Part shown: positions 1-64,000 of the stretch, one piece after another
How positions within the stretch are numbered: position 1 is the first letter of the stretch
Layout: every line of letters starts with the position of its first letter
Assembly (NCBI GenBank): GCA_017610205.1
Contig: JAFCCL010000002.1
Coordinates: forward strand, 32,001-96,000
Length of the DNA: 64,000 nt
DNA from: Candidatus Iainarchaeum sp.
GTDB lineage: Archaea; Iainarchaeota; Iainarchaeia; Iainarchaeales; GCA-2688035
Reading direction: 5' to 3'
Notes under the pieces: generated by a model
Seen by the model: the letters and a program-made list of their open reading frames with translations, nothing else
The model's database searches: none
Told to the model about the DNA's origin: nothing
Program-made: the position numbers and the translations under genes

Positions 1-637
1 GGTCAAAACCTGAAACCATTAGAATTTGCTTGAAAAGCTGCGGGCTCTGGGGCAATGCAAAGAATTTTCCTTGGTGGACACGGCTTGGAACAAGAAAATC
101 CCTTGCGCCCTCTGGCGTGCTTTTTGCAAGAATAGGAGTTTCAATTTCCAAAAAGCCTTCATTGTCAAAAAAATCACGGAATGCCTTGATTGCCTTGTGC
201 CTCAAAATAAGATTTTGCTGTAGTTCTGGCCGCCTCAAATCCAGAAACCTGTACTTTAACCTTTGTTCCTCTCCTGCAAGAAGATGCTTGTCAAGCTCTA
301 TTGGCAAAGGCGTTGCAGCAGGATTTAAGATTTCAAGCTTTGTTGCGCTTACCTCTACCTTGCCTGTTTCGATTGCCTTGTTCTCTGTCCCCTTTGGCCT
401 TTTTCCAACCTTTCCCTCAATCTGGACAACAAATTCCTTTCCAAGTTTGCCTGCTTCCCTATGGGCTTCTTTGCCACCCTTTGGGTTAAATACTACCTGC
501 GTTGTCCCATACCGGTCCCTTAAATCAATAAAAATCAGGCTTCCGTGGTCTCTTCTTTTTGAAACCCAGCCCTGCAAAATTGCCTTTTTGCCAATGAATT
601 TTTCAGTTAACTCTCCGCAAGTATGTGTTCTCTTCAT
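1..637 (-). CDS. aspS: Aspartyl-tRNA synthetase, bacterial type (5' part; runs off window start)
   Basis: Not in ORF track; my translation from ATG at 637: MKRTHTCGEL...GWVSKRRDHGSLIFIDLRDRYG...RLKYRFLDLRR...ETPILAKSTPEGARDFLVPSR...FALPQSPQLFKQILMVSGFD. Confidence 0.95.
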   Translation of the reverse strand, partial: MKRTHTCGELTEKFIGKKAILQGWVSKRRDHGSLIFIDLRDRYGTTQVVFNPKGGKEAHREAGKLGKEFVVQIEGKVGKRPKGTENKAIETGKVEVSATKLEILNPAATPLPIELDKHLLAGEEQRLKYRFLDLRRPELQQNLILRHKAIKAFRDFFDNEGFLEIETPILAKSTPEGARDFLVPSRVHQGKFFALPQSPQLFKQILMVSGFD

Positions 638-686
638 AAAAAAAACCACTTGAATTAAGAAAAAATGGTAAAAAACGGTTATAAAG

Positions 687-1391
687 CTAATTGTTTCCCT
701 TTGCAAAACAACAATTGGTTTTCAAAAAACATCCGCTGCAATTCGGCTTCTTTTTGCAAAAGCGCTTTCCATGTTCCACCAAGAGAGCGTGGAATTCATT
801 AAAGAGCTGTGTATTCTTAGGCAGCTGTGATTCAAAAAAAGCCTTGACTTCCACATAATCGGTTGTTGGCAGTTTGAAAAAGCGCTTAGCAAAGCGCGTT
901 GTGTAGGCGTCAACAACAAAGGCTGGCTTTTCTGCCGCGTAGAGAATGATGTCGTCCGCTGTTTCATTGCCTATTCCGTGCAGGGAGAGGAGTTCAAGGC
1001 GCAGCTCTGCAATGGGTTTGGAGAACATTTTGTTAATGCTGTAATTATAATTGTTTTTTAGGTATTGAGAGAATAGTTTCAGCCTTTTTGCTTTTTGGTT
1101 GAAGTAACCACTTGGTTTTACAAGCTTTGCAATGGTTTCCTGCCTTGAGCTTGCAATTTTTTCACAGGAAAGCAAGCCTGCTTTGCTCAGGTTTTCCAGT
1201 GCTTTCATTACATTTTCCCAATCAGTGTTTTGCGTCAGGATTGCGCCGATGCAAATTTCTAACTTTTGTTTTTCGGTTAAGTGTTTGCGCTTCTTGTAAG
1301 TTGGCGTAATTTCTCCCGCATCTGTTACTGGCCACCACAATTGTTCACCAAATTGCTTGAGCAGTGCCTTGTATAATTCAATTGGCTTCAT
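687..1391 (-). CDS. Endonuclease III-related HhH-GPD DNA glycosylase
   Basis: GAILTQNT, PSGYFNQKA, HhH LHGIGNETAD, VVDAYT, C-terminal CxxxPxCxxCxxxxxC Fe-S motif. Confidence 0.9.
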   Translation of the reverse strand: MKPIELYKALLKQFGEQLWWPVTDAGEITPTYKKRKHLTEKQKLEICIGAILTQNTDWENVMKALENLSKAGLLSCEKIASSRQETIAKLVKPSGYFNQKAKRLKLFSQYLKNNYNYSINKMFSKPIAELRLELLSLHGIGNETADDIILYAAEKPAFVVDAYTTRFAKRFFKLPTTDYVEVKAFFESQLPKNTQLFNEFHALLVEHGKRFCKKKPNCSGCFLKTNCCFAKGNN

Positions 1392-1488
1392 AGAAAGATA
1401 GAATTAACGAAATGCTTTTAGTAGAGCAGGCAAAGCGGTACTGCAAAAAGCAGCTACCAGAATGTAGAGGCTGTCTGGTGAAACAAGA

Positions 1489-2709
1489 GTAACAGTTTAA
1501 ATTTATCCTGTTAGCTGGTTAGTGAGGCTGTCATGCAGTATCTGATAGTATTGTTGGTTGCAGTGTTTGCTGATCATGTATAGGGATGCTTGCATGGCGT
1601 AGCTTTGCATGTGGTCGTTGCTACGGTTTTGTTGGCTGATTTTGCGTTTTAGGACTTCGTGTCTTAGGTCTCGTTCTGCTCTGTTGTTTGTGGGGTCAAC
1701 GTACTCGTATTGTAGGAAGGTGAACCACTTGCCTTGCTGTTTAAGGATGTATTTTTTGAGGTGCAGGGCGTTTTTTCCAAACCATTTGTTTTGTCGCCTG
1801 TTTTTTTCTCCTAATAGAGTCAGGAGTTCTGTGTCGTATTTTTGTCTGAGTTCTTTGGAACATTCGTTTTCGCGTTTGTCTTTTTTTGCTTGGCCGAACA
1901 CTTGCATGATTTTTTTTACAAGCGTTTCATAGTCTCTTTTTTCTTTTTTTGTCTTGAAGTAGTGCTTGGGTTTTTTGGCTAGTCTTGATAGGTGACTCCA
2001 GCACTTCTACTGTTGTTTGCTGGTTTTATTGTATACTGCGAGCGCGTCTGAGATTGTGACGCAGTCTTTGTCAAGTTTTAGGGAGCGTGCTGTTTTTGTG
2101 TTTCTTTTCAGGGTTATTTTGAAGTAAACCGTTTGTGCAATGCTCGCAACCCACAGCCAGTTGAGTTTTCCGTTTTTTCGCCAACCTATTTCATCACGAT
2201 GCACGAACAAGGCCTTTTGTATTTCCTCTTCAAGCTTTTTGTAATCCTCTTTCAAGTAATCTTTGAGTCTCTGTAGGGTATTGCTTACTGTTGCAGGCGA
2301 GATATCAAGACTGAAGATTGTTAAGGATAGTTCGCTTATGCGCCTGCCTGACATGTTGAAGCCAGTGAACAGGACTGATATGAGGATTGCTGTGTTCAGG
2401 TCAAACTTGCTGCCAGGCAAAGCGTCAGGCAGTTTTGGAACAACTTCTTTTTTGCAGCCCAGGCAGTAGTATGCCCAGATTTTGTTGAGAATACGTTCAA
2501 ATGTTGGAAACTTGATGTGGATTGTCGTGCGAAAATATTTCTTCTTTTTCTTTGTTATTCTTGTTCCTCCACAGCAAGGGCAACGTTTCGCAGTGATATC
2601 TCTTTCTTTGTTGTGGACTTTCGGTCGGGAGTTGCGCATGAAACGAAAAAGGGCTATCTGCTATTTGAGACTTTCGGTTGCGCAAAAATCAGGCCAACTA
2701 AATACTTAC
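1489..2709 (-). mobile_element. IS66-family element remnant
   Basis: Contains IS66 transposase; candidate imperfect ends both start GTAA (GTAACAGTTTAA at 1489 on +, GTAAGTATTTAG from 2709 on -); no convincing target duplication. Confidence 0.55.
1503..2639 (-). pseudogene. IS66-family transposase with one in-frame TAG (2007-2009)
   Basis: Zn finger CPCCG...CLGC, DEIGW...WLWV, ISD, QQ*KCWSHL, PTNNRAERDLR; ORFs 2007..2639 and 1503..1907 are in the same frame. Confidence 0.85.
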
Positions 2710-2750
2710 AAAAAACGATTAAAAGCTTAAGTGTTAGAAATCAAGTAATT

Positions 2751-3533
2751 CTAATCTCTGTTTTTTGGAGTTAGTTCAAAAAGATAAACGTTTGCAACCC
2801 AGTTCTTTCCTTTCTTAAAAATTCTTGTTTTGCCTCTTTCATTCAATGAACGAAAAAAGGTTTCATTTTCTGGCACAAACTCTTTAGTAGATATGTTTTC
2901 AAAGGCAACAAGCCTTGCATTGTAATGAAAAAGAATTTTCCTTATTGTAGAAGCATAGTCAGTAGCAGTGTAAACAGGTAAAAAAATGCGGGTATCTTTG
3001 TGCAGGTGATTTTTTGCAAGCTCAAGAAATTTTAAAACATGCTTATTTCCAAGCTTGCCTCCATCAATGGTTTTTGAAAGCTTTGAACCAACTGATTTAA
3101 GGTAGGAATTAGGAACAATTTCCTGCGGAAGATTTGCAATTATTACATCAAACTTTTCATTAACGCCTGCAAAATATTTTCCCTTATGCAAGGAAAGTTT
3201 TACGTTATTAAGCACTGCATTTTTTTCAGCAACAGCTATTGCATCAGCACTTGTATCAGTTGCTGAAACAATGCCCCCTTTTTTTGCTGCAAAGATTGCA
3301 AGAATTCCGGAACCTGTTCCTACATCAACAACTTTTTCGCCTGGAAAAATTGTTATGTTTCCAACTATAAAAGAAGCACAGCAAGAAGGCGGAAAAATAT
3401 CCGGAGTTACCTTTGTCAAAATTTCAAGGCCCCAAAAAGAATATTTTCGAAGTTCTGGTTCCTTGACAAAATGGCTTTTTTGCCTGTTTCTTGCAAAGCC
3501 AATGCTAGCAGGCACTAAATCGTCTTCAACCAT
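2751..3533 (-). CDS. Class I SAM-dependent methyltransferase (HemK/PrmC-like)
   Basis: VVDVGTGSG motif I, DVIIANLPQ, DGG motif; start placed at MVEDD rather than 3614. Confidence 0.8.
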   Translation of the reverse strand: MVEDDLVPASIGFARNRQKSHFVKEPELRKYSFWGLEILTKVTPDIFPPSCCASFIVGNITIFPGEKVVDVGTGSGILAIFAAKKGGIVSATDTSADAIAVAEKNAVLNNVKLSLHKGKYFAGVNEKFDVIIANLPQEIVPNSYLKSVGSKLSKTIDGGKLGNKHVLKFLELAKNHLHKDTRIFLPVYTATDYASTIRKILFHYNARLVAFENISTKEFVPENETFFRSLNERGKTRIFKKGKNWVANVYLFELTPKNRD

Positions 3534-3626
3534 ATAAATACTGCAAATAAGATGTTTATCAAAACAATGGCGGGTTTTTTTGACAAAAAGTAGGTATTTT
3601 ATTGTTTTCGCCATAAAAGTTAAAAT

Positions 3627-4598
3627 ATGGGCAATTTTAAGCTTTTGGATAAGGACAGGGAAATATTATTTGAATTAAGCCTTAACAGCAGGGCAAGCCT
3701 TACAGAGCTTGCAAGAAGAACAGGAATGTCAAAGCAGGCATTAAGCTACAGGCTTTCTCTTCTTGAAAAAAATAGGGTAATTCTTGGATACTATGCAATA
3801 ACAAATATTTATCTTCTTGGAATGACCCACTACAGGGTTTTTATAAAGTATGAAAATATGAGTTCAGAAAAGGAACAGGAGCTTGCCAAGCATCTTATGG
3901 CAAATCCAAAAATTACGTGGATTGCATATCTTGACGGCAACCTTGATTTAGTATATCTTGTCTGGGCAAAAAACATACAGGAATTTGAAAAAGTTTACGA
4001 TGAAGTAAACGACAAATTTGGCGCATTCTTTCAGGAAAAACAGTTTTCAATAGCAACAAAAATAGAGTATATGAAATACAGGTTTTTGTCGGACAAAAAA
4101 GGCGGGAAAAACATAATATTTGGGGGAACAATTGGAAACATAGTATTTGACAGTCTTGACAAAAAAATTCTTAAAAGGCTTAACATCAACTGCAGGGAAT
4201 CCCTTGTTGAAATTTCACAGGCCTGCAATTCAAACCCAAAAACAGTAAGGGCAAGAATAGATGCGATGGAAAAAAAAGATGTAATTGCGGGATATAATGT
4301 AAAAATAAATCATAAAAAGCTTGGATTTACTCACAGAAAAATTTACCTTAAGTTAAACAATGTTTCCAAAGAAAAAATCAACGAGCTTTTGTCATATCTA
4401 AGAGGCCTGAAAAGCATAATCTATCTTATCAAGCCAATAGGCAATTACGACTTTGAATTTGAAATGATGACAAAATCAAACGAAGAATTCCACAACACAA
4501 TTAAGGAACTGAGAACAAAGTTTGCTAAAAATATTAAAAATCACAGTTCAGTAATAATCTACGCAGAGCCAAAATCCGGGCAGATGAAAGAATTTTAA
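3627..4598 (+). CDS. Tandem double Lrp/AsnC transcriptional regulator
   Basis: Two wHTH+RAM repeats (DKDREILFELSLNSRASLTELA; DKKILKRLNINCRESLVEIS). Confidence 0.9.
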   Translation: MGNFKLLDKDREILFELSLNSRASLTELARRTGMSKQALSYRLSLLEKNRVILGYYAITNIYLLGMTHYRVFIKYENMSSEKEQELAKHLMANPKITWIAYLDGNLDLVYLVWAKNIQEFEKVYDEVNDKFGAFFQEKQFSIATKIEYMKYRFLSDKKGGKNIIFGGTIGNIVFDSLDKKILKRLNINCRESLVEISQACNSNPKTVRARIDAMEKKDVIAGYNVKINHKKLGFTHRKIYLKLNNVSKEKINELLSYLRGLKSIIYLIKPIGNYDFEFEMMTKSNEEFHNTIKELRTKFAKNIKNHSSVIIYAEPKSGQMKEF

Positions 4599-4619
4599 AC
4601 AAGATTAACTTATACATAA

Positions 4620-5237
4620 TTATTTCTTTCCTTCCCATTCGTCTAAAAATTCTTTTACAAATTGCTCTGTAAATTCATACCTGTGCTTTGCAATGTTTTG
4701 AGCTGTTTTGGTGTGAAATTGGTTTGGGTTAATTTTGAGAATTTTTTCACGAAAATGGTTGATTCCTGAAGGAAGTCCTATTTTTACAGGGCTGTGCAAG
4801 GATCTGTTGCGTTTTCCACCGTATGAAAACGCCCTTGCAATGCCTATTGCGCCCAAGGTGTCAAGCCTGTCGGCGTCCTGCAAAACCTTTCCTTCAAGTG
4901 TTTTTGGCACAAGACCTTTTCTAAAGCGGTGAACTAAAATGCAGTAAACCACAGGAAGTATTTTAATTTTATCAAAATTTGTTTCAAGAAGAATTTTTTC
5001 AGCGTCTTTTGCACCGTGCTCTGCATGGCATTCAACTTCTCCACAGGACTCTTTTTTTCTTGCAATGTCATGCAATAAAGCGGCTGTTTGAACAATTTCC
5101 AAATCAGCACCTTCCTTTTCCGCAATTAGGGTAGCAAGCCTGAAGACGCGTTCTGTGTGATCAAAGCTGTGACATCCGCCTTTTCCAAAAAAAGGCAATA
5201 TTTTTTTCCTAAGCATTTCCAAAAAGTTTTTGTCCAT
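4620..5237 (-). CDS. HD-domain phosphohydrolase
   Basis: HSFDHTERV, LLHDI, HAEHGA, QDADRLDTLGAIG. Confidence 0.9.
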   Translation of the reverse strand: MDKNFLEMLRKKILPFFGKGGCHSFDHTERVFRLATLIAEKEGADLEIVQTAALLHDIARKKESCGEVECHAEHGAKDAEKILLETNFDKIKILPVVYCILVHRFRKGLVPKTLEGKVLQDADRLDTLGAIGIARAFSYGGKRNRSLHSPVKIGLPSGINHFREKILKINPNQFHTKTAQNIAKHRYEFTEQFVKEFLDEWEGKK

Positions 5238-5249
5238 ATTATTTCACTT

Positions 5250-6230
5250 TTATGCATACTCCGCAATCGTTTTTTGTCCTTTTTCCCCAAGGGGCCTTGC
5301 TGCTATGCCAAGCCTTCTTTGCACATAGGACGCCAGTTCTCGTTCACTTCCGTGCATTGTTACCACAAGCTTTGGCTCTGACTGCTTTGCGTAATCCAAA
5401 AGCTGCTGGAAGTCTGCGTGGTCGCTTAGTGGAAAAACTTCGTTAAAGCCGTTTCTGAAATTCCAACCAGTTGCCATTCCTGAAAAGATTTTTTTATGGA
5501 TTGAAAATTCAAGAACCTGCAAAAGGTTGTGATTAACAAGTGATGGAGGCATTATCAGAACAGAACTTTCATTAAGGTTGTGGTCAAGCTTTATGAAATT
5601 GCCAAGCTTTGTGCCGTGCTTTTCGTAAACCTTGTTGTTGTCATAAACAGAGTCGTGCACTAGTGGAACAAGGTCGGTGTATTCGTTTACTACTTTGGTA
5701 AGCTCTTGTGCTTTTCCAAGAGAATAGCCTGCAAGAACAACAAAACCCTGTTTGCTTTTTTCTTTTACAAAATTTCCAATCTTTTGGTAAACCTCTTCGC
5801 GGGCGGGAAAAGAAAAACAGGGCTTTCCAAAAGTGCTTTCAAGCACAAGAACATCACATTTTAAAGGCAGTGCCCCTTTTTGAATAATGCTGTCCTGGAC
5901 CTTGAAGTCGTTGGTTACTGCAATTGTTTTGGTTCCTTCAACCAAAACCTGTGCGCTTCCAAGAATGTGGCCTGAGTTGTGAAGGGAAATTGTTGAATCT
6001 CCAAACGAAAGTTTTTTGCCAAATTTTAATTGGGAAAAGTTTGCTTCCTTTTTGTACCTGCTTTTAATTATTGCCTCTGTTTCAGGCGTACAAACATATT
6101 CTGTGACCTTATTTGTGGCAACGTGGTCTGAGTGACCGTGTGAAATTACGGCTTTTTCTGCCTTGCAGCTTGCCTTTGCGTCAATTGGAACGTTTCCTGC
6201 AAAAAGGGCTTTGTTTGAGCGAATTTGCAT
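5250..6230 (-). CDS. Metallo-beta-lactamase/beta-CASP nuclease
   Basis: SHGHSDH, SGHILGS, ESTFG, YSLGKAQE, LSDHAD. Confidence 0.85.
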   Translation of the reverse strand: MQIRSNKALFAGNVPIDAKASCKAEKAVISHGHSDHVATNKVTEYVCTPETEAIIKSRYKKEANFSQLKFGKKLSFGDSTISLHNSGHILGSAQVLVEGTKTIAVTNDFKVQDSIIQKGALPLKCDVLVLESTFGKPCFSFPAREEVYQKIGNFVKEKSKQGFVVLAGYSLGKAQELTKVVNEYTDLVPLVHDSVYDNNKVYEKHGTKLGNFIKLDHNLNESSVLIMPPSLVNHNLLQVLEFSIHKKIFSGMATGWNFRNGFNEVFPLSDHADFQQLLDYAKQSEPKLVVTMHGSERELASYVQRRLGIAARPLGEKGQKTIAEYA

Positions 6231-6299
6231 TGTGATAATAAATAGGGCTTATTGAAATAAAAACCTTGTTAGGTGTTTGTTGGTTTTTTTGAAAAATTC

Positions 6300-6393
6300 A
6301 TGCTATTGAGTGAAACGAAATAGCATATTATCGCACCAGCTTGTTGCGCTGCGCGCAACGCCGTTTCCGGCACGGAAACAAGGCGTGACGGCT
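6300..6393. repeat. GC-rich multi-hairpin intergenic element (REP/MITE-like)
   Basis: ATGCTATT-GA-GT-GAA-AC-GA-AATAGCAT; GTTGCGC-TGC-GCGCAAC; GTTTCCG-GCA-CGGAAAC; framed by CACCAGC...GCGTGACGGCT, also seen at 57375-57395. Confidence 0.7.
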
Positions 6394-6430
6394 AGGGGAA
6401 ATTATTAAAACCAAGTTTGATGTAATTATA

Positions 6431-7573
6431 GTGTTGTTTTTTATGACTGGTTCGGAAAAACTTGCAGGGGAAATAGGCGAAAAAATAAACACATTGCAGG
6501 CAAACTTGAGCAGGCGACCGTGGAGAAATTCCGGCAGAACTGTTTTTGCAAATTCTTTGGATGAAAGCATTGAAAACCTGCAGGATATTAACAAGCTGTT
6601 TGAAGGGGTTGCCGAAAATATTGAAAAAAATCCAAAGGAAGGAAGCCCCAATCTTCGGCCTTTTTTGAAAGAGCTTGAAAAGCTTTTGGCAATGCTTGAA
6701 AAAAATTTGAGGTTTGAAAAGCAAAAGAAAAGCAACGCAAAAACTGTGAATGAACTTGAGCAAGAGGAAACACCGGAACTTTATGCAGACCTTGAGCAAA
6801 GAATTCTTGGAATACTTTTAAAGGCAAGATATTCCCTTGAAAGAACATCAATTTTTTTGAGAAGACAGGGATTTACACCGTTAACTGGCACTGGGACAGC
6901 AAAGCAGGTAATGCAGGTCCTTGAAAGAAAGGAAGACGAGCTTCAAAACCTTAGAGAAAAATATGAGGACATCAGGAAAAAAAGCTATCTGGGATATTTT
7001 GAAGAAGACAGTGTTGCAGATTTGGAACAGGAACTTGGCGATTTGGGAAGAAAAATGACTTTGGGTGCTGACGAGGTTGGAAAAACAGTTGCATTTCACA
7101 AAAATCAGATGGAATATGTTGAAAATAGTTATGCTGAATTAAAGCAAAAAATTGATTCGTTGGAAGAATTCTTTTTTGCTTACAGTGAAAAGTCCGGAGA
7201 ACTTATAAAAAATTTGAAAAAAGAACGCGATTATGCAAAAAGCATTGTTTTAGATGTAGAACACGAAACTTTGCAGCTTCGCAATTCTTACACAAACGAG
7301 CTTTTGGGAATGCAGGAAAGCAGGCTTTCAGCAAAAGCAGAGGCTGAAAAAAAGTTTGAAGCAGAATTGAAAAAACTACACAAAGAGGTTTCGGAAAAAT
7401 CTGATTTGCTTATTCATTTTAAGAAAATAGCAGAAGACAAACTCAAAAAAGAGCACGATTTGGAAGAAAAAGTAAAAAAGCTTTCAATGCTTTTGAAAAC
7501 CAAGGAAAAACACGAAACAGTAAAAAGGCAACTGCTTAAAAAAAAGCAAAGAAAGGGAAAGAAAAAAAAGTAA
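6431..7573 (+). CDS. Long coiled-coil protein
   Basis: 380-aa E/K/L-rich heptad pattern; true start probably ATG 6443. Confidence 0.75.
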   Translation: MLFFMTGSEKLAGEIGEKINTLQANLSRRPWRNSGRTVFANSLDESIENLQDINKLFEGVAENIEKNPKEGSPNLRPFLKELEKLLAMLEKNLRFEKQKKSNAKTVNELEQEETPELYADLEQRILGILLKARYSLERTSIFLRRQGFTPLTGTGTAKQVMQVLERKEDELQNLREKYEDIRKKSYLGYFEEDSVADLEQELGDLGRKMTLGADEVGKTVAFHKNQMEYVENSYAELKQKIDSLEEFFFAYSEKSGELIKNLKKERDYAKSIVLDVEHETLQLRNSYTNELLGMQESRLSAKAEAEKKFEAELKKLHKEVSEKSDLLIHFKKIAEDKLKKEHDLEEKVKKLSMLLKTKEKHETVKRQLLKKKQRKGKKKK

Positions 7574-7604
7574 TTCATTTTAGCATTAAAACCATTTTTG
7601 GATA

Positions 7605-8033
7605 CTACAATGAAAAACCGTCATCTTCCTGTTCTTTTGGAGCAAAAGAACCCGGCTTAAACAGTCTGTGAATTATTAATTCAGACCATTTGCTGGCAAG
7701 CTTTTCTTTCTCCAATTCAAGGCTGCTTTGGTTTAAATGCTCAAATTCTTTTTCTTCAATTACTTTGACAATTTTTACCTTGCCTCTTGTTTCAATTTCA
7801 ATAAGCTTGTTTAAAAGCGCCTGAATTTTGAAATCAAGTTCGTCGTATAAAACAAAAACAAACACAAAATCTGCTTCGTTTTCAATTTCATGCACTGTAG
7901 CAGGAATGTCTTCAGGAAAGGGAACAAAAATGGCGTCAAGTTCTAAATCAGCAATTTGGCCTGCAAGCTTTTCTTCAAGTTCTGGAAAAAAGTTTATTCC
8001 GGTTTTTGAATCCGATATAAGAAAAATGTGCAT
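7605..8033 (-). CDS. Hypothetical protein, possible degenerate lumazine/riboflavin-synthase fold
   Basis: 142 aa alpha/beta; FVPFPEDIP resembles the VPGxxDLP/VPGAFELP motif. Confidence 0.5.
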   Translation of the reverse strand: MHIFLISDSKTGINFFPELEEKLAGQIADLELDAIFVPFPEDIPATVHEIENEADFVFVFVLYDELDFKIQALLNKLIEIETRGKVKIVKVIEEKEFEHLNQSSLELEKEKLASKWSELIIHRLFKPGSFAPKEQEDDGFSL

Positions 8034-8084
8034 TCAAATATAATACTGTGCAAAACTATTTTAGGGTTTGTGTTCAATATTTAA

Positions 8085-8783
8085 TTGATGGGAAAAAATT
8101 TGGTTGGAAAAATTTCCATAGTAACCACTGCTTTTAATGAGGAAAAAAACATTGCCCCAATGCACAAAAAAATAAAGGAAGCAATGAAAGGAATCAATTA
8201 TGAAATAATTGCAGTTGATGACGGAAGCACTGATGGAACATTGAAGGAATTGAAGAAAATAAATGACCCTTTGCTTAGAATAATAAAATTTGAAAAACGC
8301 ACAGGAAAAGATTTTGCTTTATACAAAGGAATACAAAAATCAAACGGGACAATAATTGCCACAATTGATGCTGACTTGCAGGATGAACCAAGGGACATTC
8401 CTTTAATGATTAAGTTGCTCGGAAAAAACTGTGACTGTGTTTTTGGATGGCGTTTTGAAAGAAAGGATGGTTTTGTAAAGAGAAATTTTTCAAGTGTTGG
8501 AAACTTTTTGAACAATTTGCTGCTTGAGGTGAATTTGCATGATAACGGTTGTCCGGTAAAAGTGTTCAAAAAGAAATGTGTTGCAAAAGTGAAGTATTTT
8601 GAAAACTTTCACAGGTTTATTCCCTTAATGATAAAAACGCAGAGGTTTAAAATAAAAGAATTTAAAGTAAAGCATCATCCAAGAATACACGGAGTTTCAA
8701 AATATGGAGTGCACAACAGAATAGTTGGAAACATTAAAACATTCCTAAAAGTTAAGTTTGGATACAATGAATTGTTGGAATGA
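8085..8783 (+). CDS. GT2 glycosyltransferase (polyprenol-phosphate sugar synthase, ArnC/DPM1-like)
   Basis: AFNEE, VDDGSTDGT, IDADLQD, FHRFIP, HHPRIHGVSKY. Confidence 0.92.
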   Translation: MMGKNLVGKISIVTTAFNEEKNIAPMHKKIKEAMKGINYEIIAVDDGSTDGTLKELKKINDPLLRIIKFEKRTGKDFALYKGIQKSNGTIIATIDADLQDEPRDIPLMIKLLGKNCDCVFGWRFERKDGFVKRNFSSVGNFLNNLLLEVNLHDNGCPVKVFKKKCVAKVKYFENFHRFIPLMIKTQRFKIKEFKVKHHPRIHGVSKYGVHNRIVGNIKTFLKVKFGYNELLE

Positions 8784-8811
8784 AACTGAAGCTTTTTCAA
8801 GAACAATTAAT

Positions 8812-10368
8812 TCAGATTGGAAAACAATTAAACAAAGCAAAAGAAGAATTATTGTAAACAAGCAAGTCAGACCATTGACTGACCCCGCCAGTATTACGAG
8901 TAACAAAGTAATCAGCATTATAATCTTTGCACAGAGACAAGTATTTTTCTCTGGACAGTGAATCAAAATTGCATTCCCTGCCAATAAATAACGCAGAAGA
9001 TTTGAATTCAATTACATTGCACAAAGCAAGTAATCGATTGAACCACTCATCCTGTATTACGCTTCCTCTCCCAACTGGATTGGTTTTAGCCTCAACAACC
9101 ACACTTCTCTCAGAGTATAGCCTAAATCCACGCAGATAAGGCGGGGTCAAAAACAAGCTATTCTTTGGTGTGTTTAACCTTGCATAGTTTGCAATATCAG
9201 TAAAGTTGTTTGCCCTAGGTTCAATCCCAGGTTGATTAAAATCAGGAACTGAAAATAGGCCGAGTGCAAAAAAAACAGCAAGGGAAAACAGAAGTAGCCT
9301 GCATAGTTCAGAGAATTCAATTGAGTTTTTGCTTACAGTGAATTTTATGCCGGTAATCAGATTAAATAAGGCAATTGAAAGTAGAATAACAAATGAGATT
9401 GTTAAAAAAACATCAACCCTTATGAGATACAAAAACAGTACAAATTCTATTGGGGCAAGGATTGTGAAAATCAAACCAAGTGCAATGATTGCCAGCAGGA
9501 CATAATTCCAGTAGCAAAATTCTTTCTTTGATTTGGTTGTTATTAATAGAACTATGACAAAAAACGCAAATACAAAGTAGGCGAGAATTTCTTCAATTTT
9601 TGGAAAGAAATGGAATGGAACATTGAACATAATCAATTCTGTTATGCTATACTGTGGAATGGGCTGGGAAAAGGGAGTGAATGTTAGGATAAGCGACAAC
9701 AACGCAGGCAGTATAATTAGAACATAAACAAGTATGGATTTTTTCAGAAGTTTGAAATTTTTTTGTAAAAAAAGACCGGGAAGCATTGCAAGAAATACAA
9801 AAAAGCTAATCTGGCCATGGACATAAAACAAAAGACTGCAAACAGTAAAAGAAAGCAAATATCTCTTTTTCAGCATTAAGTAAAGACAAAGCAATGCAAT
9901 CGGCACAGCAATAAAATAAGGGACCAGAGCAGTGGTAATTACGGAAAAATTTGAGAGGGTTGGAAAGTTTCTTGCAAGCAACAACAGCAAACAAGCCAAC
10001 AAGCCGATGTGCTTTTTTGCTGTTAATTCAAACGAAATTTTGTAAACAAAATAAAATATGAAAAAAGTTATGGCAGTAAATGCAAAAAAGTAAATGTAGG
10101 AAATTGGAACAAACGTGATTTTTGAAACAATAAAAAGCATGAGGTGAGGAAGCATCTTCACTGCAGGAGGGTTAATAATCTGCATATCAAAATCTTTTTG
10201 GTAAAGCTCGTTATCAAAAAAATGCAGAACGGCAGGAAGTTGTGTGGATTGGTCCGAAGAATAAAAATGATATCCTGAAAAAACAAAGACAGACACCAAA
10301 GTAAGGGCAATCAAAAAAATAATTGGAAGATTGTCAACCGATTTTGATAAACTAAGCAACTGGTTCAA
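8812..10368 (-). CDS. Polytopic membrane protein, putative GT-C type glycosyltransferase
   Basis: Many TM segments plus soluble C-terminus (FLTPP..GFRLYSERSVVVE..K); between two glycosyltransferases. Confidence 0.65.
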   Translation of the reverse strand: MNQLLSLSKSVDNLPIIFLIALTLVSVFVFSGYHFYSSDQSTQLPAVLHFFDNELYQKDFDMQIINPPAVKMLPHLMLFIVSKITFVPISYIYFFAFTAITFFIFYFVYKISFELTAKKHIGLLACLLLLLARNFPTLSNFSVITTALVPYFIAVPIALLCLYLMLKKRYLLSFTVCSLLFYVHGQISFFVFLAMLPGLFLQKNFKLLKKSILVYVLIILPALLSLILTFTPFSQPIPQYSITELIMFNVPFHFFPKIEEILAYFVFAFFVIVLLITTKSKKEFCYWNYVLLAIIALGLIFTILAPIEFVLFLYLIRVDVFLTISFVILLSIALFNLITGIKFTVSKNSIEFSELCRLLLFSLAVFFALGLFSVPDFNQPGIEPRANNFTDIANYARLNTPKNSLFLTPPYLRGFRLYSERSVVVEAKTNPVGRGSVIQDEWFNRLLALCNVIEFKSSALFIGRECNFDSLSREKYLSLCKDYNADYFVTRNTGGVSQWSDLLVYNNSSFALFNCFPI

Positions 10369-11822
10369 TTCGAAGCTCCCTCCCTAATATCAACTACCCT
10401 AACGGTTGGATTGCTAAAGCCAAAGCTCTTGTAAGACGGATTAATTTCCTTAACAGGGTAATTGTTGAACAATTCTAAATACTTTTCATTGGCTGCATAC
10501 ACTAGTGTATCTTGTCCGCTTAAGCCTGCGCCAAAAGCATATTCTTTATACACAAAACTGGTTGCAACAATATAGCTAACATTATCATCCAGTTCTTTCA
10601 CTAAATTAAGATAATCCGAGCTCCCAAAGCCCTGTCTTGGCAAAGCATACCAGCCCCATTTTGCTTTTCCAGGCAATGTTTCAAGATATTCTTTTGCCTG
10701 CGCTCTTGTGTCATTGTTAAGGCTATAATCCAGTTGAATTGTTTCAGCAAGCGGAATTGCCAACGAGATTAGTATCAGCAACACTGTAAGAATTTTCCAC
10801 TTTTTAGGCAAAAAAGACTTAATTGCCAAAATTCCCTTGTAAGAAAAGTAAATCAACAGCGGAATAATTGGAATCACATAGCGCATGAAATCAGGAAATG
10901 GCTTGCTTGGAGAAAACTCTATTGAAAAATAAAACAGCAACGTGTATACTATGAGGATTTTGTCCTGCCACCCTGTTTTTTTCCACTTGAAGAATGCAAA
11001 GCCAATGAAAAACAAGGCAAGCAATGTTAACAGCAGGGTCATTCCAGGAATAATGCTTTGGGTTAAATGGAATGCGAAAAAATTGTCAATTGCATAAATT
11101 TTCAAATTGTGACCGACTAAGGCGTGGTTTGTTTCAAAGCCAATTCCTTTCCAAAAAATTCCAAAGTCATAGAGTAGCGGGTAATTTACAACTACGAAAA
11201 CAATCAGGGAAATTGCAACAGAAAAAAAGATTTTTTTGAAGTAATTTAAATTTTTTATTGACTGAACAAACAGGGGAGAAATTAAATAAATTAGAATAAG
11301 CAATGCTCCCATGTATTTAGAGGACAGAGCCAAACCAGTTGCAAGGCCAAGAAGCAAAAGAGAGCGGTTATCAGTTCGCTTTACAAACCGCATAAAAAGA
11401 AGGAGGGAAAGTAAAGCAAAAAACGTGAAAATTATATCCTCTTTGAGGTAATGGGAATGAACCACCAGTATAGGGGATATTGCAACTGCAAGGGCAACAA
11501 TTAAGGAATACTTTTTGTTCAAAGTAAGCCGTGAAACAAAGTAGGACAAAAAAACAATCAATGCTCCAAAAATTGCCGTGGAAATCCTGCCAAGAAAAAC
11601 AATATCTTGGGATCGTGTAAAATCAGACAAAAAATTTCCTGCCCTGACCACTTGAAGCATTAAAATCGGGTGATGAAAATCCTGCTCAAAGTTCTTAACA
11701 AACCTGACTTTTTTTAGTTCGTCAATATGATAACCAAGAGGAAAATCAATGTTGTATAAATTAAGCAAGAGGGAAAACAAAATTATTGCCAACAAGGCAA
11801 TTGCCACAAATTTTCTCCGCAT
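10365..11822 (-). CDS. GT-C glycosyltransferase (PMT/ArnT-like)
   Basis: HIDE acidic motif in first loop, HHPIL, SHYLKED, SSKY, RYVIP; multiple TMs. Confidence 0.85.
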   Translation of the reverse strand: MRRKFVAIALLAIILFSLLLNLYNIDFPLGYHIDELKKVRFVKNFEQDFHHPILMLQVVRAGNFLSDFTRSQDIVFLGRISTAIFGALIVFLSYFVSRLTLNKKYSLIVALAVAISPILVVHSHYLKEDIIFTFFALLSLLLFMRFVKRTDNRSLLLLGLATGLALSSKYMGALLILIYLISPLFVQSIKNLNYFKKIFFSVAISLIVFVVVNYPLLYDFGIFWKGIGFETNHALVGHNLKIYAIDNFFAFHLTQSIIPGMTLLLTLLALFFIGFAFFKWKKTGWQDKILIVYTLLFYFSIEFSPSKPFPDFMRYVIPIIPLLIYFSYKGILAIKSFLPKKWKILTVLLILISLAIPLAETIQLDYSLNNDTRAQAKEYLETLPGKAKWGWYALPRQGFGSSDYLNLVKELDDNVSYIVATSFVYKEYAFGAGLSGQDTLVYAANEKYLELFNNYPVKEINPSYKSFGFSNPTVRVVDIREGASN

Positions 11823-11939
11823 AACTTATATTACCATTAACCCCTTTTAAAGAATATTAGTATTGGAAGCAAACATACACTACCCAAAGCAAGTAATGAA
11901 CTCAAAATCTGTTTAAACAAAAGAATTAAATTAGGAAAA

Positions 11940-12347
11940 ATGAACTATATTAGTATGTTTAGACAAAAAAAAGTGAAAAAAATAAGTGTTACAACAACAC
12001 ACTACAAGGGACCTGAACAAAGGCAAAAAGGTTCTAACAGAAGAATCGGAAAAGAAAGAAGAAATTTTCTTAGAAGGAGAGAGAAACCAGAAAGACTGCT
12101 TCTAAAAAGGGACATTGGTTTTGGAAAAACAATTTCCGGAAAATTTTGGCTGGAAATGCAGGAATTAAAAAAAACACCTGGAAAGGAACGCAAATTGTTT
12201 ACAACCAAAAAAAGAGGGGATTACGTAGTGTTCAGGGACGGGAATTTTTACATTTTTACCGACAGACGTTTCCAAGGAAAAAGACGCGAAAAAGAGAGAA
12301 GAAGCAACAAGGGAAAGAAGACAAAAGTAATCAAGAAAGGGAAATGA
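11940..12347 (+). CDS. Small highly basic hypothetical protein with ERR/DRR motifs
   Basis: Fills intergenic gap; K/R rich. Confidence 0.6.
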   Translation: MNYISMFRQKKVKKISVTTTHYKGPEQRQKGSNRRIGKERRNFLRRREKPERLLLKRDIGFGKTISGKFWLEMQELKKTPGKERKLFTTKKRGDYVVFRDGNFYIFTDRRFQGKRREKERRSNKGKKTKVIKKGK

Positions 12348-12400
12348 AACCCCTGCAAAAGCTATTTAAATAAGGTTCAATTTAGTTAATACAAACAGTT

Positions 12401-13936
12401 TTGGAAAAGATTATTATGCCAGGCTTTGACAAATTTGATGACCCTTCATACAGCGGGAATGTAGAGTTTGAAGATGAAAGTCCAATTGGACAGGTAACAG
12501 GAATAATAGCACCGTTTAAGAAATTCCTGCCGCATATAATTGCACTGGTAGTAATTGTAGTAATTGCATTCCTTGCATACGACTTTTTTATTGGCAGCAT
12601 GCTTTCAGTTACATTAACAATAAAAGACACAGAAGGAAAAATGTTGAACGAAAACAGCATTAAGCTTTATGTCGAAGGACAGGACTCGCCTATATTCACA
12701 GACTCCGATTCTTCAATTTACGATATACAACTCAAACCAGGAACCTACAGATATATTGTTGCAGTAGATGGCTACGATACAGCAAAAAACTCTTTCACCG
12801 TAAGCGCTGAAGACAAAGAGCCAGTAATTGAAGTAAAAAAAGACCTTGATATCGACATAATCAACTTTGAACAAAACTTTCCTGAAAAACTCTACGCAGG
12901 AAGCACAAATACTTTTTTTATAACACTAAAAAACAATTCAGACAATATTGCAGAAAATGTCAGCCTTGAAGCAGAAAACGACATTGAGAAATGGGCAAAT
13001 ACAACAATTGGCACAATTCAGCCAAATTCAACAAAAGAGGTTGAAATTGAAATCACTGTTCCACAAAATGCAGAAGTAGGCGATGAAGATGAAGGAGACC
13101 AAAAAAATGCGGTTGTCAGGATAAAATATACAACAAATAAAAGCAACGCAGATTTTATTCTTTACCCAAATCCAGCAGTCAAAATGGACCTTGATGAGGC
13201 ATCATTTGGTGCAAAGGCCGGAGAAAAAGACCAGGACACAATAGGAATTGAAAACAACAACAAATTCCCAATAGGAGATTTGACACTTACCATTGAAATA
13301 ACAAGCGCCACAAAAAATTCCGCAAGCGAAGTAAAGCAATGGTTCCAGTTTACAGAGGTTGCAAACCAGACAAATCCACAGAAAATTGAAATAACACGCA
13401 TTGAAGCAAGAGGAGATGTTGAAAAAGAACTACAGGTAATCATTCCAACAACAGCCCAAAAAGAAGACGACATAAAAGGAAACATTGTTCTAAACGCACC
13501 ATACCTTTCAAAACCAATAAAAAGAACACTAACTCTTGACATTAAAGAAGGCGCAGATTATGGCCTGGCTATTTCAACAAGAAGCCCTATTGACATTGAA
13601 TGGGATGAAACAATTGGAAATTATGAAGAAAAAATTATTGACATTAAAGTAAAAAACACAGGAAAAATTGACCTTGAAAACATTGTTCTTTCAGTATCAA
13701 ACAAAGTAATATGCGATTCTGATTGGCTTACTTTAATAGACTATCAAATTAATACTCTTCCAGAAGGAGCAACAGAGGAACTAAAAGCAAAGGCAAGCTC
13801 ACCAATTGCAGTTAGAGGAAGGGAAGAATCAAAACACTGCAACCTGCATTACAGATATGATGACCCAACAATGCCAGGCATTTATGTTGAAAAAGACTTT
13901 ACAAATTTCATTGAAATAGTGCCAAAAGCAAATTAA
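12401..13936 (+). CDS. Membrane-anchored protein with several Ig-like (CARDB-like) domains
   Basis: One N-terminal TM, repeated beta-rich units (ITLKNNSD, IENNNK, VKNTGKIDL); start probably ATG 12416. Confidence 0.75.
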   Translation: MEKIIMPGFDKFDDPSYSGNVEFEDESPIGQVTGIIAPFKKFLPHIIALVVIVVIAFLAYDFFIGSMLSVTLTIKDTEGKMLNENSIKLYVEGQDSPIFTDSDSSIYDIQLKPGTYRYIVAVDGYDTAKNSFTVSAEDKEPVIEVKKDLDIDIINFEQNFPEKLYAGSTNTFFITLKNNSDNIAENVSLEAENDIEKWANTTIGTIQPNSTKEVEIEITVPQNAEVGDEDEGDQKNAVVRIKYTTNKSNADFILYPNPAVKMDLDEASFGAKAGEKDQDTIGIENNNKFPIGDLTLTIEITSATKNSASEVKQWFQFTEVANQTNPQKIEITRIEARGDVEKELQVIIPTTAQKEDDIKGNIVLNAPYLSKPIKRTLTLDIKEGADYGLAISTRSPIDIEWDETIGNYEEKIIDIKVKNTGKIDLENIVLSVSNKVICDSDWLTLIDYQINTLPEGATEELKAKASSPIAVRGREESKHCNLHYRYDDPTMPGIYVEKDFTNFIEIVPKAN

Positions 13937-13965
13937 TTAAAAAATAATTTTAACAAGCAAATTAA

Positions 13966-14370
13966 TTAAAGGGTATTTTTAACAAGCTCTTTAAGGCTTT
14001 CAGGAGCCTCAAAATCCTTTGACAAAAACTCGTCCTTGCCAATCCATTTGCTGCTTGCAATGCTTTCATTGCTTTTATGCGGCAAAATCACGCTTGCATC
14101 AGAAGCAGCATTGCATTTGAAAACAGTGCAAACCGCAAGGTTTCCGTCACTAACCCTGTTAAACCAATAAACACCAAGTGGTTTATCCACTTCAACATCA
14201 AGAGCAGTTTCTTCCTTTACCTCACGGCAAAGGGTCTGCATTGGCTCTTCACCATCCTCAACCTTTCCACCAGGCAAATCCCAGAGCTTTTTCCTGCCAA
14301 TTTCAAGCTCCAAGGCAAGAAACTTGCCATCCCTAACAATAAGGGCCTTCATTGCAGCTATTGCAGTCAT
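13966..14370 (-). CDS. NUDIX hydrolase
   Basis: Nudix box PGGKVEDGEEPMQTLCREVKEET. Confidence 0.92.
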   Translation of the reverse strand: MTAIAAMKALIVRDGKFLALELEIGRKKLWDLPGGKVEDGEEPMQTLCREVKEETALDVEVDKPLGVYWFNRVSDGNLAVCTVFKCNAASDASVILPHKSNESIASSKWIGKDEFLSKDFEAPESLKELVKNTL

Positions 14371-14448
14371 AAGAAAAAAATTAGGGAAAGGAATGTTTAA
14401 AAAGGAAACTAAAAGGGGAGCATATAAAAAGGCTTGCAGGCAAAGAAT

Positions 14449-14520
14449 AGCCCCGGGAGAGATTTGAACTCTCGACCCCCACTTTACGAGAGTGGTGCTC
14501 TACCACTGAGCTACCGGGGC
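14449..14520 (-). tRNA. tRNA-Thr(CGT)
   Basis: GCCCCGG acceptor, anticodon arm CCACT-CTCGTAA-AGTGG, T arm GAGAG-TTCAAAT-CTCTC; no encoded CCA. Confidence 0.95.
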
Positions 14521-14542
14521 AATAAATGATTACTAGGAACAT

Positions 14543-16168
14543 ATGCTTTTAAATATTTTTATAGTATACGATATTATGAATAATAATTTTAATCTATTTT
14601 CACTCAATTCACGTGTAGATGTTCACCCACGAACTTGGATTTGCATAGGGGGAAAGGAATTACCAACATTTGTAAGAAAACTAGAAAAAGAAGTTATTGA
14701 AAAACAAGGGTTAACAAGAGAGAACCTAAGTAGGGAGTTGGCTAGGAGTTTAAACTGTTCCCATACTAGTTTTAAACAGTTGTTTCAAGAGAAGAGAGCT
14801 TTTTATCCACTCCCTTTCATCCTTAAACTTAGCAAACTTGCACAGAATAAAAAAATTTTAAAAAAAATTAATTCAGAAACCACATTTTTGAAAGTTAATT
14901 CTGCCTCAGCAAAACCTCTAAAAGTATGCAAAAAATTAAACATCAACTTAGCTAAACTAATTGGTTCTTTTATGGCAGATGGAAGCTTGAGTATTCAAAT
15001 CATCTTTTCTGCAAGAGAAAAAAGAAAACTTAAACCTATTGTAGAAACTCTGCTAAAAAACAGCCAAAGGTTTTCTCTAAATTACTCCAAGAAGAGAAAC
15101 GAACACTATCTAAACATAACAAAAAATAAAAATAACATCAATCTCATTGATTCACTGCAAACAAAACGTCTAACGAATATACAAAGCCATTACGCGATTG
15201 AATTAAGTGATGCCTACAAAGACAATGTCCTTTTCTTTAAAAATTTAGTTATAAATGAGTTTGGAGTAAACCCCAACAAATTTTACAAAAAAGAGAATAT
15301 GTGGCGTGTAACTTTTTCTAACAAGATAGTGGCAAGGTTTCTTGAAAAGTTCTTTGAAATTTGGCCTGGCAAAAAGTCTGACGACGCATTTGAACCAGCG
15401 ATAATCAAAAAAGCCCATCTGAAGATGAGAAAAGCTTTTGCTCTTGGCTTACTCACATTTGACGGTTGTATTACAAAACAGGGTAAAATGTGCTATAGTT
15501 CAAATAGCAAAACTCTAATTGAAGCTTTAGCAGATATATGGAAAAGAGACGGCATAGAATACGGAAGAAGTAAGACTAAAAGAGGAGATTACACCATAAA
15601 TGCATATTTAACAAATGATAAGAAAAAACTACTTCAATATTTTGAGCCAAATACCCAAAAATGGAAATTGATTCATTGGTTAGAAGGCGATTTAACTAAG
15701 AAACCTGTTATCAAAGAAACAACGGTAACAAAAATTTCTGAGGAAAAGATATTTAATCTGCTTCGTAGGAAAAAAAACTGTGATATTATATATCTTACAA
15801 AATTTTTTGGATGCAAACAATCAACTGCGAGGTACTATCTAAAAACACTAAAAAAACAAAAAAGAATTGTTCTTAGCAGAAACATAAAATCCATCAATCC
15901 AAAAAACGTAAGTGAAAAAACTATGGTTTTAGTGAATAAGAAATGGCATAAAAAACTATTTAACGGGATAAAAAAGAGGTTTGTTTATGATAAAGAGTTT
16001 GCAACCAGCTTAGACATACCTAAAGCAACACTTTCTGCATGGAAACTGAGAAAAAACCATATCCCACTTCACCGTTTGGAAACAATGTGTAAAACCTTAA
16101 ATTTAGATTTTCAAAAATTTTGCAATAATTTAGTAGAAGAAGACAGAGAAATTGCTGCAATAAACTAA
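14543..16168 (+). CDS. Free-standing double-motif LAGLIDADG endonuclease-like protein with HTH domains
   Basis: LAKLIGSFMADGSL and FALGLLTFDGCI motifs; HTH-like segments at both termini; no Hint/intein motifs; start may be 14576. Confidence 0.8.
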   Translation: MLLNIFIVYDIMNNNFNLFSLNSRVDVHPRTWICIGGKELPTFVRKLEKEVIEKQGLTRENLSRELARSLNCSHTSFKQLFQEKRAFYPLPFILKLSKLAQNKKILKKINSETTFLKVNSASAKPLKVCKKLNINLAKLIGSFMADGSLSIQIIFSAREKRKLKPIVETLLKNSQRFSLNYSKKRNEHYLNITKNKNNINLIDSLQTKRLTNIQSHYAIELSDAYKDNVLFFKNLVINEFGVNPNKFYKKENMWRVTFSNKIVARFLEKFFEIWPGKKSDDAFEPAIIKKAHLKMRKAFALGLLTFDGCITKQGKMCYSSNSKTLIEALADIWKRDGIEYGRSKTKRGDYTINAYLTNDKKKLLQYFEPNTQKWKLIHWLEGDLTKKPVIKETTVTKISEEKIFNLLRRKKNCDIIYLTKFFGCKQSTARYYLKTLKKQKRIVLSRNIKSINPKNVSEKTMVLVNKKWHKKLFNGIKKRFVYDKEFATSLDIPKATLSAWKLRKNHIPLHRLETMCKTLNLDFQKFCNNLVEEDREIAAIN

Positions 16169-17652
16169 GGCTTATCAGTAAACTCTTTTCTAATCTTTCT
16201 TAAAAAAGATGGCAACTCAGGTATTTTGACTCTAACTTGCTTCATTGAATCTCTATACCGATATGTCACAGTATCATCATCTTTAGTTTGGTAATCAACT
16301 GTAATTCCTCCAAAAACCCCAACTTCATCTGCTCGCGAATACCTTTTCCCAATGCTTCCTTTTTCGTCGTAAAGAGCATCAAACTCTTCATCCAATAAAT
16401 TCACAAATATCTTTTTTGCAATTTCACTTAACCCATCTTTCTTAACTAGAGGATAAACACCCACATCATAGGGTGCAATTTTTGCAGGAAGCTTTAGATA
16501 AATTCTTTCCTCAGACCCGCGCTTTTCCTTCCTAAAAACAAGATCCAAGGTAACATAAAAGCTTCTGTCAATTCCTGCCGAAAGCTCAAACACATGCGGA
16601 ATGAATTCCTTTCCGTCTTCCTTGACTGCAAGCTTTTGCTTGCTTTCCTTTTGATGCCCTTTCAGGTCATAATCTGTCCGATAATTACAGGCAACAAGCT
16701 CAATCCAGCCCAAATCTGTTTCAATTTCAAAATCCCATGTTTCCCTTGCATAAAATGCCTTTTCGTCCTTGTCAAGCTCCCTAAAACGCATTTTTGAAAC
16801 AGGAATTCCAAAAGATTCGTACAATTGCTGGTTTCTTGCAAGATAGTATGCAACAAGCTTTCCTGAAACAAGCTTTTTCTTCACAGCATCCTTGCACGAA
16901 ATTGGTTTTGTTTTCTTTCCCAAAAGCATTAGGTTAAGATTGTAATTTTCCACTTCTGCAAAATTTGGAATTTCATCAATCTTGTCAGGGTTGAAGAAAA
17001 CCTCAACTTCCATCTGACCTATTTCACGTTCCCTAATCAAACTGTTTCTTGGAGAAATTTCGTTCCTAAAACTTTTTCCAGCCTGAGCAATTCCAATTGG
17101 AAGCTGGTGCCGCATTGTCTTGTAAAGCCTTGAAAAGTCCAAAAAAATGCTTTGACAGGTTTCAGGCCGTAGATAACACGATGAATCGCCTGTTGCCCCA
17201 ATGTCAACCTTTATCATCATATTAAACTTTTTTACAGTTGCAAAATTGCTTCCCCCGCATTTTGGACACTTTACTGAATGTTTTTTTATCAGCTTATCTA
17301 ACTCAGTAGTGCTCAAGCTTTCAGGAACAATGCCCTTTGAATGAACTTCAATAAGCTTGTCTGCCCTATGAAGTGAATTGCATTTACTGCATTGTACTAT
17401 TGGGTCATTAAAATTTTGAATGTGCCCCGAAGCCCTAAAAACTGGTTCTGGCAAAATCTGCGAGCCAAAGATTTCAAACATTGATTCCTTTTCAACCAAT
17501 TGCTTTCTCCACAAATTAATTATCTTGCGCCTTATTGTTTCACCATCCGGCCCAAAGTCAAAAAAACCAGACGGGCTTCCGGCATAAATTCCAGCACTTG
17601 GAAAAAAAAGGCTTCTCCTCAAAGCCAGGTTTGCAATCTCTTCTTTTGGCAT
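16165..17652 (-). CDS. glyS: Glycyl-tRNA synthetase (alpha2, archaeal/eukaryotic type)
   Basis: YLRPETCQ, GKSFRNEISPR, FELSAGIDR, anticodon domain SIGKRYSRADEVG. Confidence 0.95.
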   Translation of the reverse strand: MPKEEIANLALRRSLFFPSAGIYAGSPSGFFDFGPDGETIRRKIINLWRKQLVEKESMFEIFGSQILPEPVFRASGHIQNFNDPIVQCSKCNSLHRADKLIEVHSKGIVPESLSTTELDKLIKKHSVKCPKCGGSNFATVKKFNMMIKVDIGATGDSSCYLRPETCQSIFLDFSRLYKTMRHQLPIGIAQAGKSFRNEISPRNSLIREREIGQMEVEVFFNPDKIDEIPNFAEVENYNLNLMLLGKKTKPISCKDAVKKKLVSGKLVAYYLARNQQLYESFGIPVSKMRFRELDKDEKAFYARETWDFEIETDLGWIELVACNYRTDYDLKGHQKESKQKLAVKEDGKEFIPHVFELSAGIDRSFYVTLDLVFRKEKRGSEERIYLKLPAKIAPYDVGVYPLVKKDGLSEIAKKIFVNLLDEEFDALYDEKGSIGKRYSRADEVGVFGGITVDYQTKDDDTVTYRYRDSMKQVRVKIPELPSFLRKIRKEFTDKP

Positions 17653-17733
17653 AATATACCAATTAAACTGGCAATTCCTTTTATAATTTTGCTATTTTTT
17701 CGCCTTTGCTTACTTTTTTAAGGACATAAACCA

Positions 17734-18552
17734 TTGTTTTATATTATGGCAAGAGATATATCACAATTAAGAAAACAACTAATTAACAGGGCAAAAAAGC
17801 AGGTTCAGGTAAGGTATTCTGAGAAAGACGTGCATATAATAAGGGCAATTTCCGTTTTGGGGGACCTTGACAACTCATTCAACCTCTTGGCAGAAAATGC
17901 CATTGAATGGTACGGAGGGCATTTCCCCGAACTGCATTCAATTATAAGAGACAACGAAACCTATTTGAGGATTGTAAAAGAAATTGGAGAAAAGGAAAAA
18001 ATTTCGGAAAAAAATATTTTAAAAATTTTGGGCGAAAGCGGAAAAGAAAAAAAGGTTGAAGAAAAGGCAAAAAAATCAATGGGCAGTCCCATTCAAAAAA
18101 AGACCCTTGAAGAGCTTCAATTACTTGCATCAAACGCTCTTGCGCTTAAAAGCGAAAGAAAAAAGCTTCAGGAATTTATTGAAAAAGAAATGGAAAAAAT
18201 TGCTCCAAATTTTTCAAAAATTGCAGGAGGAGTGCTTGGAGCAAGGCTTATGGCAAACGCAGGAGGCCTGAAACAGCTTGCAATGGTTCCTGCGTCAACA
18301 ATGCAATTGCTTGGAGCAGAAAAGGCATTGTTTAGACATTTAAAAAACAAAAAAAGCAAGGGACCAAAATACGGCTTTATTTACGGGCACACTCTTGTAA
18401 AACAGGTTCCTGGCAAAAACAAGGGAAAGGCTGCAAGAAGCCTTGCATCAAAACTTGCACTTGCCGCAAGAGCAGATTATTTTGGAAACAAAAAGGACGT
18501 GTCAAAAGAAATGCTTGCAGACCTTGAAAAAAGGGCAGCTGAATTAAAGTAA
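17734..18552 (+). CDS. nop5: Box C/D sRNP protein Nop5
   Basis: EWYGGHFPEL, PASTMQLLGAEKALF, GPKYG, LAARAD. Confidence 0.93.
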   Translation: MFYIMARDISQLRKQLINRAKKQVQVRYSEKDVHIIRAISVLGDLDNSFNLLAENAIEWYGGHFPELHSIIRDNETYLRIVKEIGEKEKISEKNILKILGESGKEKKVEEKAKKSMGSPIQKKTLEELQLLASNALALKSERKKLQEFIEKEMEKIAPNFSKIAGGVLGARLMANAGGLKQLAMVPASTMQLLGAEKALFRHLKNKKSKGPKYGFIYGHTLVKQVPGKNKGKAARSLASKLALAARADYFGNKKDVSKEMLADLEKRAAELK

Positions 18553-18575
18553 ATGTATAAGAAAGTGGAATTAGA

Positions 18576-19250
18576 GTGGTGTTTGTTTTGGAAGAAATTT
18601 TTCCCGAAGTTTTTGAACACGAAAACAAAATCTTTACAAAAAACCTTGTGCCAGGCGTAAAGGTTTACGGCGAAAGGCTTTTGAAAATTGACAATGTTGA
18701 ATACAGGCAATGGGATTTTTTCAGAAGCAAGCTTGCAGCAGCAATAAAAAACGGGCTTACCGAAATGCCAATAAGAAAAGGCTCAACTGTTTTATACCTT
18801 GGAGCAGCAGAGGGAACAACCTTAAGCCATGTAAGCGACATCATTGGCGAAACAGGACTTGCTTTTGGTGTAGATATAAGTGAACGGGTAATGCGAAAAT
18901 TTATTGGAATGTGCGAACAGAGAAAAAATGTAATGCCAGTAATAGAAGATGCAAGAAAGCCCTGGACCTACAAAGCATTTCTTGAAGGAAAAAAAGTAGA
19001 CCTGTTGTTTCAGGATGTAGCACAATCCGACCAGTCAAGAATTTTTTTAAAAAACACAGAATACTTTCTTGAAAAAGGCAGTGCAGGAATGCTGGTAGTT
19101 AAGGCAAAAAGCATTTCACAGCAAAGCGATGTAGGAAGCGTTTTTGGAAAAGAACTCGGAGCACTAACAGAACAATTCAAAATAAAGCAGGTTGTAAACC
19201 TAAAGCCGTTTGAAAAAGACCACGTGCTTGCATTGTGCAAAAAACTCTAG
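18576..19250 (+). CDS. flpA: Fibrillarin-like rRNA/tRNA 2'-O-methyltransferase
   Basis: VYGE, RSKLAAAI, VLYLGAAEGTT, QDVAQ, PFEKDH. Confidence 0.95.
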   Translation: MVFVLEEIFPEVFEHENKIFTKNLVPGVKVYGERLLKIDNVEYRQWDFFRSKLAAAIKNGLTEMPIRKGSTVLYLGAAEGTTLSHVSDIIGETGLAFGVDISERVMRKFIGMCEQRKNVMPVIEDARKPWTYKAFLEGKKVDLLFQDVAQSDQSRIFLKNTEYFLEKGSAGMLVVKAKSISQQSDVGSVFGKELGALTEQFKIKQVVNLKPFEKDHVLALCKKL

Positions 19251-19826
19251 GTGAATGTTATGAAAACCGAGGCAAGACGACAATTTATTCACTTTTTGTT
19301 TGGCTCTTTCTTTATAGCGTTGATTGCAGTATTTGGAATTGAACAAAGCTTTTTTGTTCTGGCAGCATGCTTTGGGGCAGGCATTTTGATTTCGTTTCTT
19401 TTAAAGAACGGAGTAAAAATTCCTTTGCTTTTGCACATTGTTCAAAAGGTTGAACGGGATTATGAAAAGCACCTGCCTGGCAAGGGAGCATTGCTTTTTT
19501 TCCTTGCAGCCATAATCACCATTGTTTTATTTCAGGAAAAAGCAATTGTTTTAGGTGCATTGGGAGTAGCAGTTTTTGGTGACGCTGCAAGCACTGTTTT
19601 TGGGTTAAAGTTTGGAAAGCACAGAATTGCAGGAAAAAAAACACTGGAAGGCACTTTTGGTGGAATTGCAGCAAGCCTTTTTTTCCTATTATTTCTGTTT
19701 CAATGGCCTATTGCACTTGCAGCAGCAGTTATTGGAATGCTCGCAGAGTTACTGCCATTTGACGACAATTTTACCATTCCAATAGCAGCAGGGTTTATAC
19801 TGTCAATTTTGGTTGCATTGCTCTAA
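19251..19826 (+). CDS. Dolichol/phytol kinase family (SEC59-like) membrane protein
   Basis: RQFIH, GDAAS..G..FG, KKTLEGT, DDNFTIP. Confidence 0.88.
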   Translation: MNVMKTEARRQFIHFLFGSFFIALIAVFGIEQSFFVLAACFGAGILISFLLKNGVKIPLLLHIVQKVERDYEKHLPGKGALLFFLAAIITIVLFQEKAIVLGALGVAVFGDAASTVFGLKFGKHRIAGKKTLEGTFGGIAASLFFLLFLFQWPIALAAAVIGMLAELLPFDDNFTIPIAAGFILSILVALL

Positions 19827-20125
19827 AAAGGCTTTCACCGGAAATCCGCTCTCTTATGAAAGAGCTTTAAAAGGAAATTTCGAATTAGATACGATGACTC
19901 TAATTGAGCTACCAAATTATGTCTCCAAATTAAACGAAAAAATATTTATAGTAGGCTTTGACAAAATTCTCTTAGCCGAGCATAGAAAAACAGGAATTAC
20001 TTGTAAAGAAGCTGCTCGAAGATTAGAAACAACTCCAGCAACATATTCTCATTACCTGCACGGTCAAACCATTTGCTCGATAAAAATTTTAAAGAAGTTT
20101 TGTAAGTTGTACAATATAAATCTGT

Positions 20126-20817
20126 TTGATAGGATAGGGGGCTTCGCCCCCTATAACCCCCTTGCGCCTCGCTTCCCCGTCAAGCCCTCACTTGGGTTCG
20201 GGCTTGCCGTACCCCCGCTCGGCGCTTAAAACGCTGATATCAAAACAGTCCTGTCATCTATAACCTGCACATTGTGATGTTCCTGCTGGCTCAAAATATA
20301 ATCGTCTGCTTGTTCCATGTTCTGTATTCCTGTAGACTGATGATGTTCATAACCTGACCAGAAAGAACCACGAGGATATCGTTTCCTGAAACCAGGGTGA
20401 TTCTCAAACATCCTTTTTGCGCTTCTGGACTTCAACATTATCTCAGCAACCATGACACTATAACGCTTCGGAATATTCACCCTAAAATGAGAGTGATTGC
20501 CACCAAAACCAATCTCGCCAAACTCAAAGCCGTGAGCTTCAAACTCTCGAAAAGCAGCAATACAATTATCAATATGAGATTGCTTCCTGAAACACTGAAA
20601 AGCACACTTTGTTTTAAACATAAACGTAACCCAGTTGTTGCGAGTATCAACCTTTTCCTTTTTACAGCTAACGCTACTTAAAACATTCATCATAGTTAAT
20701 CGTCTCCTATCGCGCCATTTAAAGGACACCGCGTAAGCGGTGTCGCGCGCGATAGAAGAAAGAAAAAGATTCAAGGTTAAAAAAATAACGACTGCAGGTC
20801 TTTCAGACCACGCAGTA
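20126..20817 (-). mobile_element. IS200/IS605-family element (TnpA only) with structured ends
   Basis: TnpA flanked by hairpins at 20134-20154, 20181-20206, ~20708-20754 and 20791-20816; minus strand ends TCAA at 20126; exact boundaries uncertain. Confidence 0.7.
20226..20693 (-). CDS. tnpA: Y1 HUH transposase (IS200-like)
   Basis: FKTK, HuH motif NHSHF, LKSRSA, FWSGY, catalytic YILSQ; AGGAG upstream of ATG 20693. Confidence 0.88.
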   Translation of the reverse strand: MMNVLSSVSCKKEKVDTRNNWVTFMFKTKCAFQCFRKQSHIDNCIAAFREFEAHGFEFGEIGFGGNHSHFRVNIPKRYSVMVAEIMLKSRSAKRMFENHPGFRKRYPRGSFWSGYEHHQSTGIQNMEQADDYILSQQEHHNVQVIDDRTVLISAF

Positions 20818-21157
20818 TTTTCTCAAATAAAAATGCGTTAAAATGTTACTTGGCTGGATTGTACGATGCAGATGGCACTATCCCAAAAACTCCAAAAAAA
20901 GCCAAGCAACTCTTCATAGACACCACTTTAAAGGATAAAGGATTCATAGAAGAGATTAAAGCAGCTCTACAAAAGTTTGACATCGAAACTCTCAAAATCT
21001 ATAAACGCTGTTCTACATCATTATCCAAAAATAATCCTTCAATTACATGGGAATTACGATTAAGACGAAAAGGATTCATTTTAAAGTTTTTGCAGGAAAT
21101 AAGTTTTTATCATCCAGATAAAGCAAAACGCGCGAAAGTCGTTAGAAAACTTTTGAT

Positions 21158-21230
21158 GGATCCGTAGCCTAGAGGATAGGGCGACTGCCTCCTAAGCAGT
21201 AGATCGAGGGTTCGATTCCCTCCGGGTCCG
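21158..21230 (+). tRNA. tRNA-Arg(CCT)
   Basis: GGATCCG/CGGGTCC acceptor, ACTGC-CTCCTAA-GCAGT, GAGGG-TTCGATT-CCCTC. Confidence 0.95.
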
Positions 21231-21287
21231 CTTTTATTTTTCTTAAATAGAAAGATTATTAAATAAAAAAAAAACATTTTATAACAA

Positions 21288-21758
21288 ATGGCATTTGCTA
21301 TTCTTTATTCAAATGTATCTCTGGCAGTTGGATTGATTGTTCTGTTAGTTGGATTTGTATTGTCGCTTATCATATCGATTGCATCAATATTTGTATTGGA
21401 ACGAGTGTGTAAAAACCTCAAAAGAAGCACTATTGGAGTTTATGCAATTGTACTTTTAGCAATTCTTTTGTTTTTGACTACGGCACCGTTTGGATTTTAT
21501 TTAGGAGTCTTTCTTTTACCCCCAACTATTGTGAGTTTAAACAAGGCAGTAAAACTTGAAAAAATTCCTTTTTGGTTAAAATCTGGTTTAATTTCATTAG
21601 TACTTTCTTTTCTTAGCATATTAATTCCGCTACTTGGCACAGACTTAAGCAATTGGCAAAATTTTGCATACAGTATTGGACCAAGGTTACTGATAGTAGC
21701 CTATTGGACAATTTTGTTTGCTGTTTTAGGAAAGGTATTTGAAAAAAGAATGAAATAA
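21288..21758 (+). CDS. Hypothetical membrane protein
   Basis: About 5 hydrophobic segments. Confidence 0.65.
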   Translation: MAFAILYSNVSLAVGLIVLLVGFVLSLIISIASIFVLERVCKNLKRSTIGVYAIVLLAILLFLTTAPFGFYLGVFLLPPTIVSLNKAVKLEKIPFWLKSGLISLVLSFLSILIPLLGTDLSNWQNFAYSIGPRLLIVAYWTILFAVLGKVFEKRMK

Positions 21759-21889
21759 TAGTTGGCAGGAAATAGTTGATAAATCTGCTAAAATAAAAAT
21801 ACTCGGCAAAGACCTTAAAAAATCAGAAATTATAGGACAATTGACGAAAGCCTTTTAAGCCTGTTTTGTCTAATTCTTTTTGAAGGTTT

Positions 21890-22603
21890 ATGGTTGAAAA
21901 ACTAAGAAATACTATTGCAGGGGAAATCTGCCTAAGCAAGGATCCTGGCGGCAGCATGAAGAAATGGCGCGAAATTTTTGGAATTTCACAAACAGAACTT
22001 GCCAACAAGCTTCATATTACAAGCAGTACAATTTCAGATTACGAGGGCGGCAGGAGAAAAAGCCCAGGGATTGGAGTTGTGGCAAGATTTGTTGAAACCC
22101 TTATTGAAATTGATTCAGGAAGAGGCGGTAAAGTAGTAAAGCAGCTTGAAAAAGATTTTAAACCAGAAACAGAGGCTTTTGAAGCGCACGAATTCTTTTC
22201 AGCAATGAAAGGCGGCGAATTTATGAAAAAAATAAGCGGAACCTGTGTTGCAAATCCTTCAAAGTTGAAAGAAACACGAATTTATGGTTACAGCCTTATT
22301 GACAGCATGAAAGTAATTTTGGATGTGCCAGTTCACGAATATATGCGAATTTATGGAAAAACTCCTGAAAGGGCCTTGATTTTTAGATTTGTTGGAAACG
22401 GAAGAAGTCCAATGATTGCTGTTAAAATTGGAAGATTTAGCACAGATATGAAGCCGTCAATTGTTGTATTGCACGGCAAAATGGATACAAAAAATGTTGA
22501 CCCAATTGCAAGAAAGATTGCTGAATCAGAAAAGATTCCACTAATTGTAACACAAAAAAGTGTTGAAGAAATAAAAACAGAATTGAAAAAGTTTGAAAGC
22601 TGA
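21890..22603 (+). CDS. Conserved archaeal HTH transcriptional regulator (COG1709-like)
   Basis: IAGEI, KKWREIFGISQTELA, ISDYEGGRRKSPG, GRSPMIAV. Confidence 0.9.
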   Translation: MVEKLRNTIAGEICLSKDPGGSMKKWREIFGISQTELANKLHITSSTISDYEGGRRKSPGIGVVARFVETLIEIDSGRGGKVVKQLEKDFKPETEAFEAHEFFSAMKGGEFMKKISGTCVANPSKLKETRIYGYSLIDSMKVILDVPVHEYMRIYGKTPERALIFRFVGNGRSPMIAVKIGRFSTDMKPSIVVLHGKMDTKNVDPIARKIAESEKIPLIVTQKSVEEIKTELKKFES

Positions 22604-22608
22604 AATTG

Positions 22609-23313
22609 CTATACCCTTACAAGAAAAGTAAACCTGTATTTTTCATTGCCTGATTTGTCAACACCGTTTAGTACGCTTGAACTCTTTGTTTCTGCATTAA
22701 ATTTGGCTTTCATTTGCCTTACTGCATTCTGAGCAGCCTTTTTGCTTCCAACTTTTAAATCAAAACCCTCTCTTTTTTCAGAAACGTCGATTACTGCAGC
22801 AAGGCTGTCTTTTGAATGCATTGCTTCAACAAAATCGATTAGTTTTGGAAGCAATTCCTTGAGTTTTTTTTTATCGCTATCTTTTGACCTTAGTTGAATT
22901 ATTGCTTCATGATACTGACTTGACAGACGCATGCAAGGGTCACATTGAACAAACTCTGGTTCAAGTAAGACTGTTTCTTCAAAGAAAAGGGAAACATCAT
23001 CAATTGTTCCTTTTACCAGAACCTTTGCAGAAAACACCCCTTTAGAGGCCTGTGAAACTTTTACATCCACTGCCTCATTTTCTAAATCTTTTACCTTTAC
23101 TTTTTTTTTAACAATCAAGGAAAGCTTTTCTTCGGTTGGCACAACCATTTTTCCAAAAAGCCTGGTTTTTCCGCATGTTCTGCATTGCTCAAAAGAAATA
23201 GTTTCAGGAATTTCAACAAGCTTGTGCTTTTTTAAAAAGCATTCTTCACAAAGCCCTTTGATAAAATGCCCTTTTTCCTTTCCGCACAAAGGGCAAAAAT
23301 TTTCATCTTTCAT
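22609..23313 (-). CDS. NMD3-family ribosome biogenesis protein
   Basis: Four CxxC pairs, YHEAIIQLR, C-terminal YRFTFLVR. Confidence 0.88.
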   Translation of the reverse strand: MKDENFCPLCGKEKGHFIKGLCEECFLKKHKLVEIPETISFEQCRTCGKTRLFGKMVVPTEEKLSLIVKKKVKVKDLENEAVDVKVSQASKGVFSAKVLVKGTIDDVSLFFEETVLLEPEFVQCDPCMRLSSQYHEAIIQLRSKDSDKKKLKELLPKLIDFVEAMHSKDSLAAVIDVSEKREGFDLKVGSKKAAQNAVRQMKAKFNAETKSSSVLNGVDKSGNEKYRFTFLVRV

Positions 23314-23317
23314 TTAA

Positions 23318-24148
23318 TCATCTCTTAAAAAAGACCTTTTTTTCAAAGTGAAAGTAAAAAACTGCATTCAAAACATACTGGTATGTAACAAAAATTGCTA
23401 TAAGAAACCTTGTTATAATAAGCAGTGAAAAAAATACAAGTGTCAGTACTAAATTTGAAGACGGGTCAGAAAGCAGCACTTGGTTTGAGAAAAAAAAGCT
23501 TAGCCCTGATACAAGAATGGATATTATAATTGCCTTTAATACATCGCTTTTGTGTTTTAGAGAAGTTCTAACCATTTCATTTAATGTTTTTGAAATATTT
23601 AGCTTTTCAATACTGCTTACAGGATAGAGAAGATAGAACAAAAGCAGTATTACAAAGAATGCTATAAGCATCATAAAGGCAAAAATATAAAACATTAAAT
23701 CATTTCCTTTTTGCCAGAAATCCAGAGTAATAAATCCAAGCGGAACAGTTGTGCCAAAAAAAAGAATTGAAAAAATTACAACTGAAGAAAAAATTGTCCC
23801 AAAACGCTTTAGTACTACAAGAAATGACTGTCTAAAATTAACTTTTTTCTTTTTATAAAATTGTTCAATCATTACAGGATACATTGGATTTACCAAAACA
23901 TAGTCAATAAAATAAATTATTGGAGTGTAAACTATGAGAAAAATCAACTGCATTAAAAGCAATCTTAATTCTTCAGGGGTTTTGCTTAAAATTATTTCAG
24001 GAGACACCAGATTAAGGTTGATTAGCAGCATTGTGATAAGAATAATTATTGGAAGCATAAGAAATGAAATTAGTATTTTTGGAATAAAGAGCTTTGGGCA
24101 TTTTTTTAAGAGAATAAAACTGTCAACTAATACTCTTGCAAAGCTCAT
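23318..24148 (-). CDS. Hypothetical polytopic membrane protein
   Basis: About 6 TM segments; in operon. Confidence 0.75.
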   Translation of the reverse strand: MSFARVLVDSFILLKKCPKLFIPKILISFLMLPIIILITMLLINLNLVSPEIILSKTPEELRLLLMQLIFLIVYTPIIYFIDYVLVNPMYPVMIEQFYKKKKVNFRQSFLVVLKRFGTIFSSVVIFSILFFGTTVPLGFITLDFWQKGNDLMFYIFAFMMLIAFFVILLLFYLLYPVSSIEKLNISKTLNEMVRTSLKHKSDVLKAIIISILVSGLSFFFSNQVLLSDPSSNLVLTLVFFSLLIITRFLIAIFVTYQYVLNAVFYFHFEKKVFFKR

Positions 24149-24154
24149 TTTTTA

Positions 24155-25429
24155 TCAATCCAAAACAATTTTTTTACCAAGCTCAGGAACCAATGTTTCA
24201 ATGCCGGTATCTTCTTCAATTTTTTTCTTAAACACCTGTATTACTTCAGGGTCTCCGTGAACCAAAAGAACTTTTTCAGGACCCCAGTGTGAAATCGCTT
24301 TTATCATTTCCTGCTGTGAAGCATGTGCTGAAAAATCAAACTTTTCTACCTTTCCTTTAACTTCATAATTTTTTCCATCTATATCAATCTTCCCTGTTTC
24401 CATAAGCGTTCTTCCTGCTGTCCCCTCAACCTGATATCCTGTAAGAAAAACATTGCTTTTTTCGTCCTTGTAAATGGTTTTTAGATAATTCAATGCAGGC
24501 CCTCCTTGAAGCATTCCTGCAGTTGTAACAATAACACTTGGCTGCTTTAATGCCTTTTTTCTGTCCCCATTATTTCTTATCCAATGGGTTTTTTCCAAAG
24601 CCTTTTTTAAAAACCTTGGATTTTTAAGAAATTTGGGAAACATTGTTGTTGCCCTCGCAACCTTTTGACCCATTCCATCAAGATAAATTGGAGCATTTAT
24701 TTTATATCCATGCAATATATCAATTAATTCCTGGCTTCTTCCAACAGCAAAAGCAGGAACAAGAGCTGTTCCACCATTGTCAAGCGTATCCTGAACCTCT
24801 TCAATAAAAATTTTTTCACATTCCTTTCTTGGAGGATGATTTCTGTCACCATATGTTGATTCAATTGCAAGATAGTCAACATTTCCAACGTCAAGATCAG
24901 CTCCCTTAAAAAGCCTTGTTTCCTCAACTTTGAAGTCACCGGTGTAAAGGAAGTTTTTTTCTCCGATTGAAAGCTTTGGCATTGCAGAACCCAAAATATG
25001 CCCGGCATCAAAAAACTGCATTGAACAATTTTTGGTAATGTGCAAAACCCTTCGGTAATCAACAGGAAAAGTATATTTTGAAGCCTCTTCTATTTCATTT
25101 TTTGAAAAAGAAATGTCTTCTCCTTCAAGACCTGCAATTTTAATGGTATCAAACCACAATATTTTGCTTAGTTCCAAAGTGGGTGCCGACATATAGGAAA
25201 GAATGCTCGAATTTACAAAAAGATCGGGCAATGCACCACTGTGGTCAAGATGCGCATGGCTAATCACAACAGCGTCAAGGTTTGTTTCAACAGGCAAAGG
25301 ATACTCAGAACCTACGGGAGAAAGCTTTATGCCTCTGTCAAGAACAATCTTTTCGCCAAAATCGAGGAGGAAACTGCTTCGCCCTACTTCATTACAGCCA
25401 CCTAATCCGGTAAAAGATATGTTTGCCAT
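24155..25429 (-). CDS. beta-CASP ribonuclease (aCPSF2-like)
   Basis: LGGCNEVGRS, SHAHLDH, AGHILGS, YTGD, ESTYG, FAVGRSQE, FSAHA, VHG. Confidence 0.92.
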   Translation of the reverse strand: MANISFTGLGGCNEVGRSSFLLDFGEKIVLDRGIKLSPVGSEYPLPVETNLDAVVISHAHLDHSGALPDLFVNSSILSYMSAPTLELSKILWFDTIKIAGLEGEDISFSKNEIEEASKYTFPVDYRRVLHITKNCSMQFFDAGHILGSAMPKLSIGEKNFLYTGDFKVEETRLFKGADLDVGNVDYLAIESTYGDRNHPPRKECEKIFIEEVQDTLDNGGTALVPAFAVGRSQELIDILHGYKINAPIYLDGMGQKVARATTMFPKFLKNPRFLKKALEKTHWIRNNGDRKKALKQPSVIVTTAGMLQGGPALNYLKTIYKDEKSNVFLTGYQVEGTAGRTLMETGKIDIDGKNYEVKGKVEKFDFSAHASQQEMIKAISHWGPEKVLLVHGDPEVIQVFKKKIEEDTGIETLVPELGKKIVLD

Positions 25430-25454
25430 CCTAAATCATTCAAAAAAAGAGACG

Positions 25455-25649
25455 TTACTCTTTTACAACAATTGCTTTTTGCGGGCAGCTTGCTTCACAC
25501 GCCCTGCATTGAATGCAGGAATCAGGATCTTTTACAATCGACTTTCCGCCCTCTATTTCAAAAACATCTACAGGGCAAACATCCTTGCATGTTCCGCAAC
25601 CAGTACATTTTTTTTTGTCAACATAAGGTTTTTCAGCCAAATTAACCAC
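25455..25649 (-). CDS. 2[4Fe-4S] ferredoxin
   Basis: Two CxxCxxCxxxCP motifs. Confidence 0.95.
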   Translation of the reverse strand: MVNLAEKPYVDKKKCTGCGTCKDVCPVDVFEIEGGKSIVKDPDSCIQCRACEASCPQKAIVVKE

Positions 25650-25655
25650 CTCGTT

Positions 25656-25874
25656 TTAATCCTTTTTTTCAATTGCTTTGTTCATTTCAGCCAACAATTT
25701 TTCAAGGGTTTCTTCACTCATCCGATGCGCTTTAGCACCCTGTTCAAGGGTTTCATATGCAGCAATATGGCAACCAGCACAATGCAAATCAAATTTTAGC
25801 ATTAGTGGAACTGTTTCAGGAAATTTTGCAACTACATCGCCTAAGGTCATATCCTTTGAAATCTTTTCAGCCAT
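25656..25874 (-). CDS. DUF1858-family protein
   Basis: ISKDMTLGDVVAKFPET, HCAGC, ETLEQGAKAH; start at MAEK. Confidence 0.85.
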   Translation of the reverse strand: MAEKISKDMTLGDVVAKFPETVPLMLKFDLHCAGCHIAAYETLEQGAKAHRMSEETLEKLLAEMNKAIEKKD

Positions 25875-25900
25875 GTTATGAAAAGAATGCAAAAAGTCTT

Positions 25901-26602
25901 TTAAATCCTCCTTACACCAACTTTGTCAAAAAAAGGCTTTAAGGTTTTTGCAAAATTTTCCAGCTCTTCAACAGAAAAAGAACCGGTCCCCTGCAATTTG
26001 GAATCAAGCAAATCAATATTTGAATTGAACTGCTGTAAGAAAAAAAGCTTGCTTCCCTTAAGCCATTGCCCAATTTCCAAAACATCCTGTTCTTGATGGA
26101 TTTTTGGAACAAGCGTGGTTCTAAATTCATAATCAATTCCTGATTTTCTTATTAGAGAAATACTTTCCTCAATTTTTTTCAAATCAACTTTTACTCCTGC
26201 TGCCGTTTCATATTCTTTTTTTGAAGATTTTATATCCATTGAAATGTAATCCAAAAGATTTTTTTTCAAAAGAATTTTTAGCATTTCCGGAACCGTGCCA
26301 TTTGTATCAAGTTTTGACAAAAATCCAAGAGCTTTTGTTTTTTCAAGAAACAAAGGCAGGTCTTTGTGCAGGGTTGGTTCTCCACCAGTAATGCAAACAC
26401 CGTCCAAAAAACCCTTGCGTTCTTTGAAGAAGTCAAAAACTTCAGCTTCAGTTATTTCAACACCTGTGTCTTCGTCAAAAACAAGCTGTTTGTTGTAACA
26501 AAAAGGGCACCTGAAATTACACTTTGGCAAAAAAAGAGTGCAGGCAACTTTGCCTGGAAAATCTATCAAAGTTGTTTTTTGAATTCCTTTGAAAATAATC
26601 AA
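25901..26602 (-). CDS. nrdG: Anaerobic RNR activating radical SAM enzyme
   Basis: IDFPG, CNFRCPFCYN, GVCITGGEPT, LDTNG, YEFRTT. Confidence 0.93.
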   Translation of the reverse strand: MIIFKGIQKTTLIDFPGKVACTLFLPKCNFRCPFCYNKQLVFDEDTGVEITEAEVFDFFKERKGFLDGVCITGGEPTLHKDLPLFLEKTKALGFLSKLDTNGTVPEMLKILLKKNLLDYISMDIKSSKKEYETAAGVKVDLKKIEESISLIRKSGIDYEFRTTLVPKIHQEQDVLEIGQWLKGSKLFFLQQFNSNIDLLDSKLQGTGSFSVEELENFAKTLKPFFDKVGVRRI

Positions 26603-26623
26603 GGTAATACCACCGTAATTTTA

Positions 26624-26770
26624 TTAATCACATTTTTCCAGGGCTTTTTTTGTATCATAGGTTTTTCTTTCAGCAAATTCTTCTTTCTTTCCGTCATTCC
26701 AATTGTTAACAGGGCGAAGATAACCAACAATTCTACTGTAAACTTCACACTGTGCATTACATTTTGACAT
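26624..26770 (-). CDS. Stand-alone class III RNR glycyl-radical domain (48 aa)
   Basis: Below ORF-track cut-off; MSKCNAQCEVYSRIVGYLRPVNNWNDGKKEEFAERKTY...; GGAGGT 8 nt upstream of ATG. Confidence 0.88.
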   Translation of the reverse strand: MSKCNAQCEVYSRIVGYLRPVNNWNDGKKEEFAERKTYDTKKALEKCD

Positions 26771-29700
26771 TTTTTTCAACCTCCTTTTTATCTGTTTTGT
26801 TTTCTTTCACTTCAACCGGGCAGGTAAAATGCTTGCCTTTTATATAGCCGTGTACAGGACAGATGCTGAATGTAGGACTTATTGTATAATAAGGCAGTTT
26901 AAATCCTTGTGCAATCTTTTTTACAAGCCTTGAACATGCTTCTCCTGATTCCATTGCCTCTCCTAAAAAGCCATGCAATACTGTTCCGCCAGTATATTTG
27001 CATTGCAATTCATCCTGATGCTTTAACACATCAAAAATGTCATCACTGTATCCAACAGGCAACTGCGTTGAATTGGTATAATATGGAACTTTTGTTCCTG
27101 CTGTTTTAATATCTGGATAATTCTTTCTGTCAATCTTTGCAAGCCTATAGCTTGATCCCTCTGCAGGCGTTGCTTCAAGATTAAAAATATGGTTTGTCTC
27201 AACTTGGAAGTCTGTTAACCTGTCCCGGAAAAAATCAAGCGTTTTTAAGGCAAACTTTTTTCCCTCGCTTGTTGCAAGCCCTGTTTCCATAAAGTTCAAA
27301 AGGAATTCGTCCATTCCAATAAGACCAATTGTGGAAAAATGATGATTGAGCTCGCCCAAATAGTGCTTGCTCCAGGGCAACAGCCCCTTTTCCATGTTCT
27401 TGTTAACCTCTTTTCTTTTTATCTCCAGGCTTTCTTTTGCAAGATAAAGCAAATTGTCAAGTTTTTCAAACAAATCTGATTCGTCTCTGCTCAAAAAACC
27501 AAGCTTTGGCATATTTATTGTAACAACACCAATGCTTCCGGTTTTTTCCCCAGAACCAAACAAACCGCCTGTCTTTAGCTTAAGCTCTTTAAGATTAAGC
27601 TGCAGCCTGCAGCACATTGATCTAACATCACTTGGCTTAAGGCTGCTGTTTATAAAATTTTGAAAATATGGAATGCCATATTTGGCAGTCATTTCAAAAA
27701 GGGCTTTTGCGTTTTCAGAATCCCAGTCAAATTCTTTTGTTATATTGTAGGTTGGAATTGGAAATGTAAAAACCCTTCCATTAGAATCCCCATTGGCCAT
27801 TACTTCTATAAAAGCCCTGTTAATCAAATCCATCTCAGGCTGGAAATCGGAATAAGTATCACTTTTAGATTCTTTGCCTCCAAGGACAATTGGAACATCC
27901 TGCATGTCTTCAGGAACAGTCCAGTCTATTGTAAGGTTTGTAAAAGGAACCTGGTTGCCCCACCTACTCGTTGCATTGATTGCAAAAATGAACTCCTGCA
28001 TGCTCTGCTTTACTCTTGCATAATCAAGCCTGTCATTCCTTACAAGCGGGGCAAGGTAAGTATCAAAGGAACTGAACGCCTGAGCTCCAGCCCACTCATT
28101 CTGCAAAGTCCCCATAAAATTTACTACTTGACCCAGTGCAGCATTAAAATGCTTTGCAGGCTTTGCACTAATTCGACCTGGAACACCGCCAAAACCCATT
28201 TCAAGCAATTGCCTTAACGACCAACCTGCGCAGTTGTGTGAAAGCATTCCATTGCATAGAAAAGTATGCGATTCTGTTGTTATGTCAAATACAAAAGGAG
28301 AATCGTTTTCAACTGTTTCAATTTTTCTTAGATGAGCAAATTTTTTAAAACAAGGCTCTTTTTGCGAGAACTTAAATTTGTTTTGAGTTACTTTAAGCGA
28401 TTGAGAAAACAGATATGCCTTTGTTTCAGGAATGAAAACAGAAAGAGAGTAAAGTTGTTTCTTAGACTTTATTATACGATTATTAAATTCTCTTTCGCCA
28501 AATGAATCAATTGTAGAAAGAGAAGAATTTATGCCACGAGATTGCAGCCAAAATTGCATTTGACCCAACAAGGTTTTTGAAGTTAATCTTACAACTGCCC
28601 TAGAAACCCATTTGTCATCAGTTCTAACAATACCGTCTCCATCTATTACTCCTGAAACCATTCCCCCAACACAATTGTCAGAATAGTTAATGAATTCTGC
28701 CGGAAGATTCTTATTTTCAGAATAAGCACGCATTTGACCAAACACAGTTCCAAGTTCAAAAGAAAGCTGGTTCAAATCAATTCTGACAACCAAAGTCCCT
28801 TGAAGAGATTGGTTCATTAAGACATTTCCAAAATCTACAACATTCCAATCACTGGTTTCCCTGTTTCTCAGAGCAGTAGAAAATCCGGTTGTTTTGCTTG
28901 CCAAATAGGCCAATAACTTGTGAGCTTCTACACTTTGAGAATTTAATTCAAATGCAAGATAATGATTGTCCTTAAAATAGCCTTCTGCAGCAAAAAATCC
29001 AATAAACCAACCATCTTCTTCATCCAAAGAAGAGCCATTGCCTTGTTTTAATGCAAACCCAGGAGTTACAGCATAATTACTCATAGTTAACTCTCCTGCA
29101 GCGGTTTCTTTTCTTTGGTCAGCAATCAATTCAATTGGTTTTTTAAAAGTGTTTTCACAACCCCTGCATTTATAGTAATCAAAACCGTTGCGATTGCTTC
29201 TATTTTTAAAAACATTTTTGCTTCCGCATGCATTGCATTTAAAAAACTCTTTCTCTTGATTCAAGGCAATAAAGGGATGGTCAGCGGTAACAATTAAATT
29301 GTAGCCGTTTGCCGAATTAATTGACAACAATGGTTTTTCCGTTTCATGCCTTAACACTCTTTTTAAATCAGTCCAGCCACCCTCATCCAAAACCTCAAAG
29401 TCATTAGTGTATTTAATTTCAAAACCGTTTTCTTCCACTATGTTTGAATCAACCAAATCAAACAACTGTTCCAAAGCCAAGCAAAAAAGCTTACTGGAAG
29501 CTTTTTCTCTCACAACAACTGTTTCATTTCTATAAAAAGAATAGCCTGAAAAAACACCGTTTCCCAAATCATGAATGTGAAAATCCGCATTTCTGTGCGC
29601 GTTTGAAATTTCTGCAGGGTAGATATTTCGCAAAGCATACTCGGCAATTACTGCAGCGCTTACATGAGCCTGCAATCCTGACAGAGAATAGGAGGCATTG

Positions 29701-30089
29701 CTGTTTTCAGAAACTCTCCAGTCACTTATTTGCACATAATCGTCAATAATCTTGTTTATTTTGCTCAAAAAGGCCTTACTGTCCCTCAAATTGCTTCTGT
29801 TTTGCCTGTAAAGAATGTAAGCTTTTGCGGTTTTTGCATGACCTGATTCAATTAGCTCTTTTTCAACAGCGTCGGAAACAGCTTCAATATCAACAGGTGC
29901 TGTTCCAAACTGTATTTTAAGCCTGTGAACTATTCTTTGAGTAAGTTCTTGTGCAACCTTTCTATCCTGTCCACCAACAGCCTTTGCAGCAGCAAAAATA
30001 GCGTCCTCTATCCTTTGTTCGTTAAAAGAAACAAGGCTTCCATCCCGTTTTTTCACATTTTCCAAAAATTTCTTTACCACTTGTATCAA
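26757..30089 (-). CDS. nrdD: Class III ribonucleoside-triphosphate reductase with ATP-cone and intein, lacking the Gly-radical C-terminus
   Basis: ATP cone VKKRDG, HIHDL, QNEWAGAQAF, RSMCCRL, EATPAEG, YYTNS, YTGGTVLH, CPVHGY. Confidence 0.95.
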   Translation of the reverse strand: MIQVVKKFLENVKKRDGSLVSFNEQRIEDAIFAAAKAVGGQDRKVAQELTQRIVHRLKIQFGTAPVDIEAVSDAVEKELIESGHAKTAKAYILYRQNRSNLRDSKAFLSKINKIIDDYVQISDWRVSENSNASYSLSGLQAHVSAAVIAEYALRNIYPAEISNAHRNADFHIHDLGNGVFSGYSFYRNETVVVREKASSKLFCLALEQLFDLVDSNIVEENGFEIKYTNDFEVLDEGGWTDLKRVLRHETEKPLLSINSANGYNLIVTADHPFIALNQEKEFFKCNACGSKNVFKNRSNRNGFDYYKCRGCENTFKKPIELIADQRKETAAGELTMSNYAVTPGFALKQGNGSSLDEEDGWFIGFFAAEGYFKDNHYLAFELNSQSVEAHKLLAYLASKTTGFSTALRNRETSDWNVVDFGNVLMNQSLQGTLVVRIDLNQLSFELGTVFGQMRAYSENKNLPAEFINYSDNCVGGMVSGVIDGDGIVRTDDKWVSRAVVRLTSKTLLGQMQFWLQSRGINSSLSTIDSFGEREFNNRIIKSKKQLYSLSVFIPETKAYLFSQSLKVTQNKFKFSQKEPCFKKFAHLRKIETVENDSPFVFDITTESHTFLCNGMLSHNCAGWSLRQLLEMGFGGVPGRISAKPAKHFNAALGQVVNFMGTLQNEWAGAQAFSSFDTYLAPLVRNDRLDYARVKQSMQEFIFAINATSRWGNQVPFTNLTIDWTVPEDMQDVPIVLGGKESKSDTYSDFQPEMDLINRAFIEVMANGDSNGRVFTFPIPTYNITKEFDWDSENAKALFEMTAKYGIPYFQNFINSSLKPSDVRSMCCRLQLNLKELKLKTGGLFGSGEKTGSIGVVTINMPKLGFLSRDESDLFEKLDNLLYLAKESLEIKRKEVNKNMEKGLLPWSKHYLGELNHHFSTIGLIGMDEFLLNFMETGLATSEGKKFALKTLDFFRDRLTDFQVETNHIFNLEATPAEGSSYRLAKIDRKNYPDIKTAGTKVPYYTNSTQLPVGYSDDIFDVLKHQDELQCKYTGGTVLHGFLGEAMESGEACSRLVKKIAQGFKLPYYTISPTFSICPVHGYIKGKHFTCPVEVKENKTDKKEVEKNVKM
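28233..29540 (-). mobile_element. Intein (436 aa) with LAGLIDADG endonuclease in NrdD
   Basis: Starts SFYRNETV after GY, block B VTADHPF, WFIGFFAAEG / SGVIDGDG, block F VFDITT, ends SHN before Cys. Confidence 0.92.
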
Positions 30090-30546
30090 CTCCGAATTCT
30101 AAAACCGTTTTTGCCAAATTTTTAGAAAAGCAAACCCTGGAAATAAATAAAGAACCTAAGCCTATATAAAGAATGATTATAGTTTAGTTTACGTTAGCTA
30201 ATCAAATTTTAAAAAGCCAAAAAATTCGCTTTCTAAACCACAACCCAAATTTTTTTGGCACAAAGTTTGATTTTTTAATTCAGCAAGAAAGCACCTATTC
30301 GGATTCCTTTTACAAACAGGAGAATATATGTTTAACTTGAGTAAGTTTTTAGTGCAACCGCCTGCCAAAAAACAAACAAAGCATATTTCAGGACTTTCTG
30401 CAGAGAAGCAGTTAACAGATTCAAGACCTTCACAACAAGGAATGTCGTCAAAAGCCAAATCGGCATTATAAAAGAAAAAAGAATAAGGGGCAAGATTATC
30501 TTTTTTCCTTCTGTCCCTTACAGTGTTATTATTTCCTCAAACTTAA

Positions 30547-31683
30547 TTATTCTACTTTTGCAATTTCTTGGTCTATAACCTTTTTGAGCTCAGAAAAAGA
30601 TACAGCCCCTGAAATTAATTGACCATTGATGTAATAAGCAGGAACACCACTAACACCTATAGATTGAGCTTCTTGTATATCCAGCTGAATGGCTTGTGCG
30701 TATTTCCCGCTATCTAAACAGGTATTGAATTGCTGTTGATTCAAACCCAAATCGATAGCCCACAGTTTGAAATTTTCTGTGTTTAAATTATCTCTGTTTT
30801 TATAAACAATATCGTGATATTCCCAAAATTTACCCTGTTCATGAGCACACTCTGCAGCCAAAGCAGTTGGAAGAGCCTGTGGGTGAAAGCTCAATGGAAA
30901 ATGTTTATAAACCAACTTAACCTTTCCTGTATCAATATACTGTTCTTTTAGGTTAGGATAAATAGGTTCCCACTCTGGGTTTTGTTGCTTCAATTGTTGA
31001 GAAACAGGAGTATCAACGCCTTCAGAAGCTCCACAGAAAGGGCATTCTACTTCTGAAAATTCGTAAATGGTAACAGGCGCATCTTCATTGCCTAGAATTG
31101 CATTATCGCCAACACTTAATTGCACAGGTGGGTTTTGTGGTGGCTGTTCCTGTAGCTGAACCTCTGGAATCGGCGCTTCCAAGTCAATTATCTGCCCTGC
31201 AATCATTGTTGTTCCATCTTTTGTAACATATACTCCACCGATTTGATTCTGATCATCTTTTGAAAGCTTGAATTCTACAAGGTAAAGCTCGTCATTAAAT
31301 TCTTCAAAAGTAGTAATTTCTACAACAATTTCTTGTAACTTAAAGTTTTCTTCAAGGTAGGCAAGAACTTTTGCTTCAAGCGCTGCCTCGTCAATTGCAC
31401 CCTGGCCTATGTTTCCTTCAGCCGGCAATGCAACCAAGCCAATTCCAATCCCAGGCAAGACAACCTGGCCGACAAGAATTCCAACAACAAGCCCAACAAT
31501 TGCCAACGCAGCAATTTTTGCGTTTAAAACGCCTGTAAGAGAATTTGATTCCTTGCCCTCTTCCCCTTGAGTCTCCTCAGGGGTTTCTTCCGGAGTTTCC
31601 TCAGGAGTTTCTTCCGGAGTTTCCTCAGGAGTTTCCTCAGGAGTTTCTTCGTCTTGCCTTTCAGCATCTTTTTTATCAACCAT
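30547..31683 (-). CDS. Membrane-anchored DsbA-family thioredoxin-fold protein
   Basis: GNEDAPVTIYEFSEVECPFC, KHFPL, AAECAHEQGKFWEYHD, GVSGVP. Confidence 0.9.
   Translation of the reverse strand: MVDKKDAERQDEETPEETPEETPEETPEETPEETPEETQGEEGKESNSLTGVLNAKIAALAIVGLVVGILVGQVVLPGIGIGLVALPAEGNIGQGAIDEAALEAKVLAYLEENFKLQEIVVEITTFEEFNDELYLVEFKLSKDDQNQIGGVYVTKDGTTMIAGQIIDLEAPIPEVQLQEQPPQNPPVQLSVGDNAILGNEDAPVTIYEFSEVECPFCGASEGVDTPVSQQLKQQNPEWEPIYPNLKEQYIDTGKVKLVYKHFPLSFHPQALPTALAAECAHEQGKFWEYHDIVYKNRDNLNTENFKLWAIDLGLNQQQFNTCLDSGKYAQAIQLDIQEAQSIGVSGVPAYYINGQLISGAVSFSELKKVIDQEIAKVE
31567..31650 (-). repeat. 12-bp coding tandem repeat, (EETP)x6+EETQ
   Basis: Direct reading of DsbA N-terminus. Confidence 0.9.
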
Positions 31684-31751
31684 ATAATAAAATTGATTAC
31701 AAAAGACTTAAAAAGCTTCTTTTATTGTGGGCAAGCATGATAAAAAAAAAT

Positions 31752-32216
31752 TCATGGCAATATAAAAACCAGGTCTTTCTCAGAGTCAATTTGCCTGAAT
31801 TCCCTAAAAAGTGTTTTTGCCTGCGAAAAATTTTTTGCCCTCTTAAAAAAAGAAATTGCAATTTTTCCGTTCTTTTTAACAACCCTGTCAATTTCACGTT
31901 TAGCAATTTCAAGATTTGAGTGGTGCAAAGCAGTAAGGCTAATTACTGAATCAAAGCAAGTGTCCCTGAAAGGAAGCTGCTCTGCCCTGGCAACTACCTT
32001 CATTCCTGAAAATTGCTTAACCATTTCAAAAGCAGGGTCCAAAGCAATGCATTCTGCACTATCTTCAAAAAGGCTTGTTACCTGCCCAGTACCTGCTCCA
32101 ATGTCAAGCAAGAGACCGGTTAATTGAATGTTTTTCTTTATTGTTTCAGCCTTTTTTTGCTGCCCCCCGAAATGAAGTTGGTTGTAACCCCTGCTTATTT
32201 CATTATAATAATCCAT
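31752..32216 (-). CDS. Class I SAM methyltransferase
   Basis: LLDIGAGTG, AEQLPF, FDSVISLTALHH. Confidence 0.88.
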   Translation of the reverse strand: MDYYNEISRGYNQLHFGGQQKKAETIKKNIQLTGLLLDIGAGTGQVTSLFEDSAECIALDPAFEMVKQFSGMKVVARAEQLPFRDTCFDSVISLTALHHSNLEIAKREIDRVVKKNGKIAISFFKRAKNFSQAKTLFREFRQIDSEKDLVFILP

Positions 32217-32381
32217 TCAATCAACTGCTTATTTCATTATAGTAATGCATTAGAAAAACTTGCCTTAGAAAGCCCTAAAAAAAGAACTGGCATTCCATTA
32301 AGCGGGTTAAAAGGGTTAAGGGCAAACCACACTGAAACACACATTTATAATAAGTATGAAATGTATGATTAGATAATAAGG

Positions 32382-32729
32382 GTGATTTTTTTGGATGCCA
32401 GGTATAAAGTGAAATGTTATGGCAGTGCAACTGTTGGTGAAAGAGGCCAGGTTGTGCTTCCTGTTGAAATAAGAAAGCTTTTTGGAATAAAGCCAGGTGA
32501 CAAGCTTATTGTAATGGGCGTAGATAAGGGATTTCAAAGTGTTTCTTTAATGAAGTCAGAGGCTGTTACAAAAATGTTTGAACACATGCTTGATTTTGAA
32601 AAGACCATGAAAGAAGGCGGAAAAAATCTTGAAAAACTTCAAAAGGAAGGCTTGGAAGGAATACAAAAACTTAAGGAAAGCGGCATTGAAGGCCTTGGAA
32701 AAAAGCCCAATGGAAAAATGAAAAAATAG
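32382..32729 (+). CDS. AbrB/MazE/SpoVT-family DNA-binding protein
   Basis: GSATVGERGQVVLPVEIRKLFGIKPGD. Confidence 0.9.
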   Translation: MIFLDARYKVKCYGSATVGERGQVVLPVEIRKLFGIKPGDKLIVMGVDKGFQSVSLMKSEAVTKMFEHMLDFEKTMKEGGKNLEKLQKEGLEGIQKLKESGIEGLGKKPNGKMKK

Positions 32730-33452
32730 TTGGTGAATGGAATGGAAAAACCTGTTATAAGAGTTGAAAATGTTTCAAAAATTTATGACATGGGAAAGGT
32801 GCAGGTAAAGGCATTGGATGGCGTAAGCCTTTCAGTTAACAAGGGCCAGTTTCTTTCAATTATGGGACCAAGCGGTTCCGGAAAAACCACGCTCTTGGAT
32901 GTTCTTAGTGCGCTTTTAAGGCCAACAAAGGGTGAAGTTTTTGTAAACGGAAAGCCAATCAGCAAAATGGGCGACGACCAGCTTGCACAGGTTAGAGGAA
33001 AAACAATTGGATTTATTTTTCAGACATTTAACCTTATTCCAAGAATGTCGGCATTGGAAAACGTTATGCTGCCTTTGTGGTTTGCAGGAAAGCCTGTTGA
33101 CGAAAGGAAAAAAATTGCCGAAAAAATTCTTGAAGAAGTTGGACTTGGACAAAGAATGCACCACAAGCCAAATGAACTAAGCGGTGGCCAAAGGCAAAGA
33201 GTTGCAATTGCAAGGGCACTTGCAACAAATCCTGACGTAATTGTTGCCGATGAGCCAACAGGCAACCTTGATACAGTTTCAGGCGAACAGATTCTTGAAC
33301 TTATAAGTGAATTAAACAAAAAACAGGGAAAAACTGTTTTGATGGTAACACACGAAAGCGAAGTTGCCGAAAGGGCACACGAAACAATATTCTTAAGAGA
33401 CGGAAAAATAGTAAAAAAAGAAAAAAATGGAAAGAGGAGGACTAAAAAATGA
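32730..33452 (+). CDS. ABC transporter ATP-binding protein (LolD/MacB type)
   Basis: GPSGSGKT, LSGGQRQR, ADEPTGNLD. Confidence 0.95.
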   Translation: MVNGMEKPVIRVENVSKIYDMGKVQVKALDGVSLSVNKGQFLSIMGPSGSGKTTLLDVLSALLRPTKGEVFVNGKPISKMGDDQLAQVRGKTIGFIFQTFNLIPRMSALENVMLPLWFAGKPVDERKKIAEKILEEVGLGQRMHHKPNELSGGQRQRVAIARALATNPDVIVADEPTGNLDTVSGEQILELISELNKKQGKTVLMVTHESEVAERAHETIFLRDGKIVKKEKNGKRRTKK

Positions 33453-34681
33453 AGAAAATAATATTGCCATTGCTGTTTGTTTTACTGCTTGCAGGCTATG
33501 CTTTTGCAGGCGACCTTGAGGCAGTCAGCTTAAGCTATAGCCCGGCACCTGTTGCGCCAGGCAACGCATTAACAGTTTGGGTGCAGGTAAAAAACAATTC
33601 AATATATGACGCAGAAGACGCTATTATTCAGCTGAAAACTGAATTTCCATTTGTTTTGCAGCCAGGAGAAACAGTACAGCAAAACATTGGCATAATCAAC
33701 CCGTTTGAAACAACAACAGTTGAATACAAACTTTTGGTTGAAGACAATGCAATAGATGGATTGCACTCAATCAAAGTTCTTGTAGGCGAAGAAATTCCAA
33801 TAAGGGAAAGCTCATTTTCAATAAATGTTCTAAGCAGGACACCAAAGCTTGAAATTGTAGAAAGCAATGTAGATGAACTTTCACCAGGAAAAATAACACC
33901 AATAATACTCACAGTAAAAAACATTGGCGGAAGCATTGCAAAAAACATTGTGCTCAAAGTAAATCCTGAAAGGACAATAACCTCAACAGGAGTTGTGGTT
34001 GAAAGGGAAATAGTTTCAGTTGGAGCATCGTCAAAATATATAGACAGGCTTGAAATGGACGAAAGTGCAAATGTTCAACTTGACCTTTCAGTAAATCAAA
34101 ATGCAGAACTAAAAAACTATTCTGTTCCAATTACAATAGAGTACTTTGATCAAAACGGATCATCAAAAACTGAAACCGCATACCTTGGAATAAAAGTAAC
34201 TGCAGAGGCCCAGGTTGATGCAGTAATAAACAGCATAACACCAGGAGCATTTCCAGGCGGAACAAGCGAAATAGTTATTGACATGTTCAACATAGGATTG
34301 GCTGATGCAAAATATGTTGTAGTGGAAATTTCAGGAGAGTACATAAGTGTTGAAGAATCAAAGCAGTTTATTGGAACATTGGAAGCAGATGATTTTGACT
34401 CATTCAAAACAAAAATTTCATTCGATGTTACAACACCAATGCAGGAAATTCCTTTGACACTCAGCATATACTATAAGGACGATGAGCTTGCTGAAAGAAT
34501 TGAAACAAAACAACTCATGGTCAATGTCGCAGGTCCTGGAGAAGCAGCAGGCGCTGGCGGAAGCATACTAACCGGATTTATTAGTTTGGTTGCCATTGTG
34601 CTTGAACTAATAGGGTTGTATGTCGTAGCCAAATGGGCATATCCAAGGGCAAAATCTTTTTTGGTAAAAAGAAAGAAGTAA
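33449..34681 (+). CDS. COG1361-like S-layer-domain accessory protein
   Basis: Signal peptide, three Ig-like repeats, C-terminal TM; typical position in archaeal MacB-like operons. Confidence 0.8.
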   Translation: MKKIILPLLFVLLLAGYAFAGDLEAVSLSYSPAPVAPGNALTVWVQVKNNSIYDAEDAIIQLKTEFPFVLQPGETVQQNIGIINPFETTTVEYKLLVEDNAIDGLHSIKVLVGEEIPIRESSFSINVLSRTPKLEIVESNVDELSPGKITPIILTVKNIGGSIAKNIVLKVNPERTITSTGVVVEREIVSVGASSKYIDRLEMDESANVQLDLSVNQNAELKNYSVPITIEYFDQNGSSKTETAYLGIKVTAEAQVDAVINSITPGAFPGGTSEIVIDMFNIGLADAKYVVVEISGEYISVEESKQFIGTLEADDFDSFKTKISFDVTTPMQEIPLTLSIYYKDDELAERIETKQLMVNVAGPGEAAGAGGSILTGFISLVAIVLELIGLYVVAKWAYPRAKSFLVKRKK

Positions 34682-34739
34682 ACTGGAAAGCCTCCTCTTT
34701 CCCTTTTTTCCTTTCCAAAAAAAAAATACTGGTGTTTGA

Positions 34740-35942
34740 ATGGAAATTGACCAAGAGCTTTTTTCAATTGCTTTTCGCAACCTAAAAATGCACAAACTTC
34801 GCTCTTTTTTAACACTTCTTGGAATAATTATTGGAATTGGCGCAATAGTAGGACTTGCCTCAATAGGAGAAGGACTAAACCAGTCAGTAACAGAAGAATT
34901 TGAAAGAATGGGACTTGACACCCTTACAGTGCAGTCAGGATCAAGCACGGGAATGGCAACTGCAGTAAGCGAGTCACTTAAGGAAGACGATATTGGATTA
35001 ATTGACGGAATTCCAGGCGTTGAAAGTGTGTCAGGATTTTATGAAACAGCAGAAATTGCAGAATTTCGCGGACAGCAAGCGTCAATTTTTATAATCGGAA
35101 TAGCACCAGATGCAAGAGAATTCCTTGAAAAAGCAGGGTATATTGACATAATAAAAGGCAGACATCTTGAATCAAACGACGGATATGCGGTGGTAATTCC
35201 TGAAAGTTTTGTAGAAGCCTTTGAAGGCGAAACATTAAGAGTTAAGGACCAGCTTGAAATAGACGGACAAAAATTCAAAATTGTCGGAATTTCAAAAGAC
35301 ATGAGCGGAGCATTCGGAGGACTTGTTTCAAACATGGTTTTTTTCCCAAAAGAAACCGTTCAGGACTTTTTTGGAGAAGAGAATCCAACAGAAATAATGG
35401 TACAGGCAACAGACAGAGAACTAGTTGACGAAGTGGCTGACAAAATAACTGAAAGGCTTAAGAGGACACATGGGGAAGAAGATTTCACAGTAATGACAAC
35501 AGAAAACATTATGGAAAGTGCAGGAGTTGTACTTGGTTTAATTCAAACAGTTTTGATTGCCCTTGCAGCCATCAGCCTTGTTGTTGGAGCTATTGGAATA
35601 ATGAACACAATGCTAATGGCAGTAATGGAAAGAACAAAAGAAATTGGAGTAATGAAAGCTGTTGGGGCAACAAACAAAAAAGTTTTGTCAATCTTTTTAG
35701 CCGAATCAGCGTTAATAGGAACTGTTGGAGGAATTATTGGAATTATATTTGGGTTTATTCTTGCAGGAATTGTGTCTGTTGTGGCAACACTTTCAGGATT
35801 TGGACTACCAATTGGGGTAAATATTGTGGCAATAATCGTAGCAGTTGCTGTTTCAGTATTTGTTGGAATGGTTTCAGGCTATTTGCCTGCAAGAAGGGCT
35901 GCATTGCTTGAGCCTGTTGAAGCACTAAGGTATGGAAAGTGA
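34740..35942 (+). CDS. ABC transporter permease (MacB/FtsX type)
   Basis: RSFLTLLGIIIG, GIMNTM..VMERTKEIG..KAVGA, PVEALRY. Confidence 0.95.
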   Translation: MEIDQELFSIAFRNLKMHKLRSFLTLLGIIIGIGAIVGLASIGEGLNQSVTEEFERMGLDTLTVQSGSSTGMATAVSESLKEDDIGLIDGIPGVESVSGFYETAEIAEFRGQQASIFIIGIAPDAREFLEKAGYIDIIKGRHLESNDGYAVVIPESFVEAFEGETLRVKDQLEIDGQKFKIVGISKDMSGAFGGLVSNMVFFPKETVQDFFGEENPTEIMVQATDRELVDEVADKITERLKRTHGEEDFTVMTTENIMESAGVVLGLIQTVLIALAAISLVVGAIGIMNTMLMAVMERTKEIGVMKAVGATNKKVLSIFLAESALIGTVGGIIGIIFGFILAGIVSVVATLSGFGLPIGVNIVAIIVAVAVSVFVGMVSGYLPARRAALLEPVEALRYGK

Positions 35943-35970
35943 AAAAAATGAATGTAGTTATTGAAACTGA

Positions 35971-37191
35971 ATGGAAGGAAAAGTGAAAAAAATGACATTG
36001 ATTGATACTGAATTGTTTCACATTGCATTCAAAAACCTTAAAGGAAGAAGGCTTAGGTCGTTTCTCACAATTTTTGGAATAGTAGTAGGAATTGCTGCAA
36101 TTGTTGCACTTATTTCAATAGGAGAGGGATTAAACCAGTCAGTAACTGCAGAATTTGAACAGCTTGGAACCAACACAATAATGGTTTTGCCAGGAGGAGG
36201 CTTTATGGAAAGCGTGTTTGCAAAGCTAAGCGATGACGATGTTGACTTGATTGAAGACGTCAAAGGTGTTGACTTTGCTGCAGCGCTTTATATAACAAGC
36301 CTTCAGGTAGAATATAAAAAAGAAATCAAAACAGTTATTGTAATAGGCATTGACCCTGAAAAAATTGACCAGCTTGGGTTTATTGGAATAGCAAATGTTG
36401 AAGAAGGAAGAAACCTGACACCGCATGATACAACCGCTGTCGTAATCGGAAGCAAGTTTGGTGAAAAAGTACTAAAAGATGACATTGGCTTAAAGCAAAG
36501 CCTTAAAGTTAACGGAGACAAGCTTAGAATTGTTGGAATACTTGAAGAGGCCCAAAACAATTTTGCAAGCATGTTCAATACAGCACTCGCTATGAATAGC
36601 GATTCACTCAAAGGCATTAGTGGCACAGAACTTACTCCATTTAGGATAATTGTAAAAGCCCTTCCAGGAGAAGACATTGGTGAATTAAAGGAAAGAATTA
36701 GTGACAGGCTTAAAAAAGACCACGGCAAAAAGGATTTTCAGGTAATGGACTTGCAGCAAATATCAGAAATAGCAGGTTCGGTAATTGGAATGATAAGCCT
36801 GGTCCTTATAGGAATTGCGGCGATTTCACTTTTGGTCGGAGGCATTGGAATAATGAACACAATGTTAATGTCAGTTCTTGAAAGAACAAAGGAAGTAGGA
36901 GTAATGAAGGCAATTGGGGCAACAACTCCGCGCATAATAAGCATTTTTGTAGTGGAAGCAGGAATGATTGGGCTTGTCGGAGGGGCAATGGGACTGCTTC
37001 TTGGAATAGGAGCCGCAGGCATTGTTTCAATTATTGCCGAAATGGCAGGATTGGCACTAACTGCTGTTGTAACACCAGGCCTTATTATAGGGGCACTTAT
37101 ATTTAGTATGAGTGTTGGAATGGTTGCAGGAGTTTATCCAGCAATAAGAGCCGCAAGTGTTGAACCAGTTGAAGCTCTAAGATATGAATAA
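35971..37191 (+). CDS. ABC transporter permease (MacB/FtsX type), paralogue
   Basis: Same motifs as preceding gene. Confidence 0.95.
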   Translation: MEGKVKKMTLIDTELFHIAFKNLKGRRLRSFLTIFGIVVGIAAIVALISIGEGLNQSVTAEFEQLGTNTIMVLPGGGFMESVFAKLSDDDVDLIEDVKGVDFAAALYITSLQVEYKKEIKTVIVIGIDPEKIDQLGFIGIANVEEGRNLTPHDTTAVVIGSKFGEKVLKDDIGLKQSLKVNGDKLRIVGILEEAQNNFASMFNTALAMNSDSLKGISGTELTPFRIIVKALPGEDIGELKERISDRLKKDHGKKDFQVMDLQQISEIAGSVIGMISLVLIGIAAISLLVGGIGIMNTMLMSVLERTKEVGVMKAIGATTPRIISIFVVEAGMIGLVGGAMGLLLGIGAAGIVSIIAEMAGLALTAVVTPGLIIGALIFSMSVGMVAGVYPAIRAASVEPVEALRYE

Positions 37192-37260
37192 ACCTGTCAA
37201 CCATTTGGTTGAATTTTTTTCAACCCTAATTATATTAAGCCAAAAGCAGGAATTGTTTTA

Positions 37261-37354
37261 CAGGCAACAAGAGGGCTAAGTTGTATCTCTTGGTGAGCCT
37301 GCTCAAAAAGACAATGGTGTCTGCATGGTTTTAGGACTCGGACATCGTTGTCTT
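37261..37354 (+). ncRNA. Candidate structured RNA or leader (two hairpins)
   Basis: CAGGC-AA-CAAGAG/CTCTTG-GTGA-GCCTG and a 16-bp stem 37308-37323/37339-37354 with three G-U pairs; TATA-like TTATATTAA about 30 nt upstream. Confidence 0.45.
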
Positions 37355-37647
37355 CAAAAAAAGGTGTTTTTGGGATTTTGGAGGGAACAACTTTGAAGGA
37401 AGCAGCATCTCTTAGAGTGCTTTTTCAAAAAGCACCTAATGCAAGCCCAAAACATGTAAGGGCATTGCTTTGTATCCTTCGCCACAAAAACACCTATCTT
37501 TCAATGAAAGACATTGAAAAAAACACCTTTATCAAAAACAGCGAACTAAAAAAAATAATGCAGTCTTTTTCAAAAAGCAGGCTTGTAGAAAAAGAAGGCT
37601 GCCTTTACAAAAAAATTGACGGGGAAAAAATTGTTGAAATTATTTAA
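37348..37647 (+). CDS. Small winged-helix protein
   Basis: LSMKDIEKNTFIKNSELKKIMQSFSKSRLVEKEGCLY; true start likely TTG ~37378. Confidence 0.6.
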   Translation: MSSKKGVFGILEGTTLKEAASLRVLFQKAPNASPKHVRALLCILRHKNTYLSMKDIEKNTFIKNSELKKIMQSFSKSRLVEKEGCLYKKIDGEKIVEII

Positions 37648-37685
37648 AATTTTGAAATTATTTAAAGCAAGCAAAAGAATTTTTG

Positions 37686-38843
37686 TCATTCTTTGTAAAG
37701 CAATTCAACAACCTTTTTTGCAATCTTTTCTTTTTTGCCACGCCCAACAAGCCAGGCTCGCATCTCACTCTTTGTAAACTGTCTTCTTTGCACACCTATT
37801 GTCTTAACAATCCTGCCAATGTCCTCAATTTCAGACCGCGAATATCCTGCAAATGGGTTTTTGCTAATTTTAATGCCTTTCTTTGCATGACCAAGCTTTG
37901 CCTCTAGAACATTCTGCTTTCCCTGCAATTCCCTTTCCTTTTCAGCATACTGCTGTGATGTAATTCGCCTCTTAAGCATATCATATTTCCAAACCGAACG
38001 CTCTTTCAAAACCTCAACAAGCTCAAGGTTGAGAGCATCCTTTTGGGTTCTTTTCTTCAAATAATATTTCCAGCCTACTAAAGTTATTAAACTGGCAACA
38101 ACCAAAAGCACAATAATAGGAGCAAAGAAAAGAAAAAAGCTCATTACAAAAGCACCAACATCAAAAGGCACATAAATTGATTCTGGAACAAGTGTAAACA
38201 CATAGGTTTCTGATTCAGAAAATGTTTCAGAGCCAAGAACTCCGGAAACCCTTATCAGGTAAGTTGTTGAAAACCCTTCCTCGCTTTCTGAAGAAGGCAG
38301 TGTTTCAGAAAGAGTGAAAATGTTTTTGCCTGAATCAAAAACCATTGGCTTTTCAATTCCAGAATCTTCATTTATAAGAAACGCTTCAAGACCCCCGAGC
38401 TCTCCAAAAAAGGGGCTTGAAACCTCTACAATAAATTCAACCTGTTCACCAAAAGTAAAAACTTTTTTTTCAGGAGAAACTAAAACTGTTGTAAAAGGCT
38501 TGTCAGGCCTTTCAGTCGGAGTTATTGTAACATACATTAAGGCATTGCTTTCACCACTGGAGTCAACTGCTGTAACATAGTAAAGGTGTTCCTTGACAAG
38601 ATCAATGCCTTGGTCAAGATAAGATTTTTCAGTTGATGAACCAATGTTGAGCATTTCAGTAATGATTTCGCCCCTGTAAATTTTGAAAGAAGTGGCACCA
38701 CCCTCATGACCCCAGGTTATTTTAACAGAATTAAAGCCAACAAATTCACCATTAAGATTGGTTACTGGTTCCGGCACAGCCAAGGCAAAAGAAGCCATTA
38801 GCACAAGGCATACAAAAATTGGCAAAAATTGTTTTTTCATCAT
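37686..38843 (-). CDS. Single-pass membrane protein with FN3-like ectodomain
   Basis: Signal peptide, ITW..FKIYR..YYVTAVDSSGES, TM, cytoplasmic helical tail. Confidence 0.8.
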   Translation of the reverse strand: MMKKQFLPIFVCLVLMASFALAVPEPVTNLNGEFVGFNSVKITWGHEGGATSFKIYRGEIITEMLNIGSSTEKSYLDQGIDLVKEHLYYVTAVDSSGESNALMYVTITPTERPDKPFTTVLVSPEKKVFTFGEQVEFIVEVSSPFFGELGGLEAFLINEDSGIEKPMVFDSGKNIFTLSETLPSSESEEGFSTTYLIRVSGVLGSETFSESETYVFTLVPESIYVPFDVGAFVMSFFLFFAPIIVLLVVASLITLVGWKYYLKKRTQKDALNLELVEVLKERSVWKYDMLKRRITSQQYAEKERELQGKQNVLEAKLGHAKKGIKISKNPFAGYSRSEIEDIGRIVKTIGVQRRQFTKSEMRAWLVGRGKKEKIAKKVVELLYKE

Positions 38844-38908
38844 TTAATAATAAGAACAAAGCGGTATTTATTTGTTGTTTTTTTAAAAAGAAAGGACTAT
38901 TAAAAAAA

Positions 38909-39658
38909 TTATTGCAATTTGTCCATTATTTCAAGGCCTTTTTCAGTAATTGCATATGGAATTATGTCCTTGTCATAATTTGAATAACGCATTTTTCTTA
39001 CTTCAAGACTTCTGTAGTCGCCCACACCTATTTCAATATAGTGCATTATTATTACACCATCTGTAATAAATTCCGAGATTCCATCAGCACTCAACCTTTT
39101 GGATTCCTCATAAAGTTCAGAAGTAAGCAATGTTGTAAGCTTGTATTTTTTCAGCTCCCTAATCAATTTGTAAAGAATGCTTTTTGCAATAATCTGTTCA
39201 GTTCTAGGAATTGGAGAAACCTTTTCAACAACCTGCACAAGCGAAAAATCGCTTTGAGTCCCCATTCCGCCAATTATAAGAGCATCTGTTAAAGTTGTCA
39301 TGCTGTCAATTGCAACCCTTTTTGGCTGAAATTCCTTTATTACTACATCCACCTCAGATAAGAAATTTGAACCGTGAGTAATGTCAAAATAGAGTATTTT
39401 TAAGAGATTTTTTTCCTCAAGCTTTTCAAGATCCCATCCAAATGACGCAGCCTGCTTGTAAAGCTCTTCAGGACTTTGCTCTGTGCTAATATAAAGTGCT
39501 TTTTCACCAAAAAGATTTGCGCCATTTAAAAGAAACTGAAGACAAAGAGTACTTTTTCCTGTTCCTGCACCACCAGAAATAAGCACAAGATTACCCTGAG
39601 GAATGCCTCCTTCAAGTGCCTTGTCAAGACCCTGAATTCCAAATTTTGTTTTTTCCAT
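38909..39658 (-). CDS. KaiC/RAD55-family ATPase
   Basis: GIQGLDKALEGGIP, GGAGTGKS, RVAIDS, DGVI, RSLEVRKMR. Confidence 0.92.
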   Translation of the reverse strand: MEKTKFGIQGLDKALEGGIPQGNLVLISGGAGTGKSTLCLQFLLNGANLFGEKALYISTEQSPEELYKQAASFGWDLEKLEEKNLLKILYFDITHGSNFLSEVDVVIKEFQPKRVAIDSMTTLTDALIIGGMGTQSDFSLVQVVEKVSPIPRTEQIIAKSILYKLIRELKKYKLTTLLTSELYEESKRLSADGISEFITDGVIIMHYIEIGVGDYRSLEVRKMRYSNYDKDIIPYAITEKGLEIMDKLQ

Positions 39659-39754
39659 AAAAAAACCTTCAAATAGTAATAAGACTTCACTCTATATAAA
39701 TTTTTCTCATGCAATATGATCCGTTTAAATCATTTTGGGAGACTAATTTAAGTT

Positions 39755-40480
39755 ATGACATTAAGTCTTTCAACAGGAAGCGTTTGGAAAGCAGTAGACA
39801 ATCGAATTGAAGGGGTGCATCTTGTAGAAAAATTATTTTCTAGCCTGATTGACGGAGTTGAATTGTGCTTGATTGACCAAAAAGGTTTTGAAGAATTTGA
39901 ATTGGATAAAAAAAGCATAAAATTTCTTAAAGGAATGAAATTCAATTCACTGCATACACCAAGCAGGGAATATGGAAAAAGCAGGCAAAGTAAAAAAATT
40001 CTTGAAAAAATTGACAAAATTAGCCAAATCATAAAACTAGAGCACGTTACATTTCACCCAAATCATGTTAAGGATTTTTCTGCATTAAAAAAATTTGAAT
40101 TCAAAACATGCATTGAAAACTTGGCGTGTGGAGAAATGCACAAGGGGTGGCAGTTTCCAAAAGAGATAAAGGCATTTCTTGAAAAGGAAAAAGACATTGG
40201 TTTCTGCTTTGATGTAAGCCATGCGATGTCAAATGGAATAAACCCAAAAGAATTTTTGGAATTGCTGGGAGAAAGAATTTCATGCATCCACCTTAGTGCA
40301 ATTGAAAAAGAAGGAAGGGAAAATCACAAGTTTGTTTTTAATTCAAGCAAACAAGCACAGAAAAAAATTGAGCCGGTTTTTACTTTTGGTGTTCCTTTAA
40401 TCATAGAAGTTGCCCTTGAAAAAGAAAAAATCCCGCTAATAAAAAAAGAGATATCTTTTGTAAGAAAAAAACTCGGTTAA
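39755..40480 (+). CDS. Xylose isomerase-like/AP endonuclease 2 TIM barrel protein
   Basis: SLHTP, TFHP, CIEN, CFDVSHA, IHLS, IIE. Confidence 0.8.
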   Translation: MTLSLSTGSVWKAVDNRIEGVHLVEKLFSSLIDGVELCLIDQKGFEEFELDKKSIKFLKGMKFNSLHTPSREYGKSRQSKKILEKIDKISQIIKLEHVTFHPNHVKDFSALKKFEFKTCIENLACGEMHKGWQFPKEIKAFLEKEKDIGFCFDVSHAMSNGINPKEFLELLGERISCIHLSAIEKEGRENHKFVFNSSKQAQKKIEPVFTFGVPLIIEVALEKEKIPLIKKEISFVRKKLG

Positions 40481-41052
40481 ATTTCAGCTTCAAGCTGTCG
40501 CCTTACTCTTTTGTCGGAAAAATCAAACAAAGACTGTTTCTTTATTATAAATTCGCACGAATTCCCACCCAAGGCACAGCAGTGGGTTTCAACACAATCA
40601 ACAGATTCCTCAAAAACTCTTGAAAAAAGCCCTGCAAGAATACCCCTCAAAATATGGTCTGCCGGCGCTTTAAGTTTTGAATTAAGATTTTTTGCAACAG
40701 GATTATTCGAAACCCGAACAATTGCTTTTTTTGAATTAAAATCAAGATCAACATTCTTTATAGTGCCCCAACCAGATGCCACAAAATATTGTTCTAAAAA
40801 CGCAACCATCTTTTTTCCCCTTAAACCAAACTCCAATCCAAAAGCAGGAATAAGATTGTCTGCAACACTCTCCCTTATTGCAACATACAGCTTTTTTTCA
40901 AATTCAGGATCATTTGTTTCAAGAAGACATGAAAGGAGCTGAGTAGGGCAAACAAGAAAGGGCAAGTCTACGAGAAAAAAATTGTTATGCTTGTACTTCA
41001 AAGAATTTGCATAAATAAACTTGTCGTAAAATCTGTTAAGCGTTGAAATCAC
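40477..41052 (-). CDS. V4R/4VR domain protein
   Basis: SGWG, ADHILRGILAG, ETHCCALGGNSCEF. Confidence 0.88.
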   Translation of the reverse strand: MISTLNRFYDKFIYANSLKYKHNNFFLVDLPFLVCPTQLLSCLLETNDPEFEKKLYVAIRESVADNLIPAFGLEFGLRGKKMVAFLEQYFVASGWGTIKNVDLDFNSKKAIVRVSNNPVAKNLNSKLKAPADHILRGILAGLFSRVFEESVDCVETHCCALGGNSCEFIIKKQSLFDFSDKRVRRQLEAEI

Positions 41053-41119
41053 CTTTTAACATTGGAACAGTAAGGTATTCTTTTAATTTAAATTTAATTA
41101 GTTGCCATTTGAACCAAAA

Positions 41120-41833
41120 TTAAAGCATTGAAATAATAGTTAAAACAAGAACACTTACAAGAACCCCAATAAGGAACAAAAGAGGTTTTCCCGACTGACC
41201 TCTTGGCAAAGTGTCCCTTACAGCAATATAAAGCATTGCACCCAAAACAAATGAAAAAAGAAGATGGTAAAGATAAGGTGTTAGGTTCAATGCATAAGCA
41301 GCCAACACGCCAAAAACCGGTGACATAGGAAGAAGAAAGCCTGCAAGAAGCTTTTTGTTAAATGTTTTATCAATGTCATTCAAAGAAAGACTGCTTGAAA
41401 AAGTGTGCAAAAGCAACGGAATAAAGATAAGGAACCCTGACAAAATCCCCTCAATGCTAAAAGCAAGAAAAAGAGTTATTCCAACAAGGAAATGGTTTAC
41501 AAAAAAACCAAGTGCATGAATTGAAGCAAGGTCCTTCATTTGCTCTTTCTTGTTCACAATATGCTGGTAAACATACTTTTCGCCAAGATGCAGTGAAACA
41601 AAACCAGCAAGCATCAGCAAAAAAATGCTTTCTCCAACATGATACATTCCATTAAAAAATTCAGGAAGCAGGTAAAGAAAAATTAAACCAAGGAAAAGCC
41701 CAGCAGAAAAAGAAATTGTCTGCATATGAAACTTTTTAACATGCTCTGCATATTTTTCAGAAAAGAAATGAACAGATGCAAGAATCAAAGAAAGCAGGAA
41801 GGCCGAAATTACTGCATAAAAAGATGGAATCAT
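41120..41833 (-). CDS. ZIP-like metal transporter
   Basis: SFSAG, LLPE, His-bearing TMs, GAMLYIAVRD. Confidence 0.75.
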   Translation of the reverse strand: MIPSFYAVISAFLLSLILASVHFFSEKYAEHVKKFHMQTISFSAGLFLGLIFLYLLPEFFNGMYHVGESIFLLMLAGFVSLHLGEKYVYQHIVNKKEQMKDLASIHALGFFVNHFLVGITLFLAFSIEGILSGFLIFIPLLLHTFSSSLSLNDIDKTFNKKLLAGFLLPMSPVFGVLAAYALNLTPYLYHLLFSFVLGAMLYIAVRDTLPRGQSGKPLLFLIGVLVSVLVLTIISML

Positions 41834-41888
41834 AACTTGAAGAAAAAGGCTTTTTATATTTAAATAGTTTTCTGAAGTAAACTATTTT

Positions 41889-42812
41889 ATGCCAGAACTT
41901 ACAATTGACTTTCATACACACCTGCTTGAAAAAAGAATTAAGCCAGAAGACTATTGGAAAGCCGCAAAGGCAAAAAAGCTTGATGCAATAGCCATAACAG
42001 AGCATTCGTTTGAAAATCCGGCAAAAGCTTACGAAATGCTTTTGGAAAAAAAACCAAGAGGAATAACATTAATTCCAGGAATTGAAATTTCAAGCGAAGC
42101 AGGACATTTACTTGTTCTTGGAAAAAACAAAGACATTTACAGCATTGAAAGCCTTTTCAGAAAAGGAATTTCAATAAAAGAAGCAATGGCAATAGCAAAA
42201 GTCAAAGGCCTGCTATTAATCATTGCCCACCCATGGGGATTTTCAAGCGACAGTGCAGCATATATTTTGGGAGAAAAAAAACTCAAAGCACTTGTTGAAA
42301 AAGAAAAAATAGGAATAGAAGCATTCAACGGAATGTTTGGAAACGTAAGCTCGTTTTTTTATGCAACCAACTGGGTTAGAAAACCAATGAACTTTTTTGA
42401 CTTTTTGGAAAAAAGCCGCATTGGGAAAAAAACAAGACTAAGCAAGCTTGGCAAAAAAGGCAGGGAAAAACTTGACAAAAAAGGAAAAGAAATTCTTGAA
42501 AGATGCACAAAACCATTTGAACTAAGTAAAAATGCAGCATTTGTTACAGCAGGAAGCGATGCCCACAACCCTAAAAGGATTGGAACAGGAATTATAAAAC
42601 TTACAACAAAAGGAAAAGATATAGAAAGCATTTTGAACGCAGTGCAAAACAAAAAGAATGTGAAATGGATTGGACCCTATGTAAAAGAAACAAGCAAAGG
42701 ATACACAATTGACAAAACATCCATGCAAAAAAAAGAAGTGCTAAGCGGATTAAAGTATGCAACAAAGAGCAAAATTGTTAAAAAAATAAAAAGGAAAAAA
42801 TCTAATTCTTAA
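41889..42812 (+). CDS. PHP-domain phosphoesterase
   Basis: DFHTH, AITEH, GIEIS..GH, AHP, GSDAH. Confidence 0.9.
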   Translation: MPELTIDFHTHLLEKRIKPEDYWKAAKAKKLDAIAITEHSFENPAKAYEMLLEKKPRGITLIPGIEISSEAGHLLVLGKNKDIYSIESLFRKGISIKEAMAIAKVKGLLLIIAHPWGFSSDSAAYILGEKKLKALVEKEKIGIEAFNGMFGNVSSFFYATNWVRKPMNFFDFLEKSRIGKKTRLSKLGKKGREKLDKKGKEILERCTKPFELSKNAAFVTAGSDAHNPKRIGTGIIKLTTKGKDIESILNAVQNKKNVKWIGPYVKETSKGYTIDKTSMQKKEVLSGLKYATKSKIVKKIKRKKSNS

Positions 42813-42846
42813 AAGCATGAATTTAAATAATTCTTTGTCCTAAATT

Positions 42847-43263
42847 GTGTGCATGATTTTTTCTGTTTTAACCGGAATGCCATTAAAGGACATTCCAAAA
42901 GAAGCAACACAACTTCACTTTGTAAGACCAGTAAAAAAAGAACTGGTGGAAAAAATACTAAAAAAATGCAAAGGCTTAAGACAGGCAACCATGAGCAAAA
43001 GTTGCCTTGCAAGAATGCCTAAAAAAAACATTGCCATGCTCAAAAAAAAAGGCGTAGTGGTAGAAATTGAAACAAGAGCAGGGCGTCCAATATCAGTTCC
43101 TTTGGAAAAAATGCAACAGGCTTTAGAAATGAGAAAAGATTACCAAAGCCTTAGAGAAGTTGAAAAAGTTACCGGAATTTCAAAAAGCACAGTCCATTAT
43201 TTGGAAAAATACTCCCAAAGGGCAAAGATTAAAAATGGGAAAAGAGTAATTTATTTGAAGTGA
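42847..43263 (+). CDS. DUF1699-like protein with C-terminal HTH
   Basis: LHFVRP...GRP, SLREVEKVTGISKSTVHY. Confidence 0.65.
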   Translation: MCMIFSVLTGMPLKDIPKEATQLHFVRPVKKELVEKILKKCKGLRQATMSKSCLARMPKKNIAMLKKKGVVVEIETRAGRPISVPLEKMQQALEMRKDYQSLREVEKVTGISKSTVHYLEKYSQRAKIKNGKRVIYLK

Positions 43264-43318
43264 AGATTAAAAATATGAAAAGAACAATTTATTTGTAAAA
43301 TTAAAACGGGGTGATTTT

Positions 43319-43645
43319 GTGGGAAACGAGTTTTTTGAACAGACTTTGATTAATCTTACAAGAAAGGGTGCAGAGGACAGAGTGCGGTTGCTTAAAAATT
43401 TGCACAAAAAAGTTATGCCAAGCCAGCTTGAAAGGATTCAAAAAAACGACAAAAGCGTCTTGCAGGAAATGTTTATGCCAAAATGGGTTTCATGGGAGCT
43501 TTTAAGGGCGTGGGCAGACAATTTCAAAAAACCAGGAAAAGGAAAGCAATGCATTTTGTGCGATGAAAAAAAAGAAAACGGCATTGACTTTAACGAAAGG
43601 TTTATCTGCGAAGGCTGTTTTGTCAGACTAAAGCAATTAGAGTGA
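43319..43645 (+). CDS. Hypothetical protein with C-terminal zinc ribbon
   Basis: CILC...ICEGC; GGGGTGA upstream. Confidence 0.7.
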   Translation: MGNEFFEQTLINLTRKGAEDRVRLLKNLHKKVMPSQLERIQKNDKSVLQEMFMPKWVSWELLRAWADNFKKPGKGKQCILCDEKKENGIDFNERFICEGCFVRLKQLE

Positions 43646-43649
43646 AGGC

Positions 43650-43778
43650 CTAAGGTTTTGCAGGCTGTTGTATTCTGCAATGGCAGGCAGGGCATTCCCA
43701 TTCTGAAATTACTTTTTCTCCTTCAACATGCTCAATACCAACCCTCTGCATTTCAATTCCGCATTTTTGGCATTTCAT
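43650..43778 (-). CDS. Small zinc-finger protein (42 aa)
   Basis: Not in track; MKCQKCGIEM...WECPACHCR. Confidence 0.7.
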   Translation of the reverse strand: MKCQKCGIEMQRVGIEHVEGEKVISEWECPACHCRIQQPAKP

Positions 43779-43839
43779 ATTAAATCAAAAGAAAAAGAAG
43801 TGGAACAATTTAAAAGGGTAATTTGACAGGATTTAGTGC

Positions 43840-44517
43840 ATGGCTTTAAAGGCAATTTTGTTTGATTTGGACAATACACTTATTGATTTTGTTGAATTCA
43901 AAAAACAGTGCAGCAATGCGGCAATAAGGGCAATGGTTGAAGCAGGGCTTGGAATGGAAGAAGAAAAGGCTTCAGCACTGCTTTTCAAAATGTATGATGA
44001 TTTTGGATGGGAAGATCAGAAAATTTTTGAAAAGTTTTTAAAAAAAGTTTCCGGAAAAATTGATTATAGAATTCTTGCAAGTGGGATTGCCGCTTACAGG
44101 CGTGTAAAGACAGGAAATTTGAGACCCTATCCGCGAATAATGGAAACCCTGATTAAACTTAAATCAAAAGGGCTTACTCTTGGCATTGTAAGCGATGCCC
44201 CAAAAATGCAGGCATGGCTTAGGCTGGCTGAAACAAATATTTCAGAATTTTTTGACGTTGTTGTAGCATTGGAGGACACAGGAAGAATGAAGCCTAGCAG
44301 AATGCCATTCAAACAAGCAATAAAAAAGCTTGGATTCAAATCCGAAGAAATTCTTTTCGTTGGAGACAATCCTGAAAGAGACATTAAGGGCGCAAAAGGA
44401 GTCGGAATGAAAACAGCCCTTGCCGAATACGGGCAACTTATCAAAGGAAAAAACAAGCCGGATTTTGTTCTCAAAAAACCATTTGACTTACTGAAAATTG
44501 TTGAAAAATGCAAGTAA
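43840..44517 (+). CDS. HAD-superfamily hydrolase
   Basis: FDLDNTL, VSD, KP, VGDNPERDI. Confidence 0.92.
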   Translation: MALKAILFDLDNTLIDFVEFKKQCSNAAIRAMVEAGLGMEEEKASALLFKMYDDFGWEDQKIFEKFLKKVSGKIDYRILASGIAAYRRVKTGNLRPYPRIMETLIKLKSKGLTLGIVSDAPKMQAWLRLAETNISEFFDVVVALEDTGRMKPSRMPFKQAIKKLGFKSEEILFVGDNPERDIKGAKGVGMKTALAEYGQLIKGKNKPDFVLKKPFDLLKIVEKCK

Positions 44518-44547
44518 AAATAAAGCACACTCCTTAACGCATAAAAT

Positions 44548-45564
44548 TTAGGTATATTCTTTGAAACGGTAGCCTTTCTTTTTCTTGAAAAAATTTCTTG
44601 AAAGGGAAATGCATTTCATTAAAGCAAGATTTATGTCTTTGCCTTTTCCGGAAAAACCAGCTGCGCCTGCATGCCCTCCTCCGCTTCCTGAAAAAGTTGC
44701 CGGAAGGTTTTGAAAAACATGTTTTGCTAAATCAAAACCTGCTTTTTTTACAACAGCCTGCGAGGCCCTTCCACTTATTCTAAGCTTTCCGTCCTCAGTA
44801 TCTCCAACAAATGCAATATCCGCCCCAATTCTTACAAGTGCAGAGGCAGCATCTGATTCAAATGCACCAACATCAGAAGCTACAACAATGTAATTTGAAA
44901 TTAGAAAAATTCTTGCCCTTTTGGCAGCTTTTAACTTTGCAATCTTTTCATCAAAAGTTTGCTTTACATGAAATAACGACGTAATTGTTGAAAAAGAGGT
45001 GTTGCTTTTTTTCAAGACCTCTGACAGAATTGCAAATGTTTTGCTGTTTGCAGTAATGAAAAAAGCCGAATCAGTTATTAGCCCGGCTGCAATACACATT
45101 GATGCCGTCTTGTTAATAGTGCAATTGCTTTTTTTAAGCCAATCAAAAACAAGCTCACAGCTTGCAACAGCATTTTGGTCTACAACACTGTTTTTCTTGC
45201 TTGCAATCTTTTTCTTGGCTAGTCTGTGATGGTCTATGAGAAAAATTTTGCCACTGAATGCAGAGATTTCGTCTGCAAGCGCATCAGCCATTTTCAAATC
45301 ATTAAAGTCAACCAAAAAAAGGCAATTGAACTCATCCAAAGATTGCCCTTTTGTCAAAGTGTAAGATATGTTTAGTTTTTTTGCAAGTGCTTTGGCAGGC
45401 AAACTAATGTGACCAGGAACAAGAATTTTTGCCTTATTTTTTTCCCTTAAAGAAAAAAACAATGCTGTGGCTGCACATATTGCGTCAACATCACAGCCAG
45501 AGTGTGTTATTAGTGCAATTCTATTTCCCTTGAATGAAGAAAGGGGCTTGACCAACAGCATCAC
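44548..45564 (-). CDS. DHH-family phosphoesterase
   Basis: H...DVD, LVD, IDHH, GGGHAGAAG. Confidence 0.9.
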   Translation of the reverse strand: MMLLVKPLSSFKGNRIALITHSGCDVDAICAATALFFSLREKNKAKILVPGHISLPAKALAKKLNISYTLTKGQSLDEFNCLFLVDFNDLKMADALADEISAFSGKIFLIDHHRLAKKKIASKKNSVVDQNAVASCELVFDWLKKSNCTINKTASMCIAAGLITDSAFFITANSKTFAILSEVLKKSNTSFSTITSLFHVKQTFDEKIAKLKAAKRARIFLISNYIVVASDVGAFESDAASALVRIGADIAFVGDTEDGKLRISGRASQAVVKKAGFDLAKHVFQNLPATFSGSGGGHAGAAGFSGKGKDINLALMKCISLSRNFFKKKKGYRFKEYT

Positions 45565-45911
45565 TTTTTGGTTTCTTTCGTTGCAGGTTTGCTTCCTGCT
45601 TCAAGATCTGATTTGAGCTTGTTTAACTTATTTATTAGGCTTTCTTCCTGTTTTTGTATTGTTTTAAGCCTTAAGTCAATAGAGGTCTTCTTTTCCTCAA
45701 TGTCCTTTTTGACTTTGACAGTGTCTTCCTGAATCAGAATATTGCCAACTGCTTTGTAAACCCTTTTTTCTTTGGTTTTTCCAAGCTCTTCTAACGCCTG
45801 CTTCAAAGTCATGCTTTGAACCTGCATCTGCTGCTTTTGCTGTGAAACGCCATACAGTTGTGCTCTGTTTCTTTCAAATTCTTCGATTTTTGATTGATTT
45901 ATTTCAGCCAT
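45561..45911 (-). CDS. pfdB: Prefoldin beta subunit
   Basis: ALEEL, VYKAVGNILI, flanking coiled coils; superoperon position. Confidence 0.92.
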   Translation of the reverse strand: MAEINQSKIEEFERNRAQLYGVSQQKQQMQVQSMTLKQALEELGKTKEKRVYKAVGNILIQEDTVKVKKDIEEKKTSIDLRLKTIQKQEESLINKLNKLKSDLEAGSKPATKETKK

Positions 45912-45914
45912 TTT

Positions 45915-46178
45915 TTAAACCTCCATGACATTTTTTACAAGAATAATTGAATTCAGACACCAGTTAATGGAAGCCCTCATTGCAACTGCATCCTGTGCTT
46001 TAATATTAATGGAAATGATTCTGTTTTTAATACCAAGTGAAATTGTGCTTCTTTTCAAATGCCTTGCACTAATATCAGGAAAAATCGTCTTGTAGGCAAT
46101 ACTTGCACCTTTTTCATTTGAAAAATGAAGATTTAGGCAAAGTTCAAATTTATCTTGCTTTGATATCCTTTGCGACAT
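45915..46178 (-). CDS. pcc1: KEOPS complex subunit Pcc1
   Basis: IKAQDAVAMRASIN; superoperon position; start uncertain. Confidence 0.8.
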   Translation of the reverse strand: MSQRISKQDKFELCLNLHFSNEKGASIAYKTIFPDISARHLKRSTISLGIKNRIISINIKAQDAVAMRASINWCLNSIILVKNVMEV

Positions 46179-46287
46179 TTTCCCTCATCTTGTGAAGTAT
46201 TTTACTTGCACAGCTTGGGCATCTAATCATACCAGGCTGTAATTCAGAAATGATTTCTCCACATTTTGCACATCTATAACTTGCCAT
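46150..46287 (-). CDS. rpoP: RNA polymerase subunit P (Rpo12)
   Basis: Not in track; MASYRCAKCG...IRCPSCASKILHKMR...IKAR. Confidence 0.92.
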   Translation of the reverse strand: MASYRCAKCGEIISELQPGMIRCPSCASKILHKMRENVAKDIKAR

Positions 46288-46308
46288 TTGCTCACCTTTT
46301 TTTAAAAA

Positions 46309-46695
46309 CTATTTTTTTTCTTTTTTCTTTTTTTCAGGTTCTTTTTTCTTTTTTTTGTCTTCTTTTTTTTCCTCAACAGGTTTTTCTTCAGGAACATTTT
46401 CAATCAGTTCATCAAGGGCCTTGTTCTTTAAAACAAAAGACTTTTGCGCAACTGTTTTCTTTATGATTGAACCAGGCATTGTAACAGGCAAATATGCTCC
46501 GCCTGCAAAGCTTGCGTGGCATTTTCTACACACATAAAGACCTGCTGCCTTTCTTTTCACTTTTTTAAAACCACAAAACGGGCAAGCATATGTTTTTTGC
46601 TGTTTATCTTCTATTTTAAGAAGTCTTTTTCTTATGCCCACTCCATATCGGCTTCCAAACCGTCCTGTTTTTCTGACTTTTTTTGTACTGCCCAT
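46309..46695 (-). CDS. rpl37ae: Ribosomal protein eL43 (L37Ae) with charged C-terminal extension
   Basis: GRFGSRYG, CPFCG, CRKC, AGGAY. Confidence 0.95.
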   Translation of the reverse strand: MGSTKKVRKTGRFGSRYGVGIRKRLLKIEDKQQKTYACPFCGFKKVKRKAAGLYVCRKCHASFAGGAYLPVTMPGSIIKKTVAQKSFVLKNKALDELIENVPEEKPVEEKKEDKKKKKEPEKKKKEKK

Positions 46696-46709
46696 TTTTG
46701 AAAAACTCC

Positions 46710-47489
46710 TTACACTAATTTCCTCAATTCTTTTGCACTTTTAAAAGATAAGTCAATACATTCATCTATTTCACTTACCTTAAAAGAGCCTCCAAAACCT
46801 TTCTGGAAAGCACACATTGTTTTATCGTCTGAAACAGCACAGCTGAACCTTGCATCCTGAGCTTTTTCTTCAATAAGAACAGGATCCAAAACAAGATTTC
46901 CTGCAATCTTTGAAACTGTTGTAAGAAGCGGTTGTTTTGCAAGTTTGAGTTTTCCACTGTACTCATGCTTTACAACTTTATCGTCTTCGATCTTCGGAAT
47001 CTTTGTCTCGTTCAATGCAGCAAGAGCCGCAATGCTTCCTGCGTCAAATGCATTGCCGTCATAGTTTGTTACATAAAAATCTATGAATGCAATCCAAACA
47101 AGTTCTCCTTCTCTTACACAAAGACTTTTGAAGTCTATTGCCTTGCCTTCTCTTATGCCCCTGTCAACAACTCTTGCAATTTCTATTGCATTCTCTCTTG
47201 GAGGACCAACCTCAAATTGAGGGCTTGCCAAAGGCAAAAGCTCTACTCCAACACTGATTGTTCCCTTGTCAGGATTATCAGGGTAGGGTGTTCCCAGAAC
47301 CATCTTTACACCGGCCATAACCTCTGTTTTGCCAAGGGTTACTTTGGCACTTCCGTCGGCATTGTCACTTATATTTTTTAGAACTGTTACTTTTCTTCGT
47401 TCATCCAATTTCCTGCCGTCAACCCTTTTACCTTCCTTAATCAAGGAAGTTACCTTATTGGCTTCAATATCCCATATCATTTTTTCCAT
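46710..47489 (-). CDS. rrp42: Exosome subunit Rrp42
   Basis: RVDGR, ADGSA, PYPDNP, EIARVVDRGIRE, DGNAFD. Confidence 0.95.
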   Translation of the reverse strand: MEKMIWDIEANKVTSLIKEGKRVDGRKLDERRKVTVLKNISDNADGSAKVTLGKTEVMAGVKMVLGTPYPDNPDKGTISVGVELLPLASPQFEVGPPRENAIEIARVVDRGIREGKAIDFKSLCVREGELVWIAFIDFYVTNYDGNAFDAGSIAALAALNETKIPKIEDDKVVKHEYSGKLKLAKQPLLTTVSKIAGNLVLDPVLIEEKAQDARFSCAVSDDKTMCAFQKGFGGSFKVSEIDECIDLSFKSAKELRKLV

Positions 47490-47495
47490 TCAAAA

Positions 47496-48233
47496 TCACT
47501 TCCCTTTCTCCACTTTGGCAAATTTTTCTCTCAAAGCCACTTTTTGTGCCTCATAAACCTGATTACAGCCTTGAATGCCAAGCTTTACAGCCTTATTCCA
47601 TTCAGGTTTTGTGATTGGGCCATCCATCTGCAAAAGAACAATTTCTTCAGTTCTTGGCATTATTGCAATTGGAATATCAACTGCATCAGGCGCATCTTCC
47701 TCGTCCTTATTCAGGTCAAGAATTATTTCACCACCTGCCTTTCCAACTCCAACAGCACATACAAGATCCTTCATTGGAATTCCTGCATCTGCAAGTGCAA
47801 CACTTGCAGCTGTTATTCCTGCCGCCCTTGAACCTGCGTTGCTATCAAAAATCTCAACATAGATATCAATTGCACAGTTTGGAAACCTTTCAAGGAAAAT
47901 TGACTTTTCCAAAGCTTCTCCTGAAACCTTGCTTATTTCAGATTCACGTCTTCCTGGTCGTGGATTTTTCCTGTCAGGAACGCTAAATGTTGCCATTCTG
48001 TAAGTAAACCTCACTAGTCCCTTGTAGGGATTCTGCTTGTGTTTTGGCAAAGCCTCTTTTGGTCCGTGCACTCCAACCAACACCTTGTTCTGCCCCCATT
48101 CAAGGTAAGCTGAACCATCAGCGTTTGGTAAAACACCAACCTTCATTTTCAAAGGCCTTATTTCGTCAACTTTTCTTCCATCAAGCCTTTTTCCGTTTTT
48201 TACATATTCAATTTTTTCATCTTTTTTAGCCAT
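47496..48233 (-). CDS. rrp41: Exosome subunit Rrp41
   Basis: RLDGR, ADGSAYLEWG, YRMATFS..RK, LADAGIPM, LLQMDG. Confidence 0.95.
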   Translation of the reverse strand: MAKKDEKIEYVKNGKRLDGRKVDEIRPLKMKVGVLPNADGSAYLEWGQNKVLVGVHGPKEALPKHKQNPYKGLVRFTYRMATFSVPDRKNPRPGRRESEISKVSGEALEKSIFLERFPNCAIDIYVEIFDSNAGSRAAGITAASVALADAGIPMKDLVCAVGVGKAGGEIILDLNKDEEDAPDAVDIPIAIMPRTEEIVLLQMDGPITKPEWNKAVKLGIQGCNQVYEAQKVALREKFAKVEKGK

Positions 48234-48961
48234 TATTCATTCACCTTTTTCCCTTTTAAAAATGCTTCAACTTTTACAGTAAGATTGTCCAAGTGAGCTT
48301 CTGATTCAATCAAATTAATTGCTTCAGCAAGCTTTTTTTGATCTCCGCCCTTTGACCAAATCCAACCGTTTCTTCCAATTAGAAGGCTGGATCCTGTTCC
48401 CTCTTTGAGAACAGCAAGCATGCTTCCATTTTTTCCAATCATTCTTGGAACCTTTGCAGGAACCACCCTAATTATTGTGCCACCGTAAAAAACACGCACA
48501 TCAAAAAGGTCTGCTTCATTTACTTCGTTTACGCTGTCAATTTTAGCGCTTACAATGCTTCCCTTTTCAAGCCTGTCCCTGCATTTGTCTGCAGAAAGAT
48601 AACAAGAATAAATACTGTTTATGTCAACCATATAACCCTTTATTGTTTCCCTTTCAACAATTCCCACAATAAGATCGTCCCTTTGAGGGAGATATATTCC
48701 TGAAAGCGGGACAACATACGCTGTTCCTGAATTAGGGTAAGTTATTCCAAGAGCGTCTGAATAAATCTTGCCATTTTCAATAAAAACATGCTGACCTAAT
48801 TTTTTTCTTCCCTCAGCAATAAGATCTCCGGGAATAACTATTTTTTTCTCTTTGTGTTCAGCCCTGCCCTCTTCAGGCATTGGCTTTGCTTCGGCCTTTG
48901 TTTCTTTAGCCACAGGCACTGCATCTTTTGGCATTGCCATTTCCTCTTTTTTATTTTCCAT
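48233..48961 (-). CDS. rrp4: Exosome RNA-binding subunit Rrp4
   Basis: VIPGD, S1 domain, KH VPRMIGKNGSM, GRNGWIW. Confidence 0.93.
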   Translation of the reverse strand: MENKKEEMAMPKDAVPVAKETKAEAKPMPEEGRAEHKEKKIVIPGDLIAEGRKKLGQHVFIENGKIYSDALGITYPNSGTAYVVPLSGIYLPQRDDLIVGIVERETIKGYMVDINSIYSCYLSADKCRDRLEKGSIVSAKIDSVNEVNEADLFDVRVFYGGTIIRVVPAKVPRMIGKNGSMLAVLKEGTGSSLLIGRNGWIWSKGGDQKKLAEAINLIESEAHLDNLTVKVEAFLKGKKVNE

Positions 48962-48969
48962 TTATAAAA

Positions 48970-49665
48970 TCACTTCTCCAAAATTTTTGTTTCAACATCA
49001 CCATGGCATGTACCGTTCAAGTCGTTCAAAAAATCCTGCCTTAAACCCGCAGGCATTTCAACAACGGCAACAAGGTTTCCGTTGCCCTGCCATTCCTCTT
49101 TTAGCAATTTATACTTGTGCAATATGTGCTCGGTTTTTGCGGCATGAACTGCAGGAATCTTAATTGCAATCTTTATCTGTTCAAGGGAAATCGGAAGAAT
49201 TTTTTTCAGCTCCTTCAAAATGCCCGAAACCTGCTCTTCAACACCTTTCATTTCATCAATCTTTATTTTGGCTTCAGCCAAAGCATTTTCAATTCTTTGC
49301 GGCGGATGCGGAGCATTTGTCTGAGGATTCATTGCATTTCTTGAAATAAACTCAATAACCTCTTTTACCCTGATATCCCTTATATGCCTTCTCTGCTCTG
49401 TTGTAAGCTGAACATTGCCCTGGTTGACAATCTTTTTGGCTATTTCAAAAACGTCGGTTGTTGCAAATGCCTTATTTAAGGCTTCAGGACTCTGCTCTGT
49501 TCCCTTTGCAGCATCTTTGAAAACCGTTTCCACAGCAAGCAAGTCTGAAAAATCTACAGGATTTCCTTTTCTCAGCTCAAGAGCAAGATCAGGATCTACA
49601 AGAATTTCAAACTTTTCTCCGTGGCTGTCAAACCTTGCGGTTACAGCATCTTCCAATTTGACCAT
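48970..49665 (-). CDS. Ribosome maturation protein SBDS/Sdo1
   Basis: FEILVDP, QLTTEQRR, PHPPQRIENA. Confidence 0.95.
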   Translation of the reverse strand: MVKLEDAVTARFDSHGEKFEILVDPDLALELRKGNPVDFSDLLAVETVFKDAAKGTEQSPEALNKAFATTDVFEIAKKIVNQGNVQLTTEQRRHIRDIRVKEVIEFISRNAMNPQTNAPHPPQRIENALAEAKIKIDEMKGVEEQVSGILKELKKILPISLEQIKIAIKIPAVHAAKTEHILHKYKLLKEEWQGNGNLVAVVEMPAGLRQDFLNDLNGTCHGDVETKILEK

Positions 49666-49686
49666 TGGTCAAAACTCCTTTTCATT

Positions 49687-50412
49687 TTATTTTTTCCCTA
49701 AAATAGATTTGAGCTTTTGAAGTGAAATCCTTTCAAAAGGTTTTTCTTTTTCAACAAAAGCAAAATCCAAACTATTAACATCAAATTTTCTCTTTTCTCC
49801 AAGACCTTTTTCCAAAGCCTTGAGAGCAAGAGCAATTGCAGAATCAAAAGAAAACCCTTCCTTGAAATTCTTTTCAAGAAAATGCATTGCCTCCTTTTTT
49901 CCCTTTCCAATTGTAATTGCAGTATATTCTGCCAGTGCCCCACTTGGCTCTGTTTCAAAAAGCCTTGAGCCTGTCTGGTCAACTCCGCCAATAATGAATG
50001 AAACCCCAAAAGGCCTCATTCCAGCATACTGGGTAAATAATTGTTTTATTCCTGAAACCTCTTTTACAAGTGTTTCAACCTGAATGTCTTCCTCGTAGTA
50101 CATTTGATTTTCCTGTGCTTCTTTTCGTGCAAGCTGAACAAGCCTTCTTGCATCTCCGACCAAACCAGAGGAAATTGCTCCAATGTGGTGGTCTATTTTG
50201 AAAATTTTTTCAATGCTGTATGGCTTCAAAAGCTTGCTTGTAACATTTTTGTCTGCTCCAAAAAGCACACCGTTGTTGTAAGCCATTGCCAGTCCAAGCG
50301 TTCCCTGTTCCACAATCTTGCTTGCGTATTCAACCTGATACAGCCTTCCATCAGGACTAAACATTGTACTAACTCTGTCATATGCACTGCTTTTTCTAGA
50401 ACCAGGATACAT
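49687..50412 (-). CDS. psmA: Proteasome alpha subunit
   Basis: YDR..TMFSPDGRLYQVEYA, SGLVGDAR, RPFGVS. Confidence 0.96.
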   Translation of the reverse strand: MYPGSRKSSAYDRVSTMFSPDGRLYQVEYASKIVEQGTLGLAMAYNNGVLFGADKNVTSKLLKPYSIEKIFKIDHHIGAISSGLVGDARRLVQLARKEAQENQMYYEEDIQVETLVKEVSGIKQLFTQYAGMRPFGVSFIIGGVDQTGSRLFETEPSGALAEYTAITIGKGKKEAMHFLEKNFKEGFSFDSAIALALKALEKGLGEKRKFDVNSLDFAFVEKEKPFERISLQKLKSILGKK

Positions 50413-50587
50413 TAAAAATCCCTCAAAAAATTCCTCTTCTTTCTCTTTTTCTCTACTTTATAATTTTAATAACGGAAGTTATAAAAAGGTTGTTAAAAAG
50501 CTACAAAACACAAGAAAACCAGCAATTTCCAACAATAAGAAAGATTAATTAAAGCAGAAGGGATGAAATTATTAAAGGAGAGAAAAA

Positions 50588-51727
50588 ATGACTGCAAAGA
50601 AGGTAAAAAAAAGAGCAACAAAAGGAACAAAACGCAGAAGACGTTATCTAACAGAAAGAAAAGCAGCAATGCAAATGAACACTATTTACAATATGTTCGA
50701 AAAAGGAAAAACAGTAAAGCAGATTAGAAAAAAGCTTGGAATGACATCCGGAAAGTTTAGTTTATATGTAAGTGTCTTAAGAGAAGGCACTAAAAGAACA
50801 AAACCGTCATTCATTCCACCAAAAGGAGTTTACAATTGGAGCAGGGCAAAAGCAAGAAGAGTAGAAAACCTTATAGAATATGCAACAAAAATCATTAAGG
50901 GAGAAAAAGCTGCTAAAGCCAAACAAAGAAAGCCAGGTGTTGTGCCATGGGCATTGCCAAAAACAGTACATAGAAAAATAACTACAGCGCTGATGAAAGA
51001 CCCCTTCAGAAGCAGCAACGCAATATCAAAAGTGGAAGGAGCTAGCCCTAACACGGTTGTAAGGCAAAGAAGAATACTTGAAAGCAAAGGACTAATTCCA
51101 GTAGTAAGCAGAAGCAAGATAATGAAAAATGCAGAGAGAAAGCCTGAGAGGACAATAGATTATTTAGACAAAAAACGCAGGAAAACAATACTGGAGGAAA
51201 AGAAAAAGGCAATTGAATCAACGGCAAAACGTCTCTACAGAGAAAACAGAGTTGCGTTTGATGGAACAGATGCCCTGCCAGAACAAATACCTGAAGAAAT
51301 AGCTGAAAGAATGGAGTGGAGGCTAAGAACATTTAATCCAAAGAACTGGAAGGGTTCAGAAAAAGTTAAAGTAAACAAGTTCTTTTATTCTGCACTAAGC
51401 AGCATTAAATTCGATATAAGAAGAACTGCTTGGAAACAATATTCAAGGCAAAAATTGGAATCGCTTGAAACAGGAATGGAAGAAAAACAAGACAGGAAAC
51501 GTACTCTACAGGCAAAACCAGAATCCAAAGAAATCACAGTAAAACAACTGGAAATGATAAGCGATGGATTAAAATTAAATCTTTTGGAAAAGGCAGTTTT
51601 GTTTGGACACGCAGCAGGCTTAACTGGGAGCAAAATAGCAGAAGTAACAGGATACAGTGAAGCAAGAATCAATCAAAAAAAATTCGAGTATCAAAAGAGA
51701 ATACAGAAAATAATTTCAAAAAAGTGA
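50588..51727 (+). CDS. Basic multi-HTH protein with degenerate sigma-70 region 2 and region 4 like domains
   Basis: IESTAKRLY...RTFNP...FFYSAL..IKFDIRR (sigma2-like); LNLLEKAVL...GLTGSKIAEVTGYSEARINQ (sigma4-like); AAGGAG upstream. Confidence 0.6.
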   Translation: MTAKKVKKRATKGTKRRRRYLTERKAAMQMNTIYNMFEKGKTVKQIRKKLGMTSGKFSLYVSVLREGTKRTKPSFIPPKGVYNWSRAKARRVENLIEYATKIIKGEKAAKAKQRKPGVVPWALPKTVHRKITTALMKDPFRSSNAISKVEGASPNTVVRQRRILESKGLIPVVSRSKIMKNAERKPERTIDYLDKKRRKTILEEKKKAIESTAKRLYRENRVAFDGTDALPEQIPEEIAERMEWRLRTFNPKNWKGSEKVKVNKFFYSALSSIKFDIRRTAWKQYSRQKLESLETGMEEKQDRKRTLQAKPESKEITVKQLEMISDGLKLNLLEKAVLFGHAAGLTGSKIAEVTGYSEARINQKKFEYQKRIQKIISKK

Positions 51728-51734
51728 ACGCTGT

Positions 51735-52091
51735 TCACCTGCCTTTCAAAGCCTTCAAAGTGCCGCTTGTTTTCAAAGTTTTTGCACCAGAAATTCCATT
51801 CAGGGTTTTTTTTACTTTTTCAAGGGATGCAAGTTTGCACCTCATAATCCCCTGACCTGTTTCTGGAATGAATTCAATAAACCAGGTTCCAAGTTCTTTT
51901 CTTTCATCCTGTGGAAATTGTCCAATAATCAAATCAAAAGCTTGCTTTCCTGTTTTTGGAATGGGGGTAAGGGTGAATAAAATATAACGCCTTTTTGGCC
52001 TCTGGCTTTTCTTTGCAAGTTTCCTTCCCTGTACCTTTTTTGCCTTTTGCTTTATTGGAGCAACCACATAGTCCTTATTTTCTTCACTCAT
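51735..52091 (-). CDS. RNase P protein Pop5/Rpp14 homolog
   Basis: RPKRRYILF, GIMRC, TSGTLKAL; superoperon position. Confidence 0.85.
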   Translation of the reverse strand: MSEENKDYVVAPIKQKAKKVQGRKLAKKSQRPKRRYILFTLTPIPKTGKQAFDLIIGQFPQDERKELGTWFIEFIPETGQGIMRCKLASLEKVKKTLNGISGAKTLKTSGTLKALKGR

Positions 52092-53012
52092 TCAAAACAC
52101 CAGGTTCCCGGTTATTAAAAAGTATATTGAGGAAATGATTAAAAGAACGCCGAGAAACCTTACAGCATAAACCTTTAGAGGTTCGTTTTCAGCTATGAGG
52201 GTGCTTTTGATTCTTGAAATTATGAAGGCAAGCGCGAAAACAAAGGCAGCCTGGCTTAAGACAAGGGCACTTGGAATTGTGTAAGAAAATTCATACGCTG
52301 AAAAAAGAAGCATCATTCCAGTAAAACCAATAAGCGATGCTGTAAAAGCAAAGGGAATTGTCCTGCGAAACTTTTGGACAAAATCTTTTTTTGCAGTACC
52401 GTTGAATAAGAAAATTGCAAAAATTGCAATTACCGGAAGCGTGAGAATATAACGCCAGGCCATAAAAGATGACGCAGCAATTTCTGCAACAATTACTTTT
52501 ACAGGAACATCTGCCAAAGCCCAGCTCAGGCTCATAAATATGGCAAGCAGCAAAAGCCTGTTGTTCAGCAAAAGTTTCTTGAGCGAAAGCTGTTTTGAAT
52601 AAGTTGTCAAAACCGCGCCTGCAAAAATCAAAGCCATTAAGCCAAATTCCTTCAGGCCATAAAATTCGCTGAGAAAAATAAATGCAAGCGGGATTGCAAA
52701 CAAAAGCTTTGTTTGAGCAAGTGGTCCAACGCTTGAAAGGTTATAGTTTTTTACAAGAAAAAAATAGATGAAAAACCCGATGTTTGCTGCAATTGCAGTA
52801 AACAGAATGAGAAACATTGTGAAAAAAGTTGGAAACTGCAGTCCAAAAATCAGAATGGAAATTGTTGGAAAAAGAGCCATTGCAAGAAATGACTGCATGA
52901 AAAAAAAGGAAGTTGAATTTTGCATTTTGTTTTCCAAAATGAATTTGTCAAAAATGGAACCAACTGCAAAAAGCAATCCTGCTGCAAGAGAAAACAAAAA
53001 AACAGGATGCAT
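52092..53012 (-). CDS. EamA/DMT family transporter
   Basis: About 10 TMs in two repeats, DK motif, FLSE. Confidence 0.85.
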   Translation of the reverse strand: MHPVFLFSLAAGLLFAVGSIFDKFILENKMQNSTSFFFMQSFLAMALFPTISILIFGLQFPTFFTMFLILFTAIAANIGFFIYFFLVKNYNLSSVGPLAQTKLLFAIPLAFIFLSEFYGLKEFGLMALIFAGAVLTTYSKQLSLKKLLLNNRLLLLAIFMSLSWALADVPVKVIVAEIAASSFMAWRYILTLPVIAIFAIFLFNGTAKKDFVQKFRRTIPFAFTASLIGFTGMMLLFSAYEFSYTIPSALVLSQAAFVFALAFIISRIKSTLIAENEPLKVYAVRFLGVLLIISSIYFLITGNLVF

Positions 53013-53554
53013 TAAAGTCCCTCCAAAGAAGGAGTTATGTCAAGATTGGAAAAAATTTCTTTTTCAAGCTGTTCAACCCTTGGCTTGCATTTTGCAATTT
53101 TGTCAAAGACAGTTTTTTCTTCACCATAGGTTTTAAGAAGATAATTAAAACGCTCTTGCAGTGAAACTATTTTGTCGTGTTTAACGCGCTTGTCGGCATA
53201 GTAAACAAGCTTTTCCTCCCAGGAAGAAAAAGAGTTTTTTTCAAGAACACGAAACAGTCTATGCTTTAAGGCAATCTCCCCAAGCCTTGGAAAACCCTCT
53301 GCTTCAAGTATTTTTTTGCTTAAGTGACCATGCATGTGAACAGTTTCACTGTCCAAAGTTTGAGGTTTGTCAATGTCATGCAATATTGCGCCTCTGCTTA
53401 CAAGTTCTGTGTCAACTTTAATTCCTTTGGCATTGAATTTTTTTGCAAGAAATACAGCAATTTTTTCAACTGTCAGTGAATGTCTGATAATGTGTTCAGG
53501 TAATTTGTGTTTGCAAAGAAGTGCAATGCATTCTTCCCTTGAAGGCAAAGGCAT
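53012..53554 (-). CDS. HD-domain protein (HDIG type)
   Basis: IIRHS, ILHDI, EEKLVYYADKR. Confidence 0.9.
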   Translation of the reverse strand: MPLPSREECIALLCKHKLPEHIIRHSLTVEKIAVFLAKKFNAKGIKVDTELVSRGAILHDIDKPQTLDSETVHMHGHLSKKILEAEGFPRLGEIALKHRLFRVLEKNSFSSWEEKLVYYADKRVKHDKIVSLQERFNYLLKTYGEEKTVFDKIAKCKPRVEQLEKEIFSNLDITPSLEGL

Positions 53555-53601
53555 ATTAAATCAAAAAAATTAGGCTGAAAACAATTAAAATAAGCGATTG
53601 T

Positions 53602-54207
53602 TTACTTTGCCTGCCTTTTCTTTGCTCTAAGAGAAGGCCTTACTTTTTCTGTTCCAAAACCCTTGTTTTTCAAACCACGAGATTTCTTTCCCTTGCTTGT
53701 AAGTCCTCTAAAAGCCCTTCCTTTCTGGTTTTTGCCACAAATCCAATTAATGTCTTTATCTGAAACAATTTCAGGAGCATTTACGTCAACAAGAATTACC
53801 TCGTAATAGTGCATTTTTCCGTCGTCGCCAATATAATAAGAGTTAAGAATTTCACAATTTTTGAATTTTCTGCCAGCCCTTTGCTCCGCCATTGCCTGAA
53901 TATTAAGCCTTCTTGTAAGCTTTTTGATTCCCATTCTCTTTGGCCTTCTTCCCATAGTAGGCCTTTTGTGCAAACCGCTTCCTTTTCTGATTCTAACACG
54001 AACAACAACAAAGCCCTTTTTTGCCTTGTAACCCAAAGTTCTTGCTCTTGCAATATTTGTTGGCTTTTCAAGGCGGACAACTGCAAGCTTTTCTTTCCTG
54101 AATTCAATTAAGCGATCTCTTTGAAGAGCCTTATAATTAAACAAATCGTCCTTTTCGCCCTTGAATTCCTTTTGGAACGTTTCCTGAATATGCTTTGCTG
54201 CACCCAT
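53602..54207 (-). CDS. rpl15e: Ribosomal protein eL15
   Basis: ARTLGYKAKKG, GRRPK, LNSY, GRAFRGLTS. Confidence 0.96.
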   Translation of the reverse strand: MGAAKHIQETFQKEFKGEKDDLFNYKALQRDRLIEFRKEKLAVVRLEKPTNIARARTLGYKAKKGFVVVRVRIRKGSGLHKRPTMGRRPKRMGIKKLTRRLNIQAMAEQRAGRKFKNCEILNSYYIGDDGKMHYYEVILVDVNAPEIVSDKDINWICGKNQKGRAFRGLTSKGKKSRGLKNKGFGTEKVRPSLRAKKRQAK

Positions 54208-54302
54208 AAAAACTCACTTCAAAATTGCCTAAAAAAGAAGCATTTAAAGATTGATTTTCAATAAGAATTACTTGATTGCAAGCTTTTTTAAAGGTAAACG
54301 TC

Positions 54303-55268
54303 ATGGCAAACAAATGTATACAATGTGAAAAAAAAGCAACAATTTCTTTAGCCTATGGTCCGCACAAATTCTGCAACAAGCACTTTTTGCACTTTTTTGA
54401 AAAAAGAGTTAGAAGAACAATCAGAGAAAACAAACTAATTAAAGGCAGGGAAAAAATAGTTGTTGCATACAGCGGAGGAAAAGACAGTGCAGTAACCCTT
54501 TTTTTATTAAACAAGATTTTTAGAAAAAGCAATCCAATTGAAGCCCTGCTTGTAGACGAAGGAATTCCAAAATACAGGGACAAAGCACTTGCAATTGCAG
54601 AAAAAAACTGCAAAAAATGGAATGTGCCATTTAAGCGATTTTCATTCAAAGAAGAGTTTGGCTTTACAATGGTTGACGTCATGCGAAAAACAGGAGCAAA
54701 AAAAGTTATTGGAAGCACCTGCGCCTACTGTGGGGTTTTAAGAAGGCAGATTATGAATAGGAAAGCAAGAGAAATGAATGCATGCAAGCTTGCCACAGGC
54801 CACAATTTGGATGATGAAACACAAAGCGTTTTGATGAATGTAATGGACGCAGACCTTGAAAGGCTTTTAAGAATTGGGCCATTGAGCACTGGAGCAAAAA
54901 ATATGGTTCCAAGAATAAAGCCATTGTACTATTGCCCTGAAAGGGAAATAATTGCCTTTGCAAAAATTGCAGGAATAAAATATTTTGAGCAAAAATGCTG
55001 TCCGTTCAAATGGCAGGCTAAGAGAAATGACTTCAGGCAAATGGTTGAGGAATTTGAAGCAAAGTATCCCGGAACAATGTTTAGCACAGTAAAGTTTTTG
55101 AAGGAAGTAAAGGAAAGAACAGGAAAGAAAGCAGGAAAAGCCAGGAAAACAACAGGAAAGAATGAAGGGAGCAGCAAGATTGAAACATGCTCAAAATGCG
55201 GAGAACCCTGCAGCGGAAAGGTTTGCAAAGCATGCAAAATGGCTGAAAGACTCGAGGGGAAAGGTTAA
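54303..55268 (+). CDS. tRNA 2-thiolation protein (TtuA/Ncs6 family)
   Basis: PP-loop SGGKDS, CAYCGVLRR, TGHNLDDE, PRIKPL, terminal Zn fingers. Confidence 0.92.
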   Translation: MANKCIQCEKKATISLAYGPHKFCNKHFLHFFEKRVRRTIRENKLIKGREKIVVAYSGGKDSAVTLFLLNKIFRKSNPIEALLVDEGIPKYRDKALAIAEKNCKKWNVPFKRFSFKEEFGFTMVDVMRKTGAKKVIGSTCAYCGVLRRQIMNRKAREMNACKLATGHNLDDETQSVLMNVMDADLERLLRIGPLSTGAKNMVPRIKPLYYCPEREIIAFAKIAGIKYFEQKCCPFKWQAKRNDFRQMVEEFEAKYPGTMFSTVKFLKEVKERTGKKAGKARKTTGKNEGSSKIETCSKCGEPCSGKVCKACKMAERLEGKG

Positions 55269-55286
55269 TTAAAATAAGAAAAATTA

Positions 55287-55394
55287 TGGGCCCGGTGAGA
55301 ATCGAACTCACGGTCTCTGCCATGTCAAGGCAGCGTCATTAATGGGTTTCCTTCGCATAAAGCGAACAGAAACTAACCACTAGACCACGGGCCC
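55287..55394 (-). tRNA. tRNA-Val(GAC) with 35-nt D-loop intron (55340-55374)
   Basis: GGGCCCG acceptor, CTGCC-TTGACAT-GGCAG; intron junction forms GTGG/CCAT 4-bp helix with 3-nt bulges (relaxed BHB). Confidence 0.9.
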
Positions 55395-55451
55395 GTGTAA
55401 GGAAGTTTAATCCCGTCATATTTTTTAAAGTATTGGAATAGAACAGCCCAC

Positions 55452-57083
55452 TTATTTTTTTTTCCTGTTCTTTTTGCCCATTTTTTCAATGTTTGAACCT
55501 ATTGCTTTTGCAAAGTTTTTTTCAAAGGTGTCAAGCTCTGAAATTTTTTTGTCGATTTTTTCTGTTCTTAGGGCAAATTGTCTTTCAATTACCTGGCTTT
55601 GGTGATTCAGGTTTTTTATCCCTTGGTTGAACTTTTCAGCATTCTGCTGTATGGCTTCAACAAACTGTGCTTTGAATTCGTTTAGCTCCTGCATTTGCCT
55701 TTTAAATTCAGCTGGTTTAAAGTCAATTGTAATCTGATTGTGCAGTTCTTCCATTGCTTTAAGTTTTTTCTCAAGTTTTTTATCCAAAGAAAACCTTTCA
55801 AATTTTGCCTGGTGTTCAACTGCTTCAATGCTTTCCCTTTGCTCTTTTTCAAACCGGTCTCTTATTTCACGCAAATCTTTTGAACGCCTCTTGCTTTCGG
55901 CAATAAAATCAATTGATTTCTCTTCAAGCATTTTTGCAACACTGTTGTTAGCTTCTTTTACAAGACCTTCAACAATCTGATTTTCAAGCTGCAGGGTCTT
56001 GTTTATTCTTGAATCCATTTCAATAAGCTTTTTGTTCATTTCTTCAACAAGTTGCTTGCTCTCAGTTCTGCTTTTTATAAGCTCTGTGTTTAGTGATGCA
56101 ACAATACTCTCTTTTATTTTATTTATTTCTTCAAGCATTCTGGAAAGGCTTTGTGCTTCTTTTTTTGACCTTTCTTCCGCTTCTTTCAGGGAAGTTATTT
56201 GAGATTCAATATGTTTGTTTATGCCCCTCATTTCATTAAGCTTTAATTCAATCATGCCTGCAAAACTTTTTGCTTTGGCTTCAAGCTCTGCATCAACCTT
56301 GCTTACCAACAAAACACGTTGGCTGTCAAACAAAACCTTTATTTTAGCCATTTCCGTTTTGTTTGCCTTAGCAACCTTTTTGTCAAGCACATCATCAAGC
56401 TCATTTTTGATTTTGTTCATTTCAGCAAGCTTTTGGCTTACAGTTGCCATAATGCCTTTTTCCCAAAGCTTGCTTATTGCAATGTCTTCAACAAGATGCT
56501 GTTTTTTTTCTTCCGAAGCAAGAGGTTGTGTTTTTATGCCTGTAAATGATTTTTCCTCAAATGGCTTTGAAACAGGTGCTTCTGGAAAAAATTTTGCAGG
56601 TTTAGTTACAGGTTCAAACATACGGTGTTCGCCTGTCATAGCCGCTGCCTTTTCTTCAAGAAATTTTAAGGGCTCTTCTTCTGATTCATTGGTATGGTCT
56701 TTTTTTCCAATTTCTTCAAGGCTAAGCCCTTCAAAAATTTCCTTTTCTTTTACAGGTTCCTTTTTTTCCGGTTCAACCGCTTCTGCTGCAAGCTCTTCTG
56801 TTGCCTTTTCCCTTTCCTCTTCAACCTCTTTTGCCTTTTCCTCTTTTTCTTTCACGGTCTTGGCTGACTTTTTCTTAAAATGGCTGAGAAAAGGAACTTC
56901 TTTTGCCACAGCCTTTTTCGAAGGCTCTGCCTGTTCAGGTTGTTTGGCTTCTGCAATGAGCTTTTTGGCATTCTCTTGGTCAATGCCAACTTCTTTCAAA
57001 TTTAACACGATTTCCTTGTTTGAAACATTCAATGCGATAAGTTCTTTAATGCTTTTTAACAAAAGCTGTTTTTTGGAAACCAT
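55452..57083 (-). CDS. Long coiled-coil protein
   Basis: Small N-terminal helical domain, E/K/P linker, LWEKGI motif, ~330 aa coiled coil. Confidence 0.8.
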   Translation of the reverse strand: MVSKKQLLLKSIKELIALNVSNKEIVLNLKEVGIDQENAKKLIAEAKQPEQAEPSKKAVAKEVPFLSHFKKKSAKTVKEKEEKAKEVEEEREKATEELAAEAVEPEKKEPVKEKEIFEGLSLEEIGKKDHTNESEEEPLKFLEEKAAAMTGEHRMFEPVTKPAKFFPEAPVSKPFEEKSFTGIKTQPLASEEKKQHLVEDIAISKLWEKGIMATVSQKLAEMNKIKNELDDVLDKKVAKANKTEMAKIKVLFDSQRVLLVSKVDAELEAKAKSFAGMIELKLNEMRGINKHIESQITSLKEAEERSKKEAQSLSRMLEEINKIKESIVASLNTELIKSRTESKQLVEEMNKKLIEMDSRINKTLQLENQIVEGLVKEANNSVAKMLEEKSIDFIAESKRRSKDLREIRDRFEKEQRESIEAVEHQAKFERFSLDKKLEKKLKAMEELHNQITIDFKPAEFKRQMQELNEFKAQFVEAIQQNAEKFNQGIKNLNHQSQVIERQFALRTEKIDKKISELDTFEKNFAKAIGSNIEKMGKKNRKKK

Positions 57084-57168
57084 TCCAAATAGAATACGCC
57101 AACGGACTAAAAAAGGTTTTCCCCAAGCAAAAATGTTCTACTTTTCAATTGAAAAAAAGTAAGAAGGT

Positions 57169-57240
57169 TGAACCCTGCGGAAATTGAACCCGCGGTCTCC
57201 CAATTGCCAACCGAGCGTCATACCACTAGATTAAGAGCCC
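57169..57240 (-). pseudogene. Degenerate full-length copy of tRNA-Ala(GGC)
   Basis: 5 substitutions versus 57587-57658, all in stems. Confidence 0.8.
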
Positions 57241-57298
57241 TTAAGTAAAAAAATAGTTTTGAGAAAGAGTTAAAAATGCGAACGAACTGAGTTCGTGT

Positions 57299-57395
57299 CA
57301 TCGAGCCCAAGTGAAATGTGTCATTGAGTCCAAACGAAGATGGCACTCTGACCAGCCGGCAGTGGCGGCTCCCACACCAGCCAAGCGTGACGGCT
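57299..57395 (+). repeat. Cluster of REP-like hairpins (2x GA-loop motif, 2x ACCAGC..GTG.CGGCT motif)
   Basis: Motifs shared with 6300-6393, 20181-20206 and the 95-bp repeats. Confidence 0.65.
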
Positions 57396-57396
57396 T

Positions 57397-57586
57397 TGGA
57401 CCCTGCGGAAATTGAACAGCCTTTTAGAAAAAGGCTGGCTAAAATCACAACTACCACAAGGAACCCATTTCGCTTGGGCTCAATGGGTCAGTGGACCCTG
57501 CGGGAATTGAACAGCCTTTTAGAAAAAGGCTGGCTAAAATCACAACTACCACAAGGAACCCATTTCGCTTGGGCTCAATGGGTCAG
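57397..57586 (-). repeat. Two 95-bp tandem units, each a 74-bp palindromic cassette plus 21-nt tRNA-Ala 3' end
   Basis: Units 57397-57491 and 57492-57586 differ at one base; contain CAGCCTTTTAGAAAAAGGCTG and ACCCATT...AATGGGT hairpins. Confidence 0.9.
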
Positions 57587-57658
57587 TGGACCCTGCGGGA
57601 ATTGAACCCGCGGTCTCCCGATTGCCAACCGAGCGTCATACCACTAGACTAAGGGCCC
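57587..57658 (-). tRNA. tRNA-Ala(GGC)
   Basis: GGGCCCT/AGGGTCC acceptor with G3:U70, CTCGG-TTGGCAA-TCGGG. Confidence 0.95.
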
Positions 57659-57727
57659 GTTTAGAATAAGTGGGTTTGGAAAATGTTTAAAAAAGCGCGG
57701 TAGCTTCAAAGTATGATTAAAGCAACT

Positions 57728-57946
57728 TTAAGCGCTTATGAGGACTACGCTGTCGCCTCTAACCATTAGTTTTCCGTATTTGGTTTTTGGTTCGCCGTTT
57801 TCAAGCTGTGTTGCGTTGTCCAAGACAAGATTTAGGTGAACGTCAAATGCCTTTAGTGTTCCGCTTATTTGTATATTTCCTTTGAGCAAAATAAGTATTT
57901 CTTTTCCAAGCGCTTCGTTGAGCATGTCAAATGGTCTGTTTGCCAT
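57728..57946 (-). CDS. Sm-like archaeal protein (SmAP/LSm)
   Basis: RPFD, GTLKAFDVHLNLVL, VRGDSV. Confidence 0.95.
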   Translation of the reverse strand: MANRPFDMLNEALGKEILILLKGNIQISGTLKAFDVHLNLVLDNATQLENGEPKTKYGKLMVRGDSVVLISA

Positions 57947-57974
57947 AATTGTTTTTCCCCCTTGTCTTTTGCAA

Positions 57975-58766
57975 TTATTTTTTTCTTTTGAATTTTGCTA
58001 GCAACCTGCTTAAAAACCCTTGCTTCTTTGGACCTGCAAGGAACTCCTTTGTTTTTACTCCTGCAACCTTTGCTGCAATTTTTCTTATTTCAATGGCGGC
58101 AGGCGTTGTTGGTTTTCTTATTATTACAGGCTGTACGTTTTGCTGCATAAAGCTTCTTCTTACCTCAATGTCAAATGGAATTGTGCCATATACAGGCAAT
58201 TCAAGCATTTTCATTATGTCCTCGTTTTTTATTTCTCCTTTTTCACCCATGCTAAAATTTACAACTATTGCAGACGGATTTGAACCAAGCCTTTGTGCAA
58301 CAATTTTTGTTTTGAGAACGTCAGCAATGCTTGGAGAAGTAGGCATTGTTATGAGCAAAATTTCGTCTGCTGATGCAAGTGCAGACATAACATTTTTTTC
58401 AATTCCAGGAGGGGCATCCAGTAAAATAAAATCGTATTTTGGCGCAACCTGTCTTACAACAGATTCAAGTCGTTCTGTGTCAACCCTTTTGTAGGATTCA
58501 AGGCTTAAGCCACTTGGAATAACATTTATTCCGGCAGGACCTTCGTAGACTGCGTCTTCGATTTCGCTTTCGCCTATAAGAACATCGTGTAATGTTATTG
58601 GCGAGGACTGCATTCCAAGCAATAGGGAAAGATTTGCCATTGCAATGTCTGCGTCAATTAAGAGAACCTTGAGGTTTTTTTGCGCAAGTGCAATTCCAAG
58701 GTTGGCTGTTAGTGTTGTTTTTCCAACCCCTCCTTTGCCTGAAGCAATTGTTATTATTTTTCCCAA
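57975..58766 (-). CDS. minD: MinD-family ATPase
   Basis: SGKGGVGKTT, DADIAMANL, TLHDVL, LDAPPG, amphipathic tail GFLSRLLAKF. Confidence 0.92.
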   Translation of the reverse strand: MGKIITIASGKGGVGKTTLTANLGIALAQKNLKVLLIDADIAMANLSLLLGMQSSPITLHDVLIGESEIEDAVYEGPAGINVIPSGLSLESYKRVDTERLESVVRQVAPKYDFILLDAPPGIEKNVMSALASADEILLITMPTSPSIADVLKTKIVAQRLGSNPSAIVVNFSMGEKGEIKNEDIMKMLELPVYGTIPFDIEVRRSFMQQNVQPVIIRKPTTPAAIEIRKIAAKVAGVKTKEFLAGPKKQGFLSRLLAKFKRKK

Positions 58767-58819
58767 ATTAAACGCCTTTGTGTTATTATAATATATTCTT
58801 TGTTAAAAAATGTTGCTTT

Positions 58820-59281
58820 TCAAGAAATGTGCCTTTTTTTCAGTTCAAACTCTATTTCGCGTGCTATGGCCTTAAGTTCCACTGTTGAAAGGCAACTGTT
58901 TGCTTTTACAATATAAATGCTTTTCCCAAACGGCATTAGCATTACCCAATCCTTTTCTGTGCGCATTGTAACAAGGTCAGCGGTTGCAAAATTTTTGGTT
59001 GCAAAATTCATAAGATTTGAGGCATTTTTGCTTTCAGCCTGTCCATTTCCACTGCTGCTAAATACAACGTCATTTTTAAGACGCGTTACAGTAATGCTGT
59101 TTACAAGGTGTTTTCGTTTTAAGCATGATAAAAGCTCTTTGGGTTCGGTTCCCCTTATTTGAACGCTTTCGTTTGCCAGTACATCCTGAATCAGTGCAAA
59201 CTGTTGCTCTGGCAAAGCAGTATGGTCAAAGTCAAGAACTTTTGCGGCAAATTTAGTAAAAAAATAACTCAAACTAGACAT
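58820..59281 (-). CDS. Hypothetical protein, possible Roadblock/profilin-like fold
   Basis: Short beta strands VVFSS, WVML, IYIV and terminal helix ELKAIAREIE. Confidence 0.55.
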   Translation of the reverse strand: MSSLSYFFTKFAAKVLDFDHTALPEQQFALIQDVLANESVQIRGTEPKELLSCLKRKHLVNSITVTRLKNDVVFSSSGNGQAESKNASNLMNFATKNFATADLVTMRTEKDWVMLMPFGKSIYIVKANSCLSTVELKAIAREIEFELKKRHIS

Positions 59282-59413
59282 ATTTTTACAGTTCCTAATA
59301 GATTGACACCAGCGAAATCAATTAAAAAGTTTATATTGAAATAAAACCATTTAAAAACAATCAATTACCCCTCTTTTCAATCAATTACTCCTCTTTTTTT
59401 AGAAATTTACAGT

Positions 59414-59902
59414 TTAAATTGAACCAAGACCCAATTTTTTCAGAAGATTGTGCCTTGAAGCACTTGACTCAAGCTCCAATTCAAGAATTTTTGAAACAAG
59501 ATTTTCTTGATAGGAAGTGGGTTCAAGCTTTGAAAGCAACTGTTTTTCAACAGGCTTTGAAAGTGTAATGCAGTCATTAAAAGCAATTATTAAATCAATC
59601 TGCTGCTTGCTAAGACTGTTTAAATCAAACAATCCTTTCTTTGCCTTAAGCAAATTGAACATAAGGCGCAAAGCAAGCAAACCATAAACCTGTTTGTTTA
59701 ACCTGAGTGAATCAAAAACTGCACCAACTATGTTCTTTTCCTTAATCAAAAGCAACCCTTCCTCCAAACCGGAAATTCCCTCAATTGTAGCAACAAAATA
59801 TCCATTAAAATCGGATTCAAGAATCTTTTCAAGCCTCTTAAAAGGCACGATTTCAGAAAAAGACTTATGTTGTTCTACAACTGTTCCAACAGGTATGTTC
59901 AT
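59414..59902 (-). CDS. DUF2226-like archaeal protein
   Basis: MNIPVG, FNGY, EEGLLL..IVG, terminal SRHNLLKKLGL. Confidence 0.7.
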   Translation of the reverse strand: MNIPVGTVVEQHKSFSEIVPFKRLEKILESDFNGYFVATIEGISGLEEGLLLIKEKNIVGAVFDSLRLNKQVYGLLALRLMFNLLKAKKGLFDLNSLSKQQIDLIIAFNDCITLSKPVEKQLLSKLEPTSYQENLVSKILELELESSASRHNLLKKLGLGSI

Positions 59903-60367
59903 TCATCCACCCAGCACTATTACTACATCGGCAGTGTTTTTTAATGCTGCTGCCGAAGACTCTTCAGCCAAAACAACAATTGTTTGCTTGCCATAGCGCT
60001 TTGCCTTTATTATCGCAGGCAAAAAATCACTATCCCTTGTAACAAAAGCAATTGAATGAATTGCCTTGTTAAAAACAGCTTCGGTTGCATCGCTTGCCAT
60101 TGCAACATCAACATCTCCAACAGTTAACAAGGTTTCAAAACCCTGATTTACAACAGCTTCAACAAGTTTGTTGGAAGCAAACTGATTCAAAAAAACGCGG
60201 GCAATTTTTAAATTTCCGTGCTTTTCCAAAACCTGCTTTATGGTTTCCAAATCAATTCCAAGTTCCTTGCGCAAAATGTTTGGGCCGTCAACAAAAACAG
60301 CAATGTTTCGCCCCTTCTCTTTCTTAATTACCTTGCCAATCTTTTTCTTTACGTCGTCAAGCACCAA
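59903..60367 (-). CDS. NYN-domain protein (archaeal TIGR00288-like)
   Basis: FVDGPNILR, DVDV, TRDSDFLP, ALKNTAD. Confidence 0.92.
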   Translation of the reverse strand: MVLDDVKKKIGKVIKKEKGRNIAVFVDGPNILRKELGIDLETIKQVLEKHGNLKIARVFLNQFASNKLVEAVVNQGFETLLTVGDVDVAMASDATEAVFNKAIHSIAFVTRDSDFLPAIIKAKRYGKQTIVVLAEESSAAALKNTADVVIVLGG

Positions 60368-60445
60368 GGGAAAACACCAATATTATATATAATAAAGTAA
60401 TGACAATAATAAGAAAAAGGTATTTACAGCAGAATTTGTGGTTAA

Positions 60446-60991
60446 ATGAAACTAGATGGAAAAAGAATTTTTTTAAGGCCATGGCGAGAAAGCGATGCAG
60501 AAGACCTTGTGGCATTGTTAAATGATAAAAGCATTGCAAATTTTACAAGAGTTCCAAACCCATACAAATTAAAGCATGCAAGGAAAAAGTTAAAGGAATG
60601 CAGGGAAAAATGGCGAAAGAAACAGGAAGCTGGTTTTGCAATAATTTCCAAAAAAGAAAAGAAATTGCTTGGAAGCATTGACATAATGGACATTGACAAA
60701 CACAGCAGAAAAGCGCACATTGGCTACCTTCTTGGAAAAGAATTCAGGGGAAAGGGATTTATGCAGGAAGCAATACAGCTCGTGCTTGGGTTTGCATTCA
60801 AAAACCTGAAATTGAACAGGATTAGAATTAGCTGTTTTGTAAAAAACAAGGCAAGCAGAAAAGTCATTGAAAAAACAGGCGCCAAATTTGAGGGAATTGA
60901 AAGAGACGGCATCAAAAGCGGCCTTGGAAAGCTTCATGACGTAAGAGTTTACTCAATTCTTGCAAGAGAGTTCAAGCGAAAAGATATTTAA
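60446..60991 (+). CDS. GNAT acetyltransferase (RimJ/RimL type)
   Basis: LRPW, IGYLL..FRGKGFMQEA, NKASRKVIEK. Confidence 0.92.
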   Translation: MKLDGKRIFLRPWRESDAEDLVALLNDKSIANFTRVPNPYKLKHARKKLKECREKWRKKQEAGFAIISKKEKKLLGSIDIMDIDKHSRKAHIGYLLGKEFRGKGFMQEAIQLVLGFAFKNLKLNRIRISCFVKNKASRKVIEKTGAKFEGIERDGIKSGLGKLHDVRVYSILAREFKRKDI

Positions 60992-61024
60992 AGTGAAGCG
61001 GATTAATTTATTCAGGGTGTTTTT

Positions 61025-61426
61025 TTGGCAGAAGGAGAAAAAAAGTTTACAAACGCAGGTCATTTAAAGCCAGGAAGTTTTGTTTTAATTGACGGCTTTG
61101 CATGCCAGGTAAAAAGCGTTGACAAATCAAAGCCAGGAAAGCACGGCTCAGCAAAAGTAAGAGTTGTTGCATTTGACGTTTTCTCAGGCCAAAAAAGAGG
61201 ATTGCTAAAATCAACAGGAATGGATGTTGACGTTCCAATAATGCTGAAAGGAAGCGCACAAGTTGTTGCAGTAATGGGAGACACTGTACAAATAATGGAC
61301 CTTGGGACCTATGAAACCTTTGACGTAAAAAAGCCAGAAAGCATTCAAGGACTTGCTTCAGGCATTGAAGTAGAGTATGTAAAATGGGGAAGCCAAGTAA
61401 AGGTTTTAAGAAAGAAAGGAAGCTAA
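61025..61426 (+). CDS. eif5a: Translation factor aIF5A
   Basis: SKPGKHGSAK hypusine loop, QIMDLGTYETF. Confidence 0.95.
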   Translation: MAEGEKKFTNAGHLKPGSFVLIDGFACQVKSVDKSKPGKHGSAKVRVVAFDVFSGQKRGLLKSTGMDVDVPIMLKGSAQVVAVMGDTVQIMDLGTYETFDVKKPESIQGLASGIEVEYVKWGSQVKVLRKKGS

Positions 61427-61490
61427 TTCTGCAAAAAAAAAAAAAGCAAAACAAAACATTAAATAAAAAAAAACCTCTAATTAACACAAC

Positions 61491-63854
61491 ATGCAACCAA
61501 AGCATATTGCAACTGCACTAATTTTCCTAACAATAATTGGAACAGCGCAAGCAGCAACCTACTACTGTGACCCTGTCACCGGAAACACAACAACAGGCAA
61601 TGGAAGCGAAAGCAATCCCTGGGGAAGCCTTCAATCAATTGACGAAACAGGATTCTTTGACAATGAAACAATAGTTGGCGGAGACACAGTAAAGCTTCTA
61701 TCAGGTTACCATGGAATGTTTGCCCACAGCACCTATGGAGTAACACGCGAAGGACTGATTACTATTGAGGCAGCAGACGGAGCAATACCACAGCTTAGCA
61801 AAATAATAATAAAATATGCAGAAAACTGGAAGTTCAAGGGATTGCATATAAGCCCTGAATTTGCAGGCCCTGTTGAAGAAGGAACTGGGGCAATAATCTA
61901 CGGTTATGGAAACTATCACATAATAATTGAGGACTGCAACATTTTCATTGTTAATGATGCATCAGACTGGACTGCATATGAGTGGAGAGAAATAGCTCAA
62001 AATGGAATAGACATTCGCAGCCCAGCTGACTCTACATTTATCAATAACACTATAAGAAATGTGAAATACGGGTTTACCGGCATTGGAGGAAACAACCTAG
62101 TACAAGGCAACCTTGTGGACGGCTTTTCAATTGACGCTCTAACATCCTTAAATGGACCGAACACAATTGTTGAAGACAACATTTTCATCAATTCCTATGA
62201 TGACGAAGCAACAGGAACACACACCGATGGAATACAGGTCTTTCCAACAAACGACCTTCCAACCGAAAAATATGACAATATCACTATCAGAAGAAACTAT
62301 ATAAATGCAAGGACAGATCCAAACAGGGACCCAGACACTTTAGGCGGATTGCAGGGCATCTTCATTGAATCAACCGATTATTTTAGCGGAGTGATTGAAG
62401 ACAATGTTATCCTTGCAACAAACACAGGCCATGGAATAACAGTTCAAAATGCAGGTGGTCCAAAAGGACTTCAAATTTTAAACAACACGATTTTGTTACC
62501 TTATGGGATTACAAACGGTGACAACCACGGACCAGGAATAAGAATTACAGCAGAAGCAGACAACATAACCGTAAAAAACAACATTGCCAATAACTTTCCA
62601 CTGCCGGATGATTACCCCGGGAAAAACTTTGTTGTAGAAAACAACCTTGATGTAAGCGTTTACAGGGACATGGGAGACGATGACTATGTAGGTCTTTTTA
62701 AGGATTACCCAAACCACGACATGCGACTTCTAATGTCAAGCAAGGCATGCAATGGAAATATTACTAGAGAACCCTATCTTACAACAGGAAGCATGGTTGG
62801 AGCACTTGACTGCATACTTAACACTTGTTCAAAGGCAGGAGACTGCGATGATGAAAACCCCTGCACAACAGACTCTTGTTCAGAAGGGCAGTGTCAATAC
62901 TCTTTCAACAGCGACTCCTGCGATGATGGTATAGAATGTACTACCTCAGACCACTGCAATAATGGAATATGCAGCGATGTAACTCCTGACAGCAGCATTT
63001 GCCTAAGTATCTACCCGGAATGCACAAGCGCAACATGTGATGCGCAACAAGGCTGCATAAACTTTAGCCCGACAGACTGTAGAATTCCAAATGTTCCCAA
63101 CGACTTTGCTGCTTATTGGCGTTTTGAATTTGACACAAAGGATATAACCGAAATAAATAATGGAACCTTTATTGGCGGAACAGAAACATACGAGCCAGGT
63201 ATTCTTGGACAGGCAATAAGACTGAATGGAAACGAGCAGTACATTGATGTAGGGGACGGCACAACTAAGATTACAGGACCAATAACTATTTCTGCTTGGG
63301 CTAAGACCGATACAACAAGCACGAGGCAAGCAATTATTGGAAGGGGAAGCTATGACACCTCTCAAGTGCACCACCAGTACAACCTTTGGTTTAACCTGCC
63401 AAGCGGCTACATTAGGTCTGAAATAAGCAATGGCCTAACAAAATTTAAAGTGAACACTGACCCATACTTTGTCCAAAGCAATACCTGGTATCATGCGGTA
63501 AGCGTTTGGGATGGCTCAAAGATGCATCTTTATGTGAACGGATTGCTTGTAGATTCGATTGATGCTCCGCTTGCAAACCTGAATGACAAGACAGACAACA
63601 CGCTAATAGGAACCAAAGGCGCTTACACCTACTGGTTTGACGGCCTGCTTGACGAGATAATGCTTTACAGCCGTGCTTTAAGCACGGCAGAAATTGAACA
63701 GATTTACGCAAGCCAAAGCAGCAACCCACCAGAACCAGAGTGTGTTGACATGCCAACGCTTTTAGAGCATGTAGAACAATGGAAGCAGGGAAATATTGGA
63801 ATGACTACAATAATGGAAAAGATTGGCAAGTGGAAAAGTGGAGAAGGTTGCTGA
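61491..63854 (+). CDS. Secreted multidomain protein: parallel beta-helix, Cys-rich repeats, LamG domain, duplicated C-terminal helical motif
   Basis: Signal peptide, GNGSESNPW, HTDGIQ, CDDENPCTTDSC, AYWRFE...WYHAVSVWDG...GLLDEIMLYSRALS. Confidence 0.85.
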   Translation: MQPKHIATALIFLTIIGTAQAATYYCDPVTGNTTTGNGSESNPWGSLQSIDETGFFDNETIVGGDTVKLLSGYHGMFAHSTYGVTREGLITIEAADGAIPQLSKIIIKYAENWKFKGLHISPEFAGPVEEGTGAIIYGYGNYHIIIEDCNIFIVNDASDWTAYEWREIAQNGIDIRSPADSTFINNTIRNVKYGFTGIGGNNLVQGNLVDGFSIDALTSLNGPNTIVEDNIFINSYDDEATGTHTDGIQVFPTNDLPTEKYDNITIRRNYINARTDPNRDPDTLGGLQGIFIESTDYFSGVIEDNVILATNTGHGITVQNAGGPKGLQILNNTILLPYGITNGDNHGPGIRITAEADNITVKNNIANNFPLPDDYPGKNFVVENNLDVSVYRDMGDDDYVGLFKDYPNHDMRLLMSSKACNGNITREPYLTTGSMVGALDCILNTCSKAGDCDDENPCTTDSCSEGQCQYSFNSDSCDDGIECTTSDHCNNGICSDVTPDSSICLSIYPECTSATCDAQQGCINFSPTDCRIPNVPNDFAAYWRFEFDTKDITEINNGTFIGGTETYEPGILGQAIRLNGNEQYIDVGDGTTKITGPITISAWAKTDTTSTRQAIIGRGSYDTSQVHHQYNLWFNLPSGYIRSEISNGLTKFKVNTDPYFVQSNTWYHAVSVWDGSKMHLYVNGLLVDSIDAPLANLNDKTDNTLIGTKGAYTYWFDGLLDEIMLYSRALSTAEIEQIYASQSSNPPEPECVDMPTLLEHVEQWKQGNIGMTTIMEKIGKWKSGEGC

Positions 63855-63911
63855 AAAGAATTATATAGTTGTTTAAAAAAATAGAATGCAAAAAAAAGAG
63901 TGAAAAATAAA

Positions 63912-64000
63912 ATGAACAAAAAGATTGGCCTAACATTTGTAGCAATTCTGCTATTGACAGCTTGTGTTAGTGCATCAACTGTTTCAAGAAGCTTCAGTAG
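63912..64000 (+). CDS. Start of a secreted protein (truncated by window)
   Basis: MNKKIGLTFVAILLLTACVSASTVSRSFS signal peptide. Confidence 0.6.
   Translation, partial: MNKKIGLTFVAILLLTACVSASTVSRSFS

Follow-up and report, generated by a model that had tools for sequence, protein, structure and literature searches.

Three of the six GA-clamped hairpins recognised in the window (the whole stretch of DNA analysed, 64,000 nucleotides), those beginning at 6300, 57299 and 57318, represent hairpin 1 of a mobile, non-autonomous element that occurs in DPANN archaea of the Iainarchaeum type. The original prediction had placed all six in a single family. However, the two hairpins beside tRNA-Ala belong to a distinct, look-alike cassette, and the one at 20181-20206 resembles the element in shape only (12/14 apical bases) and lies in the right end of an IS200-type insertion sequence (IS), not being the driver of the dispersed family. 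Taken together, a mobile hairpin-pseudoknot element, the cassettes as a second element and a separate, non-driving IS hairpin make up the interpretation that we consider probable. Active repeat families are not expected in small, reduced DPANN genomes, and this one has a compact size (about 53 nt), a covariation-defined fold with a pseudoknot, clear insertion footprints and ties to tRNA leaders, trailers and introns. The features of the window are listed in Table 1.

Table 1. Elements, hairpins and tRNA genes annotated in the window.
Feature	Positions	Strand	Details
Divergent long-form element copy	6300..6393	+	GA hairpin 6300-6326, then linker ending CGCACCAGC, ~42-nt insertion (two GC-rich hairpins) and 3' motif GCGTGACGGCT at 6383-6393
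IS200-type insertion sequence	20134..20833	-	Y1 transposase ORF 20226-20774 (PF01797, 38.1 bits); imperfect left-end hairpin ~20792-20815; right end 20134-20225
GA-clamped hairpin inside IS right end	20181..20206	-	100% conserved across three IS copies
Degenerate second tRNA-Ala(GGC) gene	57169..57240	-	43.1 bits; mismatched stems
Mini GA hairpin (module A), upstream of element	57278..57294	+	Preceded by TATA-like TTAAAAAT
Truncated 5' piece of hairpin 1	57295..57317	+	nhmmer profile positions 1-21; predicted hairpin 57299-57318 inside
Full element copy	57318..57395	+	56.3 bits, E about 1e-8 to 1e-9; hairpin 1 57318-57346, pseudoknot module 57347-57370, second, degenerate pseudoknot module 57371-57395
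Two tandem 95-bp cassettes, downstream of tRNA-Ala	57397..57586	-	GA hairpins 57558-57583 and 57463-57488
Intact tRNA-Ala(GGC)	57587..57658	-	Last 21 nt are the duplicated target

GA-clamped hairpins in the window and in the genome

All six hairpins are present where they had been predicted, four of them perfect and two imperfect. A strict scan, whose descriptor comprises a perfect outer stem, GA, 2 Watson-Crick pairs, a 3-5-nt loop and GA, recovers four with 7-8-bp stems: 6300-6326 on the plus strand, and 20181-20206, 57463-57488 and 57558-57583 on the minus strand. The last two are not independent, because both are copies of a single 95-bp tandem unit. At 57299-57318, 3 of 4 outer pairs are formed and the inner pairs include one G.T, and the hairpin at 57318-57346 has one T.G pair and an additional A following the 3' GA.

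In the genome of the window (G000, 1.37 Mb), the strict descriptor yields 14 hits with the GA core, 5 with the composition-matched AG core, 12 with GC and 24 with AA. A looser descriptor gives 42 hits for GA versus 20 for AG, 45 for GC and 53 for AT, and a second looser one gives 85 versus 48 for AG and 91 for AT. The GA-clamped shape alone is barely enriched genome-wide, whereas the sequence family is clearly above chance. The GA-clamped hairpin is a recurring building block, with no family of its own.

Structure and distribution of the element

A covariance model of the whole element recovers 22 copies at E<0.01 in G000, one of them at 57318-57370 (E 1e-8). The element is found in 13 of 23 family genomes (Candidatus Iainarchaeum-type DPANN MAGs), with 1-21 copies each (18 in G002). 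Its core is ~53 nt long and the whole non-autonomous element spans ~53-110 nt. From 5' to 3', an optional mini GA hairpin (module A, found ahead of many copies) is followed by hairpin 1, with an 8-bp outer stem, a GA/GAA internal loop and an apical stem of variable length, then by a linker and an H-type pseudoknot, in which C-G-C of the linker pairs with G-C-G in the loop of a hairpin AGCCG...CGGCT. The loops are mostly three-base (GAA, AAA) or CCAA. In the window, the long-form copy at 6300 lies in the gap separating divergent genes and precedes the TATA-like AAATTATTAAAACC of the ORF at 6431-7573. Its segment 6300-6350 matches the element model weakly (E 0.47), and the relatives that BLAST finds at other places of G002, G004 and G006 overlap model matches. 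The full copy at 57318 has an antisense tRNA-Ala 3' fragment 1-2 nt from its 3' end, and its orthologous copy in G003 abuts the tRNA-Ala 3' end.

Among 48 distinct copies, 96.7% of the cells are paired and compensatory changes occur at 11 of 14 pairs, values matched by none of 500 shuffles. The covariation anticipated for the inner 2 bp of the hairpin was borne out (CG 31, UA 11, UG 2, AU 1). The two GA dinucleotides, thought to be fixed, are strongly but not absolutely conserved (5' GA: G 38/45, A 42/43; 3' GA: G 40/44, A 43/43), and the 3' side of the clamp is GAA rather than GA. Pseudoknot pairs show counts of CG 29, UA 8, GC 7 and GC 36, UA 6, AU 1, with 93.6% pairing overall; the pairs were counted in an alignment that had been fitted to the model and from which the pseudoknot was also read, and no more than two or three events may lie behind the three pseudoknot haplotypes. 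On these alignments, the predicted fold is shown to be maintained through compensatory changes.

Recognition through the GA shape alone, as first proposed, does not agree with the distribution of conserved parts. The conserved core is the 3' pseudoknot module, which is retained in other Iainarchaeum MAGs while hairpin 1 varies and often lacks the GA loop, many copies having a plain, non-GA hairpin. A K-turn or K-loop (L7Ae-binding) was also considered for hairpin 1. K-turns have tandem sheared G.A pairs beside a 3-nt bulge, and K-loops a loop in place of the canonical stem. Both were rejected, the internal loop being 2 x 3 (GA/GAA) with the two flanking helices in register, and this register is fixed by covariation.

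The conserved pseudoknot fold and the invariant loop bases could also be expected of functional small RNAs or cis-acting RNA elements, such as protein-binding or transcript-stabilising structures expressed via tRNA processing, which would be kept for their function instead of spreading selfishly. The recurrence in the same tRNA leaders and the sense bias described below would agree with this. Nevertheless, we regard it as very unlikely: presence varies at orthologous sites within one genus, 10 of the 23 family genomes lack the element, one copy lies in-frame within a pilin-like ORF, some are antisense to every neighbour, and the mismatches at paired positions look neutral (17 G.T vs 20 A.C). 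There is also no match to an Rfam family, only tRNAs reaching the threshold in the window (at or near gathering) and nothing relevant, self-cleaving ribozymes included, appearing at E up to 10 in regions 6150-6500 and 57100-57750.

Mobility and target duplications

Direct repeats of at least 14 nt starting 0-3 nt after the 3' end were found in 15 of 75 distinct copies, against 2 of 75 in a displaced control. These target duplications are 14-31 nt long, mostly 20-21, and are not the same from site to site; they involve tRNA 3' ends, ends of ORFs and one ORF junction. Since insertion duplicates 14-31 nt of the target, both target strands must be cut with a long stagger and then filled in. The other 60 copies, including nearly all leader-type and convergent ones, have no duplication and may be old or may have arisen differently. 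Almost every duplicated copy has a 3' junction exact to 0-1 nt, whereas the 5' junctions vary and include 0-82 nt of unrelated filler. The inserts measure 60-210 nt and contain no ORF. Terminal inverted repeats are lacking: the 5' termini that follow the upstream repeat bear no relation to the reverse complement of the 3' end. Nor is there a conserved tetranucleotide 5' of the insertions, where the flanks are heterogeneous (..TT, ..AT, ..CC).

Comparison of related genomes shows that copies come and go. A 190-nt array at G000:C19 is bordered by a 21-nt duplication, and G004 and G006 have one copy of the 21-mer at this site and no insert. At the sites orthologous to 6300, G002, G004 and G005 have 17-20 nt versus ~130 nt in G000 and the element is missing; this insertion shows no clean duplication. 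The copy at C17:3349 is absent from G004 and G002, and the empty site of G004 already has 8-9 bases matching the 3' end of the element, which simple cut-and-fill insertion does not predict. The tRNA-Ile leader has the element in G000, G002 and G006, part of it in G001 and none in G003 and G004. At each of two orthologous gene ends, two genomes differ both in the subtype of the element and in its duplication.

We suggest that the element may be copied or recognised as a folded single strand, and that insertion could proceed via an unrecognised enzyme, or via host break repair or replication where forks stall. A version without any dedicated mobility would have the host insert templated copies at fragile sites (tRNA genes and gene ends, for example) through template switching during replication or break repair, very stable hairpin DNA being copied in and the short duplications coming from overlapping fill-in. 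Several observations are consistent with it: no transposase family searched tracks the element, duplication length and 5' junctions vary, tandem, partial and nested copies are present, the same gene ends are hit repeatedly, and the G004 empty site shares bases with the element end. Microhomology-driven switching would not, however, yield so precise a 3' junction, and the strongly conserved unpaired bases (GA/GAA, GCGTGA) point to specific recognition, which makes this version unlikely in our judgement.

tRNA genes and gene ends as insertion sites

The predicted association with tRNA genes is well founded: 16 of 50 copies lie inside or within 16 nt of a tRNA gene (9 leader, 3 trailer, 3 convergent, 1 intron), and 5 of the 22 copies of G000 are at most 3 nt away from one. 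The 9 leader copies end flush (0-3 nt) against the 5' end of the tRNA, and in G001 a copy has its 3' end flush with the 3' splice site of a tRNA-Tyr intron. The same tRNAs (Tyr, Ile-TAT, Gly-GCC) have leader copies in different genomes and in several genera. These copies carry no target duplications, whereas duplicated copies are lineage-specific. At informative loci of G000, ~10 copies are in sense to the local transcript versus 3 in antisense. Of 8 duplicated copies re-read, two (L131 and L095) have their upstream repeat 0-2 nt away from the stop codon of an ORF, and two (L083 and L088) are in Lys-rich tails just upstream of an ndk-like start, all four in sense to the associated reading frames. 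Insertions are shown to concentrate at tRNA gene borders, a tRNA intron and the ends of protein genes. At such preferred sites the host gene stays intact because of processing or of the duplication itself. Integrase genes adjoin several tRNA genes, e.g. tRNA-Tyr on C24.

The flush 3' ends, the contrast between leader and duplicated copies and the sense orientation, also at ORF ends and tails, are what would be expected from an RNA-mediated, retroposon-like spread. Source copies in tRNA leaders or introns would be part of the tRNA transcript, from which RNase P or the splicing endonuclease would release them with a precise 3' end. Copying of the stable hairpin-pseudoknot RNA into DNA at staggered breaks would then account for the variation in the duplications (14-31 nt) and at the 5' end. 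There is an RNase P RNA, and a covarying pseudoknot is typical of RNA. On the other hand, the reverse transcriptase RVT_1 (PF00078) is absent from G000 and 18 other family genomes (0/19), and G.T pairs are not above A.C mismatches. The loops (mostly GAA, AAA or CCAA) also speak against RNA, GNA triloops being typical of stable DNA mini-hairpins. Furthermore, 5'-only and 3'-only fragments both occur, so there is no clear 5'-truncation bias. We find this RNA route rather doubtful and a DNA route more likely. It also seems improbable that the element is a transposase-free archaeal retroposon, in which a by-product RNA of tRNA processing, with a 3' end made by RNase P or the splicing endonuclease, is recopied at staggered breaks by a host polymerase other than a canonical reverse transcriptase; insertions next to tRNA genes and gene ends would then be SINE-like in their precise 3' end, variable 5' end and 14-31-nt duplications.

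The IS200-type element and the search for an enzyme

The ends of the IS were set by the extent of identity with a second copy (G000:C10:41991-42685, 89% identical); a third one is found in G005. Its hairpin at 20181-20206 is nested in a longer imperfect hairpin with a second GA/GA clamp, followed by a terminal hairpin (20134-20154). The left-end hairpin is of non-GA type, and a distant relative in G006 has a different hairpin at the equivalent place. BLAST with the IS region returned only IS copies, and the element model gives no match to the IS. To transpose itself, the IS probably employs the hairpin at 20181 in the form of single-stranded DNA. Its right end and the family have the CCAA apex and the nested GA-clamp style in common, so some relation to Y1 enzymes may exist.

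IS200/IS605 transposition is not known to make target duplications. PMC5027513 describes insertion 3' of a fixed tetra- or pentanucleotide, and, like PMC6006769, presents Y1 enzymes as acting on hairpins in single-stranded DNA. A REP- or PATE-like mobilisation of GA hairpins as single-stranded DNA by the Y1 HUH transposase of this IS, or by another Y1 enzyme, is conceivable, with seven Y1_Tnp matches in G000 and an IS right end whose perfectly conserved, nested hairpin matches the style of hairpin 1 and of the nested mini hairpins. We nevertheless consider it highly improbable. The 14-31-nt duplications and the insertions lacking a conserved 5' tetranucleotide contradict it, as do the conservation of the pseudoknot rather than the GA hairpin, the different type of the hairpin at the IS left end, the lack of a model match to the IS, and the occurrence of direct tandem arrays instead of inverted doublets around a single-copy gene. 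Y1_Tnp is found in 6 of 13 element-bearing versus 3 of 6 element-free family genomes, and G002 has no Y1_Tnp candidate despite its 18 copies. No model match adjoins a tnpA gene. From the REP-like proposal, a dispersed, structured, non-autonomous, mobile, tRNA-associated repeat family with covarying stems is upheld, but the link to TnpA is not.

Among the other enzymes searched, Cas1 was found in 0 of 23 family genomes and rve in 4 of 23, none of them within the genus. DDE_Tnp_1 (13/23) and TnpB-like proteins (8/23) do not track the element, and tyrosine recombinases are present in 21 of 23. Such absences in family genomes are weak, since the MAGs are only 61-93% complete.

Comparison with known elements

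Like bacterial REP/REPIN sequences mobilised by RAYT, the element is a short, abundant, mostly extragenic and non-autonomous hairpin repeat with compensatory stem changes, often clustered and in a style akin to the hairpins of IS200/IS605 ends. Unlike them, it has no single-copy RAYT flanked by inverted repeats, tnpA being part of a multi-copy IS; none of the seven Y1_Tnp matches is flanked by the element, and the left and right hairpins of the IS differ. It also has no conserved 5' tetranucleotide, forms direct tandem arrays and not inverted doublets, has long target duplications and an added pseudoknot module, and does not co-occur with Y1. Archaeal PATEs, palindrome-associated elements derived from IS200/IS605, are also ORF-less, bear hairpins and share their host genomes with IS200/IS605. 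They keep the left and right ends of the parent IS and are not known to duplicate their target, whereas the ends of our element match no IS in G000 and its duplications have 14-31 nt.

Classical MITEs, archaeal ones included, are likewise small, non-autonomous, multi-copy and insertion-polymorphic with target duplications. The element differs from them in the lack of terminal inverted repeats and of a matching transposase among those found, in a duplication that greatly exceeds the usual 2-10 bp and varies more in length, and in having one precise and one variable end. Long or variable duplications are known in casposons (14-15 bp), in IS1630 of the IS30 family (19-26 bp, targeting inverted repeats) and in SINE/LINE retroposition (variable), and the range observed here resembles theirs; the linkage to tRNA, the structured 3' end and the variable 5' end are also SINE-like. 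The element has no terminal inverted repeats, however, and the corresponding enzymes were not found (Cas1 0/23, rve none in the genus, reverse transcriptase 0/19).

The element is thus a test case for a mobility mechanism that the transposase families searched do not explain. If the enzyme were a host repair or replication factor, or if an RNA intermediate were involved, selfish DNA of prokaryotes would have a new mode of spread. It also offers a handle on the origin of archaeal tRNA introns and of the variation flanking tRNA genes. As the element breaks assemblies, its sequence model is of use for masking and annotating MAGs.

The tRNA-Ala cassettes

The cassettes downstream of tRNA-Ala are a second element of similar style, with a GA hairpin, a 3' hairpin ending in GGCT and a 21-nt duplication. 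In each, CTG is followed by the GA hairpin, a T-run spacer and the hairpin AGCC..GGCT, and then by 21 nt that repeat the 3' end of the tRNA from within the T-loop onwards. Repeats that span the T-loop to the tRNA 3' end are reminiscent of tyrosine-integrase elements with a crossover in the T-loop. Unlike tRNA-integrating elements, the inserts have only 60-210 nt and no ORF, hence no integrase inside, and the repeats at protein-gene ends have unrelated sequences, which leaves no common attachment core. A single cassette unit folds at -37.5 kcal/mol (z -4.65), and the number of cassettes varies between relatives.

The GA-clamped hairpins and the repeat that contains them

The original prediction had joined six GA-clamped hairpins (6300, 20181, 57299, 57318, 57463 and 57558) in one REP-like family. 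All six were found at these coordinates, but in a strict scan only four are perfect (see table). The 57299-57318 hairpin is an imperfect, truncated piece, and the one at 57318-57346 has one T.G pair and an additional A following the 3' GA. Those at 57463 and 57558 are copies of a single unit of 95 bp, repeated in tandem (2.2 copies, 99% matches). The bare GA shape, proposed for a genome-wide check with structural descriptors, showed no clear excess in the 1.37-Mb genome under study (G000). The strict descriptor gave 14 core hits for GA, 5 for AG, 12 for GC and 24 for AA, and with looser descriptors AT-rich chance matches swamp the signal. Since shape-only descriptors revealed no convincing GA enrichment, nhmmer and a covariance model were adopted.

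Inspection of the flanks and then a search for a shared 11-mer revealed that the 6300 and 57318 hairpins form the 5' part of a larger repeat of about 53 nt, hereafter the element. The single family thus holds for these two and the truncated 57299 piece, whereas the hairpin at 20181, inside an insertion sequence (IS), is alike in shape only and the tRNA-Ala cassettes at 57463 and 57558 are look-alikes. The covariance model, trained on 13 copies and run as well as an nhmmer profile search, found 22 copies (E<0.01) in G000 and detected the element in 13 of the 23 family genomes, with 1-21 copies apiece; by BLAST, the repeat is present in 14 of 31 relatives. In the relatives, many copies are found at the ends of contigs. 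When 185,579 species genomes were scanned with a pattern, the repeat was confined to MAGs titled Candidatus Iainarchaeum or "archaeon", apart from a few high-scoring records with bacterial or Thaumarchaeota titles. These are probably mislabelled records of genus relatives, since their model scores equal those of such relatives. The other matches were low-scoring chance ones in GC-rich bacteria.

The element matches no Rfam family at gathering or permissive thresholds, and no description of such an element in Iainarchaeota or DPANN was found among titles and abstracts, although two MITE/IS surveys (PMC11602168, PMC13343696) may bear on its novelty. REP/REPIN, PATE and MITE are the closest known kinds, and most of the defining features of each were absent when looked for in the element. 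Its new features are the long target duplications, the predicted pseudoknot and a distribution across genomes that none of the known mobility enzymes searched for follows. A search of sequencing runs listed no RNA run, and the DNA runs share at most 10% of words.

Positions of the features discussed (window coordinates)
Feature	Position	Strand	Remarks
GA hairpin	6300	+	perfect 7-8-bp stem (strict scan)
IS200-type element	20134-20833	-	Y1_Tnp, 38.1 bits
GA hairpin	20181	-	perfect 7-8-bp stem (strict scan)
Short ORF	20850-21167	+	LAGLIDADG_3 domain, 38.5 bits
tRNA-Arg(CCT)	21158-21231		
Coding tandem repeat	31559-31647		12/24 bp (6.6 copies of 12 bp)
tRNA-Val(GAC)	55287-55394	-	36-nt intron, non-canonical position in D-arm region
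tRNA-Ala locus	57169-57658		
Element copy	57295-57395	+	convergent with tRNA-Ala
GA hairpin	57463	-	perfect 7-8-bp stem (strict scan)
GA hairpin	57558	-	perfect 7-8-bp stem (strict scan)

Fold of the element

Across 48 distinct copies the paired cells amount to 96.7%, and both-sided changes occur in 11 of 14 pairs; none of 500 shuffles reached these values. The outer stem of hairpin 1 is 8 bp long and tolerates mismatches at a single position (T.G 18, G.G 14, C-G 12). An internal loop (GA/GAA) leads to the apical stem, which ranges from 2 bp up to long nested hairpins. The loop is highly conserved on its 5' side (G 38/45, A 42/43) and on its 3' side (G 40/44, A 43/43, second A 41/42). By inspection, its geometry does not fit a K-turn or K-loop, a hammerhead, an HDV-like fold or a bulge-helix-bulge.

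Downstream, the C-G-C of the linker pairs, in our reading of the alignment, with G-C-G in the loop of a second hairpin (AGCCG-GGCGTGA-CGGCT), with pair counts of CG 29, UA 8 and GC 7 and of GC 36, UA 6 and AU 1. Since this pairing is kept in three haplotypes (CGC/GCG, CGT/ACG and CTG/CAG), which may represent few events, the 3' module is a predicted H-type pseudoknot, read off an alignment that was itself fitted to the model. Other Iainarchaeum MAGs conserve the pseudoknot module but often have a plain hairpin 1 that lacks GA, so the GA clamp is optional. The clamp also recurs in a mini-hairpin (GC-GA-NN-GAA-NN-GA-GC) that is found upstream of the element as well as nested inside the hairpin 1 apex.

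Insertion footprints

Comparison with the relatives (G001-G006 and G014) revealed several empty sites. On contig C19 of G000, three and a half copies form a 190-nt array that lies between perfect 21-nt repeats that cover the stop/start overlap of two genes; in G004 and G006 the site has a single 21-mer and the insert is absent. The 6300 element is missing from the orthologous spacer in G002, G004 and G005 (17-20 nt against about 130 nt), the spacer in G006 containing a different insert, and the C17:3349 copy is missing in G004 and G002.

Direct repeats of 14-31 nt (mode 20-21), beginning 0-3 nt past the 3' end of the element and recurring at most 220 nt upstream, were found for 15 of 75 distinct copies, while a control displaced by 25 nt gave 2 of 75. 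Unrelated sequence of 0-82 nt separates the upstream repeat from the conserved part; insertion is thus exact at the 3' junction but not at the 5' one. At two orthologous gene ends (loci L131/L095 and L083/L088), two genomes each carry differing element subtypes, with flanking repeats that differ between genomes and are identical within each copy, which points to repeated use of the same insertion site. Up to 6 kb upstream of the 24 G000 copies, a search for a distant matching repeat, the expected mark of a larger parent element, gave only the two local cases.

One 60-nt copy (G000:C19:99625-99684; L104:13626-13685) is in frame within a long pilin-like ORF, in its N-terminal leader. It is stop-free there and directly precedes a K-G-F motif, after which comes a hydrophobic stretch. 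In G004, which lacks the C17:3349 copy, the unoccupied site (L051, around local 2940-2970) already holds ATGACGGCT. This sequence agrees with the final 8-9 bases of the element, and it overlaps the stop codon of the adjacent gene. Two convergent G000 genes (ends at C17:3350 and C17:121938) also draw their TAG stop from the element end.

Association with tRNA genes

Sixteen of 50 model hits with flanks lie inside or at most 16 nt from a tRNA called by aragorn. Nine of them are leader copies, with the 3' end of the element 0-6 nt before tRNA position +1; three are trailer copies, downstream of the tRNA on the same strand; three are convergent, with both 3' ends 2-3 nt apart; and one occupies the canonical intron of a tRNA-Tyr in G001 and reaches the 3' splice site with its 3' end. 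Of the 22 G000 copies, 5 are at most 3 nt from a tRNA gene, and the flanks of the 45 tRNA genes account for about 0.03% of this genome by an arithmetic estimate. RNase P RNA is present, so the leader copies would be cut off the pre-tRNA; for the same reason, self-cleavage replacing RNase P was dropped as a reading.

The leader copy of tRNA-Ile(TAT) is found in G000, G002 and G006, partially in G001, and is missing in G003 and G004, the promoter being conserved in all genomes compared, with or without the element. For duplicated copies at tRNAs (L002, L151, L128, L166 and L075), the repeat runs from the T-loop to the 3' end. A search for decayed duplications around leader and convergent copies gave one clear case in 18 (L174) and two weak ones (L074, L070). 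Spread through an RNA intermediate would agree with the recurrence of leader copies at the same tRNAs without duplications and with 3' ends flush with RNase P and splice sites, as well as with the variable length of the duplications and a sense bias (~10 loci against 3).

The 115-nt intron of the tRNA-Tyr in the genus relative G001 (C117; L071:1393-1596) holds a full copy and an upstream mini hairpin, while in G000 and G014 the tRNA-Tyr element is in the leader rather than the intron. In G000, a 444-aa tyrosine integrase gene (C24:5356-6663) lies directly downstream of the tRNA-Tyr with the leader copy, and integrases also adjoin tRNA-Arg(GCG) on C18 and tRNA-Ser(TGA) on C3.

At the tRNA-Ala locus, two 95-bp minus-strand cassettes lie between the element and the intact tRNA-Ala; the orthologous element copy in G003 abuts the tRNA-Ala 3' end. 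Each cassette contains a GA hairpin, a T-run spacer, an AGCC...GGCT hairpin and a 21-nt repeat of the 3' end of the tRNA, and one unit folds far better than shuffles (z -4.65). Similar cassettes occur after tRNA-Gly(GCC) and on C18, and their number at tRNA-Ala varies among relatives. They share with the main family a GA hairpin, a GGCT 3' end and a duplication of about 21 nt. Since the model does not align them, we call them a look-alike second family, similar in style. In the predicted fold of one cassette, 57492-57586(-), base pairs (8 bp + 5 bp) between the spacer and the duplicated piece of the tRNA 3' end enclose the AGCC..GGCT hairpin, so the duplicate may be a structural part and not a footprint alone.

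The IS200-type element and the mechanism of spread

The IS has a second copy on C10 (89% identity) and a third in G005. Its right end contains the GA hairpin, invariant across the three copies and nested inside a longer hairpin that bears a second GA/GA clamp, with a terminal GAA-triloop hairpin after it. The left-end hairpin is of a different type, and a distant relative in G006 has another hairpin at the GA position. The likeness of the IS hairpin to the dispersed family is limited to shape and 12 of 14 apical bases. The LAGLIDADG_3 ORF that separates the left end of the IS from tRNA-Arg(CCT) may be a homing endonuclease remnant.

IS200/IS605 insertion is not known to leave a duplication. 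The duplications that flank the element show that both target strands were cut with a stagger and then filled in, and insertion is in this respect unlike that of IS200/IS605. In PMC5027513, the latter is described as occurring 3' of a fixed tetra- or pentanucleotide via a single-strand circle. Y1 genes are found in 6 of 13 element-bearing and 3 of 6 element-free genomes. The spread by TnpA, the Y1 transposase of the IS, that had been proposed is thus not borne out, and TnpA is an unlikely driver of the element.

All genomes are incomplete MAGs, so absence here means not found in those searched. Cas1 was found in 0 of 23 family genomes. Other enzymes do not track the element: rve (4/23, none in the genus), DDE_Tnp_1 (13/23), TnpB-like (8/23) and tyrosine recombinases (21/23). 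A guide-RNA-like reading on the model of TnpB omega RNAs, in which a scaffold would precede 20 nt of target-identical sequence, was dropped because TnpB-like genes do not track the element and no nuclease partner was found.

We conclude that the element is mobile and non-autonomous. It would be copied as a folded single strand, which would enter at staggered breaks. As intermediate, DNA seems likelier than RNA, since the reverse transcriptase domain RVT_1 was found in 0 of 19 family genomes, G.T pairs (17) are not above A.C mismatches (20), and the triloops are of a kind typical of DNA hairpins.

Other features of the window

The tRNA-Val(GAC) gene was called only by the aragorn intron search, the default run and Rfam missing it, and occupies the spacer that separates ORF 54276-55268 from ORF 55452-57083. 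The coding tandem repeat is within ORF 30547-31683(-).

Follow-up and report, generated by a model that had tools for sequence, protein, structure and literature searches.

A protein of 379 aa, encoded in Candidatus Iainarchaeum sp. between the gene for the proteasome alpha subunit and a Pop5-like gene, is probably a transcription regulator specific to its archaeal lineage and composed of four helical modules of DNA-binding type, of which the third and fourth derive from a sigma factor. From N- to C-terminus the protein would carry a LuxR/GerE-type helix-turn-helix (HTH), a winged helix of Lrp/MarR type, a very diverged sigma2-like domain and a sigma4-type HTH. Judged from profiles and models, residues ~190–379 form a very diverged sigma-70-family module with the sigma2–sigma4 layout of two-domain ECF factors, and the activity predicted for the protein as a whole is likely DNA binding. 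Bacterial sigma factors and archaeal TBP/TFB are textbook alternatives.

The Protein Family and Its N-Terminal Half

The open reading frame starts with ATG and lies at 50588–51727 (+) of the window, i.e., the whole stretch of 64,000 nt that was analysed. Its translation includes ILEEKKKAIESTAKRLY, EQIPEEIAERMEWRLRTFNP, NKFFYSALSSIKFDIRR, SLE and LNLLEKAVL...GLTGSKIAEVTGYSEARINQ, so that the frame and all strings quoted in the initial annotation are present as given, and its K/R-rich N-terminus reads MTAKKVKKRATKGTKRRRRY. A search of 1.84 billion cluster representatives found 37 relatives at E ≤ 1e-3, including 14 at E ≤ 1e-30, so this is not a chance frame. Domain scans and AF2 modelling used a family alignment of 32 members. 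Two of the 21 cluster members listed have names, being called CsgD family and Lrp family regulators, and none of the 21 is named a sigma factor. A word-indexed homologue search with the 379-aa protein matched the protein itself and one relative, and the same kind of search with the canonical sigma-like protein of the genome matched only itself. The single 379-aa sequence gave no matches in the PDB at E ≤ 10. Among the sequencing runs listed there was no RNA run, and a single DNA run contained 0.07 of the words sampled.

A check of the distribution had been proposed for all DPANN archaea; it was carried out within the phylum, where the family is narrow in distribution, being present in 14 of 215 genomes, nearly all of them in one taxonomic family. 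Short relatives of 242–283 aa (in G005, G007, and G015) keep the N-terminal half and sigma4 and have no sigma2-like part, so that the HTH units are able to function in its absence. The parts of the protein are as follows.

50588–51727, plus strand: sigma-like four-module protein, ORF of 379 aa (37 relatives, aligned as A1)
50645–50797, plus strand: module 1, LuxR/GerE-type (sigma4-like) HTH after the K/R-rich N-terminus, residues ~20–70
50801–50902, plus strand: conserved linker motif FIPPKG..NW....AKARRV.NLIE.A, residues ~72–105, no family match
50945–51103, plus strand: module 2, winged HTH of Lrp/AsnC/MarR type, residues ~120–172
51155–51490, plus strand: module 3, sigma2-like helical domain, residues ~190–301
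51536–51724, plus strand: module 4, HTH of sigma-70 region 4 type, residues ~317–379

A tetrahelical HTH of LuxR/GerE type is predicted for module 1 from the family profile, whose positions 13–72 match the PDB entries of DesR (E 4e-6), VraR, GerE, and NarL. Pfam GerE matches 15 of the 32 members, while a Pfam scan of the 379-aa protein alone gave no hit for a GerE-type domain. In a single-sequence AF2 model, module 1 has a pLDDT of 73–84 and the block of the sigma2-like part one of 36–62. In the linker that follows, residues P77, P78, K79, and W84 are invariant in the seven closest members. Module 2 is recognised by Pfam HTH_24 at residues 128–170 (E 3.8e-5, 23.6 bits against a cut-off of 21.9); the same family matches 17 of the 32 members, and AdcR and LrpA are matched in the PDB at family profile positions 107–160. 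The K/R leader and the two further HTH-like segments that had been noticed in the N-terminal half are thus borne out by the HTH_24 match and the LuxR/GerE-type profile match. Domain scans of the target and of the 32 members found no RAM or other ligand domain.

The C-Terminal Half Resembles a Two-Domain Sigma Factor

The fold of residues 183–379 was modelled by AF2 from 32 aligned sequences with a mean pLDDT of 91.6 (90–98 for the module 3 block). Module 3 has helices at residues 195–204, 206–219, 233–247, and 258–301, and the model as a whole runs through four helices, a linker and four helices, which we take, with sigmaE in mind, to be the order of ECF sigma factors. In a Foldseek search of the PDB about 40 of the 48 chains among the matches listed belong to the sigma-70 family, judged by entry description, and the alignments span 170–240 columns with E-values of 0.13–1 (best E 0.13) and probabilities of up to 0.82. 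The best match in BFVD is a phage sigma factor (E 2.4e-3, probability 1.00); sigma factors make up 20 of the 30 named rows among the matches listed there, with a best TM-score of 0.47. Over both libraries the Foldseek alignments to sigma factors span 150–240 columns. Neither PDB nor BFVD gave a match at E ≤ 0.001, and TM-scores were low (0.2–0.47), which we attribute to the two domains being oriented freely relative to one another. A sigma2 fold followed by a sigma4 fold in one chain is what the model predicts.

Profile comparison with hhalign placed the family C-terminal half on a sigma reference with a probability of 97.0% (E 9.9e-11, 170 columns); this reference held 29 sequences, 24 of them archaeal sigma-like ORFs of related genomes and not tested bacterial sigma factors. 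With four intermediate sequences taken out the values were 96.4%, E 1.2e-9 and 152 columns, and the controls gave 14.9 for the reversed query and 8.0–12.3 for 10 column shuffles. The sigma4-type part reached 95% against the sigma reference, and the sigma2-like part alone was weak, ranging from 7.6% (P 0.0046) to 46.6%. It was not detected against a thin reference of five E. coli sigma factors (0.2%), nor against these five plus three paralogues from the genome itself.

Against TIGR02937 the target scores 12 bits (E 0.12), or 17.4 bits (E 0.002) when the whole genome was searched, and the curated cut-off of 42.9 bits is reached neither by the target nor by the best of the 10 members scanned singly, P0006 (28.3 bits, E 1.1e-6), in which residues 281–419 lie on profile positions 29–164. 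TIGR02937 nevertheless matches 25 of the 32 members at E ≤ 0.1, and in five of the 10 members scanned singly one stretch runs from region 2 to region 4. Pfam Sigma70_r2 (PF04542) gave three matches in the genome at E ≤ 10, none of them at the target, and does not appear in the list of 25 families for the 32 members, which ended at a family with two members. When residues 186–305 alone were compared by ESM features, 23 of 30 named matches fell in the Sigma70_r2 set (top 0.95), a measure whose calibration for protein parts is unmeasured. The family C-terminal HMM aligns colinearly with L095 (positions 15–186, 27.9 bits), a 229-aa protein of the congener G002 that itself scores 65.4 bits against TIGR02937 and its cut-off of 42.9; an HMM of the sigma2-like part found none of the sigma-like ORFs of the genome.

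A region 4 HTH is predicted for the family: Sigma70_r4 matches 12 and Sigma70_r4_2 nine of the 32 members (best E 1.8e-9, the HTH unit matched not being specified), and region 4 of WhiG and FliA is among the matches of the family profile in the PDB. Module 4 of the target itself is matched in Pfam by HTH_23 only (residues 336–361, E 0.0027).

The assignment to sigma-70 regions 2 and 4 in the initial annotation holds for both domains as seen by AF2, Foldseek, hhalign and ESM; its region 2 part is faint by sequence, where the sigma2 signal appears weak, no curated sigma cut-off is reached and Sigma70_r2 does not match. The C-terminal half is accordingly more than a LuxR/GerE-type HTH lacking any sigma2 match. 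The core-binding motif DLxQE of region 2.2 had been called eroded; by eye it is altered, but acidic residues remain, since DVVQE of RpoE pairs with QIPEE in the hhalign alignment. At the level of remote homology and predicted fold, modules 3 and 4 appear to descend jointly from a two-domain (ECF-like) factor of the sigma-70 family.

A Single-Gene Insertion Between psmA and the Pop5-Like Gene

The gene lies in an insert that is bordered by two genes on the opposite strand.

49687–50412, minus strand: psmA (proteasome alpha subunit; Pfam Proteasome, 4.9e-52), the flank divergent from the insert
50500–51734, plus strand: inserted segment of ~1.24 kb, absent from sister genome G004, one gene with its own 5' region
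50537–50582, plus strand: likely promoter and ribosome-binding region, a palindrome block and then GGAGAG before the ATG
51735–52091, minus strand: Pop5/Rpp14-like RNase P protein gene (118 aa), the flank convergent with the insert

The Pop5-like ORF has weak matches below threshold to Rpp14/Pop5 (Pfam, E 0.0067) and to RNase P component 2 (NF002986, E 3.2e-4), and orthologues at the same place in five congeners; its stop codon and that of the sigma-like gene are 7 nt apart. After psmA the minus strand continues with SBDS, Rrp4, Rrp41, Rrp42, L37ae, and Pcc1, and it is into this row of exosome and proteasome genes that the sigma-like gene has been inserted in antisense orientation. The claim that pop5 and psmA are normally adjacent, with the gene lying antisense between them, agrees with the congeneric genomes: in four of five (G004, G006, G003, and G005) psmA comes immediately after the Pop5-like gene, both lying on one strand, and the interval between the two contains no ORF of at least 60 aa that matches any query. 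In G001 a family gene occupies the same site as in the window. Aligned with G004, the window matches up to position 50499, in the upstream region of psmA, and again from the Pop5-like stop codon. The ancestor of G000 and G001 acquired the gene as a single-gene insert, with its own likely promoter, at the junction of the Pop5-like gene and psmA.

Within the 5' region a palindrome, TTAATTAA, lies at 50545–50552, and GGAGAG lies at 50577–50582, just 5' of the ATG. A block of 19 nt, TAAGAAAGATTAATTAAAG, is identical upstream of the G001 copy, and the 5' region that flanks it can be aligned. The palindrome block is a putative TATA/BRE element or operator, and a scan of 50537–50582 for sigma-70-type promoters gave no match.

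The family evolves fast and sits at differing loci in sister genomes. The G001 protein at the same site is 32–36% identical to that of the window, against 63–82% for the flanking proteins, and family members occupy four different loci in five congeners. These features, together with the clean borders of a one-gene insert that the nearest sister genome lacks, are what a mobile or selfish cassette would show, that is, a regulator from a virus, plasmid or transposon that changes sites and works for the element, or for what is left of it, and not for the host. Phage sigma factors as the best structural matches, weak matches of some members to the HTH of IS630 and IS481 transposases, and an A-rich repeat of 5–6 nt (AAAAG) seen by eye at both junctions fit such an origin as well. 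However, the insert and its surroundings showed neither an integrase nor the catalytic domain of a transposase, and no terminal repeats (repeat and terminator scans of the insert also gave no intrinsic terminator), a short A-rich repeat is expected by chance at 37% G+C, and the neighbours of family members at the other loci are housekeeping genes. With the patterns applied, a search based on the seven closest members found no relative in genome contigs or among the viral contigs of IMG/VR, and matches in PADLOC and PHROGs scans were at the HTH level only, PHROGs giving none for the 379-aa protein itself. We regard a mobile cassette as unlikely.

Transcription Machinery and Possible Modes of Action

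The archaeal setting assumed by the initial annotation was found as described: the genome is that of a DPANN-type archaeon with one Rpb1_1 match (an archaeal-type frame of 872 aa) and one TFB, and no bacterial-type RNA polymerase was found in it. It also holds five further sigma-like ORFs with near-full coverage of TIGR02937, and ORFs of this kind pass the curated cut-off both here and in 17 of the 61 related genomes. Genes for sigma-like proteins are already on record for DPANN archaea (as far as the available text of Castelle et al., 2021, PMC8204110, goes) and have five more examples in this genome, which makes the finding less novel than first held. Our literature searches on archaeal, DPANN, and ECF sigma factors found nothing on the 379-aa family.

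The protein might be a true specificity factor of sigma type for the archaeal RNA polymerase, its sigma2-like domain docking on the clamp coiled-coil of Rpo1N and its HTHs reading promoters with or instead of TBP/TFB. The two-domain sigma module is retained in most family members, and the further sigma-like ORFs stand in a genome that has only the archaeal polymerase. The coiled-coil of Rpo1N (residues ~223–270) is nearly invariant in 25 relatives, and the clamp coiled-coil of archaeal RNA polymerase is homologous to the beta' clamp helices of bacteria. Against this, we know of no case of a sigma factor working with an archaeal RNA polymerase. Some variants lack the sigma2-like part, by eye the region 2.2 motif does not show the conservation seen in sigma factors, and a gene essentially confined to one taxonomic family, variable in position and fast in divergence, is unlike a basal factor. 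The role of the sigma-70 genes reported in DPANN (fam00359) was left open in the available text of the 2021 paper (Castelle et al., 2021; PMC8204110). A complex prediction of Rpo1N residues 1–345 (25-row alignment) with residues 183–307 gave a score of 0.00, run without controls, and speaks neither for nor against binding. Such a specificity factor seems rather unlikely to us, and we assign a still smaller likelihood to the recruitment of a sigma-derived module to the archaeal machinery, a scenario that has the sigma2-like domain gripping the clamp coiled-coil of Rpo1N and leaves the choice of promoters to the three HTH units.

It is also quite improbable that the sigma2 likeness is spurious and that the protein is a multi-HTH regulator with a helical spacer, in which only the C-terminal LuxR/sigma4-type HTH is sigma-related. 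The failure of the target in every curated sigma2 test, the low hhalign probabilities of the sigma2-like part alone and the Foldseek E-values above 0.001 would all be expected then, and all-helical domains do draw false structural matches. Yet four separate lines gave the same colinear sigma2–sigma4 mapping. In hhalign the whole C-terminal half scores 66.8–72.7 vs. 48.9–49.2 for sigma4 alone, and the sigma2-like part by itself 23.1 vs. 14.3 when reversed and 7.9–11.7 in 10 shuffles. Foldseek alignments to sigma factors cover nearly the entire 197-residue query, vs. ~60 columns for the plain HTH match KorA.

The general view that DPANN archaea live on other cells and the bacterial type of the module are all that favours an effector directed at the polymerase of a bacterial partner cell, which the initial annotation had offered and which we hold to be very improbable: the translation has by eye no hydrophobic N-terminal signal, no secretion genes were seen nearby, three further DNA-binding domains would be needless for an anti-polymerase effector, and in the available text of PMC8204110 most hosts known or proposed for such organisms are themselves archaea.

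We therefore return to a lineage-specific regulator, for which we infer the following mode of action. The three HTH units would bind a composite DNA site, and the protein would modulate transcription by the sole RNA polymerase of the cell, which is archaeal and initiates with TBP/TFB. The sigma2-like domain may serve as a contact surface for protein or DNA and not as a classical bacterial core-binding region. An accessory regulator, as opposed to a core factor, fits a family that evolves fast and relocates between sister genomes. Against a mere contact surface, the retention of the sigma2 domain in most members argues for a more specific role.

Comparison With Known Systems

The C-terminal half resembles group 4 (ECF) sigma-70 factors such as RpoE of E. 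coli, SigL and SigH of M. tuberculosis and ECF-like factors of phages in having sigma2, a linker and sigma4 but no sigma3, and the helix order, the colinear alignments to TIGR02937 and the sigma profile, and the best structural matches all agree with this group. The 379-aa family differs from ECF sigma factors in scoring far under curated cut-offs, in an N-terminal extension of 185 residues with two extra DNA-binding domains, in its altered region 2.2 motif and in a host without bacterial RNA polymerase. ECF sigma factors usually have a co-encoded anti-sigma factor, whereas no candidate stands beside this gene, its neighbours being psmA and the Pop5-like gene.

In the available text of Castelle et al. 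(2021; PMC8204110) the sigma-70 genes of DPANN archaea are likewise bacterial-type, sigma-like and without anti-sigma partners. Set beside the fam00359 genes as presented there, which might include it, the 379-aa family falls under sigma cut-offs and has the N-terminal HTH extension; its relatives are labelled Iainarchaeum/Diapherotrites, whereas the same text stresses Woesearchaeota.

Modules 1 and 2 and the HTH match of module 4 are shared with one-component regulators of the LuxR/GerE/CsgD and Lrp/AsnC/MarR types. The protein differs from these in having no receiver, ligand-binding or RAM domain and in holding three HTH units and a sigma2-like domain in a single chain.

Likeness to archaeal TFB and eukaryotic TFIIB is weak (TFB core, E 0.0014 with the profile; TFIIB-containing entries at Foldseek ranks 24–48). 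A relationship to these factors was rejected: hhalign against the TFB of the genome itself gave 2–14% over 27–42 columns, every one of them within the HTH of cyclin repeat two, and because the alignment is limited to this one HTH the likeness is a generic HTH likeness. The Zn ribbon and two cyclin repeats of TFB/TFIIB were not found in the 379-aa protein.

Significance

The family adds to the sigma-like genes of archaea a diverged form that annotation pipelines have missed, leaving it nameless or naming it as CsgD- or Lrp-type, as well as an unusual fusion of a sigma module with two further DNA-binding domains. The sister genomes provide a natural series of presence, absence and relocation, and the small size of the protein suits a direct test of whether its sigma2-type domain engages the archaeal polymerase or has become part of a plain DNA-binding regulator. 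Should the protein be no more than a regulator, the family would extend the catalogue of archaeal transcription factors only modestly. If a sigma-derived module does act on the archaeal machinery, this would be a sigma-like specificity factor on a polymerase of the TBP/TFB type, carried by a fast-evolving and relocating gene.

Genomic Context of the Sigma-Like Gene

The gene for the sigma-like protein lies antisense inside an archaeal exosome/proteasome gene row. This placement, already reported in the initial annotation, is borne out by the neighbour matches and the minus-strand flanks, and all amino-acid strings quoted there are present in the 379-aa translation.

49687..50412, minus strand: psmA (Pfam Proteasome, 4.9e-52)
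50588..51727, plus strand: sigma-like gene, ATG start, 379 aa
51735..52091, minus strand: Pop5-like ORF, 118 aa (Pfam Rpp14/Pop5, E 0.0067; NF002986, RNase P component 2, E 3.2e-4; both below cut-off)

Past psmA the row continues with SBDS, Rrp4, Rrp41, Rrp42, L37ae and Pcc1, and past the Pop5-like gene with an EamA transporter, an HD protein and L15e. Since 37 relatives were found among 1.84 billion cluster representatives at E ≤ 1e-3, including 14 at E ≤ 1e-30, we regard the ORF as a real gene. Elsewhere in the window, a K/E-rich 543-aa ORF (55452..57083, minus strand) looks by eye like a long coiled coil.

The genes psmA and Pop5-like were expected to be neighbours, and psmA does directly follow the latter on one strand in four congeners (G003, G004, G005 and G006). 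The closest relative of the window genome is G004 (92% psmA identity), and its intergenic DNA can be aligned to the window up to 50499 and then again from the Pop5-like stop codon, so that ≈1.24 kb (50500–51734) is extra in the window. A homolog at the identical site in a further congener, G001, is broken by a contig end. The 5' regions of the two copies are alignable and share an identical 19-nt block, TAAGAAAGATTAATTAAAG, ∼35–50 nt before the start codon, which we take for a putative promoter region. The two proteins are only 32–36% identical compared with 63–82% for the flanking proteins, a sign that this gene is changing far more quickly than its neighbours.

The A-rich short direct repeat AAAAG is found at both insert ends (50495–50500 and 51718–51724) and as a single copy at the G004 site that lacks the insert (L036, ∼6225–6232); it could be a target duplication, microhomology or chance. 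The 5' regions of psmA and the sigma-like gene also form a 25-nt inverted repeat with 80% complementarity (50446–50470/50563–50587), and the two divergent genes thus resemble each other in their A/T-rich promoter and ribosome-site stretches. In DNA of 37% G+C, chance may account for this.

Distribution of the Family

Matches to the family profile (E ≤ 1e-8) were obtained in 14 of 215 phylum genomes, namely the window genome itself, a further 12 of 22 genomes in its taxonomic family and one of four in a second taxonomic family. None was found elsewhere among the 215 searched genomes, many of which are incomplete. Within the genus, the family members occupy four different loci:

Window genome and G001: between the Pop5-like gene and psmA
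G003: adjoining the ortholog of window 42847..43263
G004: flanked by orthologs of genes from other contigs of the window genome
G006: likewise flanked by orthologs of genes from other contigs of the window genome

These changing positions would be expected of a mobile or selfish cassette, yet the insert and its neighbourhood showed neither terminal repeats nor an integrase or transposase, and we consider such a cassette unlikely. In a quick tree the protein pairs with its relative P0003 (support 99); the G001 copy is placed weakly beside this pair (support 80), and the G003 copy falls in the other main clade. Short relatives (242–283 aa) retain the N-terminal half and sigma4 without the sigma2-like part (G005:C77:15363-16835, G007:C17:2447-3121 and G015:C1:162812-163570). 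In G005, two short variants are found in tandem. Only two of the 21 listed cluster members are named, as 'CsgD family' and 'Lrp family' regulator, and none of the 21 carries a sigma-factor name.

Domain Architecture

Solved structures were searched with a family profile built from 32 members. Positions 13–72 match LuxR/GerE-type domains (DesR, E 4e-6), positions ∼107–160 match Lrp/MarR-type winged helices, and positions 324–361 match sigma region 4 of WhiG/FliA. In the protein itself, residues 128–170 match the HTH_24 winged HTH above the Pfam cut-off. Two further HTH-like segments had been read into the N-terminal half, and the LuxR/GerE-type and winged-HTH matches agree with this. Among the 32 members, Pfam recognized HTH_23 in 18, HTH_24 in 17, GerE in 15, Sigma70_r4 in 12 and Sigma70_r4_2 in 9. 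The N-terminal LuxR-like HTH is duplicated in P0006 (426 aa) and has eight matched stretches in P0033 (887 aa), and acts as a repeatable module.

As for the C-terminal half, the protein gave 12 bits (hmmscan) and 17.4 bits (genome search, profile 41–163) against TIGR02937, which has a cut-off of 42.9 bits, and Pfam Sigma70_r2 gave no match even at E ≤ 10. Ten members were scanned singly with NCBIfam, and five have a one-stretch TIGR02937 match from region 2 through region 4:

P0006: residues 281–419 on profile 29–164, E 1.1e-6
P0009: residues 196–371 on profile 1–161
P0008, P0010 and P0011: one-stretch matches, region 2 to region 4

P0008 matches FliA_WhiG as well. Four of the ten have no TIGR02937 sigma match and one matches by its N-terminal HTH only. 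A 229-aa protein of the congener G002 (L095) scores 65.4 bits, above the cut-off, and is colinear with family HMM positions 15–186, making it an intermediate sequence.

With hhalign, only region 4 was detected against five E. coli sigma factors. Against a 29-sequence reference, consisting of these five and 24 archaeal sigma-like ORFs of related genomes picked by near-full-length sigma HMM match, the C-terminal half of the family gave 97.0% (E 9.9e-11, 170 columns), and 96.4% (E 1.2e-9, 152 columns) after removal of four reference sequences also found by the family HMM. When the genome was searched with an HMM of the sigma2-like part, its sigma-like ORFs gave no match. Among language-model neighbours of residues 186–305 alone, 23 of 30 named ones belong to the Sigma70_r2 set; the highest score was 0.95, on a calibration made for whole proteins rather than parts.

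AF2 modelled residues 183–379, using the family alignment, as two groups of four helices joined by a disordered linker (mean pLDDT 91.6). About 40 of 48 listed Foldseek rows against the PDB are sigma-70-family chains (SigL, RpoE, BldN, SigH, FliA, SigA and others), aligned over 170–240 columns with E 0.13–1 and probability ≤ 0.82; the plain-HTH match KorA aligns over just 59 columns. The top five BFVD rows all have probability 1.00 (E from 2.4e-3), three being named phage sigma factors and two nameless. Sigma factors make up 20 of the 30 named BFVD rows, with a best TM-score of 0.47. No match at E ≤ 0.001 was obtained in either PDB or BFVD.

The proposal of sigma-70 regions 2 and 4 in the C-terminal half is thus upheld by AF2, Foldseek, hhalign and TIGR02937 in relatives, but not by the TIGR02937 cut-off or Sigma70_r2. 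On sequence and model evidence, this half very probably descends from a sigma2-sigma4 module, while staying below formal family thresholds.

Sigma-Like Genes in the Host Genome and Other DPANN Archaea

In the assembly (1.37 Mb, 24 contigs, 92% complete), the N-terminal domain of the largest RNAP subunit is matched once, in an archaeal-type 872-aa frame, and there is a single TFB. DPANN is the right assignment, with the label pointing to Iainarchaeota/Diapherotrites rather than Woesearchaeota. Four public records with archaeal Rpo1N relatives (L100, L101, L103 and L106) have titles that are probably wrong, since the archaeal gene does not fit them: the two nearest (94% identical) are titled Chloroflexi/Chloroflexota bacterium, and the others Falkowbacteria and Thaumarchaeota.

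Outside the window there are five additional ORFs that cover nearly all of TIGR02937, one of them above its cut-off:

C10:69934-70548 (L014 1372..2280), minus strand: 302 aa, above the NCBIfam (66.7 bits) and Pfam Sigma70_r2 cut-offs
C11:9906-10412 (L015): sigma-like ORF
C16:114950-115570 (L016): sigma-like ORF
C17:86791-87300 and C17:85240-85770 (L017, L018): sigma-like ORFs

The C10 protein reads like a group-3 sigma, FEPSQGIKFNTFAY, and C17 also holds the TFB. The C16 gene (L016 1225..2151, ∼19 kb past the window end) has an N-terminal HTH and is cut by one in-frame TAA into ORFs of 195 aa (region 2-like) and 106 aa (region 4). Possible readings of this split are a pseudogene, an error in the sequencing and a two-piece form.

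Sigma-like genes above the TIGR02937 cut-off occur in 17 of 61 related genomes. Sigma-70 genes (fam00359) have been described in DPANN archaea, especially Woesearchaeota, with mis-binning excluded; that paper reports that no anti-sigma factors were found and calls the controlling mechanism unclear (Castelle et al., 2021, PMC8204110).

Possible Function

The observation of a sigma-like protein in this archaeon is confirmed, and its earlier interpretation, a domesticated regulator or an effector, is partly supported. Domain make-up, archaeal setting, insertion with a conserved 5' region, fast divergence and changing position are all established here. We favour, with some reserve, a predicted DNA-binding regulator, which would bind DNA sequence-specifically through its three HTH units, with the sigma2-like domain as a possible added contact surface. 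That the protein is instead a true sigma-like factor working on the archaeal polymerase seems rather improbable. A spurious sigma2 likeness would fit the silence of Sigma70_r2 and the low TIGR02937 score, but against the hhalign reference reduced by four sequences the sigma2-like part alone gave 23.1 (P 0.0046) vs. 14.3 reversed and 7.9–11.7 for ten shuffles, and we find a spurious likeness quite doubtful. An effector against a bacterial partner is very improbable indeed.

The family belongs with the already known sigma-like genes of DPANN archaea, as a variant of these, and would gain larger significance only if its sigma2-like domain engages the archaeal polymerase.
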